Positions 1 through 64,000 of a stretch of 64,000 nucleotides of DNA are shown here, piece after piece. The stretch spans positions 2,848,001 to 2,912,000 of the forward strand of contig OY760937.1 of assembly GCA_963664225.1 (NCBI GenBank), given 5' to 3'. The translations under genes were made by a program, and so were the position numbers. This DNA is from Verrucomicrobiia bacterium (GTDB taxonomy: Bacteria > Verrucomicrobiota > Verrucomicrobiia > Limisphaerales > UBA1319). The notes under the pieces are model-generated. The model saw only the letters and a list, made by a program, of their open reading frames with translations, was not told the DNA's origin and searched no databases. Numbering within the stretch: the first letter of the stretch is position 1; every line of letters starts with the position of its first letter.

Positions 1-1523
1 AACGACACGGTGATGATGAGCAGCGAGAAGAACAGCGGCTTGCCGACCTGCTTGGCGGCCGAAACCACCACGTTCATGCGGGTCAGGTCAACGATCTCCC
101 GTTCGACCGGCGTGAGGGACGCGTCGCCTTCCTTCTCGCGTTTGGCGCGGGCATGGTTCCACCGTTCGAGCCATTTGTGGGCGTTCTCAATCATCACCAC
201 TGCCGCATCCACCATCGCGCCGATGGCGATGGCGATACCGCCCAGTGACATGATGTTCGAGGAGACGCCGAGCGATACCATGGCGATGAACGAAAGCAGG
301 ATCGCAATGGGCAGAACGAGAATCGCAACCATCGCGCTGCGCAAGTGGAACAGAAACAGGATGCAGACCAGGCCGACGATGATACTTTCCTCAATCAGCT
401 TGTTCCTGAGATTCTTGATGGAGCCGAGGATCAACTTCGAGCGATCGTAGCCAGTGACAATTTTCACGCCCGGCGGCAACGAAGGCTTAAAGGCTTCGAG
501 CTTTGCCTTGACGGCCTGGATGGTCTTGAGCGCGTCTTCGCCGTAGCGCATCACCACGATGCCGCCCACCGCCTCGCCCTTGCCGTCGAGGTCCAGCACG
601 CCGCGCCGCATGTCCGGGCCGAAGTGGACATTGGCGACCTGTTTGACGCTGATCGGCGTGCCGTTGGTGTCCACGCCGATAACGACCTTCTCGATGTCCT
701 CCAGCTTTTTGATGTAGCCGATGCCCTTGACCATGTATTCCGTTTCGCCGAATTCGATTACGCGCCCGCCCACGTCGTTGTTCGATTCGCGGATGGCCAT
801 CACGAGTTTGGGCAGCGGGATGTGGTAGGCGAGGAGCTTGTTCGGGTCCACGTCCACTTGATACTCGCGAACGAAGCCGCCGATGCTCGCGACCTCCGCA
901 ACGCCGGGTGTGTTTTGCAGGTAGTAGCGAAGCGTCCAGTCCTGAAGGGTGCGCAAATCGGCGAGACTGTTCTGGCCGGTCTCATCCACCAGCGCGTATT
1001 CATAGACCCAGCCGACGCCCGTGGCGTCCGGCCCCAACGTGGGACGGATGCCCGCCGGCAGGTCGCCCATGACCTGATTGAGATATTCCAGGACGCGTGA
1101 GCGAGCCCAATACATGTCCGTGCCGTCCTCGAAGATGACGTTCACGAACGACAGTCCGAAGAAGGTCTGACCCCGCACATATTTGACGTGTGGTGCGGCG
1201 GCCAGCACGCTGACGATGGGATAAGTGATTTGATCCTCGACCAATTGCGGATCGCGGCCCGGCCATTCGGTGAACACGATCACTTGCACGTCGGATAAAT
1301 CGGGAATGGCATCCAGGCGCACGCGCTTGACGGCGATGACACCGGCGACGATGAGAAACACGACGCCCACCACCACCAGGAATTGATTGTGCGAACACCA
1401 GCCGATGATGCGTTCGACAATCGTTTCCTCGCGAACCGGCCCGGCGGGCTTTGCCGCAGCGGAGTTCCCTGGCTCTGCTTTGCCAGCCGCTGAATCCGGA
1501 TGCTTTGTGCTTTCCGTGTTCAT
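1..1523 (-). CDS. cusA: CusA/CzcA family heavy-metal efflux RND permease (runs off window start)
   Basis: Not in ORF track; manual minus-strand translation from ATG at 1523 gives ...IVERIIGWCSHNQFLVVVG...RLDAIPDLSDVQVIVFTEWPGRDPQLVEDQITYP..., the CusA N-terminal signature; directly downstream of the MFP gene. Confidence 0.93.
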   Translation of the reverse strand, partial: MNTESTKHPDSAAGKAEPGNSAAAKPAGPVREETIVERIIGWCSHNQFLVVVGVVFLIVAGVIAVKRVRLDAIPDLSDVQVIVFTEWPGRDPQLVEDQITYPIVSVLAAAPHVKYVRGQTFFGLSFVNVIFEDGTDMYWARSRVLEYLNQVMGDLPAGIRPTLGPDATGVGWVYEYALVDETGQNSLADLRTLQDWTLRYYLQNTPGVAEVASIGGFVREYQVDVDPNKLLAYHIPLPKLVMAIRESNNDVGGRVIEFGETEYMVKGIGYIKKLEDIEKVVIGVDTNGTPISVKQVANVHFGPDMRRGVLDLDGKGEAVGGIVVMRYGEDALKTIQAVKAKLEAFKPSLPPGVKIVTGYDRSKLILGSIKNLRNKLIEESIIVGLVCILFLFHLRSAMVAILVLPIAILLSFIAMVSLGVSSNIMSLGGIAIAIGAMVDAAVVMIENAHKWLERWNHARAKREKEGDASLTPVEREIVDLTRMNVVVSAAKQVGKPLFFSLLIITVS

Positions 1524-1528
1524 GTTGC

Positions 1529-2902
1529 TCAATGCTGATGGCCTCCACCCGAACCAGCGGCGCGAAGCTGGCTCTCGCTATCCAGCAGAAAGTTGCCGTC
1601 CACCACGACCTTTTCGCCCTCCGCCAAACCTTCATTCACGATGAACTGATCACCAACATTCGCTCCGAGCTGAACACGCTTCGGGATAAAGTGGCCCTCC
1701 GTCGCCTCAACAAAAACATACTGCCGTGTGCCGGTGTCGAATACAGCCGTCGCCGGCGCTAACAGGTGCTCGCCTTGATCCACCTTGATTTCCGCGGTGA
1801 CATACGTGTCGGGTTTGAAAAGTCCATCGCGATTGTCCATCACCAGCCGGGCGGTGGTGGTGCGGGTCTTGTTTTCTGAAAACGGAAAGATGAAATCCAC
1901 CTTGGCCTCGAAGACGCGGCCCGGATTTGCGCTCCCTGTCACGGCTGCCTTCTGTCCGACTTTCACCAGGGGCAGTTCATATTCGTAGATGTCGGCGTTG
2001 ATCCAAACGGTGGTGAGGTCCGCAACGCGGTAGAGCGTCATGCCGGGGCGGACCATCTGAGCCGGATCAATGTTCTTTTGAATCACGTAACCGCTGACGG
2101 GTGCGCGGAGTTGAAGCGTGTCCATCGGTTTGCCGGAAGTTTCCAGCGCGCGGATTTGGTCGTCCGTGATTTCCCAAAGCTTGAGCCGCTTGCGCGAGGA
2201 TTCCAGCAGCGTCTCCGCCTCGGTCATGGCTTCCGCGCTGATTGCGCTGTTGGTGGCGGCTTCGCCGGACGGCAGGATGTGCTTCAGTCGGGCGCAGTGG
2301 CGGTAAGAGAGCAGGTATTCGTATTGCGCGGAGTAAAGTTCCGGACTGTAGATGTCCAACAACGGCCCGCCCTGCTCGACGAATTGGCCCGGCGTGTTCA
2401 CGTAAAGCTTCTCCGCCCAGCCCATGATGCGGGCGTTGACGTTGGCGAGCTTGGTCTCGTCGTAGGTCACGATGCCGACGGCGCGAATCGTCACCGCAGC
2501 GTTTCCGTTCGTAACCGCCCGGGTGCGGATGTTGATGAACTGCCGTTGCCCCTGATCCAGATCCACCGGGCCGCGACCGGGAACGACTTCGTTGGTGGAC
2601 GCTGTGTGGCCGGTGTGTTTTCCGCCGGGCATCGGCATGTCGCCCATGTTCGTCGCACCGGTGGCCGGCGCGTTGGTGGTCGCGGGCATCGGCATCTTCA
2701 TGCCGGGCATGGACTGGTCCATTTCCGTCGTGCTGCCGTGATTGGTATGCGTTGCGGATGGCTGCATGTTCGTGCCGCCGTGGTCCGCATGAGTGGACTC
2801 GCCGGACTTTTTGCCGCAACTGACGGTCACGACTGCCAGGACGGCAACCGCCACAGCGGCGACTACGCCGCTCAAGATTCGATTGGTGCAAAGTCGCTTC
2901 AT
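1529..2902 (-). CDS. cusB: CusB-like efflux RND periplasmic adaptor, lipoprotein with Met/His-rich N-terminal extension
   Basis: Lipobox-like TVSC; MDQSMPGMKMPM and GKHTGH segments; GWAEKLYV, YSPELYSAQ, ADLTTVWINADIYEYEL, GNFLLDSESQL motifs. Confidence 0.9.
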   Translation of the reverse strand: MKRLCTNRILSGVVAAVAVAVLAVVTVSCGKKSGESTHADHGGTNMQPSATHTNHGSTTEMDQSMPGMKMPMPATTNAPATGATNMGDMPMPGGKHTGHTASTNEVVPGRGPVDLDQGQRQFINIRTRAVTNGNAAVTIRAVGIVTYDETKLANVNARIMGWAEKLYVNTPGQFVEQGGPLLDIYSPELYSAQYEYLLSYRHCARLKHILPSGEAATNSAISAEAMTEAETLLESSRKRLKLWEITDDQIRALETSGKPMDTLQLRAPVSGYVIQKNIDPAQMVRPGMTLYRVADLTTVWINADIYEYELPLVKVGQKAAVTGSANPGRVFEAKVDFIFPFSENKTRTTTARLVMDNRDGLFKPDTYVTAEIKVDQGEHLLAPATAVFDTGTRQYVFVEATEGHFIPKRVQLGANVGDQFIVNEGLAEGEKVVVDGNFLLDSESQLRAAGSGGGHQH

Positions 2903-4371
2903 GGTTTCCTTTCGTTTGCCGGTGCGAGCGTTGGAGGTTCACCGCCAGCCAGCTTTTCCACTGTGGCAAGTCCTTGCTCGCGATCGGCCACGGCCCGCTC
3001 GTAGGTCAATTGGAACTCCAGCAAAACGCGCTCGGCGTCTATGAGCGACAGAAAATCGGATTTGCCCGCCTCGAACGAACGCTGAATCACCTTCAGGTTC
3101 TGATCGGCTTTGGGAATCAATGCGTCGCGGTAAAGGGCAATCTTGCGCTCCGCGTCCTGGTATTTGAACAGGGCGAGTCTGAGATCGGTGCTCAGGCGGT
3201 TCGCGCGGTCCTGGCGGTCCTGCTGCGTGGCCGCGTAACGACTCTCCGCCTCGCGCACGCCCGCGCGATATTTTCCCCACCACAGTGGAATGTTTACGGA
3301 AAATCCAGCCATCACCGGGTCTTTGCCGCTGTCGGCGACACCCGACATCCGGGCCGGGCCGGTTTGGACGTAGTCCACTCCCAGCGTTACGTCCGGATAG
3401 AATTCCTTCTTTGCGAGAGCGATTTTCGCTTTTTCCTGCTCAGCCAGGAAATCGAGGCTCTTGAGTTCCGGGTTGGATGACTTCAATTGATCGAGTAGTT
3501 GCGACGACTGGGCGGTTAGCGTCGCCGGGGAATTGTTCGTCGGAAACGGAAGCGCCGATTCAGCGGGCCGGTTCAGCGCGGCATTAAGGCGGGCCACGAG
3601 AGGATGCTTGAAGTCCTGCAACGTGCGCAGCCGGTCGCGCAATTTGTCGAGTTCCACCTGCGCCTTGATCACATCCCCGTGCTCGGCCGTGCCCGACTCA
3701 TACTTCGAGCGCGCCATTTCTTCGAGCAGCTTGAGCAGTTCCACGTTCTCTGCAGTGACGCCGACGGCGCGCCCCACGTAGTAAAGCTCGTAGTAAGCCT
3801 GTTTGACCTCGTCGAAGAGCCTGAGCTTGGCGGCTTCGTATTGCTGCTGCATGACGTTCGCGCCTTCCAACGCGAACTCGCCTCGCAGTTTCAATTTGCC
3901 GAACCATGGGAACATCTGGCTGAGACCCACGCGTTGCTCCTGCGGCCCGACGCGAGTTTCAACTTCCTGGATGAAATAACCGTAGTTGAAGCGCGGGTCC
4001 GGCAGCGTGCGCGCCTGAGTAACCATTGCCAGTGCGGCTTTCCAACGATTGAAGGCCGCCTCCAGTTGCGGGTTGTTGAGCGCGGCGTAGGCTAGGTAAT
4101 CATTCAGTCCCGAAACCTCGTTGAGTTCCGGAAGTTGCTTGCGGGCAGAAGTCGCGCTGCCGACTTGCTCGTGGGAACGAGTGGTTTCTTCGACTTTCAG
4201 GGCCTGAGTGGAACTGCGCTCGGACGTTGAGGCACAGCCCGACAGCACCAGCGCGAGGCCGACAAATACGCGACAGAATACGATTCGTTTTGGCGCCTTC
4301 ATGGTCATTCCGTCGGAATTTCCGATGAAGATGTTGCGCAAGGCATTCCTCACAATGGAGTTGCTTCTCAA
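2899..4371 (-). CDS. TolC-family outer-membrane efflux protein (CusC-like); start may instead be ATG at 4308
   Basis: Lipobox LSGC; LPDP, SQMFPWFGKL, FYPDVTLG, SFEAGKSDFLSLIDAER motifs; overlaps both neighbours by 4 nt. Confidence 0.88.
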   Translation of the reverse strand: MRSNSIVRNALRNIFIGNSDGMTMKAPKRIVFCRVFVGLALVLSGCASTSERSSTQALKVEETTRSHEQVGSATSARKQLPELNEVSGLNDYLAYAALNNPQLEAAFNRWKAALAMVTQARTLPDPRFNYGYFIQEVETRVGPQEQRVGLSQMFPWFGKLKLRGEFALEGANVMQQQYEAAKLRLFDEVKQAYYELYYVGRAVGVTAENVELLKLLEEMARSKYESGTAEHGDVIKAQVELDKLRDRLRTLQDFKHPLVARLNAALNRPAESALPFPTNNSPATLTAQSSQLLDQLKSSNPELKSLDFLAEQEKAKIALAKKEFYPDVTLGVDYVQTGPARMSGVADSGKDPVMAGFSVNIPLWWGKYRAGVREAESRYAATQQDRQDRANRLSTDLRLALFKYQDAERKIALYRDALIPKADQNLKVIQRSFEAGKSDFLSLIDAERVLLEFQLTYERAVADREQGLATVEKLAGGEPPTLAPANERKP

Positions 4372-4631
4372 CGTGTGGCGTCATTGGCCGCACCCGTGGT
4401 CTTGGTATTTGTCGGCATATTCATATTTGGCATATCGTTGGTCACCATCATATTGGTGGTTCCATGCATCATGTCTTGTTCATGGTTCATGCTCGAATTG
4501 GTGGATGGCGTCTCGGTTGAGTTGCCTGGGCTGTTTTGATTGCAGCCCACCAGCGCCAATGCGGCCAGAACGGCGATTGCTGCAAGTCGAATAATTGGTT
4601 TCATAAGCCTATTTGTCGTTTTTACTTTCAT
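4368..4631 (-). CDS. Small Met/His/Asn-rich lipoprotein (possible metal-binding)
   Basis: Signal peptide with lipobox LVGC followed by low-complexity SMNHEQDMMHGTTNMMVTNDMPNMNM; first gene of the cus-like operon. Confidence 0.65.
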   Translation of the reverse strand: MKVKTTNRLMKPIIRLAAIAVLAALALVGCNQNSPGNSTETPSTNSSMNHEQDMMHGTTNMMVTNDMPNMNMPTNTKTTGAANDATR

Positions 4632-4714
4632 GGCTGTTGCCGCCTGCCTGATGGCAAAGGCGTTCCGGCAGCCAATTAGCTCAATCAGGCTATGGCGTAA
4701 TCTGTTCCTTCGCT

Positions 4715-4732
4715 ATGGGGTTTTCTCCCCAT
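4715..4732. promoter_or_regulatory. Palindrome ATGGGG-N6-CCCCAT, candidate operator (copy 1)
   Basis: ATGGGG TTTTCT CCCCAT about 85 bp upstream of the lipoprotein-cus operon; same arms and spacer recur at 6651-6668. Confidence 0.45.
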
Positions 4733-4749
4733 GCGAGATTTCATTCCAA

Positions 4750-5136
4750 TTAGCCTGCAGCCGCTTCCGTTATGATTTTAGCAATGGTTTCCTCCACTTC
4801 CTGCGCCACATCCTTCAATTGCGGCGTATTGAATAATGCCAGCAGAGTGGTTGGCTTCAATGTCGCCAGAGTGGTTTTACCATCCTCCTCGTAAATGGAA
4901 ATCCGGCAAGGCAACGCGGTGGAGACGCTCATGTTTTGGTCGAGCACCTTCTTGGCCTGTTGCGGCTGACACACCTCGAAGATCAGACATTCGCGGGCGA
5001 ACTCCACCCCCTTCTTGTTCATGGTTTCTTTGAGATTGTGAATTTGCATGACGCCAAAGTGATTGGCCTGAACGGCGGCCTGCAACGCAGCAGCCGTCTC
5101 GCTTACAGTTTTGTCCGTGGATAATCTGATCAACAT
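4750..5136 (-). CDS. DUF302 domain protein
   Basis: 128 aa; FGV...LKETMNKKG, IFEVCQPQQAKKVL and ALPCRISIYE motifs; family often found next to metal-resistance genes. Confidence 0.85.
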   Translation of the reverse strand: MLIRLSTDKTVSETAAALQAAVQANHFGVMQIHNLKETMNKKGVEFARECLIFEVCQPQQAKKVLDQNMSVSTALPCRISIYEEDGKTTLATLKPTTLLALFNTPQLKDVAQEVEETIAKIITEAAAG

Positions 5137-5157
5137 AAATATTTTTTGGTTAAGAGT

Positions 5158-5724
5158 TTAATTTGCGGGCGGGGGATTGGTTTCCGCGGTATGATGATGC
5201 GCTTCTTCGCCAGTCACAGCTTGCAGAGAATCCCGTTCCTGCGCGGTCAGCTCAGGCAGATGATGAATGAAGGCGACAATTTTCCAGATTTCTTCGTCGG
5301 TGTGCGTGGGACCGAAGGCAGGCATGGCAGTCATCCGGATGCCATGTTTGACGACCCAGAAGAGTTCTCCGTCCGGCGTGTCGTCCCCTCCCTTGCCCAG
5401 CGATGGCGCGGGCGGATTGATCCCCTTGGATAACTCGGCCCCGGCCACGTCAGGAGCCCCATGGCAGATGACGCAATTCTCGCGATAATGGTCGAGGCCC
5501 GTGGCGATGGCCGCCGGATCGCCGACATAAGGATTCTTCTCCTTCGGAGCGCGATTTTCAACCGATCGGTCCCGCGCCCACGGCGCGATTGTTCGTTCGA
5601 TGAGGCCGGGTTTTACGTCCGCTCCCATGTTGATCGCACCCATGGCCAGGACGAGGATCGGCACGAGGAGTGTGACCAGAATGCCAACCACAAAACTCAA
5701 CAGGATGATCCATTTCTTCTTCAT
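5158..5724 (-). CDS. Membrane-anchored mono-haem cytochrome c
   Basis: N-terminal hydrophobic helix, CVICH haem motif, GELFWVVKHGIRMTAMPAF, His-rich tail EAHHH. Confidence 0.85.
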   Translation of the reverse strand: MKKKWIILLSFVVGILVTLLVPILVLAMGAINMGADVKPGLIERTIAPWARDRSVENRAPKEKNPYVGDPAAIATGLDHYRENCVICHGAPDVAGAELSKGINPPAPSLGKGGDDTPDGELFWVVKHGIRMTAMPAFGPTHTDEEIWKIVAFIHHLPELTAQERDSLQAVTGEEAHHHTAETNPPPAN

Positions 5725-5873
5725 TTCGCTCCTTTCCCATTAGCGTTTCATTGAAAGGCGACCTTGGAGGTAATAGCCGTTTAGCTCACAGTTTTGTCTA
5801 TGTATAATTTGCCCAGAATTGGTTTCCTTTCATGTTAAAAAGGTCGCTTCACGGGCGCGTCGCAAACGAAAGA

Positions 5874-5978
5874 TTACTTCTTGGCCATCTTGCCAATCAC
5901 AACGACCAGCAGGACAACCACCGCTATGCCAATCACCGCCATAATCGTTATTCCTCCGCCCCCCATCCACCCATCCAT
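5874..5978 (-). CDS. Small single-pass membrane protein (34 aa; possibly a frameshifted 41-aa gene starting at 5998)
   Basis: MDGWMGGGGITIMAVIGIAVVVLLVVVIGKMAKK; upstream ATG-ATG at 5998 reads MMNNTDGWMGGW and is 1 nt out of frame across a G6 run. Confidence 0.5.
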   Translation of the reverse strand: MDGWMGGGGITIMAVIGIAVVVLLVVVIGKMAKK

Positions 5979-6458
5979 CCGTCTGTATTGTTCATCATGT
6001 ACTTTTGCTTTCGGTTTGTTCTCCACCGTTCTCACCCGACTGATAGGGCATTTGAGAAACCCGATGCACTTCGATTTGCACTGGTGCTCACATTCACATT
6101 GCTTCAGCGTGTGCGGCTTCGCTATAGGGTATAACCCCACCCGAACAATTAGCGGCACTTGCGATCGAAAACGGATTCGTCGAAAGATGCGTTTTATTGC
6201 GTCGCTAGAGTCTGCTTTACTACCAAGTCATTAGGATGCACTACGCTACTTGAATAAAATATCGAGCAAAAAGGGCACGTTTTTCTGCCAACTGCAGACT
6301 ATCCTACCGACCTATCAGCAAGTGCCCGTCCTTTGATATTTTCAATCGTTGAAGTGACGTTGGTGTCCCCGGTCACATTTTCACCTACGGTATTTGATTG
6401 TTTGCACCAGGTCGCCAGGATTGCACTGGCCTGAGCCGCAAGAATCATTGATTTTCTT

Positions 6459-6617
6459 TTAACTTTTTGAGCCGCGAAATCCGCCCATAAAATAGATAAC
6501 GAGGCAGATTACCAAAATCAGACCAAGGCCGCCGCCGCCGATGACGGGACCGCCAAAATATAATCCGCCGCCGCCGAACAGGAGAAGCAGGACAACAATG
6601 AGTAATAACATATCCAT
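6459..6617 (-). CDS. DUF3309-like small Gly-rich membrane protein
   Basis: MDMLLLIVVLLLLFGGGGLYFGGPVIGGGGLGLILVICLVIYFMGGFR, 52 aa, two hydrophobic segments with Gly runs. Confidence 0.7.
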   Translation of the reverse strand: MDMLLLIVVLLLLFGGGGLYFGGPVIGGGGLGLILVICLVIYFMGGFRGSKS

Positions 6618-6650
6618 GGCCTTAGAATGACACACAGCTGCACGGTTCCT

Positions 6651-6668
6651 ATGGGGTCTTCGCCCCAT
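6651..6668. promoter_or_regulatory. Palindrome ATGGGG-N6-CCCCAT, candidate operator (copy 2)
   Basis: T-ATGGGG TCTTCG CCCCAT-A about 35 bp upstream of the DUF3309-like start. Confidence 0.45.
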
Positions 6669-6876
6669 AAAGAAGGTGAACCTTTCGGGATCCTCTTGAA
6701 AAATCACGCGATAAAAAAGTCAGGAACGTTGCATTTTAGGCGATTGCAGGAACGCCACGAGGGCAGCCATTTCCGTCGGCGTGAGATTCCCGGCAAGCTT
6801 CCAATATGCATGCTCCGTTTTTGGCAGACGACGGAACCCATTGCATTACGGCGACAGCCATTTCGGCATGGCGGCA

Positions 6877-7115
6877 TTATAGTTGAAAACCAGTCGTGAA
6901 CGGCTGGCTTTGCCATTTTGAAGACGACGCAATCTCCCCACGGACAATGGCGGTCGCGCAAAGAACATTGTTCACAGTTCCCAACAATCTCCCGAAGGTA
7001 TAAGGCTTGCGCAGAATGGTGGCCATGATGACCGGCAGGGCCATGCGGCCGGCGTGAATCTTCTTGAGCAACTCAACGCCTGACAGCCCTTTGGGAATTT
7101 TTGGTTGGCGATCAG
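6877..7115 (-). pseudogene. Degenerate response-regulator receiver domain fragment
   Basis: PKGLSGVELLKKIHAGRMALPVIMAT-ILRKPYT resembles the receiver C-terminal half (MP..SG.ELL...PVI..T...KP); upstream LIANQ is 1 nt out of frame, the T-to-KP segment is short, and no N-terminal half is present. Confidence 0.55.
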
Positions 7116-7255
7116 AATGTATGGTGCTTCGCCTGGAATACCCATCACCTATTTCCCGATGGATGAATTTTCACACCCCATAGGGCACATTTCCGCCTTG
7201 GTCCTACTTCCAGGAGCGTCCTTCGTTAGAATATAGAGCCTTTCAGTGTCATTCA

Positions 7256-7280
7256 ACGGACACCAAAACGGACACCAAAC
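7256..7280 (+). repeat. Short direct repeat AACGGACACCA x2 (arm-type site candidate)
   Basis: AACGGACACCAA AACGGACACCAA about 100 bp left of the tRNA 3'-end fragment. Confidence 0.55.
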
Positions 7281-7372
7281 GAGTTAAAAGGGGTAGGTTT
7301 GGGTAGTGAGCGATTAGGCTTGATTAGCCCGTAAAATATGGGATTTTGACGGTGTAATGTGGGTTGCTTGAC

Positions 7373-7394
7373 TCAATTCCGACCCTCGCCTCCA
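7373..7394 (+). mobile_element. att site: isolated 3' end of a tRNA-Cys-like gene
   Basis: TCAATT CCGAC CCTCGCC T CCA = T-loop remainder, T-stem 3' arm, acceptor 3' arm, U discriminator and CCA; GCC-U-CCA ending is typical of bacterial tRNA-Cys; no 5' tRNA half upstream; integrase starts 170 bp downstream. Confidence 0.7.
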
Positions 7395-7563
7395 ACTCTA
7401 ACTGCTTTTGCAGCAATGAGTTGGAACGAACGGAAAGCCGATGGCTAACGGTTTGGCTAACAGTCTGAGGAAGGCCTCACATTGTTCCACTTTGTGGCAC
7501 TTTACGCCACAACGGGCTAACCGCAGGAATCAGAACGCAGATAGGCTCGACTCAGAAAGAGCC

Positions 7564-8290
7564 ATGAAAGAGCGTTATCGTTTGTTCCTCCGTCGCAAAA
7601 GCGTTTACTACGCTTTTGACAACACCACCAAGACCTTCGAGAGCCTCAAGACCAAGGACAAGGCCGAGGCCACGCGACTTTTGCTGGCGTTCAACGAGGC
7701 AGGCAAACAGCCCGCCATGAATCTCGGACTGGCCCGCGTTTACCTCAAGCACAGCGATCCCATGGTCAGCCAGCGCACCTGGCAGCACGTCATGGATGAG
7801 ATCATCAAACTGAAATCCGGGCCCACCCAATACCGCTGGCAGACCGCAGCCAAGGACAAGGCGTTCGACCTCATCCGCTCGCGGCTCCTCATCGAGACAC
7901 AGGCCGGGCACCTGCTCGAGGTGCTCCGGAAGGGCACCGTCTCGACCAACGTATTTCTGCGCAAGCTCCACAATTTTGCCCTCGACATGAACTGGCTCAT
8001 GGCCCCGGTGATCGTCAGGCCCCAATGGCCCCGGTTCCGTTACAAGGAGAAACGGGCCATCACCTGGGAGGAGCACCTGCGGATCGTCGAGCGGGAAACC
8101 AACCCGGAACGGCGGGCCCTTTACTGTGTCTGCTGGCATCTCGGCGGGGCCCAGACGGATATGGCGCTGTTGCGGGCTGACAACATCGACTGGAAGGACA
8201 AGGTCCTCAACTATGCGCGCTGCAAGACCAGTGAACTGGCCCAGATCCACATCGGACCGCAACTGGAGGCTGTGCTGCGGGAGCGGCCCG
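7564..8290 (+). pseudogene. Truncated tyrosine recombinase/integrase (C-terminal catalytic region lost)
   Basis: MKERYRLFLRR...SLKTKD...GTVSTNVFLRKLHNFALDMNWL...KEKRAITWEEH...LRADNIDW...RCKT; after ERPG (~8290) the frame continues into unrelated Cys/Arg-rich sequence with no HxxR or catalytic Tyr region. Confidence 0.78.
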
Positions 8291-8766
8291 GTAGGTGCTG
8301 CACTTTTCAACCGCCGTTTACAGCCACAGATGCCACAGGCTGTTCTTTTGGGAGGCGCTTGAGGGTGCCCAAGATCCCTAGGATGCTCAAAGCAACCACA
8401 AATCCGGGGAAGCGATACGCATGCCGGAGTTGTCGATGTAGTTCGAAATATTGGCATCGAAAATCGCAACTAGTTTGCAAACCACAAAAAGCCTTGATTT
8501 ACCCTGCAAACAGAGCCTCAAATGCTGCTCTTCCGTTCATGATCACCCACACGCGGACGCGAATACCTAAAACTTTGCACGAAGACTTGGACAGGCATCT
8601 GACCTCCATGCCGCGCGTCATCGCTTTGCCGGTATGCGCTCATCGGTCAAAAGCCTGCTGGGCGCCAAACGCTGGAACCCCGGCTGCCAGCGGCTCAATG
8701 ACCAGATCGTTGTCTATCTGCGCCGTTGTTGGGAGGAAGAGGGTCCGGACCACAAGACCACGTTGG

Positions 8767-9750
8767 TCATTCAGTAATATGCGCGCCGGTAATGCCACCG
8801 CCCAGATTTGACGGAAACGAAGCCGTTTCCAAGGGGTAGTTCAATTCCCGCCACGCGTCGATCCCGCCCAGAAGGGGCCGGACACGGGTGATGCCTTTGC
8901 GATGGAGCAACAGGGCCACTCGCGCGCTGCTCACTTCGTTCGGGCACGAACAGTAGACGATCACCTCCCGGTCTCGAGGAATTTCTTGGTGCCGTTGCTC
9001 CACTTCATCGACAGCCAAATGGACGGCACCCGGAATGAGTGAAGGATCGAGGTGCAATTCCACACCGGGGCGTAAATCCAAAATTACCAGATTCTCACCC
9101 GCTGCCTGCCTCTCACGAAGTTCGGAAACCGTAATCCGCGCCATACGTAACTCTCGCAAAATCCGTTGCCGCTGCCAGTATTTGAACCCAATATACAGGG
9201 TCACAAGTCCAACTGCCACGCCCAGCGCGCTGCCTCCCATGCTGGCCAGCGCGGTGGTGAGCTTTTGAATCTGGTTGCGGAACAAATAGCCAAGCAAAAT
9301 GAAGCAACCTACGTAAAGGGCCGAACCAAAACCGTCTGCAATAAGAAAACGGTCGAATCTGACGCCGGACATTCCGGCCAGCGGCGGAGCCACCGTGCTC
9401 AAACCAGGCACGAATTTTGCGACTATAATCGCTTTGAGGCCGTGGCGCGTATAGAGATTTTGAGTCCGACGAACACACGAGTCCGGTTCCAAAGAAATGC
9501 GGCAAAGCAAGCCCAGGATGCGATGGCCGCGGTGTCGTCCGAGGTAAAACCAAACCGCATCGGCAATCAGGCAGGCCAGCACGGCAATCCCAAGTGCGAG
9601 GACGGCATTGAACTTCCCGATCGCGGCAAGCGCGCCCGCAGCCACCAACAAGGGCACCGCAGGCAGAGGCAAACCCATCTGCTCCAGAAATACCGCAGCG
9701 AACACCAGCGGGAGGCCGTGGCGAATGAGAAATTGGGTTGTTTCATCCAT
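8767..9750 (-). CDS. DedA/VTT membrane domain fused to rhodanese domain
   Basis: EQMGLPLPAVP, LCRISLEPDSCVRRT, AKFVPGL DedA motifs; C-terminal VIVYCSCPNEVSSA...LLGGIDAW rhodanese. Confidence 0.88.
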   Translation of the reverse strand: MDETTQFLIRHGLPLVFAAVFLEQMGLPLPAVPLLVAAGALAAIGKFNAVLALGIAVLACLIADAVWFYLGRHRGHRILGLLCRISLEPDSCVRRTQNLYTRHGLKAIIVAKFVPGLSTVAPPLAGMSGVRFDRFLIADGFGSALYVGCFILLGYLFRNQIQKLTTALASMGGSALGVAVGLVTLYIGFKYWQRQRILRELRMARITVSELRERQAAGENLVILDLRPGVELHLDPSLIPGAVHLAVDEVEQRHQEIPRDREVIVYCSCPNEVSSARVALLLHRKGITRVRPLLGGIDAWRELNYPLETASFPSNLGGGITGAHITE

Positions 9751-9847
9751 AAATCCCGCTCAATTGAAAGTGCAGGTGGCGAAATAACCAGGCAGGTCAT
9801 CCGTGCCAAATACCAAAGTCCTCATGGTTTGTAATTGTCGATTGGAG

Positions 9848-11284
9848 TTATCCGGTTGAGATCTGAATTTTCGGTGCCGTCAGATGGACAGGGGCTTGTT
9901 TGCTGCTGACGGGCAGCCGGACTTTGAATCGGGTTTCGCCCGAACGAGATTCAAACTCGATTTCCCCGCCATGGCGGTCGGCCACGATGCGATTGCTGAT
10001 GATAAGGCCAAGGCCGGTGCCGGTGCCAACGGGCTTGGTGGTGAAAAATGGCTCGAACAGATGCGGCTGGACCTCCGGCGGTATTCCGGAACCATTATCC
10101 ACGATCTCGACGACGAGTTGATTGTCTTCCAGGCAGGTTCCAACACAAATCCTGCCGGTGCCATTCACGGCGTGAATGGCGTTGTCTATAAGGTTCGTCC
10201 ACACCTGGTTGAGCTCGCTGCCGTAAGCCATGATGCGTGGCACGGAGTGATCATACGCCTTGACGAGCGTCACGTTTTTCAATTTGTGGCCAAGCATCGT
10301 CAGTGTGCTTTCGATACCTTCATGCACATCCACCTCCTGCATCGGAGACTGATCCATGTAGGTGTAGGATTTGACGGCCTTGACCAGTTCGGTAATGCGT
10401 CCAGTGCTCTGCTCCACTTGACTGAGCAACAATTTCAGATTCAGACGCGCCTCGAGCCAGCCCAGCGCAGCCACATGGCTTTCTTCCGGAAGAGGACGCA
10501 CCAATTCGTCCAGCCATGCATTGTCCACGCCGACACTGACGAAGGTGGGAGCGAGTTCCCAGGAAGCGGCCACACCGTGGGCTTCCAGCCAGTTTGCGAT
10601 GATCTCCGCGCGATCGCTGCGTTCAAGATGATCGATCAATGGCGCCTTGGCGAGCCGTTCCAAAGCGTCTTGCGAGGCGGCCAGGAGGTGCTGCCAATGG
10701 TCATGCTCAAGAATTTTTGACAATTGGCAGAGGAAAACCTGGATGCAGTCAGTGGTTTGCTGCAGATGTGAGGCGGCCCGCCAGGCTGCCGCGGCCGGGT
10801 TATTGAGTTCGTGCGCCAGACCCGCCGCCAGGGTGCCCAGGGATGCGAGCTTTTCCCGCTGCAGCGAGTAGCCTTCCATGTTGCGCACCTTGGTTGCCGC
10901 GCTATGTAAAAGCGATCGGGCCACCAAACGGCAGTTGCTCAACATTTGCCAGAACTCCTCCTGACCGAGTCGGTATAATTTGGTCGGCTTTCCAATGCGC
11001 GCCGTCGCCATCCAGGGAACATCCAACAGCAGCGTCGTTTCGCCCGTGAAATTACCAGCTTTGACAACGCCCATCAGCACTGATTGGCGATCATAGGTTC
11101 GCGTGAGGCGCACTTCACCCTCAAGCACCAGGAAGAAGTACTCAGATCGTTCCCCTTCGGAAACCAGAACGGAACCGGCTGGCACTTCAATGATATCCCC
11201 TGGAGGGATGCATCCCCATTGGGCATCGGTCAACTCGGAAAAAAGGGGGCTGGAACGCAGTTGCTGGAGTGTGGCAGGATCCAT
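9848..11284 (-). CDS. Sensor histidine kinase with N-terminal cNMP-binding domain
   Basis: cNMP fold (VLVSEGE, FFLVLEGEV, FTGE); H-box LAHELNNP; N-box NQVWTNLIDNA; DNGSG, PFFTTK, GTGLGL. Confidence 0.92.
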   Translation of the reverse strand: MDPATLQQLRSSPLFSELTDAQWGCIPPGDIIEVPAGSVLVSEGERSEYFFLVLEGEVRLTRTYDRQSVLMGVVKAGNFTGETTLLLDVPWMATARIGKPTKLYRLGQEEFWQMLSNCRLVARSLLHSAATKVRNMEGYSLQREKLASLGTLAAGLAHELNNPAAAAWRAASHLQQTTDCIQVFLCQLSKILEHDHWQHLLAASQDALERLAKAPLIDHLERSDRAEIIANWLEAHGVAASWELAPTFVSVGVDNAWLDELVRPLPEESHVAALGWLEARLNLKLLLSQVEQSTGRITELVKAVKSYTYMDQSPMQEVDVHEGIESTLTMLGHKLKNVTLVKAYDHSVPRIMAYGSELNQVWTNLIDNAIHAVNGTGRICVGTCLEDNQLVVEIVDNGSGIPPEVQPHLFEPFFTTKPVGTGTGLGLIISNRIVADRHGGEIEFESRSGETRFKVRLPVSSKQAPVHLTAPKIQISTG

Positions 11285-11286
11285 AA

Positions 11287-12951
11287 CTAGGACAGAAGGC
11301 CAAGGTATTCGTGCACGAGTTTCACAGCCATGGCTCCCTCGCCCACCCCGGAAGTGACGCCTTTGGCGGAGCGATGCCGTACATCGCCCGCAACGAAAAT
11401 GCCCGGTACGCTGGTCTCCAGATAGAAAGGATCGCGATCCGCGGTCCATCCAGTTGGCCGCCGCCCATCACGCATCAAATGCTGCCCGGAAATCAGGTAG
11501 CCTTGCGCATCGCGCTCGACAATTCCAGCGAGCCAATCAGTGCGGGGAATGGCGCCGGCATAAATTAGAAGTGCACTGGCGTGCACGGTTTCCTGGAAAT
11601 GGGTTTTGCTGTTTTCAATGGTGATCGTTTCGCATCGGTCAGAGCCACCCACGGCGATGACGCTGGAGTTGAATTTCAACGCGACATTCTTCGTGGCGGC
11701 GATCTGGTTTTCCAGATACTGCGACATGGTGTCCGATAAGGCATTGCCGCGAACCACCATTGTAACCTGGCGGGCGAACTTGGAGAAATACATGGCGGCC
11801 TGGCCCGCAGAGTTTGCGCCACCAACAATGTAAATATCGCCATCCCGATACGAAAAGGCTTCTGACATGGGGGCATAGTAGTAAACGCCTGCGCCATTCA
11901 ATTTCTCCAGTCCTGGCACGTCCAGCTTCCGAAATGCAATGCCCGTGGCAATGAGCAACGCGCGGCATCCGATCTCAACCCCGTCTGCGAGTGTGAGCAT
12001 GCGGGCCGGACCCTCAATCCGGACGCTTTTGACCTCTTGAGGTGTGAGGATTTCCACGCCGAAACGCCGCGCCTGCGCGACCGCCCGCCGCGCCAGATCC
12101 GAGCCGCTGAGCCCCACCGGAAATCCGAGATAGTTTTCAATGCGGGAACTCCGCCCGGCCTGCCCTCCGGGCGCCTCACGTTCGACCAGCAGAGTGCGCA
12201 AACCGTCAGCCGCTCCATAAACCGCCGCCGCCAGGCCGGCCGGGCCCCCTCCGGCAACGACCAAATCATAAAATGGAAATTCGGCTTTGGTTCTCAGCCC
12301 CAGTTTGCGGGCGATTTCAGCGATCGGCGGGTTGCCCAGGAAAGAGCCGTCAGCAAAAATAACCATGGGCATGGAATAAACCGTGGCACCCGTTGTGGTA
12401 AGAAGCTGCTTCGCTGCCTCGTCCGTTTCGATGTTGAGCCACTGATGGGGCACAAAGTTGCGTCCAAGAAAATCGCGGATTTCGCTTGATTGAGGTGACC
12501 AGCGATGCCCAATGACCCGCACACCTTCAAACACCGGATGGTAGGATGCCTGCCAATCATCCAGCATATCATCGACCACGCCATAAAGGAGTTCTTCTGG
12601 TGGGTCCCAGGGCTTCATCAGGTAATGATCGACATGCACACTGTTGATGGCACGGAGGGCGGCGTCAGTATCCGCGTAGGCCGTCAGCAGCGCGCGTTTG
12701 GCCGCCGGATAAAATTCGATCGCCTTTTCCAGGAACTCCACGCCGGACATGCGCGGCATTCTCTGGTCCACGAGAAAAAGGGCCACCGCCTCGTTGCGAA
12801 GCTTCAATTGCTTCACGCTTTCGAGTGCGGACGCCCCGGAATCAGCAGAGATGACCTTGTAACGATCGCCATATTGCCGACGCAAATCACGTTCCACAGC
12901 GCGCAATACCTCAGGATCGTCGTCCACTGTCCAAATCACGGGTTTAGACAT
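11287..12951 (-). CDS. Response-regulator receiver fused to thioredoxin-reductase-like FAD oxidoreductase
   Basis: Receiver (VDDD, VDQRMP, KPW); GGGPAG, SSRIENYLGFP, GGANSAGQAA, ETSVPGIFVAGDV. Confidence 0.92.
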   Translation of the reverse strand: MSKPVIWTVDDDPEVLRAVERDLRRQYGDRYKVISADSGASALESVKQLKLRNEAVALFLVDQRMPRMSGVEFLEKAIEFYPAAKRALLTAYADTDAALRAINSVHVDHYLMKPWDPPEELLYGVVDDMLDDWQASYHPVFEGVRVIGHRWSPQSSEIRDFLGRNFVPHQWLNIETDEAAKQLLTTTGATVYSMPMVIFADGSFLGNPPIAEIARKLGLRTKAEFPFYDLVVAGGGPAGLAAAVYGAADGLRTLLVEREAPGGQAGRSSRIENYLGFPVGLSGSDLARRAVAQARRFGVEILTPQEVKSVRIEGPARMLTLADGVEIGCRALLIATGIAFRKLDVPGLEKLNGAGVYYYAPMSEAFSYRDGDIYIVGGANSAGQAAMYFSKFARQVTMVVRGNALSDTMSQYLENQIAATKNVALKFNSSVIAVGGSDRCETITIENSKTHFQETVHASALLIYAGAIPRTDWLAGIVERDAQGYLISGQHLMRDGRRPTGWTADRDPFYLETSVPGIFVAGDVRHRSAKGVTSGVGEGAMAVKLVHEYLGLLS

Positions 12952-13220
12952 AACGTTGCACCCTACTCCATTTCCCTACTTCGTCCAAATTTGGGGTCGC
13001 AAGAGTGAGGGTGCGGGACAAATTTCTTCGGCAATGGGGAAAAGCCAACGGAGCTCCAAGGAGAACCTGCGGCGAGATATCGCCGGAAACCGCAAGGCAC
13101 GACCGCCAGCGTTACGGGAAGAAAGCGTAAGACGTAATTGTGCGGAAATCGCAGTTCCATGCTGTTGAGACTCCCTGGCCTTCCCCATTTATGAATCGCA
13201 TGTTCACGGCCATGTGGTCC

Positions 13221-14771
13221 TCATGAGTCTGAGCCAGTCTTCCACCCACCTCCAAGGGCTTTAATAAGTTGCACGGCGGCATTCAGACGCTGGCCTGCGA
13301 GTTGGACATTGGTTCGCTCCGCTTGGAGGGCTTCCCGGCTGGCATCGACGACTTCGAGATAACTGACAATGCCCGAGCGATAACGGTCTGTGGCCAGGTT
13401 GGCGGCGCGCCGGGCGTTGAACAGGGCGCGCTGTTGCGCAGCCGACTGCCCGGCCAAGTAGCGGATGCCTGCCAGGCTGTCCTCCACGTCGCCGAAAGCA
13501 ACCAGCACCTGCTGGCGATAGCGGGCGACACTCTCTTCGAAAGCGGCCTGGGAGCGTTTGTAGTTGGCGCGGTTTCGTCCACCCGCAAAGATCGGGAGCG
13601 AGAGGCTTGGACCAATGCTCCAAACGCGGCTATCCCACTTGAATAGGGTCTGGATATCGCCGCTCAGGTAACCACCGGAGGCCGTGAGGCTCAACGCCGG
13701 GAAAAAAGCGCCTTTGGCGACTCCAATGCGCGCATTGGCGGATGCAAGCTGCCGTTCGGCCTCCGCCACATCCGGTCTGCGCTCCAGCAAATCCGCAGGA
13801 AGGCCTGCGGGTATGGAGGGCGGCTCCGGATTCCAATTGGTCTCTGTGGTCGCTGGCAGGCGGAAAGTCGAAGGGTTGCTGCCCAGCAGGATGGCCAGGG
13901 CGTTTTCCAATTGGCTCCGACGCCGGGCCAGCGCTGCGGCATCGGCTTCTGTGGCGGCCAATTCGGTCTCAGCACGGGCGACATCGAGATCATTGCCGAC
14001 GCCTCCTTCAAAACGGCTGCGTACTAATGCAACCTGCTCTTTGCGCAAACTCACTGTGGCGGTAACAGTGGCCACCTCCGCATCGAAGGATCGAAGCGCA
14101 AAGTAGTTTTGGGCGACGTCGGATTGGAGCGTGAGAAGGACATTGTAGTAGTCAGCCAGCGAGGCTTGAGCATCCGCGCGGGCACTCTCAAAGCCGCGAC
14201 GCACCCGTCCCCAGAGATCGAGTTCATAGCTCAAGTCCAGCGGAGCGGTAAACGTGTTGGCGGTGATGGCTCCAAAACCGGGATTTTGGTTCGGCGAATA
14301 GCGCTGGCGTTCAGCACTGGGAGCCAGGCTGAGGCTGGGAAGTAAATCGGCGCGCGCCACCCGCGCGATGGCGCGGGCCTGACTGACCCGCGCAAAGGCC
14401 GCTTTGAGGTTCGGACTGGACTGAATGGCCCGGGCCTCCAGTTCATTGAGACCGGGATCCTGGAATACTTCCCACCATTTGTCCTTGGGAACATTGTCGA
14501 GCGGACGGCCCGGTTTCCACGAGCCAAGCTCGGCTGCCTTATAATCGGCAGGAACTGCGTTTGTCGGACGTTGAAAGTCAGGCCCCACCGTCAGCAGCCC
14601 GCCTGAAACGGACAACGCACTGACCATGGTGAATGATACCAGGACCACCAAAACCAATGGGGATGAATACGCCCTGATCGTGTGCGCCCCGGACTTTGGG
14701 CATAAGCAGGCTTGCAACCTTTCAATAATGCCCCGTGGGTTGATGCATCTTTTGGACACTTGCGTTTTCAT
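13221..14771 (-). CDS. RND efflux outer-membrane factor (NodT/OprN-like); start approximate
   Basis: TVGPDF, WWEVFQDP, SYELDLWGRVRR, PADLLERRPDVAEAER, LIKALGGGW. Confidence 0.9.
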   Translation of the reverse strand: MKTQVSKRCINPRGIIERLQACLCPKSGAHTIRAYSSPLVLVVLVSFTMVSALSVSGGLLTVGPDFQRPTNAVPADYKAAELGSWKPGRPLDNVPKDKWWEVFQDPGLNELEARAIQSSPNLKAAFARVSQARAIARVARADLLPSLSLAPSAERQRYSPNQNPGFGAITANTFTAPLDLSYELDLWGRVRRGFESARADAQASLADYYNVLLTLQSDVAQNYFALRSFDAEVATVTATVSLRKEQVALVRSRFEGGVGNDLDVARAETELAATEADAAALARRRSQLENALAILLGSNPSTFRLPATTETNWNPEPPSIPAGLPADLLERRPDVAEAERQLASANARIGVAKGAFFPALSLTASGGYLSGDIQTLFKWDSRVWSIGPSLSLPIFAGGRNRANYKRSQAAFEESVARYRQQVLVAFGDVEDSLAGIRYLAGQSAAQQRALFNARRAANLATDRYRSGIVSYLEVVDASREALQAERTNVQLAGQRLNAAVQLIKALGGGWKTGSDS

Positions 14772-14773
14772 GG

Positions 14774-17700
14774 TTATAAGGCGGGAGCCGGAGTTGCCCC
14801 GTCCGCAGGTTTCACCACAGGCGACGGGTTTTTCTTGAAGCCTAATTTCATCAAGGTGGTGTAAAACACCGGGGTCAGAAACAGCCCGAAAAGCGTCACG
14901 CCAATCATGCCGCTGAACACCGCGACCCCCATGGCCTGACGCATCTCGGCGCCGGCCCCATGCGACTTTACCAGAGGAAATACGCCGGCAATAAAGGCGA
15001 TGGAGGTCATCAGGATGGGCCGCAGGCGCAAACGGCAGGCTTCGATGGCCGCCTGGTAAGGCGGAAGCCCATTGTCCTGCTTGTGCTTGGCGAACTCGAC
15101 GATCAGGATGGCGTTCTTGCAAGCCAGGCCGACGAGCACAATCAGGCCGATTTGCGTAAATATATTATTGTCGCCGCCTTTGAGCCAGACTCCCGTGATG
15201 GCGAATAAAAGGCACATCGGCACGATGAGAATGATGGCCAGTGGAAGGCGAAAGCTCTCGTATAGAGCGGCAAGAACCAGGAACACAAGCAGGAGGCAAA
15301 GTGGATAAACATAGACGGCGGTGTTGCCCGCAAGGATGCGCTGGTAAGTCAGCTCGGTCCATTCGAAGGTCATGCCTTTGGGCATATTTTCGGATGCCAA
15401 TTTGGTGATGAGCTCCTCGGCCTGACCAGAGCTGAACCCCGGAGCCGGCCCGCCGTTGATTTCCGCCGCGGGGTAACCATTGTATCGCATGGCACGGTCG
15501 GGCCCGTGCGTTTCCGTCACCTTGACCAAAGTACCCAGCGGCACCATCTGGCCCTTGGAATTGCGGGTCTTCAACCGGGTGATGTCTTCCAGACGGTCGC
15601 GAAACGGCGCGTCGGCCTGGGCGATGACCTGGTAGGTCCGGCCAAAGCGGTTGAAATCGTTCACATAGAGCGAGCCGAGATAAATCTGCATCGACTCGAA
15701 TAAATTCTGCAGAGGCACCCCCTGTTGCTTGGCCTTGGCCCGGTCAATATCCGCGTCGAGTTGCGGCACATTCACCGTGAACGTCGAGAAGACACTGGCC
15801 AGACCGGGAGTCTGATAGCTTTTGCCGATGATGCCCTGCAGGTTTTGATAGAGCGCGTCATAGCCAAGATCGGCACGGTCTTCGACAAAAAGCCTGAACC
15901 CTCCAATGGTGCCGAGGCCCTGGACGGGCGGCGGAGGCACCGCCAGAATAAAGGCCTCCTGAATGGACCCGAATTGCTGGTTTAGCGCGGCGGCGATTGC
16001 CGGACCGCTGAGGTTGGGACGATTGCGCTCTTCGAATGGCCGCAGGGTGAAAAAGACAATCCCGGAATTGGGCGCGACGCTGAAGCCATTAATGCTCAAG
16101 CCGGGAAATGCGACCGCGCTTTCGACTCCGGGCTGCTTGAGACCGATGTCCGACATGTGCCGGATGACCGATTCCGTCCGGTCGAGCGAAGCCGCGTCCG
16201 GCAGTTGGGCGAAGGCCACGAGATATTGCTTGTCCTGGGTGGGCACGAAACCGGTCGGGACCTTGCCAAAACTCCAGCCGGTCAGAAACACCAGACCGGC
16301 ATAGACCAGCAGCGCGACAGCACTCTTGCGCAGCACCGCTCCGACGCCAGCCGAGTATTGATTTCCGGTCCAGGTAAAAAACCGGTTAAACGGACGGAAA
16401 AACCAGCCCAGCGCCCGGTCCATGAGTCGCGCAAACCAGTCCTTTGGGGCGCCATGTTCCTTGAGCAGGACGGCGCACAGCGCCGGAGATAGTGTCAGGG
16501 AGTTGAACGCGGAGATGACGGTGGAAATCGCGATGGTGATGGCAAACTGTTTATAAAACTGGCCGGTAAGACCACTGATGAATGCCGTGGGCACAAACAC
16601 CGCGCAGAGCACAAGCGCCGTGGCGACGATGGGACTCGTGACCTCGCTCATGGCCTGTTTTGCGGCATCGTGAGGGGACAAACCCAGGGCGATGTTCCGT
16701 TCGACGTTTTCAACAACCACGATGGCGTCATCGACCACGATGCCGATGGCCAGTACCAGCCCGAAGAGTGACAGATTGTTGATCGAAAAGCCCAGCGCCA
16801 GCATGACCGCAAATGTGCCCACGAGCGATACCGGCACCGCGGCCAGCGGAATGATCGAGGCGCGCCAGGTCTGGAGGAAGAGGATCACGACGATGACCAC
16901 CAGCAGGATCGCCTCGAGGAGCGTATGCACCACCGCCTCGATGGAATGACGGACAAAGATGGTGGGGTCGTAAACGACGGCGTAGTCCAGACCATCTGGA
17001 AAACTCCGCTTCAATTCTTCCATCGTCCGGCGGACTTCGGCGGAAAGTTGGAGCGCATTCGCACCGGGCGTCTGAAAAATCGGGATCGCCACGGCTGACT
17101 TGTTGTTCAGGAGCGAGCGCAACGCGTAGCTGTCCGCCCTGAGCTCGATGCGCGCCACGTCCTTGAGTAAAGTCTTTTCGCCATTGGGGCCGGTCTTGAG
17201 GATGATCTGTCCGAACTCTTCGGTGGAAATCAACCGGCCTTTGGCATTGATTTGCAGCTCAAACTGGACCGGCCGGTTCACCGGTTGCTGGCCAATCGCG
17301 CCCGCTGCAATCTGCACATTCTGTTCACGAATGGAGGCCACGACGTCGCTGGCGGTCAGATTCCTCGCGGCAATTTGATCCGGATTGAGCCAGATGCGCA
17401 TGGCATAGTCCCCGGAGCCAAAGACCCGCACGTCCCCCGCGCCGGGAATGCGCGCCAACACATCCTTGACCTGCAGCGAGGCGTAATTACGCAGATAGAC
17501 CTCGTCATAACGGCTGTCCGGTGAATACAAATGAACCACCATGGTGAGGTCCGGTGACTGCTTCGTGGTGGTGACGCCGAGTTGCCGAACCTCCTCCGGC
17601 AGCTTGGGCAGGGCCTGCGAAACCCGGTTCTGCACCTGGACCTGGGCCTTGTCCACGTCCGTGCCAAGCTTGAAGGTCACTGTCAGCGCCATCACGCCAT

Positions 17701-17959
17701 CGGGAGTGGCTTGAGAAAACATGTAGAGCGAATCCTCAACCCCGTTAATGGACTGTTCCAGCGGAGAGGCGACTGTTTCAGCAATGGTCTTGGGGTTGGC
17801 GCCCGGATAGGTGGCGCGGACCACGACGGTGGGAGGAACCACCTCGGGATACTCGCTGATGGGCAGGCGCCACATCGCAAGCAACCCGATGATGAAGATC
17901 AACATGGAAAGCACCCCGGCAAAGACAGGCCGCCGGATGAAGAAATGAGAGAAGTTCAT
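14774..17959 (-). CDS. HAE1-family multidrug RND permease (MexF/AcrB-like)
   Basis: 1061 aa; FFIRRPVFA, LPISEYPEV, GIVVDDAIVVVENVER, KNAILIVEFA, RLRPILMTS. Confidence 0.95.
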   Translation of the reverse strand: MNFSHFFIRRPVFAGVLSMLIFIIGLLAMWRLPISEYPEVVPPTVVVRATYPGANPKTIAETVASPLEQSINGVEDSLYMFSQATPDGVMALTVTFKLGTDVDKAQVQVQNRVSQALPKLPEEVRQLGVTTTKQSPDLTMVVHLYSPDSRYDEVYLRNYASLQVKDVLARIPGAGDVRVFGSGDYAMRIWLNPDQIAARNLTASDVVASIREQNVQIAAGAIGQQPVNRPVQFELQINAKGRLISTEEFGQIILKTGPNGEKTLLKDVARIELRADSYALRSLLNNKSAVAIPIFQTPGANALQLSAEVRRTMEELKRSFPDGLDYAVVYDPTIFVRHSIEAVVHTLLEAILLVVIVVILFLQTWRASIIPLAAVPVSLVGTFAVMLALGFSINNLSLFGLVLAIGIVVDDAIVVVENVERNIALGLSPHDAAKQAMSEVTSPIVATALVLCAVFVPTAFISGLTGQFYKQFAITIAISTVISAFNSLTLSPALCAVLLKEHGAPKDWFARLMDRALGWFFRPFNRFFTWTGNQYSAGVGAVLRKSAVALLVYAGLVFLTGWSFGKVPTGFVPTQDKQYLVAFAQLPDAASLDRTESVIRHMSDIGLKQPGVESAVAFPGLSINGFSVAPNSGIVFFTLRPFEERNRPNLSGPAIAAALNQQFGSIQEAFILAVPPPPVQGLGTIGGFRLFVEDRADLGYDALYQNLQGIIGKSYQTPGLASVFSTFTVNVPQLDADIDRAKAKQQGVPLQNLFESMQIYLGSLYVNDFNRFGRTYQVIAQADAPFRDRLEDITRLKTRNSKGQMVPLGTLVKVTETHGPDRAMRYNGYPAAEINGGPAPGFSSGQAEELITKLASENMPKGMTFEWTELTYQRILAGNTAVYVYPLCLLLVFLVLAALYESFRLPLAIILIVPMCLLFAITGVWLKGGDNNIFTQIGLIVLVGLACKNAILIVEFAKHKQDNGLPPYQAAIEACRLRLRPILMTSIAFIAGVFPLVKSHGAGAEMRQAMGVAVFSGMIGVTLFGLFLTPVFYTTLMKLGFKKNPSPVVKPADGATPAPAL

Positions 17960-18037
17960 GGAGTATGATCAGGATTAAAACCGGTGCCAAATGACACAAT
18001 TGACAAAATCGACACAGATGACACCCATCGGGACACG

Positions 18038-19279
18038 TTATTCGCGCTGCAAGGAATCCGCCGTTTTGGCGACCGCGCTTCGGCTTCGATAAAGACCGCT
18101 GGAATAAGGACTCAGGCTCGCCGAGGCGCTCTGCTGTTGCTCTTGCGGCGCCACCAGCATGCCGGGACGGACGCGTTGCAGGCCGTTGACGACAATCTCT
18201 TCAGTCCCCTGCAAACCGGATCGAACCACGCGCATTCCTTCCACTGCGGGACCGAGCTTCACGGATTGGTAGGCCACCGTATTTGAAGTGGTGAGTGTAA
18301 GGACATATTTCTGCGCCTGATCGGTGCCGATGGCACTCTCCTCAATCAGCATGGCCGGATGTCGATCACTCAGAGGCACACGAATACGAGCGAAAAGCCC
18401 TGGCAAAATGCGCCCGTCGGAATTCGGAAACACAGCTCTCAGGAGAATGCTGCCTGTGTTCGCATCAAGCCGGTTATCGAAGGACTCAATGTAACCCCGG
18501 TGGGAGAAATCCGTTTCGTCGGCAAGCTGCGCTTCGACGGGGATTCTGCCGTCGCCATCGGTTTCGAGGCTCTTGGTGTGTGCCAATGAATTGAATTTAA
18601 GGAGTGAATTCTCGTCGATGTCCGCATAAACGTAAACTGGATCCACGGAGACCAGCGTGGTCAGAACACTGGCCCCACCGGCCAGGCCGCTGACGTAGTT
18701 GCCCTGAGTCAGAAGCGCCCGGCTGACCCGCCCGTCTATGAGGGCGCGCACCTGGGTGTACTCAAGGTCGAGCCTGGCTGAATCAAGCGCCGCCTGTGTC
18801 GCGAGCAATGCGGCCTTGGCCTCCTGAAAGCGGGACTGCCGGGCATCGGCATCCTCGACTGAAATGGCCTTGTTCGACAGGAGTTGAGGCGTGCGTTCCG
18901 CCTCCCGCCGGGCATTGTCAAGCCGGACCCTCGCCTGCTCGGATTCCGCCTGGCGCTGATCAAAAGCAGCCTGATGCCAGCGAGGATCGATTACAAACAG
19001 CACATCCCCTTTTTTCACCAGTTGGCCTGACTGGAAGCGCACCTCCTGGATGTATCCAGAGACGCGCGGCCGCACTTCGACCGATTCCACCGGCTCGCTC
19101 CGCCCGGTGAATTCATCCCATTCCACAATCTCCTTCTGCGCCACCGGTGCGACAGTGACGTGGGGCAAAGGCTGCTTTTGAGGAGCCGCAACTTTTTGGC
19201 TGCAGCCGGTTGAAACGAGGACCACAAGACCCAACACGAGGCAAAGCGCCTCCAGACGTAAAATGTTTCTTTGTTTCAT
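18038..19279 (-). CDS. RND efflux periplasmic adaptor (MexE-like lipoprotein)
   Basis: Lipobox STGC; WDEFTGR, VEVRPRVSGYI, GTDQ, VNGLQRVRPG. Confidence 0.92.
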   Translation of the reverse strand: MKQRNILRLEALCLVLGLVVLVSTGCSQKVAAPQKQPLPHVTVAPVAQKEIVEWDEFTGRSEPVESVEVRPRVSGYIQEVRFQSGQLVKKGDVLFVIDPRWHQAAFDQRQAESEQARVRLDNARREAERTPQLLSNKAISVEDADARQSRFQEAKAALLATQAALDSARLDLEYTQVRALIDGRVSRALLTQGNYVSGLAGGASVLTTLVSVDPVYVYADIDENSLLKFNSLAHTKSLETDGDGRIPVEAQLADETDFSHRGYIESFDNRLDANTGSILLRAVFPNSDGRILPGLFARIRVPLSDRHPAMLIEESAIGTDQAQKYVLTLTTSNTVAYQSVKLGPAVEGMRVVRSGLQGTEEIVVNGLQRVRPGMLVAPQEQQQSASASLSPYSSGLYRSRSAVAKTADSLQRE

Positions 19280-19317
19280 AGTATTTGAATCGGCAAATTC
19301 GCTTTTTCGATCTGCCA

Positions 19318-20073
19318 TCACTGGGCAGTCCAACCCCCATCCGCCGCCAGGCAGGCGCCGGTCACGAAGGAGGCCTTTTCCGAGCAAAGCCAGAGGACGG
19401 CTTCGGCAATCTCTTCAGGATGACCGAGGCGGCCAATTGGATGCATGCCGGCCAGACGGTTGAAAAAATCGGTACCCGGGCCCCCCGTGAAGCGGTTGAG
19501 CATTGGGGTTTCGATGCCGCCTGGAGCCACCGCGTTGATGCGAATACCTTGTTTGCCGTATTCCAACGCTGCCGTCCTGGTGAGACCCAACACCGCGTGT
19601 TTGCTGGCCACATAAACACTTACTCCGGGGAAGCCAATCAGGCCGCCCACGGAGGCGTTGTTAACAATCGCACCACCGCCACTCTTTAACATCGCTGCGA
19701 TCTCATGTTTCATCGTGAGCAGAACACCCAGGACGTTCGTGTTCATGACTGCCTGGTAATTTTCGACCGATTGCTCGTGTGTTTGTTTTCCCACTTCGCC
19801 TTCGATGCCGGCATTATTGAAAGCCGCATCGATCCGCCCGTAGGCGGCGAGCGTTTCGGCCACCAAGCGCTCCACCTCGGCTTCGTTGGACACGTCAGCC
19901 CTGACGAACCTGCCCTGGCCTCCCGCCTTCTTTAGCACCGCGATGGTTTCATTCCCTTCGGTCTCACGCCGTCCGGAAATGACAACTTTTGCACCGGCCC
20001 CTGCGAAGGCGAGCGCGGCTGCGCGGCCAATTCCGCTGCCACCGCCGGTCACGAGAACAACCTTTTTTTCCAT
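19318..20073 (-). CDS. Short-chain dehydrogenase/reductase
   Basis: TGGGSGIG, FNNAGIEG, YVASKHAV, INAVAPG, ADGGWTA. Confidence 0.93.
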   Translation of the reverse strand: MEKKVVLVTGGGSGIGRAAALAFAGAGAKVVISGRRETEGNETIAVLKKAGGQGRFVRADVSNEAEVERLVAETLAAYGRIDAAFNNAGIEGEVGKQTHEQSVENYQAVMNTNVLGVLLTMKHEIAAMLKSGGGAIVNNASVGGLIGFPGVSVYVASKHAVLGLTRTAALEYGKQGIRINAVAPGGIETPMLNRFTGGPGTDFFNRLAGMHPIGRLGHPEEIAEAVLWLCSEKASFVTGACLAADGGWTAQ

Positions 20074-20155
20074 CAATAGTATCATAAGCGTGTTTTATTG
20101 GCAACATTCGCACACCTACTTTACTTTGGCGCGAGTCGCCCCGTGCGCGACTGCA

Positions 20156-20172
20156 TGCTATTTCCATGCCAA
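20156..20172 (-). promoter_or_regulatory. Sigma54 (-24/-12) promoter for the SDR-RND operon
   Basis: Minus strand TTGGCATGGAAATAGCA: GG-N10-GC spacing, close to TGGCAC-N5-TTGC, about 85 bp upstream of the SDR and next to a divergent enhancer-binding protein gene. Confidence 0.7.
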
Positions 20173-20351
20173 CCAGGCTTTTCACCGCGACTAATCGCTG
20201 CAATTTGTTGGCAATGAAGCCACTGCATCATTTTTGCCATCGAACCTGTTCATGGCCTGAACAACACGCCGAAACGTTTTCAACTTTAAAGCGTGATCGG
20301 AACAACGACGCCACGTTGCGCGGAGTGTCGTCCTGGCCTATGTTCCGTTCC

Positions 20352-21782
<1,431 letters not shown>

Positions 21783-21951
21783 CGTTCCCAGCGCTTTCTA
21801 GGCGCTCCCAAAACCGGTTTTTCAGCATGTCTATTCTATGTAAACGGCGGCTTAAGTCGAATGGCACTAATATAGAGTGGAAGATACGTGATTTCAGCTA
21901 TTTGCGCTTTCTCACTCCCGGCACCTTTTCCAGGATGGTCTTGAGGGTCAG

Positions 21952-24336
21952 GTGGTTCAGGGCAGCCGTACGGTGCCTTTCAATCTCGAAGGTTTCGCCC
22001 CCAGCATCTCGGGAGCCAGCAACAGCTTCGTAGTGCAAGTGCGCGCGACGGATACCGGCGGCAATGTGGGAGTCTCGACACCGACGGTCATCCACTTGCT
22101 TCACGACACCACCCCGCCCGTGCTGCTGCGGACGGACCCGGCCGAAGGCGAAGTGAAATTCCGCGGCCTTGATACTGTTCGTCTATTCCTTTCGGAACCC
22201 CTGGCCACCACCAGCCTGGTCGCTGCGAATTTCGAAATAACCCACGAGAGTGGGCACGTCACCCGCCCCACTGCCTTTACCCTGCGCGACTTCAATCGAG
22301 AAGTGGAACTGAAGATCCCCCCCTTGGATCAGCCCGGGAACTATCGGTTGATCATTCACGCGGCCACGGTCACCGACGGAGCAGGGAATCCTCTGGGAAG
22401 AGCGGATATCATCAGCGCGTTTAGCTTGTTGCGATATTCCATCCGCTGGGCTCGGCTCGACGCGGGCAATTGGTTTACCGCGACGAATTGGATCCCACCC
22501 CGGGTCCCGCTATCCAACGACTGGGTTTACATTGGCCCCAGTTCCACGAACACCTTCGTCCAGATCTACACGCGCACGCCGGCCACTCCGGATTTGGACC
22601 GGGTGCGTGTTCGAGGTCTGGAGTCCGAGTGCGACCTGGTGCTTTTTTACGCGGACCTCCACGTCGATGAACCCTTCGTGGCCAATGGCTGGCTCTACTT
22701 GACCGCCAGCAAACTGACCGACACGCTGTTCGTGCCCGGAACAAATTCCGGATTGGGATATGGTCGCGTCATTTCGAACCCATTTGTCACCAAAGAAGGC
22801 TTCTTCTCCGTGCTCGACGGAGTGACGATTCGGGGTAATTTGACGCTCGCGCCGGGTAATTACAACCTCATGAATAGCCTGACCTTGGAAGGACATGCTT
22901 ATGGCAGGCGCGACCGAAATATCAACAATACCGCGGTCCTCAACGCCACCCGTGACACCGTCATTCAGGGACCGGGCACGTTCCACGATTTGCCCCTCGA
23001 TATCGCCAGCGCGGAGTTGAACGCCCCGAATCGGCAAGGACCCTTGGTGACCATCGGTTCAGACGTAACCTTCAGGGGTGCTCTGGAGATGGCGATGGAA
23101 GGCGCCTCATGCCGACTCATCAACCGCGGCCAGCTGCTGGCCGATGAACCGCTCCCGTTTGCCGGAGGATCCTACTATTCGCGGATCATCATGAACGGCG
23201 GCCAAACGGGTACGAACGAAGCCTTGATCAACGAGGGAACGATCGAGGTCAGCAACGGCTATCGGCTTCTTGTCTCAGGAGCTGCCAACACGCTCCTGGT
23301 CAATCGAGGAAACCTTAAAGCCGATACCAACGCCTTTCTTTGGTTAAGTGTACCCCTCGTGGCTCAAAAAATCCTTTGCGAAACGGGCGGCGTGGTGCAG
23401 CTTGCCAATGCTCCCTTGATGACGGAATCTGGCCAGGTCTCGGAACTATCTGGGCCCGGCCGTTGGTTTGCCATCAACCCCCAATTCCAAGGCGGAACCA
23501 TTCGTCTAACGCATGGCGCGACGCTGGAAGGATCGGCCACTTTTGACAACGTCATCTTCGAAGGGGAGTTACACAATTACGACTGGTATAATTCACGCAA
23601 GCTGGACTTGCCGGGTTATATCTCGAGCTATGGTAGAGAGGTGCTCGTCCGGACGAACCTGACACTGAACGGCTTGATCGCGTTTCATGGCCAATCCCCG
23701 TCGGACGGCGGAGGGCGTCTTAATTTCTACGGGAATCAATCCCGGCTCGACGGCCAGGGCCGTGTGGACTTTCAAAGCAGCAGTCACGCCAACCAGGTGG
23801 CGAGCGGATTCGGGGATCTCAGCGGATTGCTCACGATCGGGCCGAACATCACCATCCAGGGCAAAGCCGTGACCATCGGCAATACCGCGGGCAGTTACGG
23901 CCAGCCTCCCTACGTTGAGAATCAAGGCACCCTGCTGACACAGCCGGATGACTACCTGAATCTGGGCACCTACGGTTTCACGAACGCGGGCGTGATCCAT
24001 ATCGCGGGAACGAACATGGTCGGCGCCATGTTCAACTTCGCCCAGACCGCCACTGGCAGGCTGGATTTTGAAGTCACCGGTACCGCTACGGGCCCGGTCA
24101 ATGGAAAGTTAACGATCCCCGGTGCCGCGACACTGGACGGCGCGGTCGCGCTGAGTTTGATCGCGCCCTTTCAGGCCGCGGCGGGTGACTCGTTTGAACT
24201 GCTCGCTTATGCATCCGCCCAGGGGCGATTCACCTCGCTCCAAACACCACCTGCTCCCGCAGGCCTTGAATGGGTGGCCGAATACAATCCAACGAGCTTC
24301 CGCCTCAAGCTCCGCGTCGTGGGTTCCCTACCATGA
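21952..24336 (+). CDS. Ig-like (Big) domain plus autotransporter-passenger-like protein, probably 5'-truncated
   Basis: Begins inside an Ig strand (VQVRATDTGGN), Big_5-like DTTPP...VTDGAGNPL, W..A.NW.P.RVP motif, G/N/T-rich beta region, GAATLDGAV...GDSFELL.Y; no signal peptide. Confidence 0.65.
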   Translation: MVQGSRTVPFNLEGFAPSISGASNSFVVQVRATDTGGNVGVSTPTVIHLLHDTTPPVLLRTDPAEGEVKFRGLDTVRLFLSEPLATTSLVAANFEITHESGHVTRPTAFTLRDFNREVELKIPPLDQPGNYRLIIHAATVTDGAGNPLGRADIISAFSLLRYSIRWARLDAGNWFTATNWIPPRVPLSNDWVYIGPSSTNTFVQIYTRTPATPDLDRVRVRGLESECDLVLFYADLHVDEPFVANGWLYLTASKLTDTLFVPGTNSGLGYGRVISNPFVTKEGFFSVLDGVTIRGNLTLAPGNYNLMNSLTLEGHAYGRRDRNINNTAVLNATRDTVIQGPGTFHDLPLDIASAELNAPNRQGPLVTIGSDVTFRGALEMAMEGASCRLINRGQLLADEPLPFAGGSYYSRIIMNGGQTGTNEALINEGTIEVSNGYRLLVSGAANTLLVNRGNLKADTNAFLWLSVPLVAQKILCETGGVVQLANAPLMTESGQVSELSGPGRWFAINPQFQGGTIRLTHGATLEGSATFDNVIFEGELHNYDWYNSRKLDLPGYISSYGREVLVRTNLTLNGLIAFHGQSPSDGGGRLNFYGNQSRLDGQGRVDFQSSSHANQVASGFGDLSGLLTIGPNITIQGKAVTIGNTAGSYGQPPYVENQGTLLTQPDDYLNLGTYGFTNAGVIHIAGTNMVGAMFNFAQTATGRLDFEVTGTATGPVNGKLTIPGAATLDGAVALSLIAPFQAAAGDSFELLAYASAQGRFTSLQTPPAPAGLEWVAEYNPTSFRLKLRVVGSLP

Positions 24337-25134
24337 ACCTATTACACGACCGTGATTTGTTAAACCGAAATTCGAAATACGAAGGGCCTGGATGATGCAA
24401 TGCTTTGAGACAGCCAAGATTTACAATCGACGAAGGTGTATTAAATCAATACTCCACAGCCGATTTCAAACGAACCTGCCCCCGGAACTGATCGCATCTG
24501 GCCAGGCTCATCCAATGCCGCCAGGGCCTAAGAATCCTGCCTGAAAGTTGACGCGCATGGTGGCCTCAAAAGTCCTGTAATGGGGCCACGAATGCGTCAA
24601 ATGCTCTTAGCGGGCCCCACTGCTCGCACCATGGAATTCACAAATTGGCCGGGCTGCACGGGGTGGCGGAGCCGGTTTGCCGGGTGAGTGATTTTGACAC
24701 CGCGCCCTCAAAGTTATTGAGGACGTTAGTCCAATCCAGAGTGGGTTCCCGCGCAATCTTTGGCTTTGACCTGCCCTTATCGAAAAGCACAATAATTCTT
24801 TGTTGGTGATGCACTTTGGGTTGATTCGGAACCCTTAGGAAGGGCGATTTTTCGGTGGCCCGCTCTGCAGGTTTGTCGCACTATTCAGGGGGGCGGTGAG
24901 CGGCGGGAAACGACTTTCGATGATACCCCCCGGAAGCACCTACGCCTGGTTCAAGAACTTCTGTTTATGCTCCAGGCCCGCGCATTCATATCGCTGCCTC
25001 AGCTTGCCCAACACTTCCTCTCGGGTCTTCTGACTCATGGTTTTGTCCATTCCGGCCATGGTAACACCCACTTCTGGCGCAACGATCCCTTTTACCAACT
25101 TTCCCGCCCCGCCTCCGATAACAAAACTTTTGTC

Positions 25135-26112
25135 TCAATTCGCCAGTAGCGGGCGAATGGTACGGTGACTGAGGCGCTTTTCGGCCAGGTTGCGCAAGCT
25201 TTCCAGAAAAACGGCGGTGAAGATAACGACGCTGATGACCATGGAATAGAGGTATGGATTGGCGTTCATGATGACGAGGCCGTTCTCAATGGTCTGAATC
25301 AGGAGAGCACCCAGCAATGTTCCAGGCAAAACGCTGCCTCGCCCCCCGAAGAGGCTGGTCCCGCCCAGCACAGCGGCGGCGATGGCGGCGAATTCTTTTT
25401 GCTCGCCGAATTTCGGTGACACCGCGCCGAGCTGGCCCAGCGAAACCATCGCGGCCACGGCGGCGCAAAGTCCGCTTATGAGATACACCTTTGTGAGTAT
25501 GATGCCAGTGCGCAAACCGGCCTTCCGGGCGGCCTCGACGTCGTGACCCACGGCATAGACCTGCCGGCCAAAGGTGGTGCGTGTGAGTGTGAGATGCGCG
25601 ACAACGAGCAGGCCGCCGAAGATCCATGCGGGCAAGGGCACGCCCAGGAGCTGCGCCGTGCCCAGTTGCAGAAAGCCATCGGGCAGATTCATCGCGCGGG
25701 TCTCCGTGATGCGCAGGCCAAGTCCGCGCCCGATAAACAGGGTGGCGAGTGTGACGATGAAGGCGACCACGCGGACTCGCGTGATGAAGAAGGCATTGAA
25801 CGCCCCACAGACGAGGCCGATCGCGAGCATCGCCAGCAGGGATATTGGCAATGGCAATCCTGCAAGCGCCATTTTCCCCGCCACCGCCGCAGCCACAAAC
25901 ATGATGGCGCCGACGGACAAATCCACCCCGGCCGTGAGCAATACGAAGGTCATTCCAATTGCGACTATCCCAGTCGAGGAAGACTGTACGAAGATATTCA
26001 CCAGGTTGCGCGGCTCCAGGAATTTCGGTGACTGTGCGCCAAAGAATACCAGCACCACCCCAAAAAGTAACAGGGGCGCAAAGTCGAGCAGACGTTGGGC
26101 AAAGCGGTTCAC
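25135..26112 (-). CDS. Monosaccharide ABC transporter permease (RbsC-like)
   Basis: GMTFVLLTAGVDLSVG, TFGRQVYAVG, AIAAAVLGGTSLFGGRG. Confidence 0.92.
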   Translation of the reverse strand: MNRFAQRLLDFAPLLLFGVVLVFFGAQSPKFLEPRNLVNIFVQSSSTGIVAIGMTFVLLTAGVDLSVGAIMFVAAAVAGKMALAGLPLPISLLAMLAIGLVCGAFNAFFITRVRVVAFIVTLATLFIGRGLGLRITETRAMNLPDGFLQLGTAQLLGVPLPAWIFGGLLVVAHLTLTRTTFGRQVYAVGHDVEAARKAGLRTGIILTKVYLISGLCAAVAAMVSLGQLGAVSPKFGEQKEFAAIAAAVLGGTSLFGGRGSVLPGTLLGALLIQTIENGLVIMNANPYLYSMVISVVIFTAVFLESLRNLAEKRLSHRTIRPLLAN

Positions 26113-27677
26113 GAGGCGCCCTCCGTGGTGAGCGTGGTTCCCAAGGCGGCGCGCAAAATGCGTTCACGATCGAATTGGGGACGCGTGAGATCGTCCACGA
26201 TTTCACCGCCATTCATCACGAGGATGCGGTCGCACAGGCCCATCAATTCTTCCATTTCCGATGAGATGACGAGAATGCCCGCACCCCGGTCGGCCAGCTC
26301 GTGAATGAGCCGGTAGATTTCAAACTTCGCACCCACGTCAATGCCGCGCGTGGGTTCGTCGAGGATGAGCACGCGCGGCTCGCAGAGCAGCCATTTGCCG
26401 AGGACCACTTTCTGCTGATTGCCGCCACTTAGAACGCGAACCGGTTGGGTGTCGCGCGTCTTGGCATCGAGCCGGACAATCTCCCGGATACGAGTGACGG
26501 CCGCGTCCAACGATTCTCTGGAAAGCCAGCGCACCGGCGCGCGCCCATGCTCCGGCAGAGTGGCGAGCGTAAAGTTATCGGCCACTGTGGCATCGAGACA
26601 CAGCCCCTCGGTACGGCGATTCTCGGTGAGAAAAGCCACACCGCGCCGGATCAGGGCTCCTGGCGTGAGACGGCGCAGGGTCTCACCTTCCAGACGCACC
26701 TCACCCGACGCGCGGGGATCGAGACCGAAGAGTATTCGCGCCAGTTCGGATCGGCCAGCACCCATCAGACCGGACAGGCCAAGAATCTCCCCGCGACTGA
26801 GCGTGAAAGAAATGTCTTCTACGACGCCGGGCTGTGACACGTTGCGGACTTCGAGAACAGGCGTGTTGGTATGCAGTCCAGCCTTTGGATCATTCACACC
26901 TGTCCGCAGTGGAGGCTTGCGCTCCGGGAAGACCTGGTTGAGGGTCCGTCCCACCATGAGCGAAACGAGCTTCTCGGTGGTGAACGTGGACGTCGCGCCT
27001 GAGCCAACCACCTCCCCGTCGCGCAACACCACAATCTCGTCGCAAAGCCGGAAGACATCCTCCAGCGTGTGGGAGATATAGATCATTCCCACGCCTCGTT
27101 CCTTGAGCCGTGCAATGAGCGAGAAAAGTCGCTCGGTCTCGCGAAAGCTAAGGGAAGTGGTCGGTTCGTCGAAAACGATGAGGCGCGCGTCGATGCTCAA
27201 AGCCTTGGCGATTTCCAGGAGCTGCCTTTCTCCTGCTGAAATGGTTTCGACAAGGCGATGAGGCGGAACGTCGAGACCCACCTCCCGCAGCAATTCAGCA
27301 GCGCGCTGACGCATTGCACTGCGGTTAATGAGCGGGGTGATGCCAACGCGCGGAAATTTCGTGAGAAATAGATTTTCGGCAATGCTCAGGTTGGGAAATA
27401 GATTCAACTCCTGATGAATGAGAGCAATGCCGTGGTCTTCCGCATCTTGCGGCGTAGCCGGCTTGAACTCGAGCCCATTCAAACGGATCTCCCCTTCATC
27501 CGCGGCCAGATTGCCGCCAAGAATATTCATGAGCGTTGATTTGCCGGCGCCGTTCTCGCCAACAAGACCCACCACGCGTCCCGCCTCGACCCTGCAGTTG
27601 ACGCCTTTCAAAACCCTCACGCCAAAGAACGCTTTTGAGATGCCGGCAAGCGAGAGAAGTTCGTGGCTTATTGTCAT
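26109..27677 (-). CDS. Monosaccharide ABC transporter ATPase (RbsA-like, two ATPase domains)
   Basis: GENGAGKS, FDEPT, GLMGAGRSE, LSGGNQQK, DEPTRGIDVGAK. Confidence 0.95.
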   Translation of the reverse strand: MTISHELLSLAGISKAFFGVRVLKGVNCRVEAGRVVGLVGENGAGKSTLMNILGGNLAADEGEIRLNGLEFKPATPQDAEDHGIALIHQELNLFPNLSIAENLFLTKFPRVGITPLINRSAMRQRAAELLREVGLDVPPHRLVETISAGERQLLEIAKALSIDARLIVFDEPTTSLSFRETERLFSLIARLKERGVGMIYISHTLEDVFRLCDEIVVLRDGEVVGSGATSTFTTEKLVSLMVGRTLNQVFPERKPPLRTGVNDPKAGLHTNTPVLEVRNVSQPGVVEDISFTLSRGEILGLSGLMGAGRSELARILFGLDPRASGEVRLEGETLRRLTPGALIRRGVAFLTENRRTEGLCLDATVADNFTLATLPEHGRAPVRWLSRESLDAAVTRIREIVRLDAKTRDTQPVRVLSGGNQQKVVLGKWLLCEPRVLILDEPTRGIDVGAKFEIYRLIHELADRGAGILVISSEMEELMGLCDRILVMNGGEIVDDLTRPQFDRERILRAALGTTLTTEGAS

Positions 27678-28678
27678 GGCGTTTGCACCCAAAGCGAACC
27701 GCGAACAACGAAACGGTTTCTCATCGCATCCAACACCGCGGCGAACAGAATTACGGAACCTTTGGCCATGGTGATCGAGAACTGCGAGAGGTTGAGCAGG
27801 TTCAATGCGTTATCGAGAACGGCAAGAAACAGCACGCCAAAGAACGTCCACGCAATTTTTCCTTTTCCACCGAAGAGACTCGTTCCGCCGACAACCGTCG
27901 CGCCGATGACATCCATGAGAATTTCATGGCCGAGCACCGGCGAGCCGGTTTCCATGCGGCCAGTCAACAGAATGGATGCGAGCGCCGCGCAAAGGCCGGA
28001 TACCACATATGCGGCAAAAGTGATCGCGCGAACGGGCACGCCGGATATGTGGGCGGTCGTCGCGTTTTGGCCGACCGCGTACAACCAGCGCCCATACACA
28101 GTGCGACGAAGCGCAAAGTGCGCAACAAGTGACGCGGCGAAAGTGACCGTAAGCGCGATTGGGAGTTGCTTGCCAATGGCCAGAAAGGAGGCGGGCAGAT
28201 TATAAATACTCCTGGACTGAGTCAGCCAGATCGCAAAGCCGCTGATGAACATCCGCGATGCCAGGGTCACAATAAACCCCGGCAGGTGCAAAAACGCCAC
28301 GACAAGTCCATTGGCCGCACCCAGTGCCACGCCCAGCGCGAGCATCGATATCAGGCCCATGGAAGTGACCACGATCCCGCTTTCCCCGGTCATCAACTTC
28401 GCCCCCATCACGCTGGTCAGGGCGATGATGGACGTGACGGAAAGATCGATGCCCCCCGTGATCATCACCACCGTCATTCCAATGGCCACGATCAGCAGCG
28501 GCAGCAGGTAGCCGAGAATGTTGAGCAGATTCGCTCCGCTCAGGAGACCGGGCGTGAACGGCGCCAGTGCAATGAACATCACCACCGTCAGTCCAAACAC
28601 CAGATATTCCGAAAGGACGAGGCCGGCCAGTTTGCCGGTGGCTCGTGGCGCGCCATGTGTGAGGGCCGGAGCGGTCAT
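27674..28678 (-). CDS. Monosaccharide ABC transporter permease
   Basis: GMTVVMITGGIDLSV, YGRWLYAVG, VVGGTSLFGGKG. Confidence 0.92.
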   Translation of the reverse strand: MTAPALTHGAPRATGKLAGLVLSEYLVFGLTVVMFIALAPFTPGLLSGANLLNILGYLLPLLIVAIGMTVVMITGGIDLSVTSIIALTSVMGAKLMTGESGIVVTSMGLISMLALGVALGAANGLVVAFLHLPGFIVTLASRMFISGFAIWLTQSRSIYNLPASFLAIGKQLPIALTVTFAASLVAHFALRRTVYGRWLYAVGQNATTAHISGVPVRAITFAAYVVSGLCAALASILLTGRMETGSPVLGHEILMDVIGATVVGGTSLFGGKGKIAWTFFGVLFLAVLDNALNLLNLSQFSITMAKGSVILFAAVLDAMRNRFVVRGSLWVQTP

Positions 28679-28721
28679 GCGTGGTTCCTGCGCGACATCC
28701 CTGCAACGCTGAACGGTCTTG

Positions 28722-29717
28722 TCATTTCTTCACATTTGCGCCCCACATGCGCGGCGCCATTTCCTTCAGGTTGCCTTGGTGAATCACAAAGCCAGGATCG
28801 AGAATGAGGTCGTTGACAGTTTTGCCATCACGTCTATCAAGCAGTGCCTGCACACTTTCCAGGGCCTCGAAATACACATCCTGCACACCGGTTGCGTCAA
28901 CATATCCATCCACGAGCATCCGGTAGGCGGTCGCATCGCCATCGAAGCCGCCGAGGATGATGTGGCCTGGTTCCCCAATTTTTTTGTAGCGTCCGGCGGC
29001 CTTCAATGCGGAGCTGATTGAAGGAAAGAGAAAGTCCGACGACGTGAAAATGAAATCTATGCCCGGATTGGCCTGCAAAGCGTTCGCAACGCCCGCTTGT
29101 GCCTTCTCCTGGTTCCACTCGCTGGGAACGCGTGCCACGACTTCGATGATGTCCTCGTTCCCTTTCAACGCGTCTTCGAAGCCGTCGCGCCGGCCAATCG
29201 CGTTGATGTCGCCCATGTCGCCGAGCACGACCATCGCCTTGTGCTTGCCGCCGGTTTTCTTGGCCTGCTCGATCATATGAGCCACGGTTTCCCGGGTGAG
29301 CTTTCGATTGTCGGCGACAACCGAAGTGGACTGCGTGTCGTTTTTGTCGGCCGGGCGATTGAAGAGCACGATGGGAATTTTCGCATCGTTCGCCGCGCGA
29401 ATCATGGGAATGCAGGTCTTCGCATCCTTTGGCACGAGGATGATTCCGTCCACGCCGCGCGCGATGAAGTTTTTCACCTGCTGCAACTGACGGCTCTCAT
29501 CGCCATCAGCCACGGCCTCAAGCACACCGATGTCGCGCTTCTTCAACTCGGCCTTAATCGCCTCGAAACCCGCCACCCAATACTCGGTCTGGAGTGTTTC
29601 AAAGGCTACGCCCACGGTGAGTTTCTTCGCGCCGCCAGAATCGGTTCCGGCGGGTTTGCCGCAACCACAGAGGAATGCGATCAAGAGAACAGGGAAAAGG
29701 CGCGATGCGATTTTCAT
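28722..29717 (-). CDS. Sugar ABC transporter substrate-binding lipoprotein (RbsB-like fold)
   Basis: Lipobox LCGC; FIARGVDGII, IPIVLFNR, RRDGF, GFDG; first gene of the ABC set. Confidence 0.92.
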   Translation of the reverse strand: MKIASRLFPVLLIAFLCGCGKPAGTDSGGAKKLTVGVAFETLQTEYWVAGFEAIKAELKKRDIGVLEAVADGDESRQLQQVKNFIARGVDGIILVPKDAKTCIPMIRAANDAKIPIVLFNRPADKNDTQSTSVVADNRKLTRETVAHMIEQAKKTGGKHKAMVVLGDMGDINAIGRRDGFEDALKGNEDIIEVVARVPSEWNQEKAQAGVANALQANPGIDFIFTSSDFLFPSISSALKAAGRYKKIGEPGHIILGGFDGDATAYRMLVDGYVDATGVQDVYFEALESVQALLDRRDGKTVNDLILDPGFVIHQGNLKEMAPRMWGANVKK

Positions 29718-29842
29718 AAAGTGGTTCAGTGTTGGAAAAATGTCAGTAATTCGATGTTTTGTCCAGCTGCATCAGCCTGATTCAGAATCGTTTTTTCAAT
29801 TGGTGCTTTGGGGAGGTTCGACAGGGTGATCCCGGGACATCA

Positions 29843-29875
29843 AGGCGGGCTGATCTGTTGAAAACCAGCCCGCCT
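29843..29875. other. Intergenic stem-loop (10-bp perfect stem)
   Basis: AGGCGGGCTG-N13-CAGCCCGCCT between the LamG gene stop and the SBP gene; no U-tract, so more likely an mRNA stabiliser than a terminator. Confidence 0.45.
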
Positions 29876-29896
29876 GCGATACTGCGGTCTTGCGAA

Positions 29897-32800
29897 TTAC
29901 CGGCTTATGAGCCGGTAGAATTGGCCGCTGCCTGCAAGTGAGAGACGCACTGTCTTTTTGTTGCCGTCAACGACTGGCGTCGAGCCCTCATCCGACCAGT
30001 CTCCCTGACTCAGGCCGGCGCGTGATTGAAGCTGGAAGTTCGAAGCCGCCTCCCAGGTGATCACAAGTTGGTTGCTTTCCCGCGCGGCGACGATCTTCGG
30101 CGATTCGGCCACAGGAACCCCTGCTGGCGCTTTCTGAACCGCCTGAATTTCCGCCAATGTGAGCACTTTGTTGAACACATTCAGTTCGTCCATCAAACCG
30201 CGGAAACAGCGGCTGTTCCCTGCCCCGGCCGCATTGCGGGCTCCATTGTCCACGGCGCTGAAGTTGCCTGCGGTTAATTGGCCGATGCTGTTGATCGGGC
30301 CTTGGGGATAATCCGCCGTGATATCAACCGCCGCAGCCTGCGAAGGAGAGCCAAAGTAGAAGCTGGCATTGGCTGTCGCCAATGTCCCGTCATAGGTGAC
30401 CGCAAAGAAGACCCAATTCTCATTGCCCGCCGCAGGGTCTGCGGTGATGCGCGGAGAACTGAGTGCCGCGCTGTATGGGTTTCCATCAGGCCATGTGTTT
30501 ACCCCCAGCCACAGCACGCCATCCGCCTGTTGCACCAGGTCGAAACCGCCGGAACCCAGTCCAGCCTGGCAGTAAAACACGCGGTTGCCGCCAGGACCGT
30601 ATTGCAGATCGCGGCTGTTCAACCAACCGGTCAGGGTGAAGGCTTGCATGGATCCCAGTGTGGGGGTGACGGAGGTCGTCAAGTCGAGAGCCCGGCCACC
30701 CTCGCCATCCGCAATCACGCCAAAGTCCAACGACGATGTGTTGGCGGTGGGGGCAAATGCCCCCGTGGGTGTCAGGTTGGTAAAGGCCGGGAATGCATTG
30801 GCCTGAACCAGGCTGGCGGCGCCGCCCAGATTGCCCAGGTTCGCCGTTGTGGTGCCACTTCCTTCGGAGAACGAGAGGAACACCTTGTGGTTATTCTCAG
30901 CCAGCACGGTCAAGGTCGAGCGCTGACTGGTGGCGGTGTTTTTGGAGTTCGTGACCAGAACCCAGACTTGGTCGCCGCTATCGGACACCGTCGCGCTGTT
31001 CAGCGTGTAATTCGCGTTGGTCGCGCCCGCAATGGCGGTTTCAACACCAGCGTGCTTTTTCCACCATTGAAAACTCAGAGGCGGGGTGCCGCTGGCAGTG
31101 ACTCCAAAGGTCGCGTTTTGGCCTGTGAAAATTTTCACACTTTGCGGTTCCTGCTGAATGGCCACCGGTTCAACGACGGCCGGTTTATAGGCCGGGGCCG
31201 TTTGTTGTGCCTGGATTTCGGTGAGTGTCAATGCCCGGTTATACACGTTAATCTCGTCCATCAACCCACGGAAACAACGGCTCCCGCCGCTGGGGCCGGT
31301 TTCTGTGCGCGCGCCCGCGATTGTGCTGAAGTTGCCAATGCTGAGCGGCCCGGTGCGCGCCACAAGACCGCGACTGTAATCGGCCGCGTAATCCAATTGC
31401 GCCTGCTGGCTGGGGGTGCCGAAATAATAACTCAGATTTCCAGATTCAAGCGTGCTGTCATAGGTGACCGCGAAGTAAACCCAATTGGCGGCGCCCGCCT
31501 CGGGATCGGCGGTAATTTTACCCACGGTGCTCGCCGGACCACCAGGGTTCGCATCCGGCCACTCGTTAATGCCGATTCGCAGCGAGCCATTGGCAAGCTG
31601 CACGAGGTCCACTCCGGCGCCACCGGGAGTTTCCAGCGCGAAAGCGATTCGGTTTCCGCCCCAGCCCTCATTCAAGTCTTTGCAATTAATCCAACCGGAG
31701 ATGGTGAACGACGCAAGCGGCCCCAGGGTATTGTCGAATGCATTGGTCACATCGATCGCCCGGCCGCCTTGTGAGGCGGCGATAACCCCGAAGTCCACGC
31801 ACGCGGTGTTCTCAGTAGGGACATAAGATCCCGTGGGAACATTGGCGGAAGTGGCGGGATATCCCTGAGCGATTGCATAAACGCCATTGCCCTCCAGGTT
31901 GCCGAGGTTGGTCACCGTCATGCCGCCCTCGGAAAACGACAGGGACACCTTGTGTCCGGACTCAGCCACAACCGTGAGAGTCGCAACATCACTCATCAGG
32001 TTCGCGGTTACTGAGTTGCCGACCTTCACGCGGAATTTCGCGCCGCTGTCGGCAAGTGTTACCGCGGCAATCGTGTACGTTTCATTGGTTGCACCGATAA
32101 TATCCACACCATCCCTTTGCCATTGATAGGTGAAAGGCGCAGCGCCATCGGCCTGCACGAGGAACGTCGCCGGCTGATTGGCGAAAACCTTGAGACTCGC
32201 CGGCGATTTGGCAATTGTGGCCGGCACAGGCGGCAACGCCCCGTTGAGCTGGGCTTGTTGAACCTCCGCCAGTGTCAGGGAACGATCGTAGATTTTGAAT
32301 TCATCCACGAGCCCGCGAAACACCCGACTGCCACCGTTGGGGCCCTGCTCATTGCGCGCGCCAACGACATCGCTGAAATTGCCGATGGTCAGCATGCCGG
32401 TGTTTTCGATGAGACCGCCGTTAGCAAGGCCTCCCTTGTAGTTATTCACGGTGTCAATCGAAGCCAGTTTGGTGGGACTGCCAAAGAAATACTTCATGTT
32501 TCCAGAGTCCAGCGCGGAATCGTAAGTGGCCGCAAAGAACACCCAGTTGCCGGGCCCCGCCTGGGGATCCGCCTTCAGCACGCCAACGGAGCTGGAAGGC
32601 CCGCCGCTGCCGCCATCAGGCCATTGATTGATGCCGATGCGCAAGGCGCCATTGCCGAGCTGTACCAGGTCGAAGCCCGCACCGCCGGGACCGTCCAACG
32701 CAAATGCAATGCGATTGCCACCCCAGCCTTCGTTGAGATTGCGGGCGTTCAGCCAGCCGCAGATGGTAAGGGCATTAAACGTGCCCAACGTGCCCAACGG

Positions 32801-33139
32801 GTCGGTGGTTAAATCCACAGAGCGGCCGCCCTGGCCTGCAACGATGTCGCCAAAGTCCACCGAGGAGCTGTTGTTCGCAGGGGCAAAGGGACCGCTGGGA
32901 ACGAGATTGGTGAAGGTTGGAAACGCATCGGGTTGGGCCAGGGTGGCGGACCCGGCCAGCGAACCGCCATTCACAGTGATTGCCCCGTTGACTTCCGAGA
33001 AGCGCATCTCGACGACCGGAGTTGGCAATGCCGCGTTAAGAAGAGTGCTGCATAGCGAGAGGGCGGCCAGAGAAAAGGTCGCCCAGGCAGGCCTGCGACT
33101 TCTCGCATACTCACCCTGAGACTTTGTGGTTGAATGCAT
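29897..33139 (-). CDS. Secreted protein: three LamG/ConA-like jellyroll domains alternating with two Ig domains
   Basis: Signal peptide; three repeats of T.TGW.N...GGNR...W.FFA.TYD...FRGL.DE...Y...LTL.E; Ig motifs ATF.V.A.G..P...QW; C-terminal ...QFYRLISR. Confidence 0.85.
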   Translation of the reverse strand: MHSTTKSQGEYARSRRPAWATFSLAALSLCSTLLNAALPTPVVEMRFSEVNGAITVNGGSLAGSATLAQPDAFPTFTNLVPSGPFAPANNSSSVDFGDIVAGQGGRSVDLTTDPLGTLGTFNALTICGWLNARNLNEGWGGNRIAFALDGPGGAGFDLVQLGNGALRIGINQWPDGGSGGPSSSVGVLKADPQAGPGNWVFFAATYDSALDSGNMKYFFGSPTKLASIDTVNNYKGGLANGGLIENTGMLTIGNFSDVVGARNEQGPNGGSRVFRGLVDEFKIYDRSLTLAEVQQAQLNGALPPVPATIAKSPASLKVFANQPATFLVQADGAAPFTYQWQRDGVDIIGATNETYTIAAVTLADSGAKFRVKVGNSVTANLMSDVATLTVVAESGHKVSLSFSEGGMTVTNLGNLEGNGVYAIAQGYPATSANVPTGSYVPTENTACVDFGVIAASQGGRAIDVTNAFDNTLGPLASFTISGWINCKDLNEGWGGNRIAFALETPGGAGVDLVQLANGSLRIGINEWPDANPGGPASTVGKITADPEAGAANWVYFAVTYDSTLESGNLSYYFGTPSQQAQLDYAADYSRGLVARTGPLSIGNFSTIAGARTETGPSGGSRCFRGLMDEINVYNRALTLTEIQAQQTAPAYKPAVVEPVAIQQEPQSVKIFTGQNATFGVTASGTPPLSFQWWKKHAGVETAIAGATNANYTLNSATVSDSGDQVWVLVTNSKNTATSQRSTLTVLAENNHKVFLSFSEGSGTTTANLGNLGGAASLVQANAFPAFTNLTPTGAFAPTANTSSLDFGVIADGEGGRALDLTTSVTPTLGSMQAFTLTGWLNSRDLQYGPGGNRVFYCQAGLGSGGFDLVQQADGVLWLGVNTWPDGNPYSAALSSPRITADPAAGNENWVFFAVTYDGTLATANASFYFGSPSQAAAVDITADYPQGPINSIGQLTAGNFSAVDNGARNAAGAGNSRCFRGLMDELNVFNKVLTLAEIQAVQKAPAGVPVAESPKIVAARESNQLVITWEAASNFQLQSRAGLSQGDWSDEGSTPVVDGNKKTVRLSLAGSGQFYRLISR

Positions 33140-33291
33140 GGTTGTTTCCTTTGTTTCCTTTGGTTTTTGAAATCTTCGTTGGATTGACGCCTTCGGCGTC
33201 CCACCAACAAAGGCGGTTGATTTTGCTTTTTGATTCAGGTTGAAATGATTTTGCATCTGGCTTCGCGGCGGCGGCGGTCGAAAGGCATCCG

Positions 33292-34203
33292 TTATTTTGG
33301 CGGCGCAATGTGATTGGTCATCCATTGAAAATCCCCCAATTCGCTGGTGCCGATGAACGGCAAATCCGGATAGGGACGCAAGGTGGCGCCATCCGCCCCT
33401 TTGACTACTTTGGTTAAACCTGAAGTGCGCCACTTGCGAATCTCGGAATGTCCATCGGCAAATACGAAGCCACCGGCATTGCCGTGACGGCCGGAAGGCG
33501 CGTCCAGCCATTTGTTCTTGCTGAATTGACGCATGTTATCGAATGGAAAATAATGGGCGTCATTGATGCTGTTTTCGTGCTCATCCAGCAGCACAAAGAA
33601 CTGCGTGGGCCCCGGGCTGGTCATTTGCGACATCCTCATCACATTCCGATATTGAGATGCACCAGTGACATAACCGCTCGGGGGGCCAAAAAAGGCGTTG
33701 GCGGCGAAGCTGATGACTCTCGCGCGCAATTGGTTTTGATATCGCAACTGGCTGCGATCGGCTGCGCAGCGAAATGTCTGTGGGTTCTTCACGTACCGGA
33801 AGGTCGGGCTGTTTAGTAAAATGCGATTGGTAATCCCGTCCGGCACCTGGTCATACATGCCATCGCACCAGCCCGGGACACCCGTTTCGCTGAGCGGTCC
33901 CAGCGCGGCGTCGTTGTTATCCAGGCCATACAGTTGCCAGGCGAGCCCGAGCTGCTTTATGTTGTTCATGCAGTGCACACCCGTCGCTTTCATCTTGGCT
34001 TTGGAAAGCGCCGGCAACAACATGCCCGCCAGAATGGCGATGATGGCGATGACCACGAGCAATTCGATCAGCGTGAATCCCATCCGCCATGAGGATCGAA
34101 GGGAGCGAGGGGGGAGGTCGACACAATGACATGTAATAGGCTTAAATCGTTCGGAAAGTCTTTTTTCTGAAGAAAATGCCAATTCAGAGGATCGAATATT
34201 CAT
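33292..34203 (-). CDS. Prepilin-type N-terminal cleavage/methylation protein with H-X9-DG C-terminal motif
   Basis: [29 protein letters not shown]...CMNNIKQL; C-terminal [14 protein letters not shown]. Confidence 0.93.
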
Positions 34204-34443
34204 GATGGATATGAATGGGTATTATCGTCTTGCGCCATAGGTGGGATGCTCTTTATCTCCTCATCCGCAACCCAAGCCCGGACAGCCTTCAAACAAACTG
34301 CGGCAACGTTAATCGGCCAGGCGGCGGGGAACCCTGCCACGAACTCAAACGAATTTGACGTCACTTTGTGTTGCGTCGGAAATCGGCTCATAAACGGTTG
34401 CGGCTTTATTCTCTAAGGATGACATTTGCGAATGTCTGGTGCT

Positions 34444-34472
34444 AGAATAGGACGATCAAAGAATAGGACGAT
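34444..34472. promoter_or_regulatory. Perfect 13-bp direct repeat AGAATAGGACGAT x2 in divergent intergenic region (candidate operator)
   Basis: Copies at 34444-34456 and 34460-34472 (16-bp period) between the uptake and catabolic operons. Confidence 0.5.
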
Positions 34473-34632
34473 TTTTACCCGCCCTCACATTTGCCAACGG
34501 TTTCGCGGATGGGTCTCCCGTCTTTTACAATTGGATCAACCCATTTTTGCTTCAGGTGAATTTTGTCCAAAACAAAAATAATCGTCTCCTAGCCTTGAAA
34601 GCCAACTCCATTTAAGGTCAGTTGCACTGGAC

Positions 34633-35673
34633 ATGAGAGAATTGAGATTTGCCATTATAGGCACGGGGTTTTGGTCTCGCTATCAACTTGCGGCATGGAA
34701 GGAACTTCAGAGCGTTCGCTGTGTTGCCCTCTATAACCGCACACGCTCCAAGGCTGAAGCAATGGCTCGCGATTTCGATATTCCAGCGGTTTACGATGAC
34801 GTCGAAGCCCTGCTCTCGAAGGAACCACTTGATTTCATCGATATCATCACGGACGTCGGCACGCACCGGCGATTCGTAGAATTGGCTGCTGCTCACAAGG
34901 TCCCAGTAATTTGCCAGAAGCCGATGGCGCCATCCCTTGCGGACGCGCGCGCCATGAACACTGCCTGCCGTGAGGCTGGGGTGCCATTCTTTGTCCATGA
35001 AAACTGGCGATGGCAGACCCCCATTCGCGCCTTGAAAAACAGGCTCGACGATGGACTGATTGGGCGTGTATTCCGGGCGCGGATTCAATACTCGAACAGT
35101 TTTCCGGTGTTCGACAATCAACCGTTTCTCAAGGAACTGGAGCAGTTCATCCTCACCGACATTGGCACGCATATACTCGACACGACACGCATGCTTTTCG
35201 GCGAGGCCAGCACACTCTTCTGCCGCACCAGCCGGGTGCATCGGGACATTCGGGGCGAGGACGTCGCCACGGTCATGCTGGGAATGGATTCCGGCGCCAC
35301 AGTCAATTGCGAGATGAGCTACGCGAGTCGCGTCGAACATGACCGGTTTCCAGAAACCTACATTTTCGTTGAAGGCGAGCTGGGCTCCATTGAATTGGGC
35401 CCGGATTATTGGATTCGAGTCACCACGGCCGCCGGAACCCTCGCCCAACGTTGTCCACCGCCCCGTTTTCAATGGGCGGATCCACGTTATGATTTAAGCC
35501 AATCCAGCGGAGTGGCCTGTAACGCCAATTTGCTCGAGGCGCTGCTGCATGGTCATCCCGCGGAAACCACAGGCGGGGATAATTTGCGAACGCTCGAACT
35601 GGTTTTTGGAAGTTACGAGTCCGCACGCACAGGCCAGGTGGTGAAGTTGCCATTTGGAACAACCACGAATTAA
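34633..35673 (+). CDS. apsD: Gfo/Idh/MocA oxidoreductase, probable D-apiose dehydrogenase
   Basis: IIGTGFW, ICQKPMA, HENWRWQTPI, QPFL..L..FILTDIGTHILD, IRGEDVAT, SYAS...FPET; context with apnO/apnL supports the specific function. Confidence 0.72.
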   Translation: MRELRFAIIGTGFWSRYQLAAWKELQSVRCVALYNRTRSKAEAMARDFDIPAVYDDVEALLSKEPLDFIDIITDVGTHRRFVELAAAHKVPVICQKPMAPSLADARAMNTACREAGVPFFVHENWRWQTPIRALKNRLDDGLIGRVFRARIQYSNSFPVFDNQPFLKELEQFILTDIGTHILDTTRMLFGEASTLFCRTSRVHRDIRGEDVATVMLGMDSGATVNCEMSYASRVEHDRFPETYIFVEGELGSIELGPDYWIRVTTAAGTLAQRCPPPRFQWADPRYDLSQSSGVACNANLLEALLHGHPAETTGGDNLRTLELVFGSYESARTGQVVKLPFGTTTN

Positions 35674-35762
35674 TAAATGCATTTGCGTTTGCCATTCCAT
35701 CACAATCACTTTCGTAATACTGCAAAAAACGGTAACCAACACCCTGGGCAGCCTCTAATCTT

Positions 35763-36623
35763 ATGACAACAATCGCTTTATTTGGAGCCGGTGGGAAAAT
35801 GGGATGTCGGATCATCGACCATCTTGCTTCCAATCCAGCCTTCAAACTTTTATGTGTCGAAGTCAGTGATTCCGGGCGGGCCAACCTGGCCCATCGGAAG
35901 TTGACGCCCATGGCTCAGGACGTTGCCCTCGGCGAGGCGGACGTTGTCATCCTGGCCCTTCCCGATCGCGTTCTGGGCAAAGTGGCGGCTGAAGTGGTTT
36001 CCAAAGTCAAATCCGGCGCCATGGTGATCACGCTCGATCCTGCCGCCGCACATGCCGGTGAATTGCCTGTCCGCGCCGATATCACTTATTTCGTGACACA
36101 TCCCTGCCATCCTTCTGTCTTCGATTGCGAGGATGATCCTGCGGCCCGGGCCGACTTCTTTGGAGGAACCAACGCCAGGCATCCCATCGTTTGCGCTCTG
36201 ATGCAGGGTCCGGAGGGCGACTACGCCAAAGGGGAAACTCTTGCTAAACTATTTTTTGCGCCAGTTTCCAGAAGCCACCGTATTACGGTCGAACAAATGG
36301 CCATCCTCGAACCTGCAATGGCTGAAACCACGGCGGCCGCGCTCATTCTGGTCATACGCGAGGCCATGGATGAAGCCATTCGCCGCGGTGTTCCTCCAGA
36401 AGCGGCCCGGGATTTCATTTATGGCCACATCAAGGTTCCCCTGGGCATCGCCTTTGAAAAGGTCAACTTCACATTCTCTGACGGCGCAAAGCTGATCATG
36501 CAATACGGCCGGGATCGCATTCTGAGGCCTGATTGGAAAAAAGTCTTCGAACCGGAAAGCGTTAAAGAACAGGTCAAAGCCATTGTCTCAGGTCAACTGC
36601 CTCCCGCGCCGCATCAGGATTAA
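35763..36623 (+). CDS. apnO: D-apionate oxidoisomerase (6PGDH-like C-terminal domain family)
   Basis: IALFGAGGKMG, LDPAA, YFVTHPCHP, DFFGG, IVCALMQGPE, TVEQMAILEP, FSDGA, WKKVFEP, all characteristic of this family. Confidence 0.82.
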   Translation: MTTIALFGAGGKMGCRIIDHLASNPAFKLLCVEVSDSGRANLAHRKLTPMAQDVALGEADVVILALPDRVLGKVAAEVVSKVKSGAMVITLDPAAAHAGELPVRADITYFVTHPCHPSVFDCEDDPAARADFFGGTNARHPIVCALMQGPEGDYAKGETLAKLFFAPVSRSHRITVEQMAILEPAMAETTAAALILVIREAMDEAIRRGVPPEAARDFIYGHIKVPLGIAFEKVNFTFSDGAKLIMQYGRDRILRPDWKKVFEPESVKEQVKAIVSGQLPPAPHQD

Positions 36624-36626
36624 TTC

Positions 36627-37439
36627 ATGCAACTGGGCATAGGCTCTTATACTTACACTTGGGCCGTTGGCGTGCCAGGTCATCCACCGGCGCATCCGAT
36701 GACCGCGCTGGAATTACTCGATGAGGCTCATAAGCTCGATGTGCGCGTCGTCCAGATTTGCGACAACCTGCCGCTGGCCAATTTGAATGAAGCCGATATT
36801 GCGGCATTTGAACAAAAGGCGCGTCAATTGGGAATTGCCATCGAACTCGGCACGCACGGGTTGGAATCCTGCAACCTATTGACCCACCTGAGGCTGGCTC
36901 AGCGTTTTGGCTGCTCGTTCCTCCGTCTCGTCATCGATGCCAACGGGGATGAACCCTCGCCAGAACAGGCTGTGGAAAGGTTGAAGGAATTCATGCCGGA
37001 ATTTCAGCGCGCCAAGGTCAGGCTGGCCATCGAAAACCATGACCGGTTCACCGCGGCCACACTCGTTCGCATGATCGAGCAGCTTGGGCCCGATCGCGCC
37101 GGCATCTGTCTGGATACGGCCAATTCACTGGGCGCGTTGGAAGGCCCGCGTATCGTGGTCGAAACGCTCGCGCCCTACACCTTGAATTTGCACATCAAGG
37201 ACATCACCATCCGTCGTGTGCCCTCCAAAATGGGCTTTATCGTCGATGGCTGTGCGGCTGGCAGGGGGCACCTCGATGTGCCATGGATCCTTGAATGCCT
37301 GCGCGCGCATGGCCGGAATCCCAACGCAATCGTCGAATTATGGACTCCTTACGGGCCTGCGCTCGATGAGACCATTGCCCGGGAACGGTCCTGGGCTGAA
37401 GAAAGCGTCCGCAATTTGCGCGCATTGATGCCGGCCTGA
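36627..37439 (+). CDS. oiaC: Xylose-isomerase-like TIM barrel, probable 3-oxo-isoapionate decarboxylase
   Basis: LGIGSYTYTW, VQICD, ELGT.GL, LAIENH, GICLDTAN, LHIKD; directly downstream of apnO. Confidence 0.65.
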   Translation: MQLGIGSYTYTWAVGVPGHPPAHPMTALELLDEAHKLDVRVVQICDNLPLANLNEADIAAFEQKARQLGIAIELGTHGLESCNLLTHLRLAQRFGCSFLRLVIDANGDEPSPEQAVERLKEFMPEFQRAKVRLAIENHDRFTAATLVRMIEQLGPDRAGICLDTANSLGALEGPRIVVETLAPYTLNLHIKDITIRRVPSKMGFIVDGCAAGRGHLDVPWILECLRAHGRNPNAIVELWTPYGPALDETIARERSWAEESVRNLRALMPA

Positions 37440-37505
37440 GCCTTCAGGCCAAAACCATTGGATGAGACTGGTTTTTCGCATCTATAAAACTCATGGTGGC
37501 GGGCC

Positions 37506-39485
37506 ATGCAGTCGGCGATTATGAAACCAATTCAAATGAATTCCATAACTCCACCAACGTCCGTCACGTTGCACGCCGGACCGCTTGTCCTATTGTTCGA
37601 GCCGGACACAACTTTCCTGCGCCGCATCAGCCTCAACGGTGTGGAGATCCTTCGCTGCATTTATGGTGCGGTGCGGGATCGCAATTGGGGAACCGTCCCG
37701 CCACAAATCCATGATTTGAGTGTGCTTCCGGAAAAGGATTCCTTCCAACTTCATTTCGGTGCGGCCTGCAAGGAAGGTCCGATTGAATTCGTTTGGAAGG
37801 CAAGTATTCATGGGGCCTCGGATGGCACCATCCAGTTCGATTTCGAGGGTGAGGCCCTCACCGCTTTTTTGCGCAATCGCATTGGCCTCTGCGTCCTTCA
37901 TCCCTTGACGGGTTGCGCAGGGGAGCCCTGCCTGGTGGAACATATGGATGGTTCCGTCGAATGCGGCCAATTTCCGAAACACATTTCGCCTCACCAGCCT
38001 TTCGAGCAAATCCGTGCCATCACCCATGCGGTGGTCCCAGGTCTCAAGGCCGAAGTGCGTTTTGAAGGCGAGATCTTCGAAATGGAAGATCAGCGGAATT
38101 GGACCGACGCATCGTTTAAAACCTATTGCACGCCGCTGTCCAAACCTTTCCCGGTGCTCATCGAAAAAGGAACGCGCATCCATCAATCGGTCACCTTGCG
38201 CCTGATTGGCAATCCGACAACCGTGGCCGCCCCCGCACCAAAACCATGGATCGATGTCGATGTTCCCACGGCGCCCGATCGCGATTTGCCGCCCGTTGGC
38301 CTGTGCCTTTCAAGCCCGGCACGCCGGATTTCCTCCATAATGATGGAGCGCCTGCGTGCGCTTTCCCTGTCGCATTTGCGGGTTGATTTGCACATGGGCC
38401 AGACGGACTGGAGGACGCATTTGCGATATGCGGCCGAAGTGCTCAGCGGACTCCCAACGTGCCGATTGCACCTGGCACTCTTTCTGACGGCCAGCTTCCA
38501 GACGGAATTGGAGCAACTCCGGGATGAATGTCTTCACTTTGATTCTGGCAACCTGCAATGGAGTGCCGCGGATACCGTTTCTTTATGGCTTGTCCATTGC
38601 GAGAGCGTTTCCAGAATCCCTGAACCAATGCTGAAGGCCGCCATGGTCATGCTGAAACTGGTTGCACCGAGAGCGCTTTGGGCCTCGGGCACCAACGCCC
38701 ATTTCGCCGAACTCAATCGAAATCGCCCCTATCCTGAGTTTCCCATGCTTCCTTGTTATTCCATGACTCCACAAGTTCACGCGAACGACGACCTTTCGCT
38801 CTTTGAAAATCTGGAAGCTCAACTGCACACTGTGGAATCGTTGGAAGAATTCTCGAGCCGCCCCGCGGTCATTTCCCCCATCACACTGCGGCCGCGCTTT
38901 AATGCAGTGGCTACGGGAACAGACATCGTTGCATTGGAGCCAAAACTGCCCGCCTCGGTGGATCCCCGCCAATTGACACTCCAGGGCGCCGCCTGGACCT
39001 TGGGAAGTCTCTCCAGGCTTTGTGTATCGAAGAAAGTCCATAGCCTGACCTACTATGCCACAGCAGGCTGGCACGGTGTCATGGAATACGATGAAGGTTC
39101 CCCATTCCCTGATCAGTTTCCCTCCTGTCCCGGAACTGTCTTCCCCCTTTATCATGTCTTTAAACAACTGGCTGGCAGCACCAGAACAACGCCAACCCAT
39201 GTCAGCGAACCGGACCATTTGGCGGCATTAACGCTCTTCGATCGCCAGGGGAATCGTTCAGTTCTACTGGCCAACCTGACCCTGGCTCCACTGGAAGTTC
39301 GCATCCGCTCCGCTTCACCTGCTTCAACGGTTCACTGGAAGTTTCTGGACGATGCCAATGCCCACCAAGCCGCGGTCAACCCTGAATCGTTTGCGGAGCA
39401 ACCGCACTCGTCAGCGCAAATGGTGGGCAATGCATGCAAACTGTTAATCCCCGCCTACGCATTCGCGCGGGTCACATTTGATTGA
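37506..39485 (+). CDS. apnL: D-apionate lactonase-like protein
   Basis: 659 aa; LHAGPL...LRRI...E.LR.I...VRDRNWGT, NRIGLCVLHP, FEMEDQRNWTDASFKTY, FAELNR.RP, VHANDD, DPRQ. Confidence 0.8.
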   Translation: MQSAIMKPIQMNSITPPTSVTLHAGPLVLLFEPDTTFLRRISLNGVEILRCIYGAVRDRNWGTVPPQIHDLSVLPEKDSFQLHFGAACKEGPIEFVWKASIHGASDGTIQFDFEGEALTAFLRNRIGLCVLHPLTGCAGEPCLVEHMDGSVECGQFPKHISPHQPFEQIRAITHAVVPGLKAEVRFEGEIFEMEDQRNWTDASFKTYCTPLSKPFPVLIEKGTRIHQSVTLRLIGNPTTVAAPAPKPWIDVDVPTAPDRDLPPVGLCLSSPARRISSIMMERLRALSLSHLRVDLHMGQTDWRTHLRYAAEVLSGLPTCRLHLALFLTASFQTELEQLRDECLHFDSGNLQWSAADTVSLWLVHCESVSRIPEPMLKAAMVMLKLVAPRALWASGTNAHFAELNRNRPYPEFPMLPCYSMTPQVHANDDLSLFENLEAQLHTVESLEEFSSRPAVISPITLRPRFNAVATGTDIVALEPKLPASVDPRQLTLQGAAWTLGSLSRLCVSKKVHSLTYYATAGWHGVMEYDEGSPFPDQFPSCPGTVFPLYHVFKQLAGSTRTTPTHVSEPDHLAALTLFDRQGNRSVLLANLTLAPLEVRIRSASPASTVHWKFLDDANAHQAAVNPESFAEQPHSSAQMVGNACKLLIPAYAFARVTFD

Positions 39486-39589
39486 ATAACCAGTCAACCA
39501 GTCAACATATTGGGCCTGGATTTGGTTAAGCGCGCCTGAACCGCTTTTTACTTTCGCTTGTTTGTCGGGGCCGCTAAGATGAATCACAT

Positions 39590-40570
39590 GTGAAGCCGAT
39601 TACAACTGACATAGCCCTTAAAGATGGTTTTTCGAGCCTGCTCGAAATTTGTCGCAGGCTGAACTTCGAGCCGCACAATATCGCGCACCAACTCGATGCC
39701 CGTGGCCGTTATGAAGTCGAATTGGACCGGGAGTTTCCGTTTCTCATCAAGCTCTTTCATTATTCATCACGGCAGCACACACGCGGCGCCACATGGCATG
39801 AACGTCTCGAGTTGTTCATGCCTCTGGATGGGAATGCCAGGTTCCAGATGGGCGAAAAGGAAGTGCACCTCGAACAGGGAGACATCCTGGTGGTGGACAA
39901 CATGAAACTCCATCAAGTGGTGGACTTCCGAGGTTTCGACACCCGAGTCATAGTGATCAGCTTCATGGCGGAGTTTGTTTACAGCCTCGGATCGCCATCG
40001 CAAGATTATGGTTTTCTACTTCCATTTTACTCGCGCACAGGCAATCGCCCGCACGTCCTGCACCTCACCGACCCCGATGCCCCGTCCGTCTATCAAGCCA
40101 TTGCCAGGCTCCTGTCCATTTCCTTTGAAGAAAAGGACCGCCAGTTTTATCAAATTGGGTGCAAGGCATTCTTCCTGGAAATGCTCTACCACCTCGCGCG
40201 ACATTTCCGGGGATCTGAACTGCTTAAATGGGAATTTGTCCGCCAGCAGCAGCGTTCCTTGCGCCTCAAACCTCTCTTCGACCATATCAGCCGAAGTTTT
40301 TCAGACAAGCTGTCCGTGGCGGAAGCCGCTCGCATCGCCCGCATGAGTCCGCCCCAATTCATGAAGACCTTCAAAAAAGTCGCGGGCATGACCCTCATTT
40401 CCTATATCCATCACGTTCGGCTTTCCAGCGCGGTCAACCTCCTGACGGATACCGACCTGTCCATCGCGGAAATAGCTGCCCGCGTCGGTTTCACAGACCA
40501 AAGTTACTTCGATAAGCGCTTCAAAGCCTCCTTTGGCCGGTCCCCGAAACAATTCCGATCCTCGGAATAG
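39590..40570 (+). CDS. AraC-family transcriptional regulator (cupin + HTH)
   Basis: WHERLEL cupin sensor; AARIARMS..FMKTFKK..G, SIAEIAARVGFTDQSYFDKRFK..FG.SP. Confidence 0.92.
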   Translation: MKPITTDIALKDGFSSLLEICRRLNFEPHNIAHQLDARGRYEVELDREFPFLIKLFHYSSRQHTRGATWHERLELFMPLDGNARFQMGEKEVHLEQGDILVVDNMKLHQVVDFRGFDTRVIVISFMAEFVYSLGSPSQDYGFLLPFYSRTGNRPHVLHLTDPDAPSVYQAIARLLSISFEEKDRQFYQIGCKAFFLEMLYHLARHFRGSELLKWEFVRQQQRSLRLKPLFDHISRSFSDKLSVAEAARIARMSPPQFMKTFKKVAGMTLISYIHHVRLSSAVNLLTDTDLSIAEIAARVGFTDQSYFDKRFKASFGRSPKQFRSSE

Positions 40571-40783
40571 CTGGGCACTAACCGGAGAATCCGCACCAAA
40601 ACGCGATCTTATTCACCATGCGGTCAGCACCGATCAACCCGCTGGCGCGAGCGTCCTCAAAAAGCGACCAATGGATTCGATCCATGCGGCACGATTCGAC
40701 AATTAGGATCGTAATTGATGCACTTTTGACGTAGTCAGGCGCATTCGCGATCCAAATTGCGCGTTTTCCGCTGCGTGCTCCGC

Positions 40784-42847
40784 TCACTTGGCCAGCGGAG
40801 TCCAGCGAAACATCATTACGTGATTCAATCCAGCGTTTTCCAGGAACATAACGTATTCGCCGCTTTTACGGAGCGTCACGTTCAGGGCGTTGTCTGAGTC
40901 AACGCAACCACCACTCCCCTTGAAGCCGTTGATGTCGGGCCGGATCGTGCCGACGCAACCTCCATCATCCAGCCGGTGGACACGGACAAGGCCGTAGCCG
41001 TATGCGACGAAGAGGTATTTACCGCAGGCCTGCATCGCCACCGGCGCGCCGCCGCCGTAGTTGATATTGGGAGTGTATGACTTGTCGTTGAGCGGCAAAT
41101 TGATCGTCCACCGCTTGATCCTTCGGGCTGGATTGGACCAATGCTCAAAACAGATCAAAAGGTTGCAGGCATTCTCCTCGGTGCCGGGCGAACCGCCAGC
41201 GATCAGCACATCGTCTCCGGGGATGTAGAACAGCCGGCGAAGCCGGTCGCCGGTGAACTCCGTCGGGTAAGGGTATGACACCTCGGAGGCCCGGCGATAG
41301 ATCGGGTTACCGTGCGGATCAAGCCCCTCGCAAGGAAGATGGAAAATGGTCCCGTCCCCAGAGCATTGCCAGATGCCAGCAGCGACGTCCAGGTGCATGA
41401 ACCCCCAACGGGGCTTCCGTCCCACTGAGGCGAACTCTGAGGGGTCAGGGACTCCGTCGCCGTTGCCGTCGGTCCAGATGAGGGTTTCAGCGTCCTCCGG
41501 CCAACGCTTGCCGTTCTCCGGGCGCCAGGTGCTGGCTCCCGCCATGTACCCGCACGGCACAGCGACACACCCTTGGCCGAACTTGTAAATCTCCAGATTG
41601 CCCGTGCCCTGGGCGCCGCAGTAGAGGAAGAGTTTGCCACCGATCCGCCGCACGCCATTGATCAAGCGATGGCTCGGGCCGTGGAGATCGGTCACCCGGC
41701 AATCGAGGGGATACTTGAAGCGATCTACTGTCAATCCAGCCAGGGACTGTTCACTGCCAGGCGGTTTGCTCCAGTCCATGATGAAGAGGTTTTCCTTGGT
41801 GTAAACGACGTTCTCATCGGCTGGGTCAGTGCAGGCGGTGTCCAGCCAATTACCCAATCCATATACATGCCAGAGTCGTTCGCCCGCGGGGGAATAGGCC
41901 TCGATCAAAGCGTTGTACCAGGAGCCAAAGACAGTGCCGACGTAGAGATTACCGGCTGCGTCGAACCCAAGGCCTCGGATCCAGTGGAATTTCCTGGGCT
42001 GGCCTTTCCCCGGCTCGCCCGAGAAGATGCCGCCCTCCTCACCGAACGTGCCCACCTTTCTGGGAATGTTTGAGACATCGTAGGTCCATATCTGGCTATG
42101 TCGGTTCAACCCACCGACCAACAGGTAACCCTTGGAATCCACCGCCAACGCGCAAGGGCGCTCGAAGTCCGCGATCTCCGGTCCGGGCTTACCATCCTTT
42201 GAAAACGAGAGGATCTTGAGGCCGCCGGTCTCGAAAGGCTCCCTGCCAGATGTGCCTTGAATGACCCAGATCCGACCGTCCGCACCAATCGCAACCGGTC
42301 CCGGGCTTGGGACGGCCAATGCGCGTACCTCCTTCATCGTCGACGTCGCCAGAACACGAATCTTGCCGGTGGCGTAGTCGCTCATGTAGAGCTCGCCACC
42401 CTTGAGGGCCAAGCCCTTGATATCGCCGCCGGTAATCGGCGAGCGGTTGTAGGATTCGTCTCCACGGCGGGTCCGAAACAGGCCAATCCCAGTGCCAATG
42501 TAAATGTAGGAGTCGTCTGCGGCGACCGCTGACGAGCTGCTGCCAAAACCGCTGTCATAGTCGTATTTGGTGACAAACCGGCCGTCCTTATACGAGGCGA
42601 CCCCGCCGTAGCCCTCAGCCACGCCGGAGGTGAAGACCGTCCCATCCGGTGTTACGGAAAGGCTGCTTATGTTGACTGGCACTGACTGATGCCCCTGATC
42701 CCTGCTGAACGAGTTCGCCAGCCAGGAATGAATCACCGAACCCGGCATGCTGCCGCCAGTGGCGGGTGGTACGGTATTCGTCGAGTTTTGGGCTTGAACC
42801 GCCGTGACGATGAGCAGGGAAATGGAGAGAATGACGATGTTTGTCAT
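40784..42847 (-). CDS. Secreted hypothetical protein with NHL/beta-propeller-like repeats
   Basis: Signal peptide (VQA/Q); repeats such as VTPDGTVF, IGADGRIWV, AVDSKGYLLV, GFDAAGNLYV; W.D.NGDG motif; coupled to the upstream LamG gene. Confidence 0.7.
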   Translation of the reverse strand: MTNIVILSISLLIVTAVQAQNSTNTVPPATGGSMPGSVIHSWLANSFSRDQGHQSVPVNISSLSVTPDGTVFTSGVAEGYGGVASYKDGRFVTKYDYDSGFGSSSSAVAADDSYIYIGTGIGLFRTRRGDESYNRSPITGGDIKGLALKGGELYMSDYATGKIRVLATSTMKEVRALAVPSPGPVAIGADGRIWVIQGTSGREPFETGGLKILSFSKDGKPGPEIADFERPCALAVDSKGYLLVGGLNRHSQIWTYDVSNIPRKVGTFGEEGGIFSGEPGKGQPRKFHWIRGLGFDAAGNLYVGTVFGSWYNALIEAYSPAGERLWHVYGLGNWLDTACTDPADENVVYTKENLFIMDWSKPPGSEQSLAGLTVDRFKYPLDCRVTDLHGPSHRLINGVRRIGGKLFLYCGAQGTGNLEIYKFGQGCVAVPCGYMAGASTWRPENGKRWPEDAETLIWTDGNGDGVPDPSEFASVGRKPRWGFMHLDVAAGIWQCSGDGTIFHLPCEGLDPHGNPIYRRASEVSYPYPTEFTGDRLRRLFYIPGDDVLIAGGSPGTEENACNLLICFEHWSNPARRIKRWTINLPLNDKSYTPNINYGGGAPVAMQACGKYLFVAYGYGLVRVHRLDDGGCVGTIRPDINGFKGSGGCVDSDNALNVTLRKSGEYVMFLENAGLNHVMMFRWTPLAK

Positions 42848-43626
42848 TTGTTCGAATCAGGTCTTTTTGGAGACGAGCTCGGAGATTGCGAGACCATCCT
42901 TAACACCTCTGCATCACTGATGGCCAGGTTGTAAAGCCGCACGTCATCGAGACGTCCATGAAAACAATCCACCCAGGATTTTCCCTGGGAATTAGAGTTG
43001 CCTCCAATGAGAAGAGGATTGTGATCCGCGAATTTGAACGGAATCGTGCAAGGTGCCGATTTCACCAGGCGCCCGTTAACGTAAAGCCGGAGCATGGCGT
43101 TGTCATAGGTTCCGGCAAGGTGAATCCACTCACTGGTGGGCAGGTCTTCGTCGCTCTTGATATTCTGGTAATGCGCGCCGTCCGGATCCACGGAGAACAG
43201 CGCTTTGTTCTTCACTACCGCCAGCCCGAAGTATTCCGACGCTCCATCCTTCACTTCACGCGACAGGACGGTGTTCCAAGTGGTGTCGGCATTGCGATTC
43301 ACCCAGGCGGTTACACTGATGCCGCTCTTGAAGTCGTCCAACAGGGCGGTATGCGGAACTTCGATCAGCGCATCCTGGTGGCATTCGATGCCTCCTCCCG
43401 CCTTTCCTGCGGCAGGGACGGCACCCCGCAATATGCCATCGTGGCCATTTCGGGAAGTGTCCTTCGCGATGTCGTTTCCCGCTGCGTCGAAACTCCATGC
43501 GGCAACCAATTCGCCGCTCGCAGATTCGTCCGCGCTGACGGCGACAGTCCAGCCGGCGCAACCCAACGCCACGAACACACTGACGAATAAGTTTTTCATA
43601 AGATCTGAAGAATGTGAATGACTCAT
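42844..43626 (-). CDS. Secreted LamG/ConA-like domain protein
   Basis: LVAAWSFD, D.S.NG..G, SVTAWV, WIHLAGTYD, LYVNG, FHGRLDDVRLYN. Confidence 0.85.
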   Translation of the reverse strand: MSHSHSSDLMKNLFVSVFVALGCAGWTVAVSADESASGELVAAWSFDAAGNDIAKDTSRNGHDGILRGAVPAAGKAGGGIECHQDALIEVPHTALLDDFKSGISVTAWVNRNADTTWNTVLSREVKDGASEYFGLAVVKNKALFSVDPDGAHYQNIKSDEDLPTSEWIHLAGTYDNAMLRLYVNGRLVKSAPCTIPFKFADHNPLLIGGNSNSQGKSWVDCFHGRLDDVRLYNLAISDAEVLRMVSQSPSSSPKRPDSNK

Positions 43627-45044
43627 TGTTTGCCTGTGGTATCAAGCACCAGCACCCAGTCGCCATCGGTCGGCGGCTCGAAAGCGATGCGCTTCTTTTC
43701 AACAAACTCACCAATGCGCAGGGCCTCGCCATTGCCGGGATTGAACCACCACGCGTTCACCACGGTGCCGGAGAGTTTGGTTAGATCGATCGTGAGCTTT
43801 CGCTTCGTGGGCAGATAGCTCAGCGCAAAGGAGCCGTCGTTCGCCAGTGCGGTCACTGCATAGTTGTTGGTCGCGTACACGCCGCGGCCCTCAACGGCCA
43901 CAACGTTCCGCACGTCGGGCATGAGCTTCCACCAGGGGCGGGATTCCAGGAGGGCGCGAAAATGTTTCAAGCTGGCCGCTCCCGGCTGTGCCATCACCTG
44001 GCGCCAGTTCGGCGGCAAAATCCAGTTTGGCGAGCCGTAGGCGTGACCGCAACCGCCACTCAGCACGCACGAGTAAGCGTTTTTGCGCGCCTGCACCGCA
44101 TTGCCCCATGAATCATGCTCGCCTTCGTAGGTGGATTCACCCAGGAAAAACGGACGCACAGGAATTTTGGCAAATTCGGCATGGCTGACTTCGTAAACAT
44201 CCGGCATGTCCTGGGTCCACGCCTTGTTGAAACCACGAAAATAGGTATAGACCATCGAAACATCCAGCCAGCGTTCGTCCGCAGGCCAAATATCAGTGCT
44301 CGAATGCGAGGAGGAGGCGTGATACGTGATGAGTTGTTGGGGTGCGGTGTCTTTCAATCCAAGACCAAGCTGGCGTATCTCCTCGCGGGCATTGTCAGGG
44401 TCGATGTCACCGCCCAGAATCCAGATCACGTTGGCAAACTTGCCGTAGCGTTTTCCCAGCCAGCGCCCGAACTCGCGGGACTTTGCGGCCCCATTGGCGT
44501 TGAGCGGCTTGGGGGCGCCGTCCTTCTCCACACCGGCCCAGCCTTCTCCACAACATCCCGACCACGCCGGAGCGATGGCCAGAAGCAGGTTCAACTTCTC
44601 CGCCTGCGCCACGACCTTGTCCACATGTGCAAAATACTTCTCATTCGGCCGGGCGAAATCCTGTTCCGGGAGCGTCCCGGCAAACGGCGATTCCCCCGCG
44701 CGATTGGTCCCGCCAAGGAAGCCGGTAAGCATGACCTGGACGGTATTGAAACCTTGGGCACGGCGACCCGCGAGATATTCGGCGGCTTCTGCTTCGGTCA
44801 GTTTAAGAAAAATCATCCAGGCCGTGTCGGCGTTATAGAGGTAGGGCGTCCCGCGCTGGTCCTGTAGATGACGGCGATTCTCACTGATCTTGAGCGGAAA
44901 GGCGGGTTTTTTATCGGGGACAGATAGCAGCATGCCGGGAAGCCCCGCTACACCAGGATTCTTTTCCATGGACGGTGCTTCCGCTGTTCCGCCGTTAGCC
45001 ACACTCATCACCACCAAAGCCATTACCAATAAAAACGGGTTCAT
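43623..45044 (-). CDS. DUF4038 / GH140 apiosidase-like glycoside hydrolase with C-terminal collagen-binding-like domain
   Basis: Signal peptide; P.LYNADTAW, RRAQGFNTVQ, PNEKYFAHVD, WILGGD, ITYH, GESTYEGE, GHAYG, WWFNP..G...GDWVLVL. Confidence 0.8.
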   Translation of the reverse strand: MNPFLLVMALVVMSVANGGTAEAPSMEKNPGVAGLPGMLLSVPDKKPAFPLKISENRRHLQDQRGTPYLYNADTAWMIFLKLTEAEAAEYLAGRRAQGFNTVQVMLTGFLGGTNRAGESPFAGTLPEQDFARPNEKYFAHVDKVVAQAEKLNLLLAIAPAWSGCCGEGWAGVEKDGAPKPLNANGAAKSREFGRWLGKRYGKFANVIWILGGDIDPDNAREEIRQLGLGLKDTAPQQLITYHASSSHSSTDIWPADERWLDVSMVYTYFRGFNKAWTQDMPDVYEVSHAEFAKIPVRPFFLGESTYEGEHDSWGNAVQARKNAYSCVLSGGCGHAYGSPNWILPPNWRQVMAQPGAASLKHFRALLESRPWWKLMPDVRNVVAVEGRGVYATNNYAVTALANDGSFALSYLPTKRKLTIDLTKLSGTVVNAWWFNPGNGEALRIGEFVEKKRIAFEPPTDGDWVLVLDTTGKQ

Positions 45045-45438
45045 TTCTAATTCGTTTTAACAATTTGCTCAGTTTCCCAATGTGAATAACGAAAACTAGC
45101 ACGCTGATAATGGCAGAAATAGAATTTTAAGATCAGATTTTAGGATGAAATTGACTCCATGCACGGCAGCGATTTAATCCTGTTTATAAGGAAACATGCG
45201 CCACCAGCCACGCGACCGTTAACTGTTCCTGCGCGCGCCGCATCTGCAAACACACTCTTTCTGCGCCACTGCGCCTGGAAATCAATCTGATCGCCATCAA
45301 AACCATCGCCGATTCTGGGATGATTTATGTAAATGCCCGGCAGACTGAACGATGATTCCCGCCATGTTGCGAGTGGTGAATATTTTGAAAGTCACGGGAT
45401 CTGCTACGGTGTTAATTTTGTCCTAATTATTTATCAAT

Positions 45439-48400
45439 GTGTCCTATCGCCTGGCATGGGTTGGAGGCAGGCTGCTTAAGATGCTTGCGCCCTGGTTCCA
45501 ATGCTTTTGCCTGACCCTCGGAATGTTGATGCTCGCTGCGCCATCTGTGCGCGCGGATGCAACCCTGGTTTTCAATGAAGTGATGTACCACCCCGCCACG
45601 AACGAGGCGGCGATGGAATGGGTGGAATTGTACAACCAATTGGCGGTGGATCTGGATGTGTCCGGATGGAACCTCAGTGGAGACATTGGGTATGCTTTTC
45701 CCTCCGGAACACGGGTCCCGGGCCGCAGTTTCATCGTCGTGGCCATTGACCCGGCCGCGCTCCATGCGGCCACCGGATTGACCAATATTCAGGGGCCTTT
45801 TACCAACCGTCTGGACAATGGCGGTGGCACGCTGCGCCTGCGCAACAACAATGGCCGGGTGATGGATGAGGTCCGTTACAGGTCCGAGGGCGAATGGCCG
45901 GTGGCGTCCAACGGCGCAGGGCCCTCTCTGTCCAAGGTGGACGAGGACGCGGGCAGCGCTGACCCCTCCCATTGGCGTGCCAGCCTCCAATTGGGTGGAA
46001 GTCCCGGGACCATGAACATGCCGCCGACTACAACCAACACGCTCAGGCGTATGCTGGTGCCGCTCAACCAGACCTGGAATTACGACCAATCAGGCGCCGA
46101 CCGGGGCACGGGCTGGAAGGAGCCGGGCTTCGATGACTCCGCATGGCCCGCAGGCCGGGGTGTGCTGGCGGTGGAGGATAATGCCGCTGTGAGATCCCTG
46201 ACGAACACCACGCTTTCGCTGACCGGTGCTTCCGGCCAACCGGTCATCACCTACTATTTCCGCACCCATTTCGCTTTCACCAACGACCTGGTGAACCTCA
46301 TTTTGTGTGCCTCCAATTTGCTCGATGATGGGGCGGTGGCGTATCTGAACGGGACTGAGGTTTATCGGTATCGGATCGCCTCTGATCAGAATTCCCAAAC
46401 CCTGGCAGGGAACCAGACCGGCGAAGGGGTGCTCGAAACCACCAATTTCTGGAGCTCCGCCTTGCGCCAGGGCGATAATGTCCTCGCGGTGGAGGTGCAT
46501 CAGGTCAACACCGGCAGTTCCGACGTGGTGTTCGGGTTGCAATTGGACGAGATCACGGTCATCACCAATAATCCCGCTGGCTCTGTCGCCGCCAGCCTGC
46601 CCGTGGCATTCAATGAAATCTCCTCCGTCACCAACGCGGAGTTCTGGGTTGAACTGGTCAATCTCTCCACGCAGAGCGTCGCACTGGACCACTGCGTGCT
46701 GGGCCGCTTCGGCAACGTCAATGAACGCGAATTCGTGATCCCGGCCCGCACTCTGACAGCGGGGGAGCACTTGGTTCTCGATCGCGCAACGTTGGGCTTC
46801 GGTGCGGACCCGGGTGACCGGGTGGCGCTCTTTGCACCGGGCAAGGCGGCGGTACTCGATGCCGTGGTGGCCGGAAGCCACTCCCGCGCCCGCCTGCCGG
46901 AAGGCATTGGAGAGTGGCTAAGGCCCAGTGAACCGACTCCCGGCGCGACCAACCGTTTCGCGCTCTGTGAGCAGATTGTGATCAACGAGATCATGTACCG
47001 CCACAAGCCTCATCCATCGGTGAACGGGCTGCCGGCACAGGGCAATCCCGAGGAATGGATCGAGTTGTTCAATCGCGGCACGAACGCGGTGGACCTGACC
47101 GGATGGGCTTTGAAAGGTGGCATCGACTACGCTTTTGCGCCGGGCAAAACTCTTTTGCCTGGGGCCTTCCTGGTGGTCGCCAAAGATGCAGCCATCCTGC
47201 GCGCGGCCTACCCGGCCTGCGACATCGTCGGGAACTTCAGCGGGAAGCTCTCGTCCAGGGGGGAGCTTCTGCAGTTGGAAGATGCGGGCGGCAACCCGGC
47301 GGATGAGGTGCGTTATTATACTTCCGGGCATTGGTCGGAGTACGCGAACGGCGGCGGATCCAGTCTGGAATTGCGGGATCCGGAGGCCGACAACTCGAAG
47401 GCGGAGGCGTGGGCGGCGAGCGACGAGAGCAGCAAATCCGAATGGCACACCTACTCTTACCGGATGGTGGCGCAGGCCAGCCTGGCGGCCAGTGCGGACG
47501 GGCAATGGCGCGAGTTCCTGCTGGGTCTGCTGGGCGAAGGTGAATGTCTGGTGGACGACATTCGCGTGGTGCAATTGCCCGCGAACAATCCCGTTTCCCT
47601 CCTGAGCAACGGCGATTTCGAGAATGGCCAGACCGAATGGCGGGTGCTCGGGACGCACGCCGCCAGCCGGGTGATCCCGGAACCGGGCAACCCCGGCAAC
47701 CATGTGCTGCGCGTTGTCGCCACCGGGCCGCAGGAGCACATGAACAATCATATCGAAACCACGCTGGCGGGCGGCCAGAGCGTGGCGAACGGGCAGCTTT
47801 ATGAAATTTCTTACCGGGCCAGGTGGCTTGCCGGAAACAGCCGCTTGAATACCCGGCTGTGGTTTAACCGCGTGGCACATACGACTGAATTGGCGGTGCC
47901 GCAAGAGAACGGCACGCCCGGCGCGCGCAATTCCCGCTGGGAGGCGAACCTCGGGCCGACCTTCGCGAAATTCCGACACCAGCCGGTGGTGCCGAACGCG
48001 GGCGCCCCGGTCACAGTGTTCGCGCAAGCAGAGGATCCGCAGGGAGTGGCCTACTGCCAGGTGTTCTGGTCCGCCGCCGGCGGTGTGTTCACGAGCGCGC
48101 CCATGACCCGGCAGCAGGACGGGATGTTTGCGGGCGCCATTCCCGGCTTCGCGGCGGGCACCATCGTGCAGTTCTACGTGCGGGCTGTGGATGGCTTGGG
48201 GAGGGTGGGTACGTTCCCGGCGCGCGGGCCCGGCGGTGGCGCGCTTTACAAGGTCAACGACGGCCAGGCCAATGTGAGCCTCAAGCACAATATCCGCATC
48301 ATCACCACGCCGGCGAATGCCGCGCTCCTGCACGCGGACACCAACGTGATGAGCAACGACAACCTGCCATGCACGGTCATCTACGACGAGCGCCTCGCCT

Positions 48401-51357
48401 ATTACGAGGCGGGCGTGCGGCTTAAGGCGAGCATGAACGGCCGACCGTTCCCGGACCGGGTTGGTTTCCACCTGTCCTTCCAGCCAGATCAACTGTTCCG
48501 AGGTGTGCATGCGGCCATGGGACTGGACCGCCGTCCAGGCGATTCCTCTCCAAAAAACGAGGAGATCGTCGTCCGCCACATCGCCCTGGCCGCGGGCGGT
48601 GTCCCCGTCATGCACCTGGATGTGGCCCACGTGCTGTCCCCGCGCGGAACCGAAAACGGCCCGGCACTGCTGACGCCGAGCTACGAAGATGAATTCATTG
48701 AAACGGCATTCGAGGGAGGTGGCGACGGACTGCTCTTCGAGATGGAAGGTCCTTACGTTTCAACCACGTCCAATGCGCAAGGTTACAAGCTGCCCCAGCC
48801 CAACAATTCAGGGAATTACGTGGACGTGGCCGACCGGGGGGACGACCAGGAGGTTTACCGCTACCACTACATCCAAAAGAACCACCACGACGAGGACAAC
48901 TACGCGCCCTTGATCGCGCTTTCCAAAGCGTTCAGCCAGAGTGGCGCGGCGCTGGAGCCGCAGACCGCCCAGCTCATGGACCTCGAGCAGTGGCTGCGGG
49001 CCTATGCCGTCCTCACCCTCTGCGGGGTCAATGACACCTACACATTCTGGCTCCAGCACAATATGATGATGTATTTTCGCCCCTCCGATCACAAGATGGT
49101 CTATTTGATGTGGGATAATGATTTTTCCTTCGCCCGTTCGGCGACCTCCAGCATCGTCGGCGACCAAAATCTGGGCAAAATCATCAACCTCCCTGTCAAC
49201 CTGCGCGTGCTCTACGCCCAGATGCTCGACCTGATGGACACAACCTATAACACGAACTACATGTCCTACTGGCTGGGTCACTACGGCCCCTTCTCCGGCG
49301 CAAGCTACACAGCCCGGTTGAGCTACATTCAGCAGCGCACCGATTACGTCAGGAGCGTCATTGCCAGTGCGGGCGGCAATAAGGCCTTCAGCGTCAGCGC
49401 CACCAACCTGAGTGTCAGCGCAAGCAACCTCGTCACGCTGACCGGCAGCGCGCCCGTGTGGGTGAAAACCATCACCGTGAACGGCGTGGCCTGGCCTGTG
49501 ACATGGACCAGCCTGACCGGCTGGACGCTGAAAGTGCCGCTGAGTGCCGCCACGAACTCCCTGCAGATTGCCGGGCTGGACTTGCGCGGCAACCGCGTCA
49601 CCAACGCCGCCTTCACCGCCACGGCCGTCGTCAGCGCACCGCTGGAATCTCCGATGGGCCGCGTGGTCTTCAACGAAATCATGTTTCACGCCGCCGTGCC
49701 GGATGCGGAATTCGTCGAACTCTTCAATCGCTCCACCAACACCACTTTCGATCTCTCCGGCTGGCGTGTAAACGGACTCGACTATACTTTCCCACCGGGG
49801 AGTTCCATTTCGCCGCGCGCTTATCTGGTGTTGGCGAAGAACCGGTCGGCATTCGCCACGGCCTACGGTGGCCCGGGCGCCCAATTCGATGAGTATGGCG
49901 GCGACCTCCAACCCGACGGGGAAACCCTCACACTCGTCCAACCTGGAGCCACTCCCGCTGAGGACGTTGCGATTGACCAGGTGCGCTACGAAGGCGCGCT
50001 GCCATGGGCGGCCGTGGCGGCCGACGGCACCGGATCGTCCTATCAATTGGTTGACGCCAGCCAGGACAACAGCCGTGCGGGCAACTGGACCGCCCGTTAC
50101 AACCCGGCTGTTAACCCGGCGGGCCTCTCCACGCCCGGCACGGCCAACCAGTGGAATGCCACCCTGCCAGCGTTCCCAACGCTATGGATCAACGAAGCCC
50201 AGATGGAGCACACGGCGGGGCTGTTCGATAATCACGGCGAACCGGATCCATGGATCGAACTCTACAACGACGGCGCCAATACGGTGTCGCTCGACGGACT
50301 CTACCTTTCCGGCACTTATACGAACCTTGCCAACTGGGCTTTTCCTGCGGGTTGCAGCCTCGGCTCAAAGCAATTCCTCGTCATTTTCTGCGACGCGCAA
50401 GCTTCCCAGACTGCCAGCAACCAACTCCACACCAGTTTCCGGCTGCCACCCGGCTCCGGTTCGGTCGCGCTGTCCCGTTTATACAACGGCCAGCCGCAGG
50501 TGCTGGACTATGTCAATTATCGAAACCTGCCTGAGAACCACAGCTTTGGCTCACTCCCGGATGGCCAACCGTTTGGTCGTCAGCAATTCGTTTATTCCAC
50601 TCCCTTGGGCGCAAACGATGGACGCGCCGCGCCGGTGACGCTCTTCATCAACGAGTGGATGGCAGAAAATAAACAGGCATTGGCGGATCCGGCGGACAGG
50701 GACTGCGAGGATTGGTTTGAAGTTTTCAATCCAGGCACCAACCTCGTGGATCTGGCGGGCTGTTACATGACCGATACGCTCACCGACCCATTCAAGTACT
50801 GCGTCACGACCAATGGTGCTCACATCATTCCGCCTCAGGGCCACCTGCTGGTCTGGGCAGACGAAGAAACGGAGCAAAACACCGATGCCTCGGGCAACCC
50901 ACGCCCGGACTTGCATGTTAATTTCAGACTGGCGGCGACTGGGGAGGAGATCGGATTGTTCGCGCCCGACGGCACGCGGATTAACGCCGTCACTTTCGGC
51001 CCGCAAACCAACGATGTGAGCGTGGGCCGGTATCCCGATGGCGCGGCGCGTTTTGTTACCATGCCGGGAACCGGCAGCCCTCGCGAGACCAACCGTATTT
51101 CTGTGGCCAATACCGCGCCGGTGTTCATGATCGGACCGCAATCCGGTGGCGGCCTGGAATTGCGCTGGGAGGCCCGGTCCGACCAAAATTACTGCCTGGA
51201 TTACAAGGACGATCTCGGCGCGCCCTGTTGGACGCCGTTCTGGACCAACACCGCACAGAATGGCGTTCAATTTCTGACCGTCCCCACCACAAATTCGGCG
51301 CGTTTTTTCCGAATCCGCTCCGAACCAGTCCAGTCCAACGGGCCTGGCATCTGGTGA
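45439..51357 (+). CDS. Giant secreted lamin-tail-domain / CotH-kinase-like multidomain protein
   Basis: Signal peptide; several LTD repeats (FNEVMYHP...EWVELYN...DL.GW), carbohydrate-binding-like NGDFE segment, CotH-like core (N.DTY...HN..MY...WDND.SF), C-terminal ...ARFFRIR. Confidence 0.85.
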   Translation: MSYRLAWVGGRLLKMLAPWFQCFCLTLGMLMLAAPSVRADATLVFNEVMYHPATNEAAMEWVELYNQLAVDLDVSGWNLSGDIGYAFPSGTRVPGRSFIVVAIDPAALHAATGLTNIQGPFTNRLDNGGGTLRLRNNNGRVMDEVRYRSEGEWPVASNGAGPSLSKVDEDAGSADPSHWRASLQLGGSPGTMNMPPTTTNTLRRMLVPLNQTWNYDQSGADRGTGWKEPGFDDSAWPAGRGVLAVEDNAAVRSLTNTTLSLTGASGQPVITYYFRTHFAFTNDLVNLILCASNLLDDGAVAYLNGTEVYRYRIASDQNSQTLAGNQTGEGVLETTNFWSSALRQGDNVLAVEVHQVNTGSSDVVFGLQLDEITVITNNPAGSVAASLPVAFNEISSVTNAEFWVELVNLSTQSVALDHCVLGRFGNVNEREFVIPARTLTAGEHLVLDRATLGFGADPGDRVALFAPGKAAVLDAVVAGSHSRARLPEGIGEWLRPSEPTPGATNRFALCEQIVINEIMYRHKPHPSVNGLPAQGNPEEWIELFNRGTNAVDLTGWALKGGIDYAFAPGKTLLPGAFLVVAKDAAILRAAYPACDIVGNFSGKLSSRGELLQLEDAGGNPADEVRYYTSGHWSEYANGGGSSLELRDPEADNSKAEAWAASDESSKSEWHTYSYRMVAQASLAASADGQWREFLLGLLGEGECLVDDIRVVQLPANNPVSLLSNGDFENGQTEWRVLGTHAASRVIPEPGNPGNHVLRVVATGPQEHMNNHIETTLAGGQSVANGQLYEISYRARWLAGNSRLNTRLWFNRVAHTTELAVPQENGTPGARNSRWEANLGPTFAKFRHQPVVPNAGAPVTVFAQAEDPQGVAYCQVFWSAAGGVFTSAPMTRQQDGMFAGAIPGFAAGTIVQFYVRAVDGLGRVGTFPARGPGGGALYKVNDGQANVSLKHNIRIITTPANAALLHADTNVMSNDNLPCTVIYDERLAYYEAGVRLKASMNGRPFPDRVGFHLSFQPDQLFRGVHAAMGLDRRPGDSSPKNEEIVVRHIALAAGGVPVMHLDVAHVLSPRGTENGPALLTPSYEDEFIETAFEGGGDGLLFEMEGPYVSTTSNAQGYKLPQPNNSGNYVDVADRGDDQEVYRYHYIQKNHHDEDNYAPLIALSKAFSQSGAALEPQTAQLMDLEQWLRAYAVLTLCGVNDTYTFWLQHNMMMYFRPSDHKMVYLMWDNDFSFARSATSSIVGDQNLGKIINLPVNLRVLYAQMLDLMDTTYNTNYMSYWLGHYGPFSGASYTARLSYIQQRTDYVRSVIASAGGNKAFSVSATNLSVSASNLVTLTGSAPVWVKTITVNGVAWPVTWTSLTGWTLKVPLSAATNSLQIAGLDLRGNRVTNAAFTATAVVSAPLESPMGRVVFNEIMFHAAVPDAEFVELFNRSTNTTFDLSGWRVNGLDYTFPPGSSISPRAYLVLAKNRSAFATAYGGPGAQFDEYGGDLQPDGETLTLVQPGATPAEDVAIDQVRYEGALPWAAVAADGTGSSYQLVDASQDNSRAGNWTARYNPAVNPAGLSTPGTANQWNATLPAFPTLWINEAQMEHTAGLFDNHGEPDPWIELYNDGANTVSLDGLYLSGTYTNLANWAFPAGCSLGSKQFLVIFCDAQASQTASNQLHTSFRLPPGSGSVALSRLYNGQPQVLDYVNYRNLPENHSFGSLPDGQPFGRQQFVYSTPLGANDGRAAPVTLFINEWMAENKQALADPADRDCEDWFEVFNPGTNLVDLAGCYMTDTLTDPFKYCVTTNGAHIIPPQGHLLVWADEETEQNTDASGNPRPDLHVNFRLAATGEEIGLFAPDGTRINAVTFGPQTNDVSVGRYPDGAARFVTMPGTGSPRETNRISVANTAPVFMIGPQSGGGLELRWEARSDQNYCLDYKDDLGAPCWTPFWTNTAQNGVQFLTVPTTNSARFFRIRSEPVQSNGPGIW

Positions 51358-51670
51358 TGGAATTGGGATGGTATAAATTGTAGGAAAATCACATGGATGG
51401 ACGGAGTGGAGACGCAGGTGATAAATCGTCCTTGGTCGTGATAAGGGACATATGCGGGGCAGTAGCCCGACTTTCGATTCTGGGCGGATATTTTGAAGGA
51501 GGCCGCCCCAAAGGTCTTCACTAAAGAGCGATGCTCTTTGCGGTTTTTTTTGCTTTGTTGGCAGGCATCGCAAGCACCGGGCCACAGACTGTGCCTGATT
51601 ACCGGTAAGAGCCGGATTCACATGGCGCTTCCAAATTTTGGCCGGTGGCCAAAAAATGGAGCCACCCTGA

Positions 51671-53626
51671 TCACTTCCCGAACAACTGCGGCAACAGCGT
51701 CGTCAGCGGCGGAACATATGTGATGAGCAGCACGCCGACAAACTGCACGCCCAGCATGGGCAGAACCGCGCGCATGACCTCTCCCATGGGCTTGTTAAAA
51801 CGGTAGGATGCCAGCAGCAGGTTCAGTCCGACCGGCGGGGCAAGAAACCCGAGTTCCATATTCGCCAGGAAAATGATCCCCAGGTGAACTGGATTGATCC
51901 CAAACGCCAGCCCAAGGGGCACCAACAAAGGCACCACCACCACAATGGCCGCGTAAATCTCGATCAACCCGCCCACGAACAGCAAAACCACGTTCAATCC
52001 CAACAGGAACAGCCATTTGGATTTGATCGTGGCCGTTGCCCATGCCACCGCCTGATCGGGTACCTGGGCATCCACCAAATATTGAGTGAAGCCGAGCGCT
52101 ACACCGAGAATCAACAACACCCCTCCCACCAGCAATCCGCAATCCGTCACCACCTCTACCACGGTCTTGGGGCGAGCTTCCGTCACTGCGGATTCTGACA
52201 GGTGAGGGTCCCGCTCAGTTCCAGTTGGCGGGCAGGATCCCCAACCAAAGATCTTCAAGTCGCGATAGACAACCGTTTCCACCAGAAAAGCATAAAAAGC
52301 TGTCAGTGCCGCAGCTTCAACGGGCGTGGCGAATCCACCGAACAAGGCGACCAAGGCGACCACCGGAAGCAGCAGCTCCCACTTGGCCAGCCACACCGCA
52401 ACCAACGCCTCGCGAACATCAAACCGTTTCAGGTTTTTTTCCAGTTTGGGTCCTGCCGCCACGCCCCACCAGATGGCGAGCGCCACCATCACGAAGCCGG
52501 GTAACAGGCCGCCAAGAAACATCTGTTGGATGGTGACGTCGGCCCTCGCTTGCGACGCAATGATCGCATACAAAATCAGCGGCAGACACGGTGGAAACAG
52601 AATCCCGAGCGAGCTGGCGCCCGTCAGCAATCCGAGCGCGGTCCGTTCCCGGTATTTCGCACCGATCAAGACCGGCATCAGCACGCCGCCCAGCGCGAGA
52701 ATGGTCACACCCGATCCGCCGGTAAACGATGTGAAGAAAGCGCACATCAGCGCTGTCACGATGGCCGGACCGCCGCGGATATGACCGAACAACGCATTGA
52801 ACACACGCACGAGTCGTTTGGATGCGCCTCCCTCGGCCAGAAAGTATCCAGCCAGGGTAAACAGCGGCAGCGTCGGCAGGGATGGATTAACCACCAGGCT
52901 GTAGTGTGACAGAGGCACGGCCGCGATGGGAGTCCCTTCGCCCCAAAACAGAATGAGCGCCGCGCCGCCCAGGATGGTAAACACCGGCGCCCCCAGCACA
53001 GTGGCCAGCAACAGAATTCCCAGCGCCGGCCACTTCAATTGGGCGGGCGACCCCGGCAACCAGACCGCCGCAGCAATAAACGCGCCTGTTAAAATCATCG
53101 CCATGGTGCGACCTGACCACGTCTTTGAGGCTTTCCATATCAGCCTCAACGCGATCAGGCTAAAACCCAGCGGCAGCAACATTTCCACGTACCAAGTCTT
53201 GATGCCATAAGCAATGACATGGCCGGAGGGGATCTCAGACTGGACAAACAGCAAGCTTGCCACGGAGAGAAAGACCGACACTGTCGCCGCAAACGATTGG
53301 CTGAAGATGGTCACCACCGTTTTCAAACGGCCGTGCAGATTGGTGGTTAAAGCGGATAGCGCCAGCAATCGTCCGTCCCGGGCCGCAACGGCTCCGCCCA
53401 GCATGCCAACGATCAGGGTGAATTGCTGGACGATCTCTGTCGCGCCAGAGATTCCGGCATGCGACATCTTGCGCAGCACGCTCTCCAACACCGGCATCAT
53501 CATCATCGCCAGCAGCGCCAGGGTTACACCAAGGTTCTCGACGTTGCGTAGCCAGCGGACAATTCTCCACGTCCCGGGCCTGCCATTTTCCAGCGGCGCA
53601 AGTTCGGCAGACAACGGATCAGTCAT
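51671..53626 (-). CDS. TRAP transporter, fused small+large permease (DctQ-DctM)
   Basis: N-terminal DctQ-like segment; PLFTLAGY, FTGGSGVT, SLGILFPP, TPVEAA, INPVHLGI, PPVGLNL. Confidence 0.9.
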   Translation of the reverse strand: MTDPLSAELAPLENGRPGTWRIVRWLRNVENLGVTLALLAMMMMPVLESVLRKMSHAGISGATEIVQQFTLIVGMLGGAVAARDGRLLALSALTTNLHGRLKTVVTIFSQSFAATVSVFLSVASLLFVQSEIPSGHVIAYGIKTWYVEMLLPLGFSLIALRLIWKASKTWSGRTMAMILTGAFIAAAVWLPGSPAQLKWPALGILLLATVLGAPVFTILGGAALILFWGEGTPIAAVPLSHYSLVVNPSLPTLPLFTLAGYFLAEGGASKRLVRVFNALFGHIRGGPAIVTALMCAFFTSFTGGSGVTILALGGVLMPVLIGAKYRERTALGLLTGASSLGILFPPCLPLILYAIIASQARADVTIQQMFLGGLLPGFVMVALAIWWGVAAGPKLEKNLKRFDVREALVAVWLAKWELLLPVVALVALFGGFATPVEAAALTAFYAFLVETVVYRDLKIFGWGSCPPTGTERDPHLSESAVTEARPKTVVEVVTDCGLLVGGVLLILGVALGFTQYLVDAQVPDQAVAWATATIKSKWLFLLGLNVVLLFVGGLIEIYAAIVVVVPLLVPLGLAFGINPVHLGIIFLANMELGFLAPPVGLNLLLASYRFNKPMGEVMRAVLPMLGVQFVGVLLITYVPPLTTLLPQLFGK

Positions 53627-54244
53627 TGTATGAAGTCGTTTGCCGTGTGATGGTGCGGGTCCAGGCAGTCCGTGCCGCGCGAAAACCCGTCGCCAGGATT
53701 TGGCAGGTGTCCGGCATTAAGCCCGACACCGGTCAGGAAGAACTGCTTTTGCACCGTATTCATATCGGACGATTATAGTCACCCGGCGCCGGTGGCAGGC
53801 AAGCTTATTGAGCATTGCCTTTTGGACCGTTCCAAACACACAGGATCGTGGCTTCCGGCGGCCACTACCAAATGAAGACGCCCAAATATTTTGAAAATCC
53901 ATGCCTTCCCGTTTTTCGCCTGCCATCGTGCGCAGTTTTGGCAGGCGTGACATTGTTTTGGGATTAAAGCGCTTCGTATTCCCGCTAAAACCGGGCATCG
54001 GTTTTTCAATTTGCAGTGCAGTGCAGAAAAGCGGAGCAAAGTGCGTGCGCAATCTTGAAATTGACATGCTCCTGGTTGGATGGTTTTTCATTGCATGGGT
54101 TCAAAAGTGAGCCGGTCTTCTGGGACCGGGCCATCTTCTGCATGGGTCAGTGCTCCGATTCTTCAGGAATTTCCGGGATGCCAGGATCATCCAGGATTTT
54201 CACAGCTCTCCCGTATTATATTGACACGTCAATCCGTATCTGAC

Positions 54245-55507
54245 ATGATGATGATCATGGATCAAAAACAATTCCCTGTTTGTTTTAGGAAAACCACCGA
54301 TGCCATAAGACACCTGCTCGTTCTCCTGCTGTTGATGCTGGCGCTCCCCGCCGCGCTCCCCGCCGCGCTCCCCGCCGCGCTCCCCGCCGCGCTCCAGGCC
54401 CAATTCAACTACACCACCAACAACGGCGCGATCACCATCACGCGATATAATGGTCCAGGCGGCGCGGTCACCATTCCGGAAACCATCGACGGCCTGCCGG
54501 TCACCAGCATTGGATTCCAGGCGTTCTGCTGGTGGGGCAACCTGACCGACGTCACGATTCCCAATAGCGTGACAAACATTGGTGTGCAGGTTTTCTCCTA
54601 TTGCACCAACCTCTCCAGTCTTACCATCCCCAACGGAGTCGTCTCCATCGGCGACGGCGCGCTCAGTGGTTGCTCTCGCATGACCACCATCACGATTCCG
54701 GACAGTGTCGTCACTCTTGGAGATACAATGTTCCGTGACTGCCGTGGCCTCACGAACATCACCATGGGCCGGAGCGTCACCAATCTCACGACGGGAATGT
54801 TTACGGCATGCACAGGCCTGAAGACCATTACGGTGAATGACCTCAACGCAGCGTATTGCAGCATCGAAGGTGTGTTGTTTAACAAGAGCCGGACAACGCT
54901 CATCCAATATCCAAACGGAAGAATTGGCGGCTACGCGATTCCTGAAGGCGTCACCAACCTCGATGCGGCATTCTCCAATTGTGCGAATCTGACCGATATA
55001 GCGATCCCCAAAGGTGTCATCAGTATTGGCGATTACGCGTTCTATGGCTGCCCCGGCCTGCGCGGCGTCATCATCCCGGAGAGCGTTGCCAGCATCGGCA
55101 GTTTTGCGTTCTATAACTGCGAGAATTTGTATGAGTTTTATTTTGCCGGGAACGCACCCAGCGTTGGGGCGTCGGTCTTCCTTGAATACAATATCACTTT
55201 TTATCGGACCGTTAATGCCACCGGATGGGACCCGACATTCTGCGGTCGTGTGACCAAGTATTGGGATCCGGCGTATTGGAATCCGCAGCCTCCTGTGCGT
55301 CCCGGCTTTATTGTCGAACCGACCTGCTTTGGGTTCCCCATCCCAGGCACCAACGGCGCGAACGCCGTGGTGGAGGCCTGCACAAACATCGTCAATCCCG
55401 TTTGGATTCCGGTGGGAACCATATCTTTCAGCGGCAGCAACTACATTTTCATCGACAACGAATGGACGAATTATCGCGGCCGTTTCTACCGCATTATCAA
55501 CCCATGA
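54245..55507 (+). CDS. BspA-like leucine-rich-repeat (LRR_5) surface protein
   Basis: Signal peptide then QFNYTTNNG.ITIT.Y.G.GG.VTIP; repeats IP.SV..IG..AF..C..L; C-terminal GRFYRI. Confidence 0.88.
   Translation: MMMIMDQKQFPVCFRKTTDAIRHLLVLLLLMLALPAALPAALPAALPAALQAQFNYTTNNGAITITRYNGPGGAVTIPETIDGLPVTSIGFQAFCWWGNLTDVTIPNSVTNIGVQVFSYCTNLSSLTIPNGVVSIGDGALSGCSRMTTITIPDSVVTLGDTMFRDCRGLTNITMGRSVTNLTTGMFTACTGLKTITVNDLNAAYCSIEGVLFNKSRTTLIQYPNGRIGGYAIPEGVTNLDAAFSNCANLTDIAIPKGVISIGDYAFYGCPGLRGVIIPESVASIGSFAFYNCENLYEFYFAGNAPSVGASVFLEYNITFYRTVNATGWDPTFCGRVTKYWDPAYWNPQPPVRPGFIVEPTCFGFPIPGTNGANAVVEACTNIVNPVWIPVGTISFSGSNYIFIDNEWTNYRGRFYRIINP
54341..54395 (+). repeat. In-frame 12-bp tandem repeat GCGCTCCCCGCC x4.6 (ALPA)
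   Basis: Four perfect copies plus GCGCTCC, within the signal-peptide c-region of the LRR gene. Confidence 0.95.
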
Positions 55508-55923
55508 CCCGCGTTTGAAACGCCTTCCTTGATCGGAGAGAATACAAGGGTTTGACAAATTTTATCGGCCGGTAACCGGACGCCGCATGAGGTCACGCGG
55601 CCTGCAATATTACCGCACGCGCCTGCTTGTCGGCCCGTTGCCCTCACCGGGCGTCTTCCATGTCTTCGCCCGCTTGTCGCTTTTGCCCATCGTCCTGAGT
55701 CCAGAACTAACTCATGCCATGGGCGAATCCTTTTCTGAGCCGCGATTAAAACGTCTTTCTGGAATGGAATGTCAACATTCGGCGAGCAACAGTGACCCAT
55801 TTCAAACGGTGACAAATTGTCACCGACTGACGACCGCCATTATTTGACGGCCCTTTTCAACACTCTTCCCTGTTCTGATTACACCGCCAAACGGTGGCAG
55901 GCCAGGTAAGGAAGTTGTTCGGA

Positions 55924-57252
55924 TCAATGCGTCGCAGCAAGGAAGTCCGCCGCCAGAAAGGCCAGCGTCCTGGTGCCAACGACCAGCGCGCTTTCGTCCA
56001 CAAAGAAAAGCGGGCTGTGGTTTGGAGCAGCCTTGGACGGATCCTGATCTCCGGGGGTGACGCCGAGGTAAACATAGAGGGATGGAACCACCTTGGCGAT
56101 TTCGGAAAAGTCTTCGGATGCGCCGCTCAGCCGGCCCATGGCCACATGGCCGTCCGCCGCCCGTTCCAACACTGGAAGCATTCGTTCCGTGAGTTTTTCG
56201 TCATTCACCACCGGATCGTAGTTCTTCACGATCGAGACCTCGGCCCTGGCCCCCGCGCTTTCGGCTATTTTTTTGGCAACCAGTTTCGTATCCCGCTGCA
56301 CTTGCTCGCGGACCCCTTGATCGTAGGTCCGGATGGTTCCTGTCATGCGCACCGATTCGGGCACGATATTATTTCGCGAGCCCCCGTTGATCGTCCCGAT
56401 CGTCACCACAACGGGCGAGGCCGTAAGGTCGGCTTTGCGGCTCACCACGGTTTGGAGGCCCGAGATCAGCAGGGCCGAAGTTGTAATGGGATCGGTGGTG
56501 TTCCAGGGCATGCCACCGTGACCCTGGTTGCCGATAACGGTAATGGTGAGCGTATCGCTGGCCGCAAGCGCTGCGCCGGGACGGTAGGAAATCTCACCTG
56601 AATGACCGGGCATGACATGCACCGCGAATGCAGCGTCCGGTTTCAACGGTTCAAACAGCCCCTCCTGCAGCATGAGCCGGGCTCCCCAGCTTTTGGCCTC
56701 GGTCGGCTCGAACAAACTGGGCCCCTCTTCGGCCGGTTGGAAAATGAACAGCACCGTGCCAGGCAATTGCTCTTTCAGCCCTGCCAGAACCTCCGCGGCC
56801 CCCATCAGCATGGCGGTGTGCGCGTCGTGTCCGCACGCGTGCATCACATCCCCCTCTCTTCCGAGATACGGCTGTCTGGCTTTGGACGCAAAGGGCAGCC
56901 CTTCCGGTTCTTTGACGGGCAGCGCATCCATGTCCGCCCTGAGGGCGACTGTGCGTCCCGCCTTCCCGCCCCGGAGCACCCCGAGCACCCCGGTGTGGGC
57001 GACATTTGTGCGGACTTCCATGCCCAGGCTGAGCAAATGCCCGGCCACAATCCGGGAGGTGCGAAGTTCCTGCTCCCCAAGTTCGGGGTGCTGATGGATG
57101 TCTTCTCGCCAGCCAATGACTTTCTTTTCGAGGGCGGCGGACCGGGCCCGGATTTCTGCTTCGAGAGCGTTGTCGTCGGCTGCCGCGGCAGGTGGTGGAA
57201 CCAGACAAGCCAGCAATGCCACAATCAGGAGGGATGCAGATGCGCTTTTCAT
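55924..57252 (-). CDS. M20D family amidohydrolase (secreted)
   Basis: Signal peptide; HQHPEL, ALRADMDALP, MHACGHDAH, FQPAEEG, HGGMPW, SEDFS, NHSP. Confidence 0.92.
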   Translation of the reverse strand: MKSASASLLIVALLACLVPPPAAAADDNALEAEIRARSAALEKKVIGWREDIHQHPELGEQELRTSRIVAGHLLSLGMEVRTNVAHTGVLGVLRGGKAGRTVALRADMDALPVKEPEGLPFASKARQPYLGREGDVMHACGHDAHTAMLMGAAEVLAGLKEQLPGTVLFIFQPAEEGPSLFEPTEAKSWGARLMLQEGLFEPLKPDAAFAVHVMPGHSGEISYRPGAALAASDTLTITVIGNQGHGGMPWNTTDPITTSALLISGLQTVVSRKADLTASPVVVTIGTINGGSRNNIVPESVRMTGTIRTYDQGVREQVQRDTKLVAKKIAESAGARAEVSIVKNYDPVVNDEKLTERMLPVLERAADGHVAMGRLSGASEDFSEIAKVVPSLYVYLGVTPGDQDPSKAAPNHSPLFFVDESALVVGTRTLAFLAADFLAATH

Positions 57253-57602
57253 GTTCGTCCTTGGAAGTGTTTTAAAAACAATCTCGCAACTCGTTATCTA
57301 CTTTAGCACAACCAACGGGTTGTCGTGCCCCAAAAAGAAGGACGGTCCGCATCCCGGGTGCGGGACAAAACTCAGGAAACCGGTGAAAGCCTGAACCGCT
57401 CGAACCCAGCCAGGACGCCAATCGGCGGTGTGCGCCATTAAGTCCGGCGCGTTGGCATCCTCCAAACCGTCCAGTAAACCCAGGGTAAGCACCCTAGTGC
57501 GCCGCCCTGGGTAAACCGTCCACACAATAGAAACCCCATGATTACTTGCCGGCCATATTTTGATTCCCAATGCCTGTGTACTGCAGTAAACCATCATGAA
57601 TC

Positions 57603-57956
57603 ATGAACACCTTCGACATCGCTATCATTGCCGTCGGGATCTTTGGCCTGGTGATATGGATTCGAGGAGGTCGTCGGCGTTCCATCAGCGACTGCGTTCT
57701 TGGATTGGTGTTGGGCGTTGTGGCGAGCGCCCTCTATTTCTTCCTCTTCAGCCTCACACGCACGGCCTGGCCCCGCATCCCGGCAGGAATGCCAGCGCCG
57801 ACAATATCACACGACAAGACACCCATGAACATGGTTTTGGACCTTTTGAAACCCGTAGGGTTTACAGATATTAGCCGGTGTGTTGAGCGAAGCGATACCA
57901 CCGGTTTACGAACCCTCAACGATTCTCCCCGCATCCCGGAGGGATGCCAGCGCTGA
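57603..57956 (+). CDS. Possible small membrane protein; 3' part runs into REP-like repeats
   Basis: Two hydrophobic segments in the first 55 aa; the remainder translates the repeat array. Confidence 0.35.
   Translation: MNTFDIAIIAVGIFGLVIWIRGGRRRSISDCVLGLVLGVVASALYFFLFSLTRTAWPRIPAGMPAPTISHDKTPMNMVLDLLKPVGFTDISRCVERSDTTGLRTLNDSPRIPEGCQR
57870..57950 (+). repeat. REP-like palindromic repeat, copy A (81 bp)
   Basis: ATTAGCCGGTGTGTTGAGCGAAGCGATACCACCGG...GCATCCCGGAGGGATGCCAG; near-identical to 58677-58758. Confidence 0.9.
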
Positions 57957-57960
57957 CATC

Positions 57961-58407
57961 ATGGGCTCAACTTACCTGAGTTTGCATTACCACATCGTAT
58001 TCTCCACGAAGAACCGGGAGAATCTGATCGCGCCGGCGTGGGGTTCCCGGCTTCACGAATATCTTGGAGGGACGATTCGTGGTCTTGAGGGGATTCCGCA
58101 ATGCATCGGAGGTGCGCGCGATCATGTGCATATTCTCGCGGGGTTGAGCGCCAGGCATGCGCTGTCTGATTTCATGCGCGAATTGAAAAAGGCCTCTTCA
58201 AGCTGGGTTCATCAGGAGATGGCATTGAAATCGTTCGCGTGGCAGGAGGGTTATTCCGCCTTTACGGTCAGCGCTACCGCACGCGATGCAGTGCGGACCT
58301 ATATTACCAAACAAGAGGAACATCATCGGATAAAAACATTTCAGGAGGAATTGGTGGAGATGTTGAGTCGGGCGGGTGTTGAATATAATCCGAAGTATTT
58401 AGATTGA
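57961..58407 (+). mobile_element. tnpA: IS200/IS605-family Y1 (HUH) transposase, REP-associated-like; no tnpB
   Basis: 148 aa; HIVFSTKNR, DHVH (HUH), LKKASS.W, WQEGY, YI..QEEHH. Confidence 0.9.
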
Positions 58408-58412
58408 ATGTT

Positions 58413-58569
58413 CTGCGACCCCTGCCGAGGTCGATCTTGGTTTTGCGATGGTTCCGGGGGTGTCGGTCGTCAGACGACCTTAACCCCCGGCTAATATCTA
58501 CAAACCCTCCGGGTTTGATTTTGGACGAAGGTTTCGTTCTGGTGGAATCTGCAAATCCTCCGGGTTTGA
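58413..58569 (-). repeat. Diverged inverted REP-like copy and tandem AAAYCCTCCGGGTTTGA hairpins
   Basis: Reverse complement TCAAACCCGGAGGGTTTGTAGATATTAGCCGGGGGTTAAG matches AAACCCGTAGGGTTTACAGATATTAGCCGGTG at 57849-57880. Confidence 0.7.
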
Positions 58570-58676
58570 ATCGGGACAAAAATGGGCCGACCGCACACTT
58601 TGAGTAAGCTGTTGAGAGGGATGTCCGGGGGGGTCGCGAAGGACGAATGTTGGGCATCCCGGCAGGGATGCAAGCG

Positions 58677-58758
58677 ATTAGCCGGTGTGTTAAGCGAAGC
58701 GATACCACCGGTTTACGAACCCTCAACGATTCTCCCCGCATCCCGGCAGGGATGCCAG
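58677..58758 (+). repeat. REP-like palindromic repeat, copy B (82 bp)
   Basis: Direct repeat of 57870-57950 with one substitution and a 1-nt insertion; preceded by GCATCCCGGCAGGGATGC hairpin (58654-58671). Confidence 0.9.
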
Positions 58759-58802
58759 ATTGGACAGGCCGGGAGTCGAATTGAATTTGAATTCTCCCCC
58801 TA

Positions 58803-59966
58803 ATGCGTTCACTTTGTTCGATGCTCAGTCGGTCCGTTTATTTTGACTACAACGCCACCGCGCCACTGGATCCCCGGGTGCGGGAGGCGATGCTGCCGTT
58901 CTTGGACGGCATTTTCGGGAATCCCTCCAGCATGCACCGCGCCGGTCAACAGGCCCGGCTGGCCCTGGATGCCGCCCGCGATCGCGTCGGCCATGTCTGG
59001 CGCTGCAAACCCTCCGAGGTCGTCTTTACGAGCGGCGGCACGGAGAGCAACAACATGGCGATCTTCGGAGCCGCCCGCCGGATGAAATCCCGGGGCCGCC
59101 ACCTGATCACCTCCGCCATCGAGCATCATGCCGTGCTGAACTGTTTTGAATCCCTCGCCACCAAGGAGGGCTTTGAACTCACGATCCTGCCCGTCACCCG
59201 TGAGGGCCATGTCACCCTCGAATCCCTGGCCCACGCCTTGCGGCCCAATACCATCCTCGTCTCCGTCATGGCCGCCAATAACGAGACCGGCGCCTTGCAG
59301 TCCGTGGCGGAACTGGGCGCCCTCTGCCGCGAACGCGGTGTGTTGTTCCATACGGATGCCGCGCAATGGTTTGGGAAGGAACCCGTGGAATCCATCCACC
59401 AGTTCAATGCCGATCTGGTCTCATTTTGCGCGCATAAACTTTACGGCCCCAAGGGCATTGGCGCTTTATACGTCAAATCCGGTGTCGTGCTTGAACCGCT
59501 GATTCATGGCGGCGGCCACGAGAACGAACGCCGCGCCGGAACCGAGAACCTGGCGGCCATTGCCGGTCTGGCGGAGGTGATGGATCATTTCGTCCAGGTG
59601 CCGGTTTTTCCCAAAGAACGCCTGATGGTATTGACGGAGGGCTTCAGAAGCGCATTAATGAAGCTGCCGGGAGTGAATGTCGTGACGCCGCCGTCGCAGA
59701 GGTTGAGCAATACGGTGACGATAACGATACAGAAATGCGATAGTGCCACTGTTTTGGCCGGTTTGGACCTGGAAGGCATCTGCGCCTCCAGTGGTTCAGC
59801 CTGCACGGCGGGGTCGATTCAGCCGTCGCACGTTTTGAAGGCGATGGGCATTCAGGCGGAAGCCGTGGTCCGTTTCTCCCTGGGGAGGGATTCGACGCCT
59901 GCGGAGGCGGAGAGGGCGGTGAAGGCATTGGAGACGGTGATTAACCGGAACATAGGTGTCCAATAA
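58803..59966 (+). CDS. Cysteine desulfurase (IscS/NifS group I)
   Basis: YFDYNATAP, GNPSS.H, FTSGGTE, HTDAAQ, AHKLYGPKG (PLP Lys), SSGSAC. Confidence 0.93.
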   Translation: MRSLCSMLSRSVYFDYNATAPLDPRVREAMLPFLDGIFGNPSSMHRAGQQARLALDAARDRVGHVWRCKPSEVVFTSGGTESNNMAIFGAARRMKSRGRHLITSAIEHHAVLNCFESLATKEGFELTILPVTREGHVTLESLAHALRPNTILVSVMAANNETGALQSVAELGALCRERGVLFHTDAAQWFGKEPVESIHQFNADLVSFCAHKLYGPKGIGALYVKSGVVLEPLIHGGGHENERRAGTENLAAIAGLAEVMDHFVQVPVFPKERLMVLTEGFRSALMKLPGVNVVTPPSQRLSNTVTITIQKCDSATVLAGLDLEGICASSGSACTAGSIQPSHVLKAMGIQAEAVVRFSLGRDSTPAEAERAVKALETVINRNIGVQ

Positions 59967-59979
59967 GAGACCAACAAGG

Positions 59980-60170
59980 GGTGAACAACCGGGCTTGTGT
60001 GTGAATAACCCGGGTCATTCACAAATGGCCCTGGTCAATCCGTCGGGTTGCACACCGTTTGAAAAACGTCTAAGTGCCTGTCAGAGCCTTGACAGCGAAG
60101 AGTGCCTCTATTATTCACATCATATAATAATAAGAAGATATTGGTTAAAAGAAAGATTCATAGTAATCTG
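59980..60170. promoter_or_regulatory. DnaA-box cluster with AT-rich tract: candidate oriC
   Basis: TGTGAATAA (60000-60008, reverse of TTATTCACA), TCATTCACA (60015-60023), TTATTCACA (60111-60119) followed by ATATAATAATAAGAAGAT; immediately upstream of dnaN. Confidence 0.7.
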
Positions 60171-60178
60171 AGCGCGCC

Positions 60179-61288
60179 ATGAAATTGACCATTCAAAAAG
60201 AGCAGCTTCTAAACGGCCTGCAAGCCGTGCAAAATATCGTGGTCGCCCGCACCACGCTCCCCGTGCTATCCAACGTTCTGTTGCGTGCGGAGGGAAACCG
60301 GCTCGAAATGACCACGACCAACCTGGACGTGACCATTTCCTGCTCTGTGGAGGCCACGGTGCTCAAGGCCGGATCGGCCACGGTGCCGGTGAAACGTTTC
60401 TTTGGCATCGCCCGCGAATTGCCGGCGGCGGAAATCCAGATTGAGTTTGATGAACGCAACGCCTGCAGCCTCCAGGCAGGCAGCGCCTTTTACAAAATCA
60501 ACGGATTGCCCGCGGAGGATTTCCCGCCATTGCCCCAGTTTGCCGAGGAGCGCAAAGTGATCCTGCCCCAGGACAAGGTGCGCGTGATGCTGCGCCGGAC
60601 CTCCTACGCCAGCTCCATGGACGAGGCCCGCTACGTGCTCAATGGCATTTTCTTCAGCATCAAGGAACACAAGATGACCCTCGTGGCCACGGACGGACGC
60701 CGCCTGGCGCTGGCCGAGGAGGATGTGGAAGTGCCCGCGGAGAATCAGGCCGAGTTCATCGTGCCCAGCAAGGCCATCAACGAACTGAACCGCCTGCTCC
60801 AGCCCGGTGGCGACATGGAGATCTCCAGCAAGGGCAACCAGGCCGCCTTCCGAATGAAGGACATCAAAGGCTTCACCACCCTGCTCATCACCAAATTGGT
60901 CGAAGGCAATTATCCCAATTACCGCCAAGTCATCCCCTCGGAGACCAAGGAGCGCGTCACGCTCGGTCGTGAGGAACTGCTGCAGGCGCTGCATCGCTCG
61001 GAATTCATGACCAGCGACAAGGCCAACTCGGTCAAACTCAATTTCACCACCAACAACCTGACCATCACCGCCAACGCGCAGGATGTGGGCGAAGGCCGCG
61101 AAAGCATTGCCGTCAATTACACCGGCAAGGACATCTCCATTGCGTTCAATCCGGGTTACATGATGGATCCGCTGCGCATTCTGGAGGCGGACGAGGTTTA
61201 TCTGGAGCTGTCCGATGAGCTCAGCCCCGGCCTGCTGAAGGTCAACGAGCCGTTCCTGTATGTGCTGATGCCCATGCGGACGAATTAG
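60179..61288 (+). CDS. dnaN: DNA polymerase III beta sliding clamp
   Basis: TTLPVLSNV, RYVLNG, VATDGRRL, GNYPNYRQVIP, IAFNP.Y, YVLMPMR. Confidence 0.97.
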   Translation: MKLTIQKEQLLNGLQAVQNIVVARTTLPVLSNVLLRAEGNRLEMTTTNLDVTISCSVEATVLKAGSATVPVKRFFGIARELPAAEIQIEFDERNACSLQAGSAFYKINGLPAEDFPPLPQFAEERKVILPQDKVRVMLRRTSYASSMDEARYVLNGIFFSIKEHKMTLVATDGRRLALAEEDVEVPAENQAEFIVPSKAINELNRLLQPGGDMEISSKGNQAAFRMKDIKGFTTLLITKLVEGNYPNYRQVIPSETKERVTLGREELLQALHRSEFMTSDKANSVKLNFTTNNLTITANAQDVGEGRESIAVNYTGKDISIAFNPGYMMDPLRILEADEVYLELSDELSPGLLKVNEPFLYVLMPMRTN

Positions 61289-61334
61289 AGGTCAGGCGTA
61301 AGACCGAGCAGACCACAAAAACATTGCAAACGCC

Positions 61335-61844
61335 ATGTCCGCGCATTTGGACTCAACATCGATCAAACGCATGGCGGGCGTGGCGCTTTTTGTTTTAATC
61401 CTCGATCAATTCACCAAATACCTGGTCTTGCGCACGCTCGGTTATGCGGATCAACGGGTGGTGATCGATGGCTTTTTCAAGCTGGTGCATTGGGGAAACA
61501 CCGGCGCGGCATGGAGCCTTTTTACCGGCAAGAACAAGATTCTGGCGGCGATCTCCCTGCTGGCATTGGTGGCGCTATTCTACAGCCGTCGCCATTTTGA
61601 CGCCCATACCCTGGCCGGTCAATGCGCCCTGGGCCTTATGTTTGGCGGCATTCTGGGCAATCTGACCGATCGGATTCACATCGGCCATGTGGTCGATTTC
61701 CTCTATTTCTATGTCATCCCCAGGGGTGGGGACGAAATCGGGTTCCCGGCCTTCAACGTGGCGGACTCGTCGATCTGCGTGGGCGTGGGCCTGCTGTTCA
61801 TCCTTTCCTGGCGTGCCGAACATGGCATGGCCCCCCAGACCTGA
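61335..61844 (+). CDS. lspA: Signal peptidase II
   Basis: LDQFTK, NTGAAWS, GNLTDR, VVDF, PAFNVADS. Confidence 0.96.
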   Translation: MSAHLDSTSIKRMAGVALFVLILDQFTKYLVLRTLGYADQRVVIDGFFKLVHWGNTGAAWSLFTGKNKILAAISLLALVALFYSRRHFDAHTLAGQCALGLMFGGILGNLTDRIHIGHVVDFLYFYVIPRGGDEIGFPAFNVADSSICVGVGLLFILSWRAEHGMAPQT

Positions 61845-61887
61845 AGACCCGCCCCGGAGTCACCAGGCGCTCGCAAAGGCCCATGCC

Positions 61888-62847
61888 ATGAATCTGGACG
61901 AAACGCTTCCGACCGGGATTCGCCAGAAGAGCCTCTTTCTGGGCGGACCCACCGCCAGCGGCAAATCGCGCGTCGGCTTTCTCCTGGCCGAAAGACTCGG
62001 GGGCGAGATCATCACCGTCGATTCCATGCAGGTCTATCGGGGCCTGGACATCGGCACCGCAAAACCATCCCCGGAGGAACGCGCCCGCGTGCCGCATCAC
62101 CTCGTGGATATTCTCGATTTGAACGAGGCTTTCGACGCCTCGCAATTCGCCTCGCGCGCGCAGGTGGCGGCGACGGATATTCTGAAACGCGGACGTGTCC
62201 CCATTTTCTGCGGCGGCACCGGCCTCTATTTCAAGGCCCTGCTCGAAGGGCTGGGCGAATCCCCCGGATCGGATCCCGTTCTCCGCGCGGCATTGGAACA
62301 GACCCCTCTGGAGGAATTACTCGCGGAATTGCAGGCGCGCGATCCCGAGGCCTTCGAGCGCATCGACCGCAAGAATCCGCGCCGCGTGATTCGCGCCGTG
62401 GAAGTCCTGCGCCTGACGGGTCAAAACGTGACCGCGCAACGGGCCCGCTGGAAGGCTGAACCCGTGGAAAATCCCGTGTTTTTCGCCGGACTGGAGCGCG
62501 ACCCGGAGGATTTGAAGCGGCGCATCGAGGTGCGCGTCGATGAAATGTTCGCCCAGGGCCTGGAAGCGGAGACCCGGCGGTTGCTCGCGTTCGGTCTCGA
62601 AACCAATCGGAATGCCATGCAGGCCATCGGCTACAGCCAGGTGGTCGATTTCCTCCATGGAGCGCGATCCCTTGAAGACACCATTGCCCTCATCAAACTG
62701 CGCACCCGCAAATACTCCAAACGCCAGATGACCTGGTTTCGCCGCCAGGCCCGCGTCCAGTGGTTTGCCGTGTCGCCGGAGGAATCCCTGGAGAAGATCG
62801 CCGGTTCCGTGGCTGATGCCTTTGCGAAATTTCGCCAAACCAATTGA
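61888..62847 (+). CDS. miaA: tRNA (adenosine37-N6)-dimethylallyltransferase
   Basis: GPTASGKS, DSMQVYRGLDIGTAKP, GGTGLY, AIGY, KRQMTWFR. Confidence 0.96.
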   Translation: MNLDETLPTGIRQKSLFLGGPTASGKSRVGFLLAERLGGEIITVDSMQVYRGLDIGTAKPSPEERARVPHHLVDILDLNEAFDASQFASRAQVAATDILKRGRVPIFCGGTGLYFKALLEGLGESPGSDPVLRAALEQTPLEELLAELQARDPEAFERIDRKNPRRVIRAVEVLRLTGQNVTAQRARWKAEPVENPVFFAGLERDPEDLKRRIEVRVDEMFAQGLEAETRRLLAFGLETNRNAMQAIGYSQVVDFLHGARSLEDTIALIKLRTRKYSKRQMTWFRRQARVQWFAVSPEESLEKIAGSVADAFAKFRQTN

Positions 62848-62888
62848 TCGGTGGACAGAACCAGGCCCGCGCGGGATGATATTCCCCT

Positions 62889-64000
62889 GTGACAGAAAGT
62901 TTCGACAAGACATGGAGCCGGTCGCCCAAAACCCGTGCGGCCATTGCACAGGGAATGGAAGTGGGACTGCACATCGGCGCGCAGCTTTACGTGTCGCTGC
63001 GCGGCGAAATCATTGCGGATGCCGCGATGGGCGAGAGCCGTGCCGGTGTTCCCATGAGGCCGGACACCCTCATGCTCTGGCTTTCCGCCACCAAACCGAC
63101 CATTGCCGTGTGCATCGGCCAGCTTGTCGAAAAGAAGCTGCTGGCCTGGGATGACCCGGTGACGCGCTTCATTCCCGAATTCGGCCAATGGGGCAAAACC
63201 ACCATCACATTGCGCCATTTGCTCACGCACACCGGCGGTTTCCGGGCTGCGGACCGCTACGATCATGGGACCGATTCAGCGCAAATCCTTTCGCAAATAT
63301 GTCAAACACGCCCCGAACATGGATGGATTCCCGGCGAGAAGGCCGGTTACCATAAGGCGTCCAGTTGGTATGTGCTGGGCGAGATCATCCGCCGCGTGGA
63401 TGGGCGACCGCCGGGTCAATACGCGCGCGAGGCGCTGTTCCTTCCGTGTGGCATGAAGGACGCGTGGATCGGCCTGGCCCATGAACAGGTTCGCGCCTAC
63501 GGAATGCGCCTGGGCCTGCTGCATGTGACGGCTCAGGGTTGGCCTGAATTATATCCGGGCGAGGACACGCCGGAGGGCTTTGAAATGTGCAAGCCCGGAA
63601 GCCACGGACGCGGACCGATGCGTGATTTGGGCCGGTTTTACGAGCATTTGATACGGCTTCGAACGGGCGACACTCCCGCAGCGCCGATTCTCCAGCCGTT
63701 CACCGTTCTCGAAATGACCCGGCGGCAGCGCGAGGGCAAGTTCGATCACACCTTCCAGCATAAGGTGGATTGGGGCCTGGGTTTCGGGATCGATTCCAAT
63801 CGATACGGCGCCGACACGATCCCCTATGGGTTCGGGCGGCACTGCTCTGAAGATACCTTTGGTCATGGCGGATCCCAATCCTCCGGCGCCTTTGCCGATC
63901 CCGCGCATGGATTGGTCGCCGCCTGGGTTCTGAACGGGCTGCCTGGCGAAGCCGCGCATCAGCCGCGCGTCCGCGCCATCAACGCCGCCATTTACGAGGA
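62889..64000 (+). CDS. Serine hydrolase, beta-lactamase class C-like (runs off window end)
   Basis: Not in ORF track; manual translation from GTG at 62889: GLHIGAQLYVS...WLSATK (SxxK)...TLRHLLTHTGG...PGEKAGYH...FGHGG...ADP. Confidence 0.88.
   Translation, partial: MTESFDKTWSRSPKTRAAIAQGMEVGLHIGAQLYVSLRGEIIADAAMGESRAGVPMRPDTLMLWLSATKPTIAVCIGQLVEKKLLAWDDPVTRFIPEFGQWGKTTITLRHLLTHTGGFRAADRYDHGTDSAQILSQICQTRPEHGWIPGEKAGYHKASSWYVLGEIIRRVDGRPPGQYAREALFLPCGMKDAWIGLAHEQVRAYGMRLGLLHVTAQGWPELYPGEDTPEGFEMCKPGSHGRGPMRDLGRFYEHLIRLRTGDTPAAPILQPFTVLEMTRRQREGKFDHTFQHKVDWGLGFGIDSNRYGADTIPYGFGRHCSEDTFGHGGSQSSGAFADPAHGLVAAWVLNGLPGEAAHQPRVRAINAAIYE

Follow-up and report, generated by a model that had tools for sequence, protein, structure and literature searches.

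Positions 25135-45044 of the window, by which we mean the whole 64,000-nucleotide stretch of DNA analysed, raise the question of whether a soil-type verrucomicrobium could use them to release, import and oxidise D-apiose. Initial annotation had listed here a GH140-like hydrolase, an ABC system, four catabolic genes, an AraC regulator and lectin-like proteins, and all of these were recovered in place by ORF calling and by classification of the window's ORFs with Pfam and NCBIfam profiles, 14 genes in all. The stretch most likely directs D-apiose import and oxidation by a pathway described in other bacteria, and a divergent apiose-releasing enzyme is most likely encoded beside the import and oxidation genes. 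We regard it as probable that the whole forms one D-apiose utilisation locus, in which three transcription units round a single AraC regulator provide import, catabolism, release by GH140 and regulation. The pathway is a known one and the architecture is new.

Synteny was assessed over 80 ApnO loci, which represent six phyla or more. They were the 80 best of 191 relatives selected by pattern and not a random sample; the tblastn thresholds make the counts over them lower bounds.

Catabolic genes and the predicted pathway

An oxidative D-apiose/D-apionate route, summarised in Watanabe et al. 2026, was reportedly described by Carter et al. 2018. Its 'route 3' consists of ApnO-OiaC-LerK-EryH-EryI (Watanabe et al. 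2026, PMC13753588). Four adjacent plus-strand genes of the window, each single-copy or by far the best match in the genome, would supply route 3 together with two entry steps, in the reaction order ApsD-ApnL-ApnO-OiaC.

The first gene (34633..35673) encodes a Gfo/Idh/MocA protein, the candidate D-apiose 1-dehydrogenase ApsD, which would oxidise apiose to apionolactone in the cytoplasm, using NAD+. It matches PDB 5uhw over its full length (E 6e-84, the runner-up PDB match being 3.6e-24) and is 40% identical to the Gfo protein of the R. leguminosarum apiose cluster. That rhizobial protein is near-identical to 5uhw (E 4e-193) and has OiaX, OiaK, ApnO and an above-cut-off ApnL beside it. The next-best paralogue of the candidate within its own genome is 24% identical, and Gfo proteins of at least 40% identity occur in 39/80 ApnO loci. 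Ring opening of apionolactone to D-apionate would be carried out by a divergent ApnL-like lactonase of 659 aa (37506..39485). Its match to the D-apionate lactonase model NF049900 (E 8e-89) covers positions 13-593 of 595 at 298.7 bits, far under the curated 750-bit cut-off; the rhizobial ApnL scores 1056 bits, and two further ApnO-linked members from outside the proteobacteria reach 250 and 366 bits. Among the loci examined the ApnL family was seen in ApnO contexts only, and it was found in 35 of the 80.

ApnO (35763..36623), a PGDH_C protein and the predicted D-apionate oxidoisomerase, would use a two-metal site for the oxidation and isomerisation of D-apionate to 3-oxo-isoapionate. It is single-copy in the genome, 53% identical to R. 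leguminosarum ApnO, and matches 5t57 (E 4e-84), a structure that is apnO by name in the available portion of a preprint. Of the 15 positions at which Watanabe et al. made mutations, twelve have the same residue here (Asp68, Asp92, His113, His116, Phe133, Glu183, Glu188, Phe218, His222, Val225, Phe238 and Ser239), all metal, NAD and substrate ligands among them, and three are changed (S187A, L226P, C242A). Decarboxylation of 3-oxo-isoapionate to L-erythrulose would fall to the OiaC candidate (36627..37439), a xylose-isomerase-like TIM barrel (PF01261, AP_endonuc_2) that is also single-copy; 14 of the 120 homologues listed bear the JGI name 3-oxoisoapionate decarboxylase. OiaC was detected in 42/80 ApnO loci, OiaK in 25 and OiaX in 21, and in no locus did OiaC occur together with OiaK or OiaX (0/80). 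Gfo at 40% identity or more, OiaC and ApnL were found all together in 15/80. Sequence, ApnO active-site residues and conserved synteny therefore agree with the earlier naming of the four genes as ApsD, ApnO, OiaC and ApnL. These family assignments and the synteny are demonstrated, and the activities are predicted from them.

To call the locus complete, as had been done, is an overstatement, because the pathway encoded in it halts at L-erythrulose: LerK, EryH and EryI were found neither in the window nor across the 80 related loci. The sole DAK-family kinase of the genome lies ~274 kb past the end of the window, next to a DeoC/LacD aldolase, and a genome search for TIM gave one match only. The kinase and isomerase steps past L-erythrulose would be supplied from outside the locus or by another route.

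Importer and regulator

Four minus-strand genes encode a CUT2-type ABC system. They specify permease 2 (25135..26112; BPD_transp_2, PF02653 E 4e-37), an ATPase with two nucleotide-binding domains (26109..27692; PF00005, two stretches), permease 1 (27674..28678; PF02653 E 5e-27) and a periplasmic solute-binding lipoprotein (28722..29717; PF13407, Peripla_BP_4, E 4e-44), the candidate D-apiose binder, whose N-terminus is lipobox-like by eye. Together the binding protein, the two permeases and the double ATPase would take up free D-apiose from the periplasm. Matches to permease 2 (31-69% identity) occur in 22 and to permease 1 in 23 of the 80 ApnO loci, and the binding-protein type (at least 55% identity) in 19. 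In a sample of 401 genomes of the phylum this binding-protein type was present in two, both also ApnO-positive. The ATPase falls under the cut-off on the AraG/XylG/RbsA models and shares 39% identity with its counterpart in the R. leguminosarum apiose cluster. D-Apiose as the ligand is predicted from this context, matches of the binding protein to solved binding proteins being weak (7e7m 1e-25, 5ibq 6e-18). A system of this type travels with ApnO in other genomes, which upholds its earlier inclusion in the locus.

The AraC-family regulator (39590..40570, plus strand), with a cupin/AraC_binding sensor domain by Pfam, was also rightly counted as a member: orthologues 59-66% identical to it head the apiose operons of three relatives' loci (L005, L010 and L006), and one adjoins GH140 in a metagenome locus (L096). 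The predicted regulation is that this protein senses apiose and probably acts within the 429 bp that separate the divergent genes (34204..34632). A perfect tandem direct repeat, AGAATAGGACGAT, is found there at 34444-34456 and 34460-34472, adjacent to a sequence resembling a promoter (34419-34448). This pair of repeats occurs nowhere else in the genome and was not conserved among the 14 relatives' loci checked; it may be the AraC operator, as a candidate only.

The secreted GH140 operon and the large LamG protein

The hydrolase gene at the far end (43623..45044, minus strand; PF13204 E 7e-73) encodes a divergent member of GH140, the apiosidase family, with a C-terminal Collagen_bind_2 domain. 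It matches PDB 8t9w, 'Apiosidase', at 7e-49 and BT1012 (3kzs/5msy) at 8e-31, and its Asp213 and Glu303 align with the catalytic pair of BT_1012, Asp187 and Glu284. The earlier family assignment therefore stands, the catalytic pair being retained. The most likely role of this secreted enzyme is to release apiose, or fragments ending in apiose, from apiosides outside the cytoplasm. The natural substrate had been proposed to be RG-II or apiogalacturonan, and this was not supported: the locus contained no pectin-backbone enzyme, and the genome searches yielded no PL1 and just three weak matches to GH28.

Downstream lie a secreted Laminin_G_3 protein (42844..43626; PF13385 E 1e-29) and a secreted 687-aa protein (40784..42847), both on the minus strand. 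The LamG gene has a 4-nt overlap with each neighbour, the start of the 687-aa gene overlapping the LamG stop, and the three genes are translationally coupled. The 687-aa protein is highly conserved and belongs to no Pfam family, and its predicted structure (AlphaFold pLDDT 88.9) is a double beta-propeller with an NHL-type six-blade N-terminal propeller. NHL domains align to model range 44-318 (Z 26.8, rmsd 2.5, 240 residues) and its Atlas neighbours are NHL/BceP-like. Verrucomicrobiota and Planctomycetota contain homologues of the propeller at 60-93% identity, some of them fused to LamG_3, PF06439 or CBM domains; LamG is fused to the propeller in L096 (a 956-aa ORF) and in P0128, and GH140 was found near the propeller in 8/34 of its metagenome loci. 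The signal-like hydrophobic N-termini of the GH140, the LamG protein, the 687-aa protein and the binding protein were judged by eye.

Two further minus-strand genes stand between importer and intergenic region. The large secreted protein has three Laminin_G_3 stretches and an Ig stretch by Pfam; its ORF spans 29897..33511, and the likely gene is 29897..33142, the true start probably being a Met at about 33142, with a signal-like segment after Met124 of the long ORF. The prepilin-type N_methyl, DUF1559-like protein (PF07963, TIGR02532; ORF 33292..34203) likely starts at the Met directly before GFTLIELL, giving 33292..34083. Since at least 12 paralogues of it occur in the genome, its membership of the apiose system appears doubtful.

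Membership of the flanking genes

An alternative is that the apiose system consists of importer, catabolic enzymes and AraC regulator only and scavenges free apiose that other degraders release. The LamG/prepilin genes and the GH140-LamG-propeller operon would then be unrelated neighbours that act on another glycan. We consider this alternative unlikely, although several findings speak for it. In none of the 80 loci does ApnO have the window-type GH140 beside it, nor did any of them contain the propeller, the prepilin-like protein or the large LamG protein. The lectin-like proteins are present as first described, but the large one has no counterpart in these 80 ApnO loci. The hydrolase was placed in the right family, yet its type differs from the GH140s that accompany ApnO: it is 30-35% identical to them and matches 8t9w at 7e-49, as against 7e-131 for the ApnO-linked type. 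The ApnO-linked enzymes are orthologues of the genome's own paralogue at ~5.00 Mb, 2.1 Mb away. The genome has four GH140 genes besides the one in the locus, and at three of them other genes or domains of CAZyme type are found nearby (GH78, DUF4832, a fused glucuronyl esterase). Moreover, the available portions of the sources indicate that Bacteroides thetaiotaomicron secretes the apiose that BT1012 sets free and that most Flavobacterium strains tested did not metabolise apiose; such RG-II degraders leave it in the medium, and therefore free apiose exists.

Against this reading, 17/80 loci have a GH140 no more than 10 kb from ApnO, with ~1.4 expected from the genome density (5 in 5.78 Mb), so the grouping of apiose genes with GH140 is beyond chance. 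Locus L096 unites the 66% identical AraC orthologue with a 50% identical homologue of the large LamG protein adjoining AraC-GH140, and with the LamG-propeller fusion. In locus L114 the propeller and both types of GH140 accompany an ATPase (59%) and a permease (54%) of the apiose type; there and in L107, homologues 75-79% identical to the window GH140 stand in tandem with the canonical type. One locus in which the GH140 operon serves release is the more probable reading.

It is very unlikely that the four-gene cluster instead serves another sugar or sugar acid (e.g. D-ribose/D-ribonate or a tetronate), with ApnO side activities physiological and GH140 coincidental, since the sub-cut-off ApnL score, the weak matches of the binding protein to solved ones and the in vitro promiscuity of ApnO (D-erythronate, D-ribonate and L-rhamnonate are also substrates; AaApnO on D-ribonate, D-erythronate, L-lyxonate and L-rhamnonate, kcat/Km 123-274 per min per mM) are set against 77-520 per min per mM for characterised ApnO enzymes on D-apionate (Watanabe et al. 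2026, PMC13753588), a dehydrogenase specifically related to 5uhw and rhizobial ApsD and not to other Gfo paralogues, the confinement of ApnL to ApnO contexts in the loci examined, and an apiosidase-family gene that recurs beside such clusters in at least five phyla.

Comparison with known clusters

The architecture had been thought undescribed. This holds in part: the catabolic pathway is known and clusters that combine route 2/3 genes with ApnL and a putative dehydrogenase have already been noted (Watanabe et al. 2026, PMC13753588), but a link of GH140 to apiose catabolic genes was not found in the literature searched.

Route 3 is exemplified by a plasmid cluster of Erwinia sp. E602, MFS-DAK-TIM-OiaC-ApnO with rpiB (L004). 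As there, ApnO (40% identical) adjoins an AP_endonuc_2 TIM barrel OiaC (32%) in the window, and the OiaK/OiaX branch is missing. Unlike the Erwinia cluster, the window locus adds the entry enzymes ApsD and ApnL, and therefore its predicted pathway starts at apiose and not at apionate; it has an ABC importer instead of an MFS transporter, and the DAK-type LerK, TIM-type EryH and RpiB-type EryI are absent from it and from the 42 OiaC-bearing loci examined.

The rhizobial cluster on pRle248e (L002) reads OiaX-OiaK-ApnO-SBP-DUF2291-ATPase-permease-ApsD-ApnL-DhaKL. It has ApsD, ApnO and a CUT2 ABC importer in common with the window, at the identities given above, and its ApnL is 45% identical over the N-terminal 221 aa and 27% over 246 C-terminal aa. 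The binding proteins are just 28% identical, and DUF2291 is found in the rhizobial cluster only. That pathway ends with a kinase and a RuBisCO-like decarboxylase, whereas the window has OiaC; its regulator is other than AraC and it has no glycoside hydrolase, whereas the window has both AraC and GH140.

A similar arrangement is seen in the uncultured Verrucomicrobiota loci L005 and L010, AraC-GH140-ApsD-ApnO-OiaC-SBP-permease-ATPase-permease on one strand, with the same gene families at 54-75% identity, AraC and binding protein included. Their GH140 is of the canonical type, 66-71% identical to the 5.00-Mb paralogue. In the window, by contrast, importer and enzymes are divergently transcribed, the divergent GH140 with its LamG and propeller partners stands in place of the canonical enzyme, and the large LamG and prepilin-like genes are inserted.

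The RG-II PUL of B. thetaiotaomicron contains the GH140 beta-D-apiosidase BT1012, of the same family as the window enzyme and with the catalytic pair conserved, at the modest match already given. Unlike that PUL, the window locus lacks a hybrid two-component system and other RG-II enzymes, and, as had been stated, it is free of SusC/SusD, neither family being found among the window ORFs scanned. Judging from the available portion of the source on sugar secretion, it also differs from apiose-secreting B. thetaiotaomicron in encoding predicted apiose catabolism.

Organization of the locus

The host genome is a single contig of 5.78 Mb, of which the window is a 64-kb piece. The region 25135-45044 contains 14 open reading frames arranged in three transcription units. 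Unit A, on the minus strand, encodes a protein with a prepilin-type N_methyl motif, a large protein with three Laminin_G_3 domains and an Ig domain, and the importer genes (25135-29717), which specify a Peripla_BP_4 binding protein, two permeases and, between the permease genes, a double ABC ATPase. Separated from it by a gap of 429 bp, and divergent, is unit B on the plus strand, with genes for a Gfo/Idh/MocA protein (34633-35673), a PGDH_C protein (35763-36623), an AP_endonuc_2 TIM barrel (36627-37439), a 659-aa protein (37506-39485) and an AraC regulator (39590-40570). Unit C, on the minus strand, encodes a PF13204 (Apiosidase/GH140) protein (43623-45044), a small Laminin_G_3 (LamG) protein (42844-43626) and a 687-aa protein without a Pfam family (40784-42847), successive genes overlapping by 4 nt. 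The true start of the large LamG frame is probably an internal Met near 33142, and that of the prepilin-like frame is probably the Met preceding GFTLIELL, near 34083; with these revised starts the apparent overlap of the two frames disappears.

Judged by eye, signal-type N-termini are present in the GH140 protein, the small LamG protein, the 687-aa protein and the binding protein, which has a lipobox-like sequence, and they are absent from the four enzymes of unit B. No Pfam family of a SusC-like TonB-dependent transporter or of a SusD-like protein was found among the 14 locus proteins and 24 other window ORFs scanned. The adjacent SusC/SusD pair of a Bacteroidota-type polysaccharide utilization locus was thus not found in these ORFs, and the description of the locus as SusCD-free in the initial annotation is borne out.

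Candidate enzymes of apiose oxidation

The second protein of unit B belongs to the ApnO family, with the two-domain, KARI-like build that includes PGDH_C (PF16896, E 2e-57). Its residues 3-274 align with PDB 5t57 (E 4e-84), a structure that is named apnO in a preprint, and it shares 53% identity with ApnO from the apiose cluster of a rhizobium (R. leguminosarum pRle248e). Watanabe et al. 2026 (PMC13753588) give 15 active-site residues of ApnO. In a three-way alignment the R. leguminosarum protein has all 15 at the same numbers as AaApnO, the characterized enzyme whose numbering is used here. The window protein has 12 of them, which include the metal ligands His113, Glu183 and His222 of site II and Glu183 and Glu188 of site I, the NAD contact Asp68, the substrate contacts His116 and Ser239, and Asp92, in addition to Phe133, Phe218, Val225 and Phe238. 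Three are changed (S187A, L226P and C242A), and Ser187 is described as not fully conserved by Watanabe et al. 2026 (PMC13753588). From this conservation we propose that the protein is a candidate oxidoisomerase converting D-apionate to 3-oxo-isoapionate.

The Gfo/Idh/MocA protein, the candidate for ApsD, matches PDB 5uhw at 6e-84, while its next PDB match is at 3.6e-24. We take 5uhw to be the A. radiobacter ApsD of Carter et al. 2018. The Gfo protein of the rhizobial cluster matches the same structure at 4e-193 and is 40% identical to the window protein, which shows a specific kinship of the latter to the dehydrogenase of characterized apiose clusters. The next Gfo paralogue in the genome is 24% identical, and the genes for ApnO, OiaC, ApnL and the binding protein are each present in a single copy.

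For the 659-aa protein, the D-apionate lactonase model NF049900 gave 298.7 bits, below its equivalog cut-off of 750 bits, with a match spanning model positions 13-593 of 595. With this model the rhizobial neighbor of ApsD scored 1056.5 bits, and two homologues linked to ApnO in other phyla scored 250 and 366. In view of these scores the model is narrow, and the window protein lies in a wider family that is consistently linked to ApnO, being found in 35 of the 80 ApnO loci compared below; full-length homology and this linkage identify it as ApnL-like.

The TIM barrel (PF01261) starts 4 nt past the ApnO stop and is 32% identical to the gene adjoining ApnO in a plasmid cluster of Erwinia sp. E602. 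That cluster comprises genes for an MFS transporter, a DAK kinase, a TIM-family protein, a TIM barrel and ApnO, with rpiB nearby, a layout that matches route 3 (ApnO-OiaC-LerK-EryH-EryI) as presented by Watanabe et al. 2026 (PMC13753588). Among the 120 homologues listed, 14 bear the name 3-oxoisoapionate decarboxylase, assigned automatically by JGI, and no solved relative of the barrel was found. Neither the window ApnO nor OiaC matched an NCBIfam family, which is uninformative because ApnO and OiaC of the reference clusters, the Erwinia gene included, also match nothing. The position of this xylose-isomerase-like barrel beside ApnO, as an alternative to OiaK/OiaX, makes it a candidate for the 3-oxo-isoapionate decarboxylase OiaC.

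Association of GH140 with ApnO loci

A scan of species-representative genomes for ApnO gave 191 relatives, from which the 80 best loci were taken for comparison. By record title these come from Verrucomicrobiota, Acidobacteriota, Chloroflexota, Planctomycetota, Armatimonadota, Rubrobacter, Poribacteria and a few Proteobacteria. Their contents were determined by tblastn with window and reference proteins (E 1e-10 or better, query coverage at least 40%), thresholds that make the counts lower bounds; because the sample was selected by pattern and the genomes are related to each other, the counts are to be read as associations and not as statistics. OiaC was found in 42 of the 80 loci, OiaK in 25 and OiaX in 21. 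OiaC never occurred together with OiaK or OiaX, and 13 loci had none of the three. Gfo at 40% identity or more was present in 39 loci, and OiaC, Gfo and ApnL jointly in 15. The binding-protein type of the window, at 55% identity or more, was found in 19 loci, GH140 in 17 and AraC in seven; the large LamG, small LamG, propeller (the 687-aa protein) and prepilin-like proteins were found in none.

The GH140-positive loci include seven with OiaC and eight with OiaK/OiaX, and GH140 occurs in 6 of the 31 full-length loci. In two loci from verrucomicrobial MAGs (L005 and L010) the order AraC-GH140-Gfo-ApnO-OiaC-SBP-permease-ATPase-permease is found on a single strand, with identities of 54-75%. Of 401 evenly sampled genomes of the phylum, this one included, three had ApnO and two the binding-protein type, both of them ApnO-positive. 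This comparison shows a recurrent connection of an apiosidase-family gene with the oxidative apiose pathway and with one conserved type of ABC binding protein, an arrangement present in Verrucomicrobiota, Acidobacteriota, Planctomycetota, Chloroflexota and Armatimonadota.

Five of the 80 loci, L027 and L066 (an Acidobacteriota MAG) among them, have beside the GH140/apiose genes an outer-membrane barrel of about 1125 aa (CarboxypepD_reg and OMP_b-brl_4). The barrel is a partner of the TonB type, and a SusD was not noticed beside it.

The importer itself has the composition of a CUT2 system, with a Peripla_BP_4 binding protein, BPD_transp_2 permeases and a fused double ATPase. All of its matches to substrate-specific NCBIfam equivalogs were far below cut-off, so these models do not assign the ligand. 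In the mechanism that we propose, the GH140 enzyme would trim apiosides outside the cytoplasm, helped by the LamG and propeller proteins, and the lipoprotein would bind free apiose for import by the ABC system. ApsD would then oxidize apiose, ApnL would open the lactone, ApnO would convert the acid and OiaC would decarboxylate the product to L-erythrulose, with AraC controlling the transcription units.

Two types of GH140

The window GH140 scored 246.4 bits with PF13204, against a cut-off of 26.5 bits, and its C-terminal PF12904 domain (60 bits) supplies the beta-sandwich that accompanies the catalytic domain. Its Asp213 (ILGGD) and Glu303 (FLGES) align with 3kzs chain positions 167 and 264, which by our own count on the alignment are Asp187 and Glu284 of BT_1012. 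The roles of these two residues are, in the source paper, predictions from structural alignment.

Five PF13204 genes are present in the genome. The 17 ApnO-linked GH140s share 45-71% identity with the paralogue located at about 5.00 Mb, and only 30-35% with the window enzyme. The paralogue matches 8t9w ('Apiosidase') at 7e-131 and BT1012 (3kzs/5msy) at 1.5e-79, the window enzyme at 7e-49 and 8e-31 respectively. The latter is thus a member of a divergent subfamily, and its specificity may differ from that of BT1012. Homologues that share 75-79% identity with the window enzyme stand in tandem with the canonical, ApnO-linked type in L107 and L114, two loci from metagenomes, and L114 also has an apiose-type ABC ATPase and permease. 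Judging from these sequence relationships, the window enzyme is probably a second GH140 subfamily with a different linkage or aglycone preference.

Some further observations concern the surroundings of GH140 genes. Between the tandem pair and a propeller homologue lie GH127-family genes (L107:4634-6721 and L114:7631-9319); BT1003 of B. thetaiotaomicron, a GH127 member, acts on chain B of rhamnogalacturonan-II (RG-II). The canonical-type orthologue in this genome, at about 5004332-5005660 (L086:9309-10769), is separated from the apiose genes by 2.1 Mb. It forms a run with genes for a DUF4832 protein and for a 1026-aa protein that matches no Pfam family, and Gfo-like and AP_endonuc_2 genes are nearby. 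Another genome locus (L089:9151-12267) encodes a 1038-aa fusion of a glucuronyl-esterase-like (GCE_fung) domain, DUF5060 and a GH140 catalytic domain.

The propeller protein and its LamG partner

Among 8000 scored candidates, the 687-aa protein had 102 relatives at E 0.001 or better. Many are 60-93% identical, proteins named from Tundrisphaera and Paludisphaera (Planctomycetota) are included, and fusions to Laminin_G_3, PF06439 or CBM-type domains occur in some of them. Around these relatives we obtained 34 metagenome loci, most of them short, with GH140 in eight and the small LamG in three. In L096 the LamG and propeller form a single ORF of 956 aa, upstream of which are an AraC gene (66% identical), a GH140 of the canonical type and a large-LamG homologue (50% identical).

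A confident AlphaFold model of the 687-aa protein (pLDDT 88.9, pTM 0.88) was compared with known structures. Foldseek returned generic tandem WD/propeller chains only (TM 0.27-0.47). With VIA-align, residues 44-331 corresponded to an NHL six-blade propeller (9jur_A, Z 26.8, rmsd 2.5, 240 aligned residues), and lactonases, a peptidyl lyase, lectins and Bacteroides nutrient-binding proteins followed a few Z units under NHL. Because this fold is common to lactonases, lyases, lectins and binding proteins, it assigns no function and does not decide between an enzyme and a binder.

Fate of L-erythrulose and range of substrate

The initial annotation had called the locus apparently complete, which overstates it, since the cluster ends at L-erythrulose and the window has no LerK, EryH or EryI with which route 3 continues to D-erythrose 4-phosphate. 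With the Erwinia proteins as probes, LerK (DAK family), EryH (TIM family) and EryI (RpiB) were found neither in the window nor in any of the 80 ApnO loci; for the 42 OiaC-bearing loci (within L005-L084) this applies to the fetched flanks. The same probes found one DAK kinase, one TIM match and three RpiB matches in the whole genome, none of them near the locus. The only DAK-family kinase, at 3185927-3187797 (L085), about 274 kb past the window end, has Dak1 and a Dak2-like part and adjoins a DeoC/LacD-family aldolase; it is an unproven candidate for an L-erythrulose kinase. The other neighbor families of the OiaC loci (SDR, epimerase, GntR, split transketolase and TonB-type barrel) were each present in at most seven loci, SDR in seven and split transketolase in four, and a search among them for a shared downstream kinase found none.

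Neither did the analysis support the proposal of a polysaccharide substrate, in the sense of a whole pectin polymer, for this locus. A backbone-active pectinase was not found in the locus; genome-wide, PF00544 (PL1) was not found at a search completeness of 96%, and PF00295 (GH28) gave three weak matches. The genome has nine matches to GH127 and ten to GH106, some in one frame, and at least one GH78. The organism looks like a side-chain specialist.

Relation to known apiose systems

Apiose anchors the side chains of RG-II and decorates apiogalacturonan and many plant glycosides. The oxidative apiose pathway was reportedly defined by Carter et al. 2018, and the core chemistry described here is not new. 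The clustering of route 2/3 genes with a lactonase and a putative dehydrogenase is also known, being described as frequent by Watanabe et al. 2026 (PMC13753588). The initial annotation's impression that the architecture is undescribed may hold for one part of it, as we found no description of a GH140 gene joined to apiose catabolic genes in literature searches whose coverage mostly excluded subscription journals.

According to an RG-II preprint, apiose is released to the medium by Bacteroides thetaiotaomicron, the best-studied degrader of RG-II, and was left unmetabolized by most of the Flavobacterium strains tested. This raises the ecological question of which organisms consume apiose in soils and waters. 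In contrast to B. thetaiotaomicron, the window locus has an apiosidase-family gene beside predicted genes of the oxidative apiose pathway and an ABC importer. The most original leads, which are also testable candidates, are a new apiose binding-protein family, the second GH140 subfamily, the highly conserved propeller partner and the missing L-erythrulose step. A more far-reaching interpretation is in our view rather unlikely. In it, the GH140-LamG-double-propeller operon would be an unrecognized apioside-processing module, in which the propeller, a protein conserved in both Verrucomicrobiota and Planctomycetota and in some cases joined to LamG or CBM domains, would be a new carbohydrate-active enzyme and not a passive binder, and the GH140 subfamily would have a new linkage specificity; the many OiaC-type clusters without LerK, EryH and EryI would dispose of L-erythrulose by an undescribed route.

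Divergent intergenic region and flanking genes

The gap between units A and B contains a perfect tandem direct repeat, AGAATAGGACGAT, in two copies 3 nt apart (34444-34472). It overlaps the -10-like hexamer of a promoter-like site, and the pair occurs once in the genome. The repeat was absent from the loci of 14 relatives at up to two mismatches, single coding-region matches aside, and because of this lack of conservation an operator role is only a guess. Near-matches in the window numbered 16 against a shuffle mean of 9.45, which is not clearly above, and promoter-like sites were not enriched (six against a mean of 8.3).

Outside the locus the window contains RND efflux systems, regulators, a TRAP transporter and housekeeping genes. 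Directly past the GH140 promoter region, a plus-strand ORF of 1972 aa (45439-51357) combines five stretches of Lamin Tail Domain with a domain resembling CotH kinase. Two RND efflux sets, each with an outer-membrane factor, a membrane-fusion protein and an AcrB-type pump, are located at 3-4371 and 13221-19387, and between them are genes for a cNMP-binding histidine kinase and for a fusion of a response regulator with a pyridine-nucleotide-disulphide oxidoreductase.
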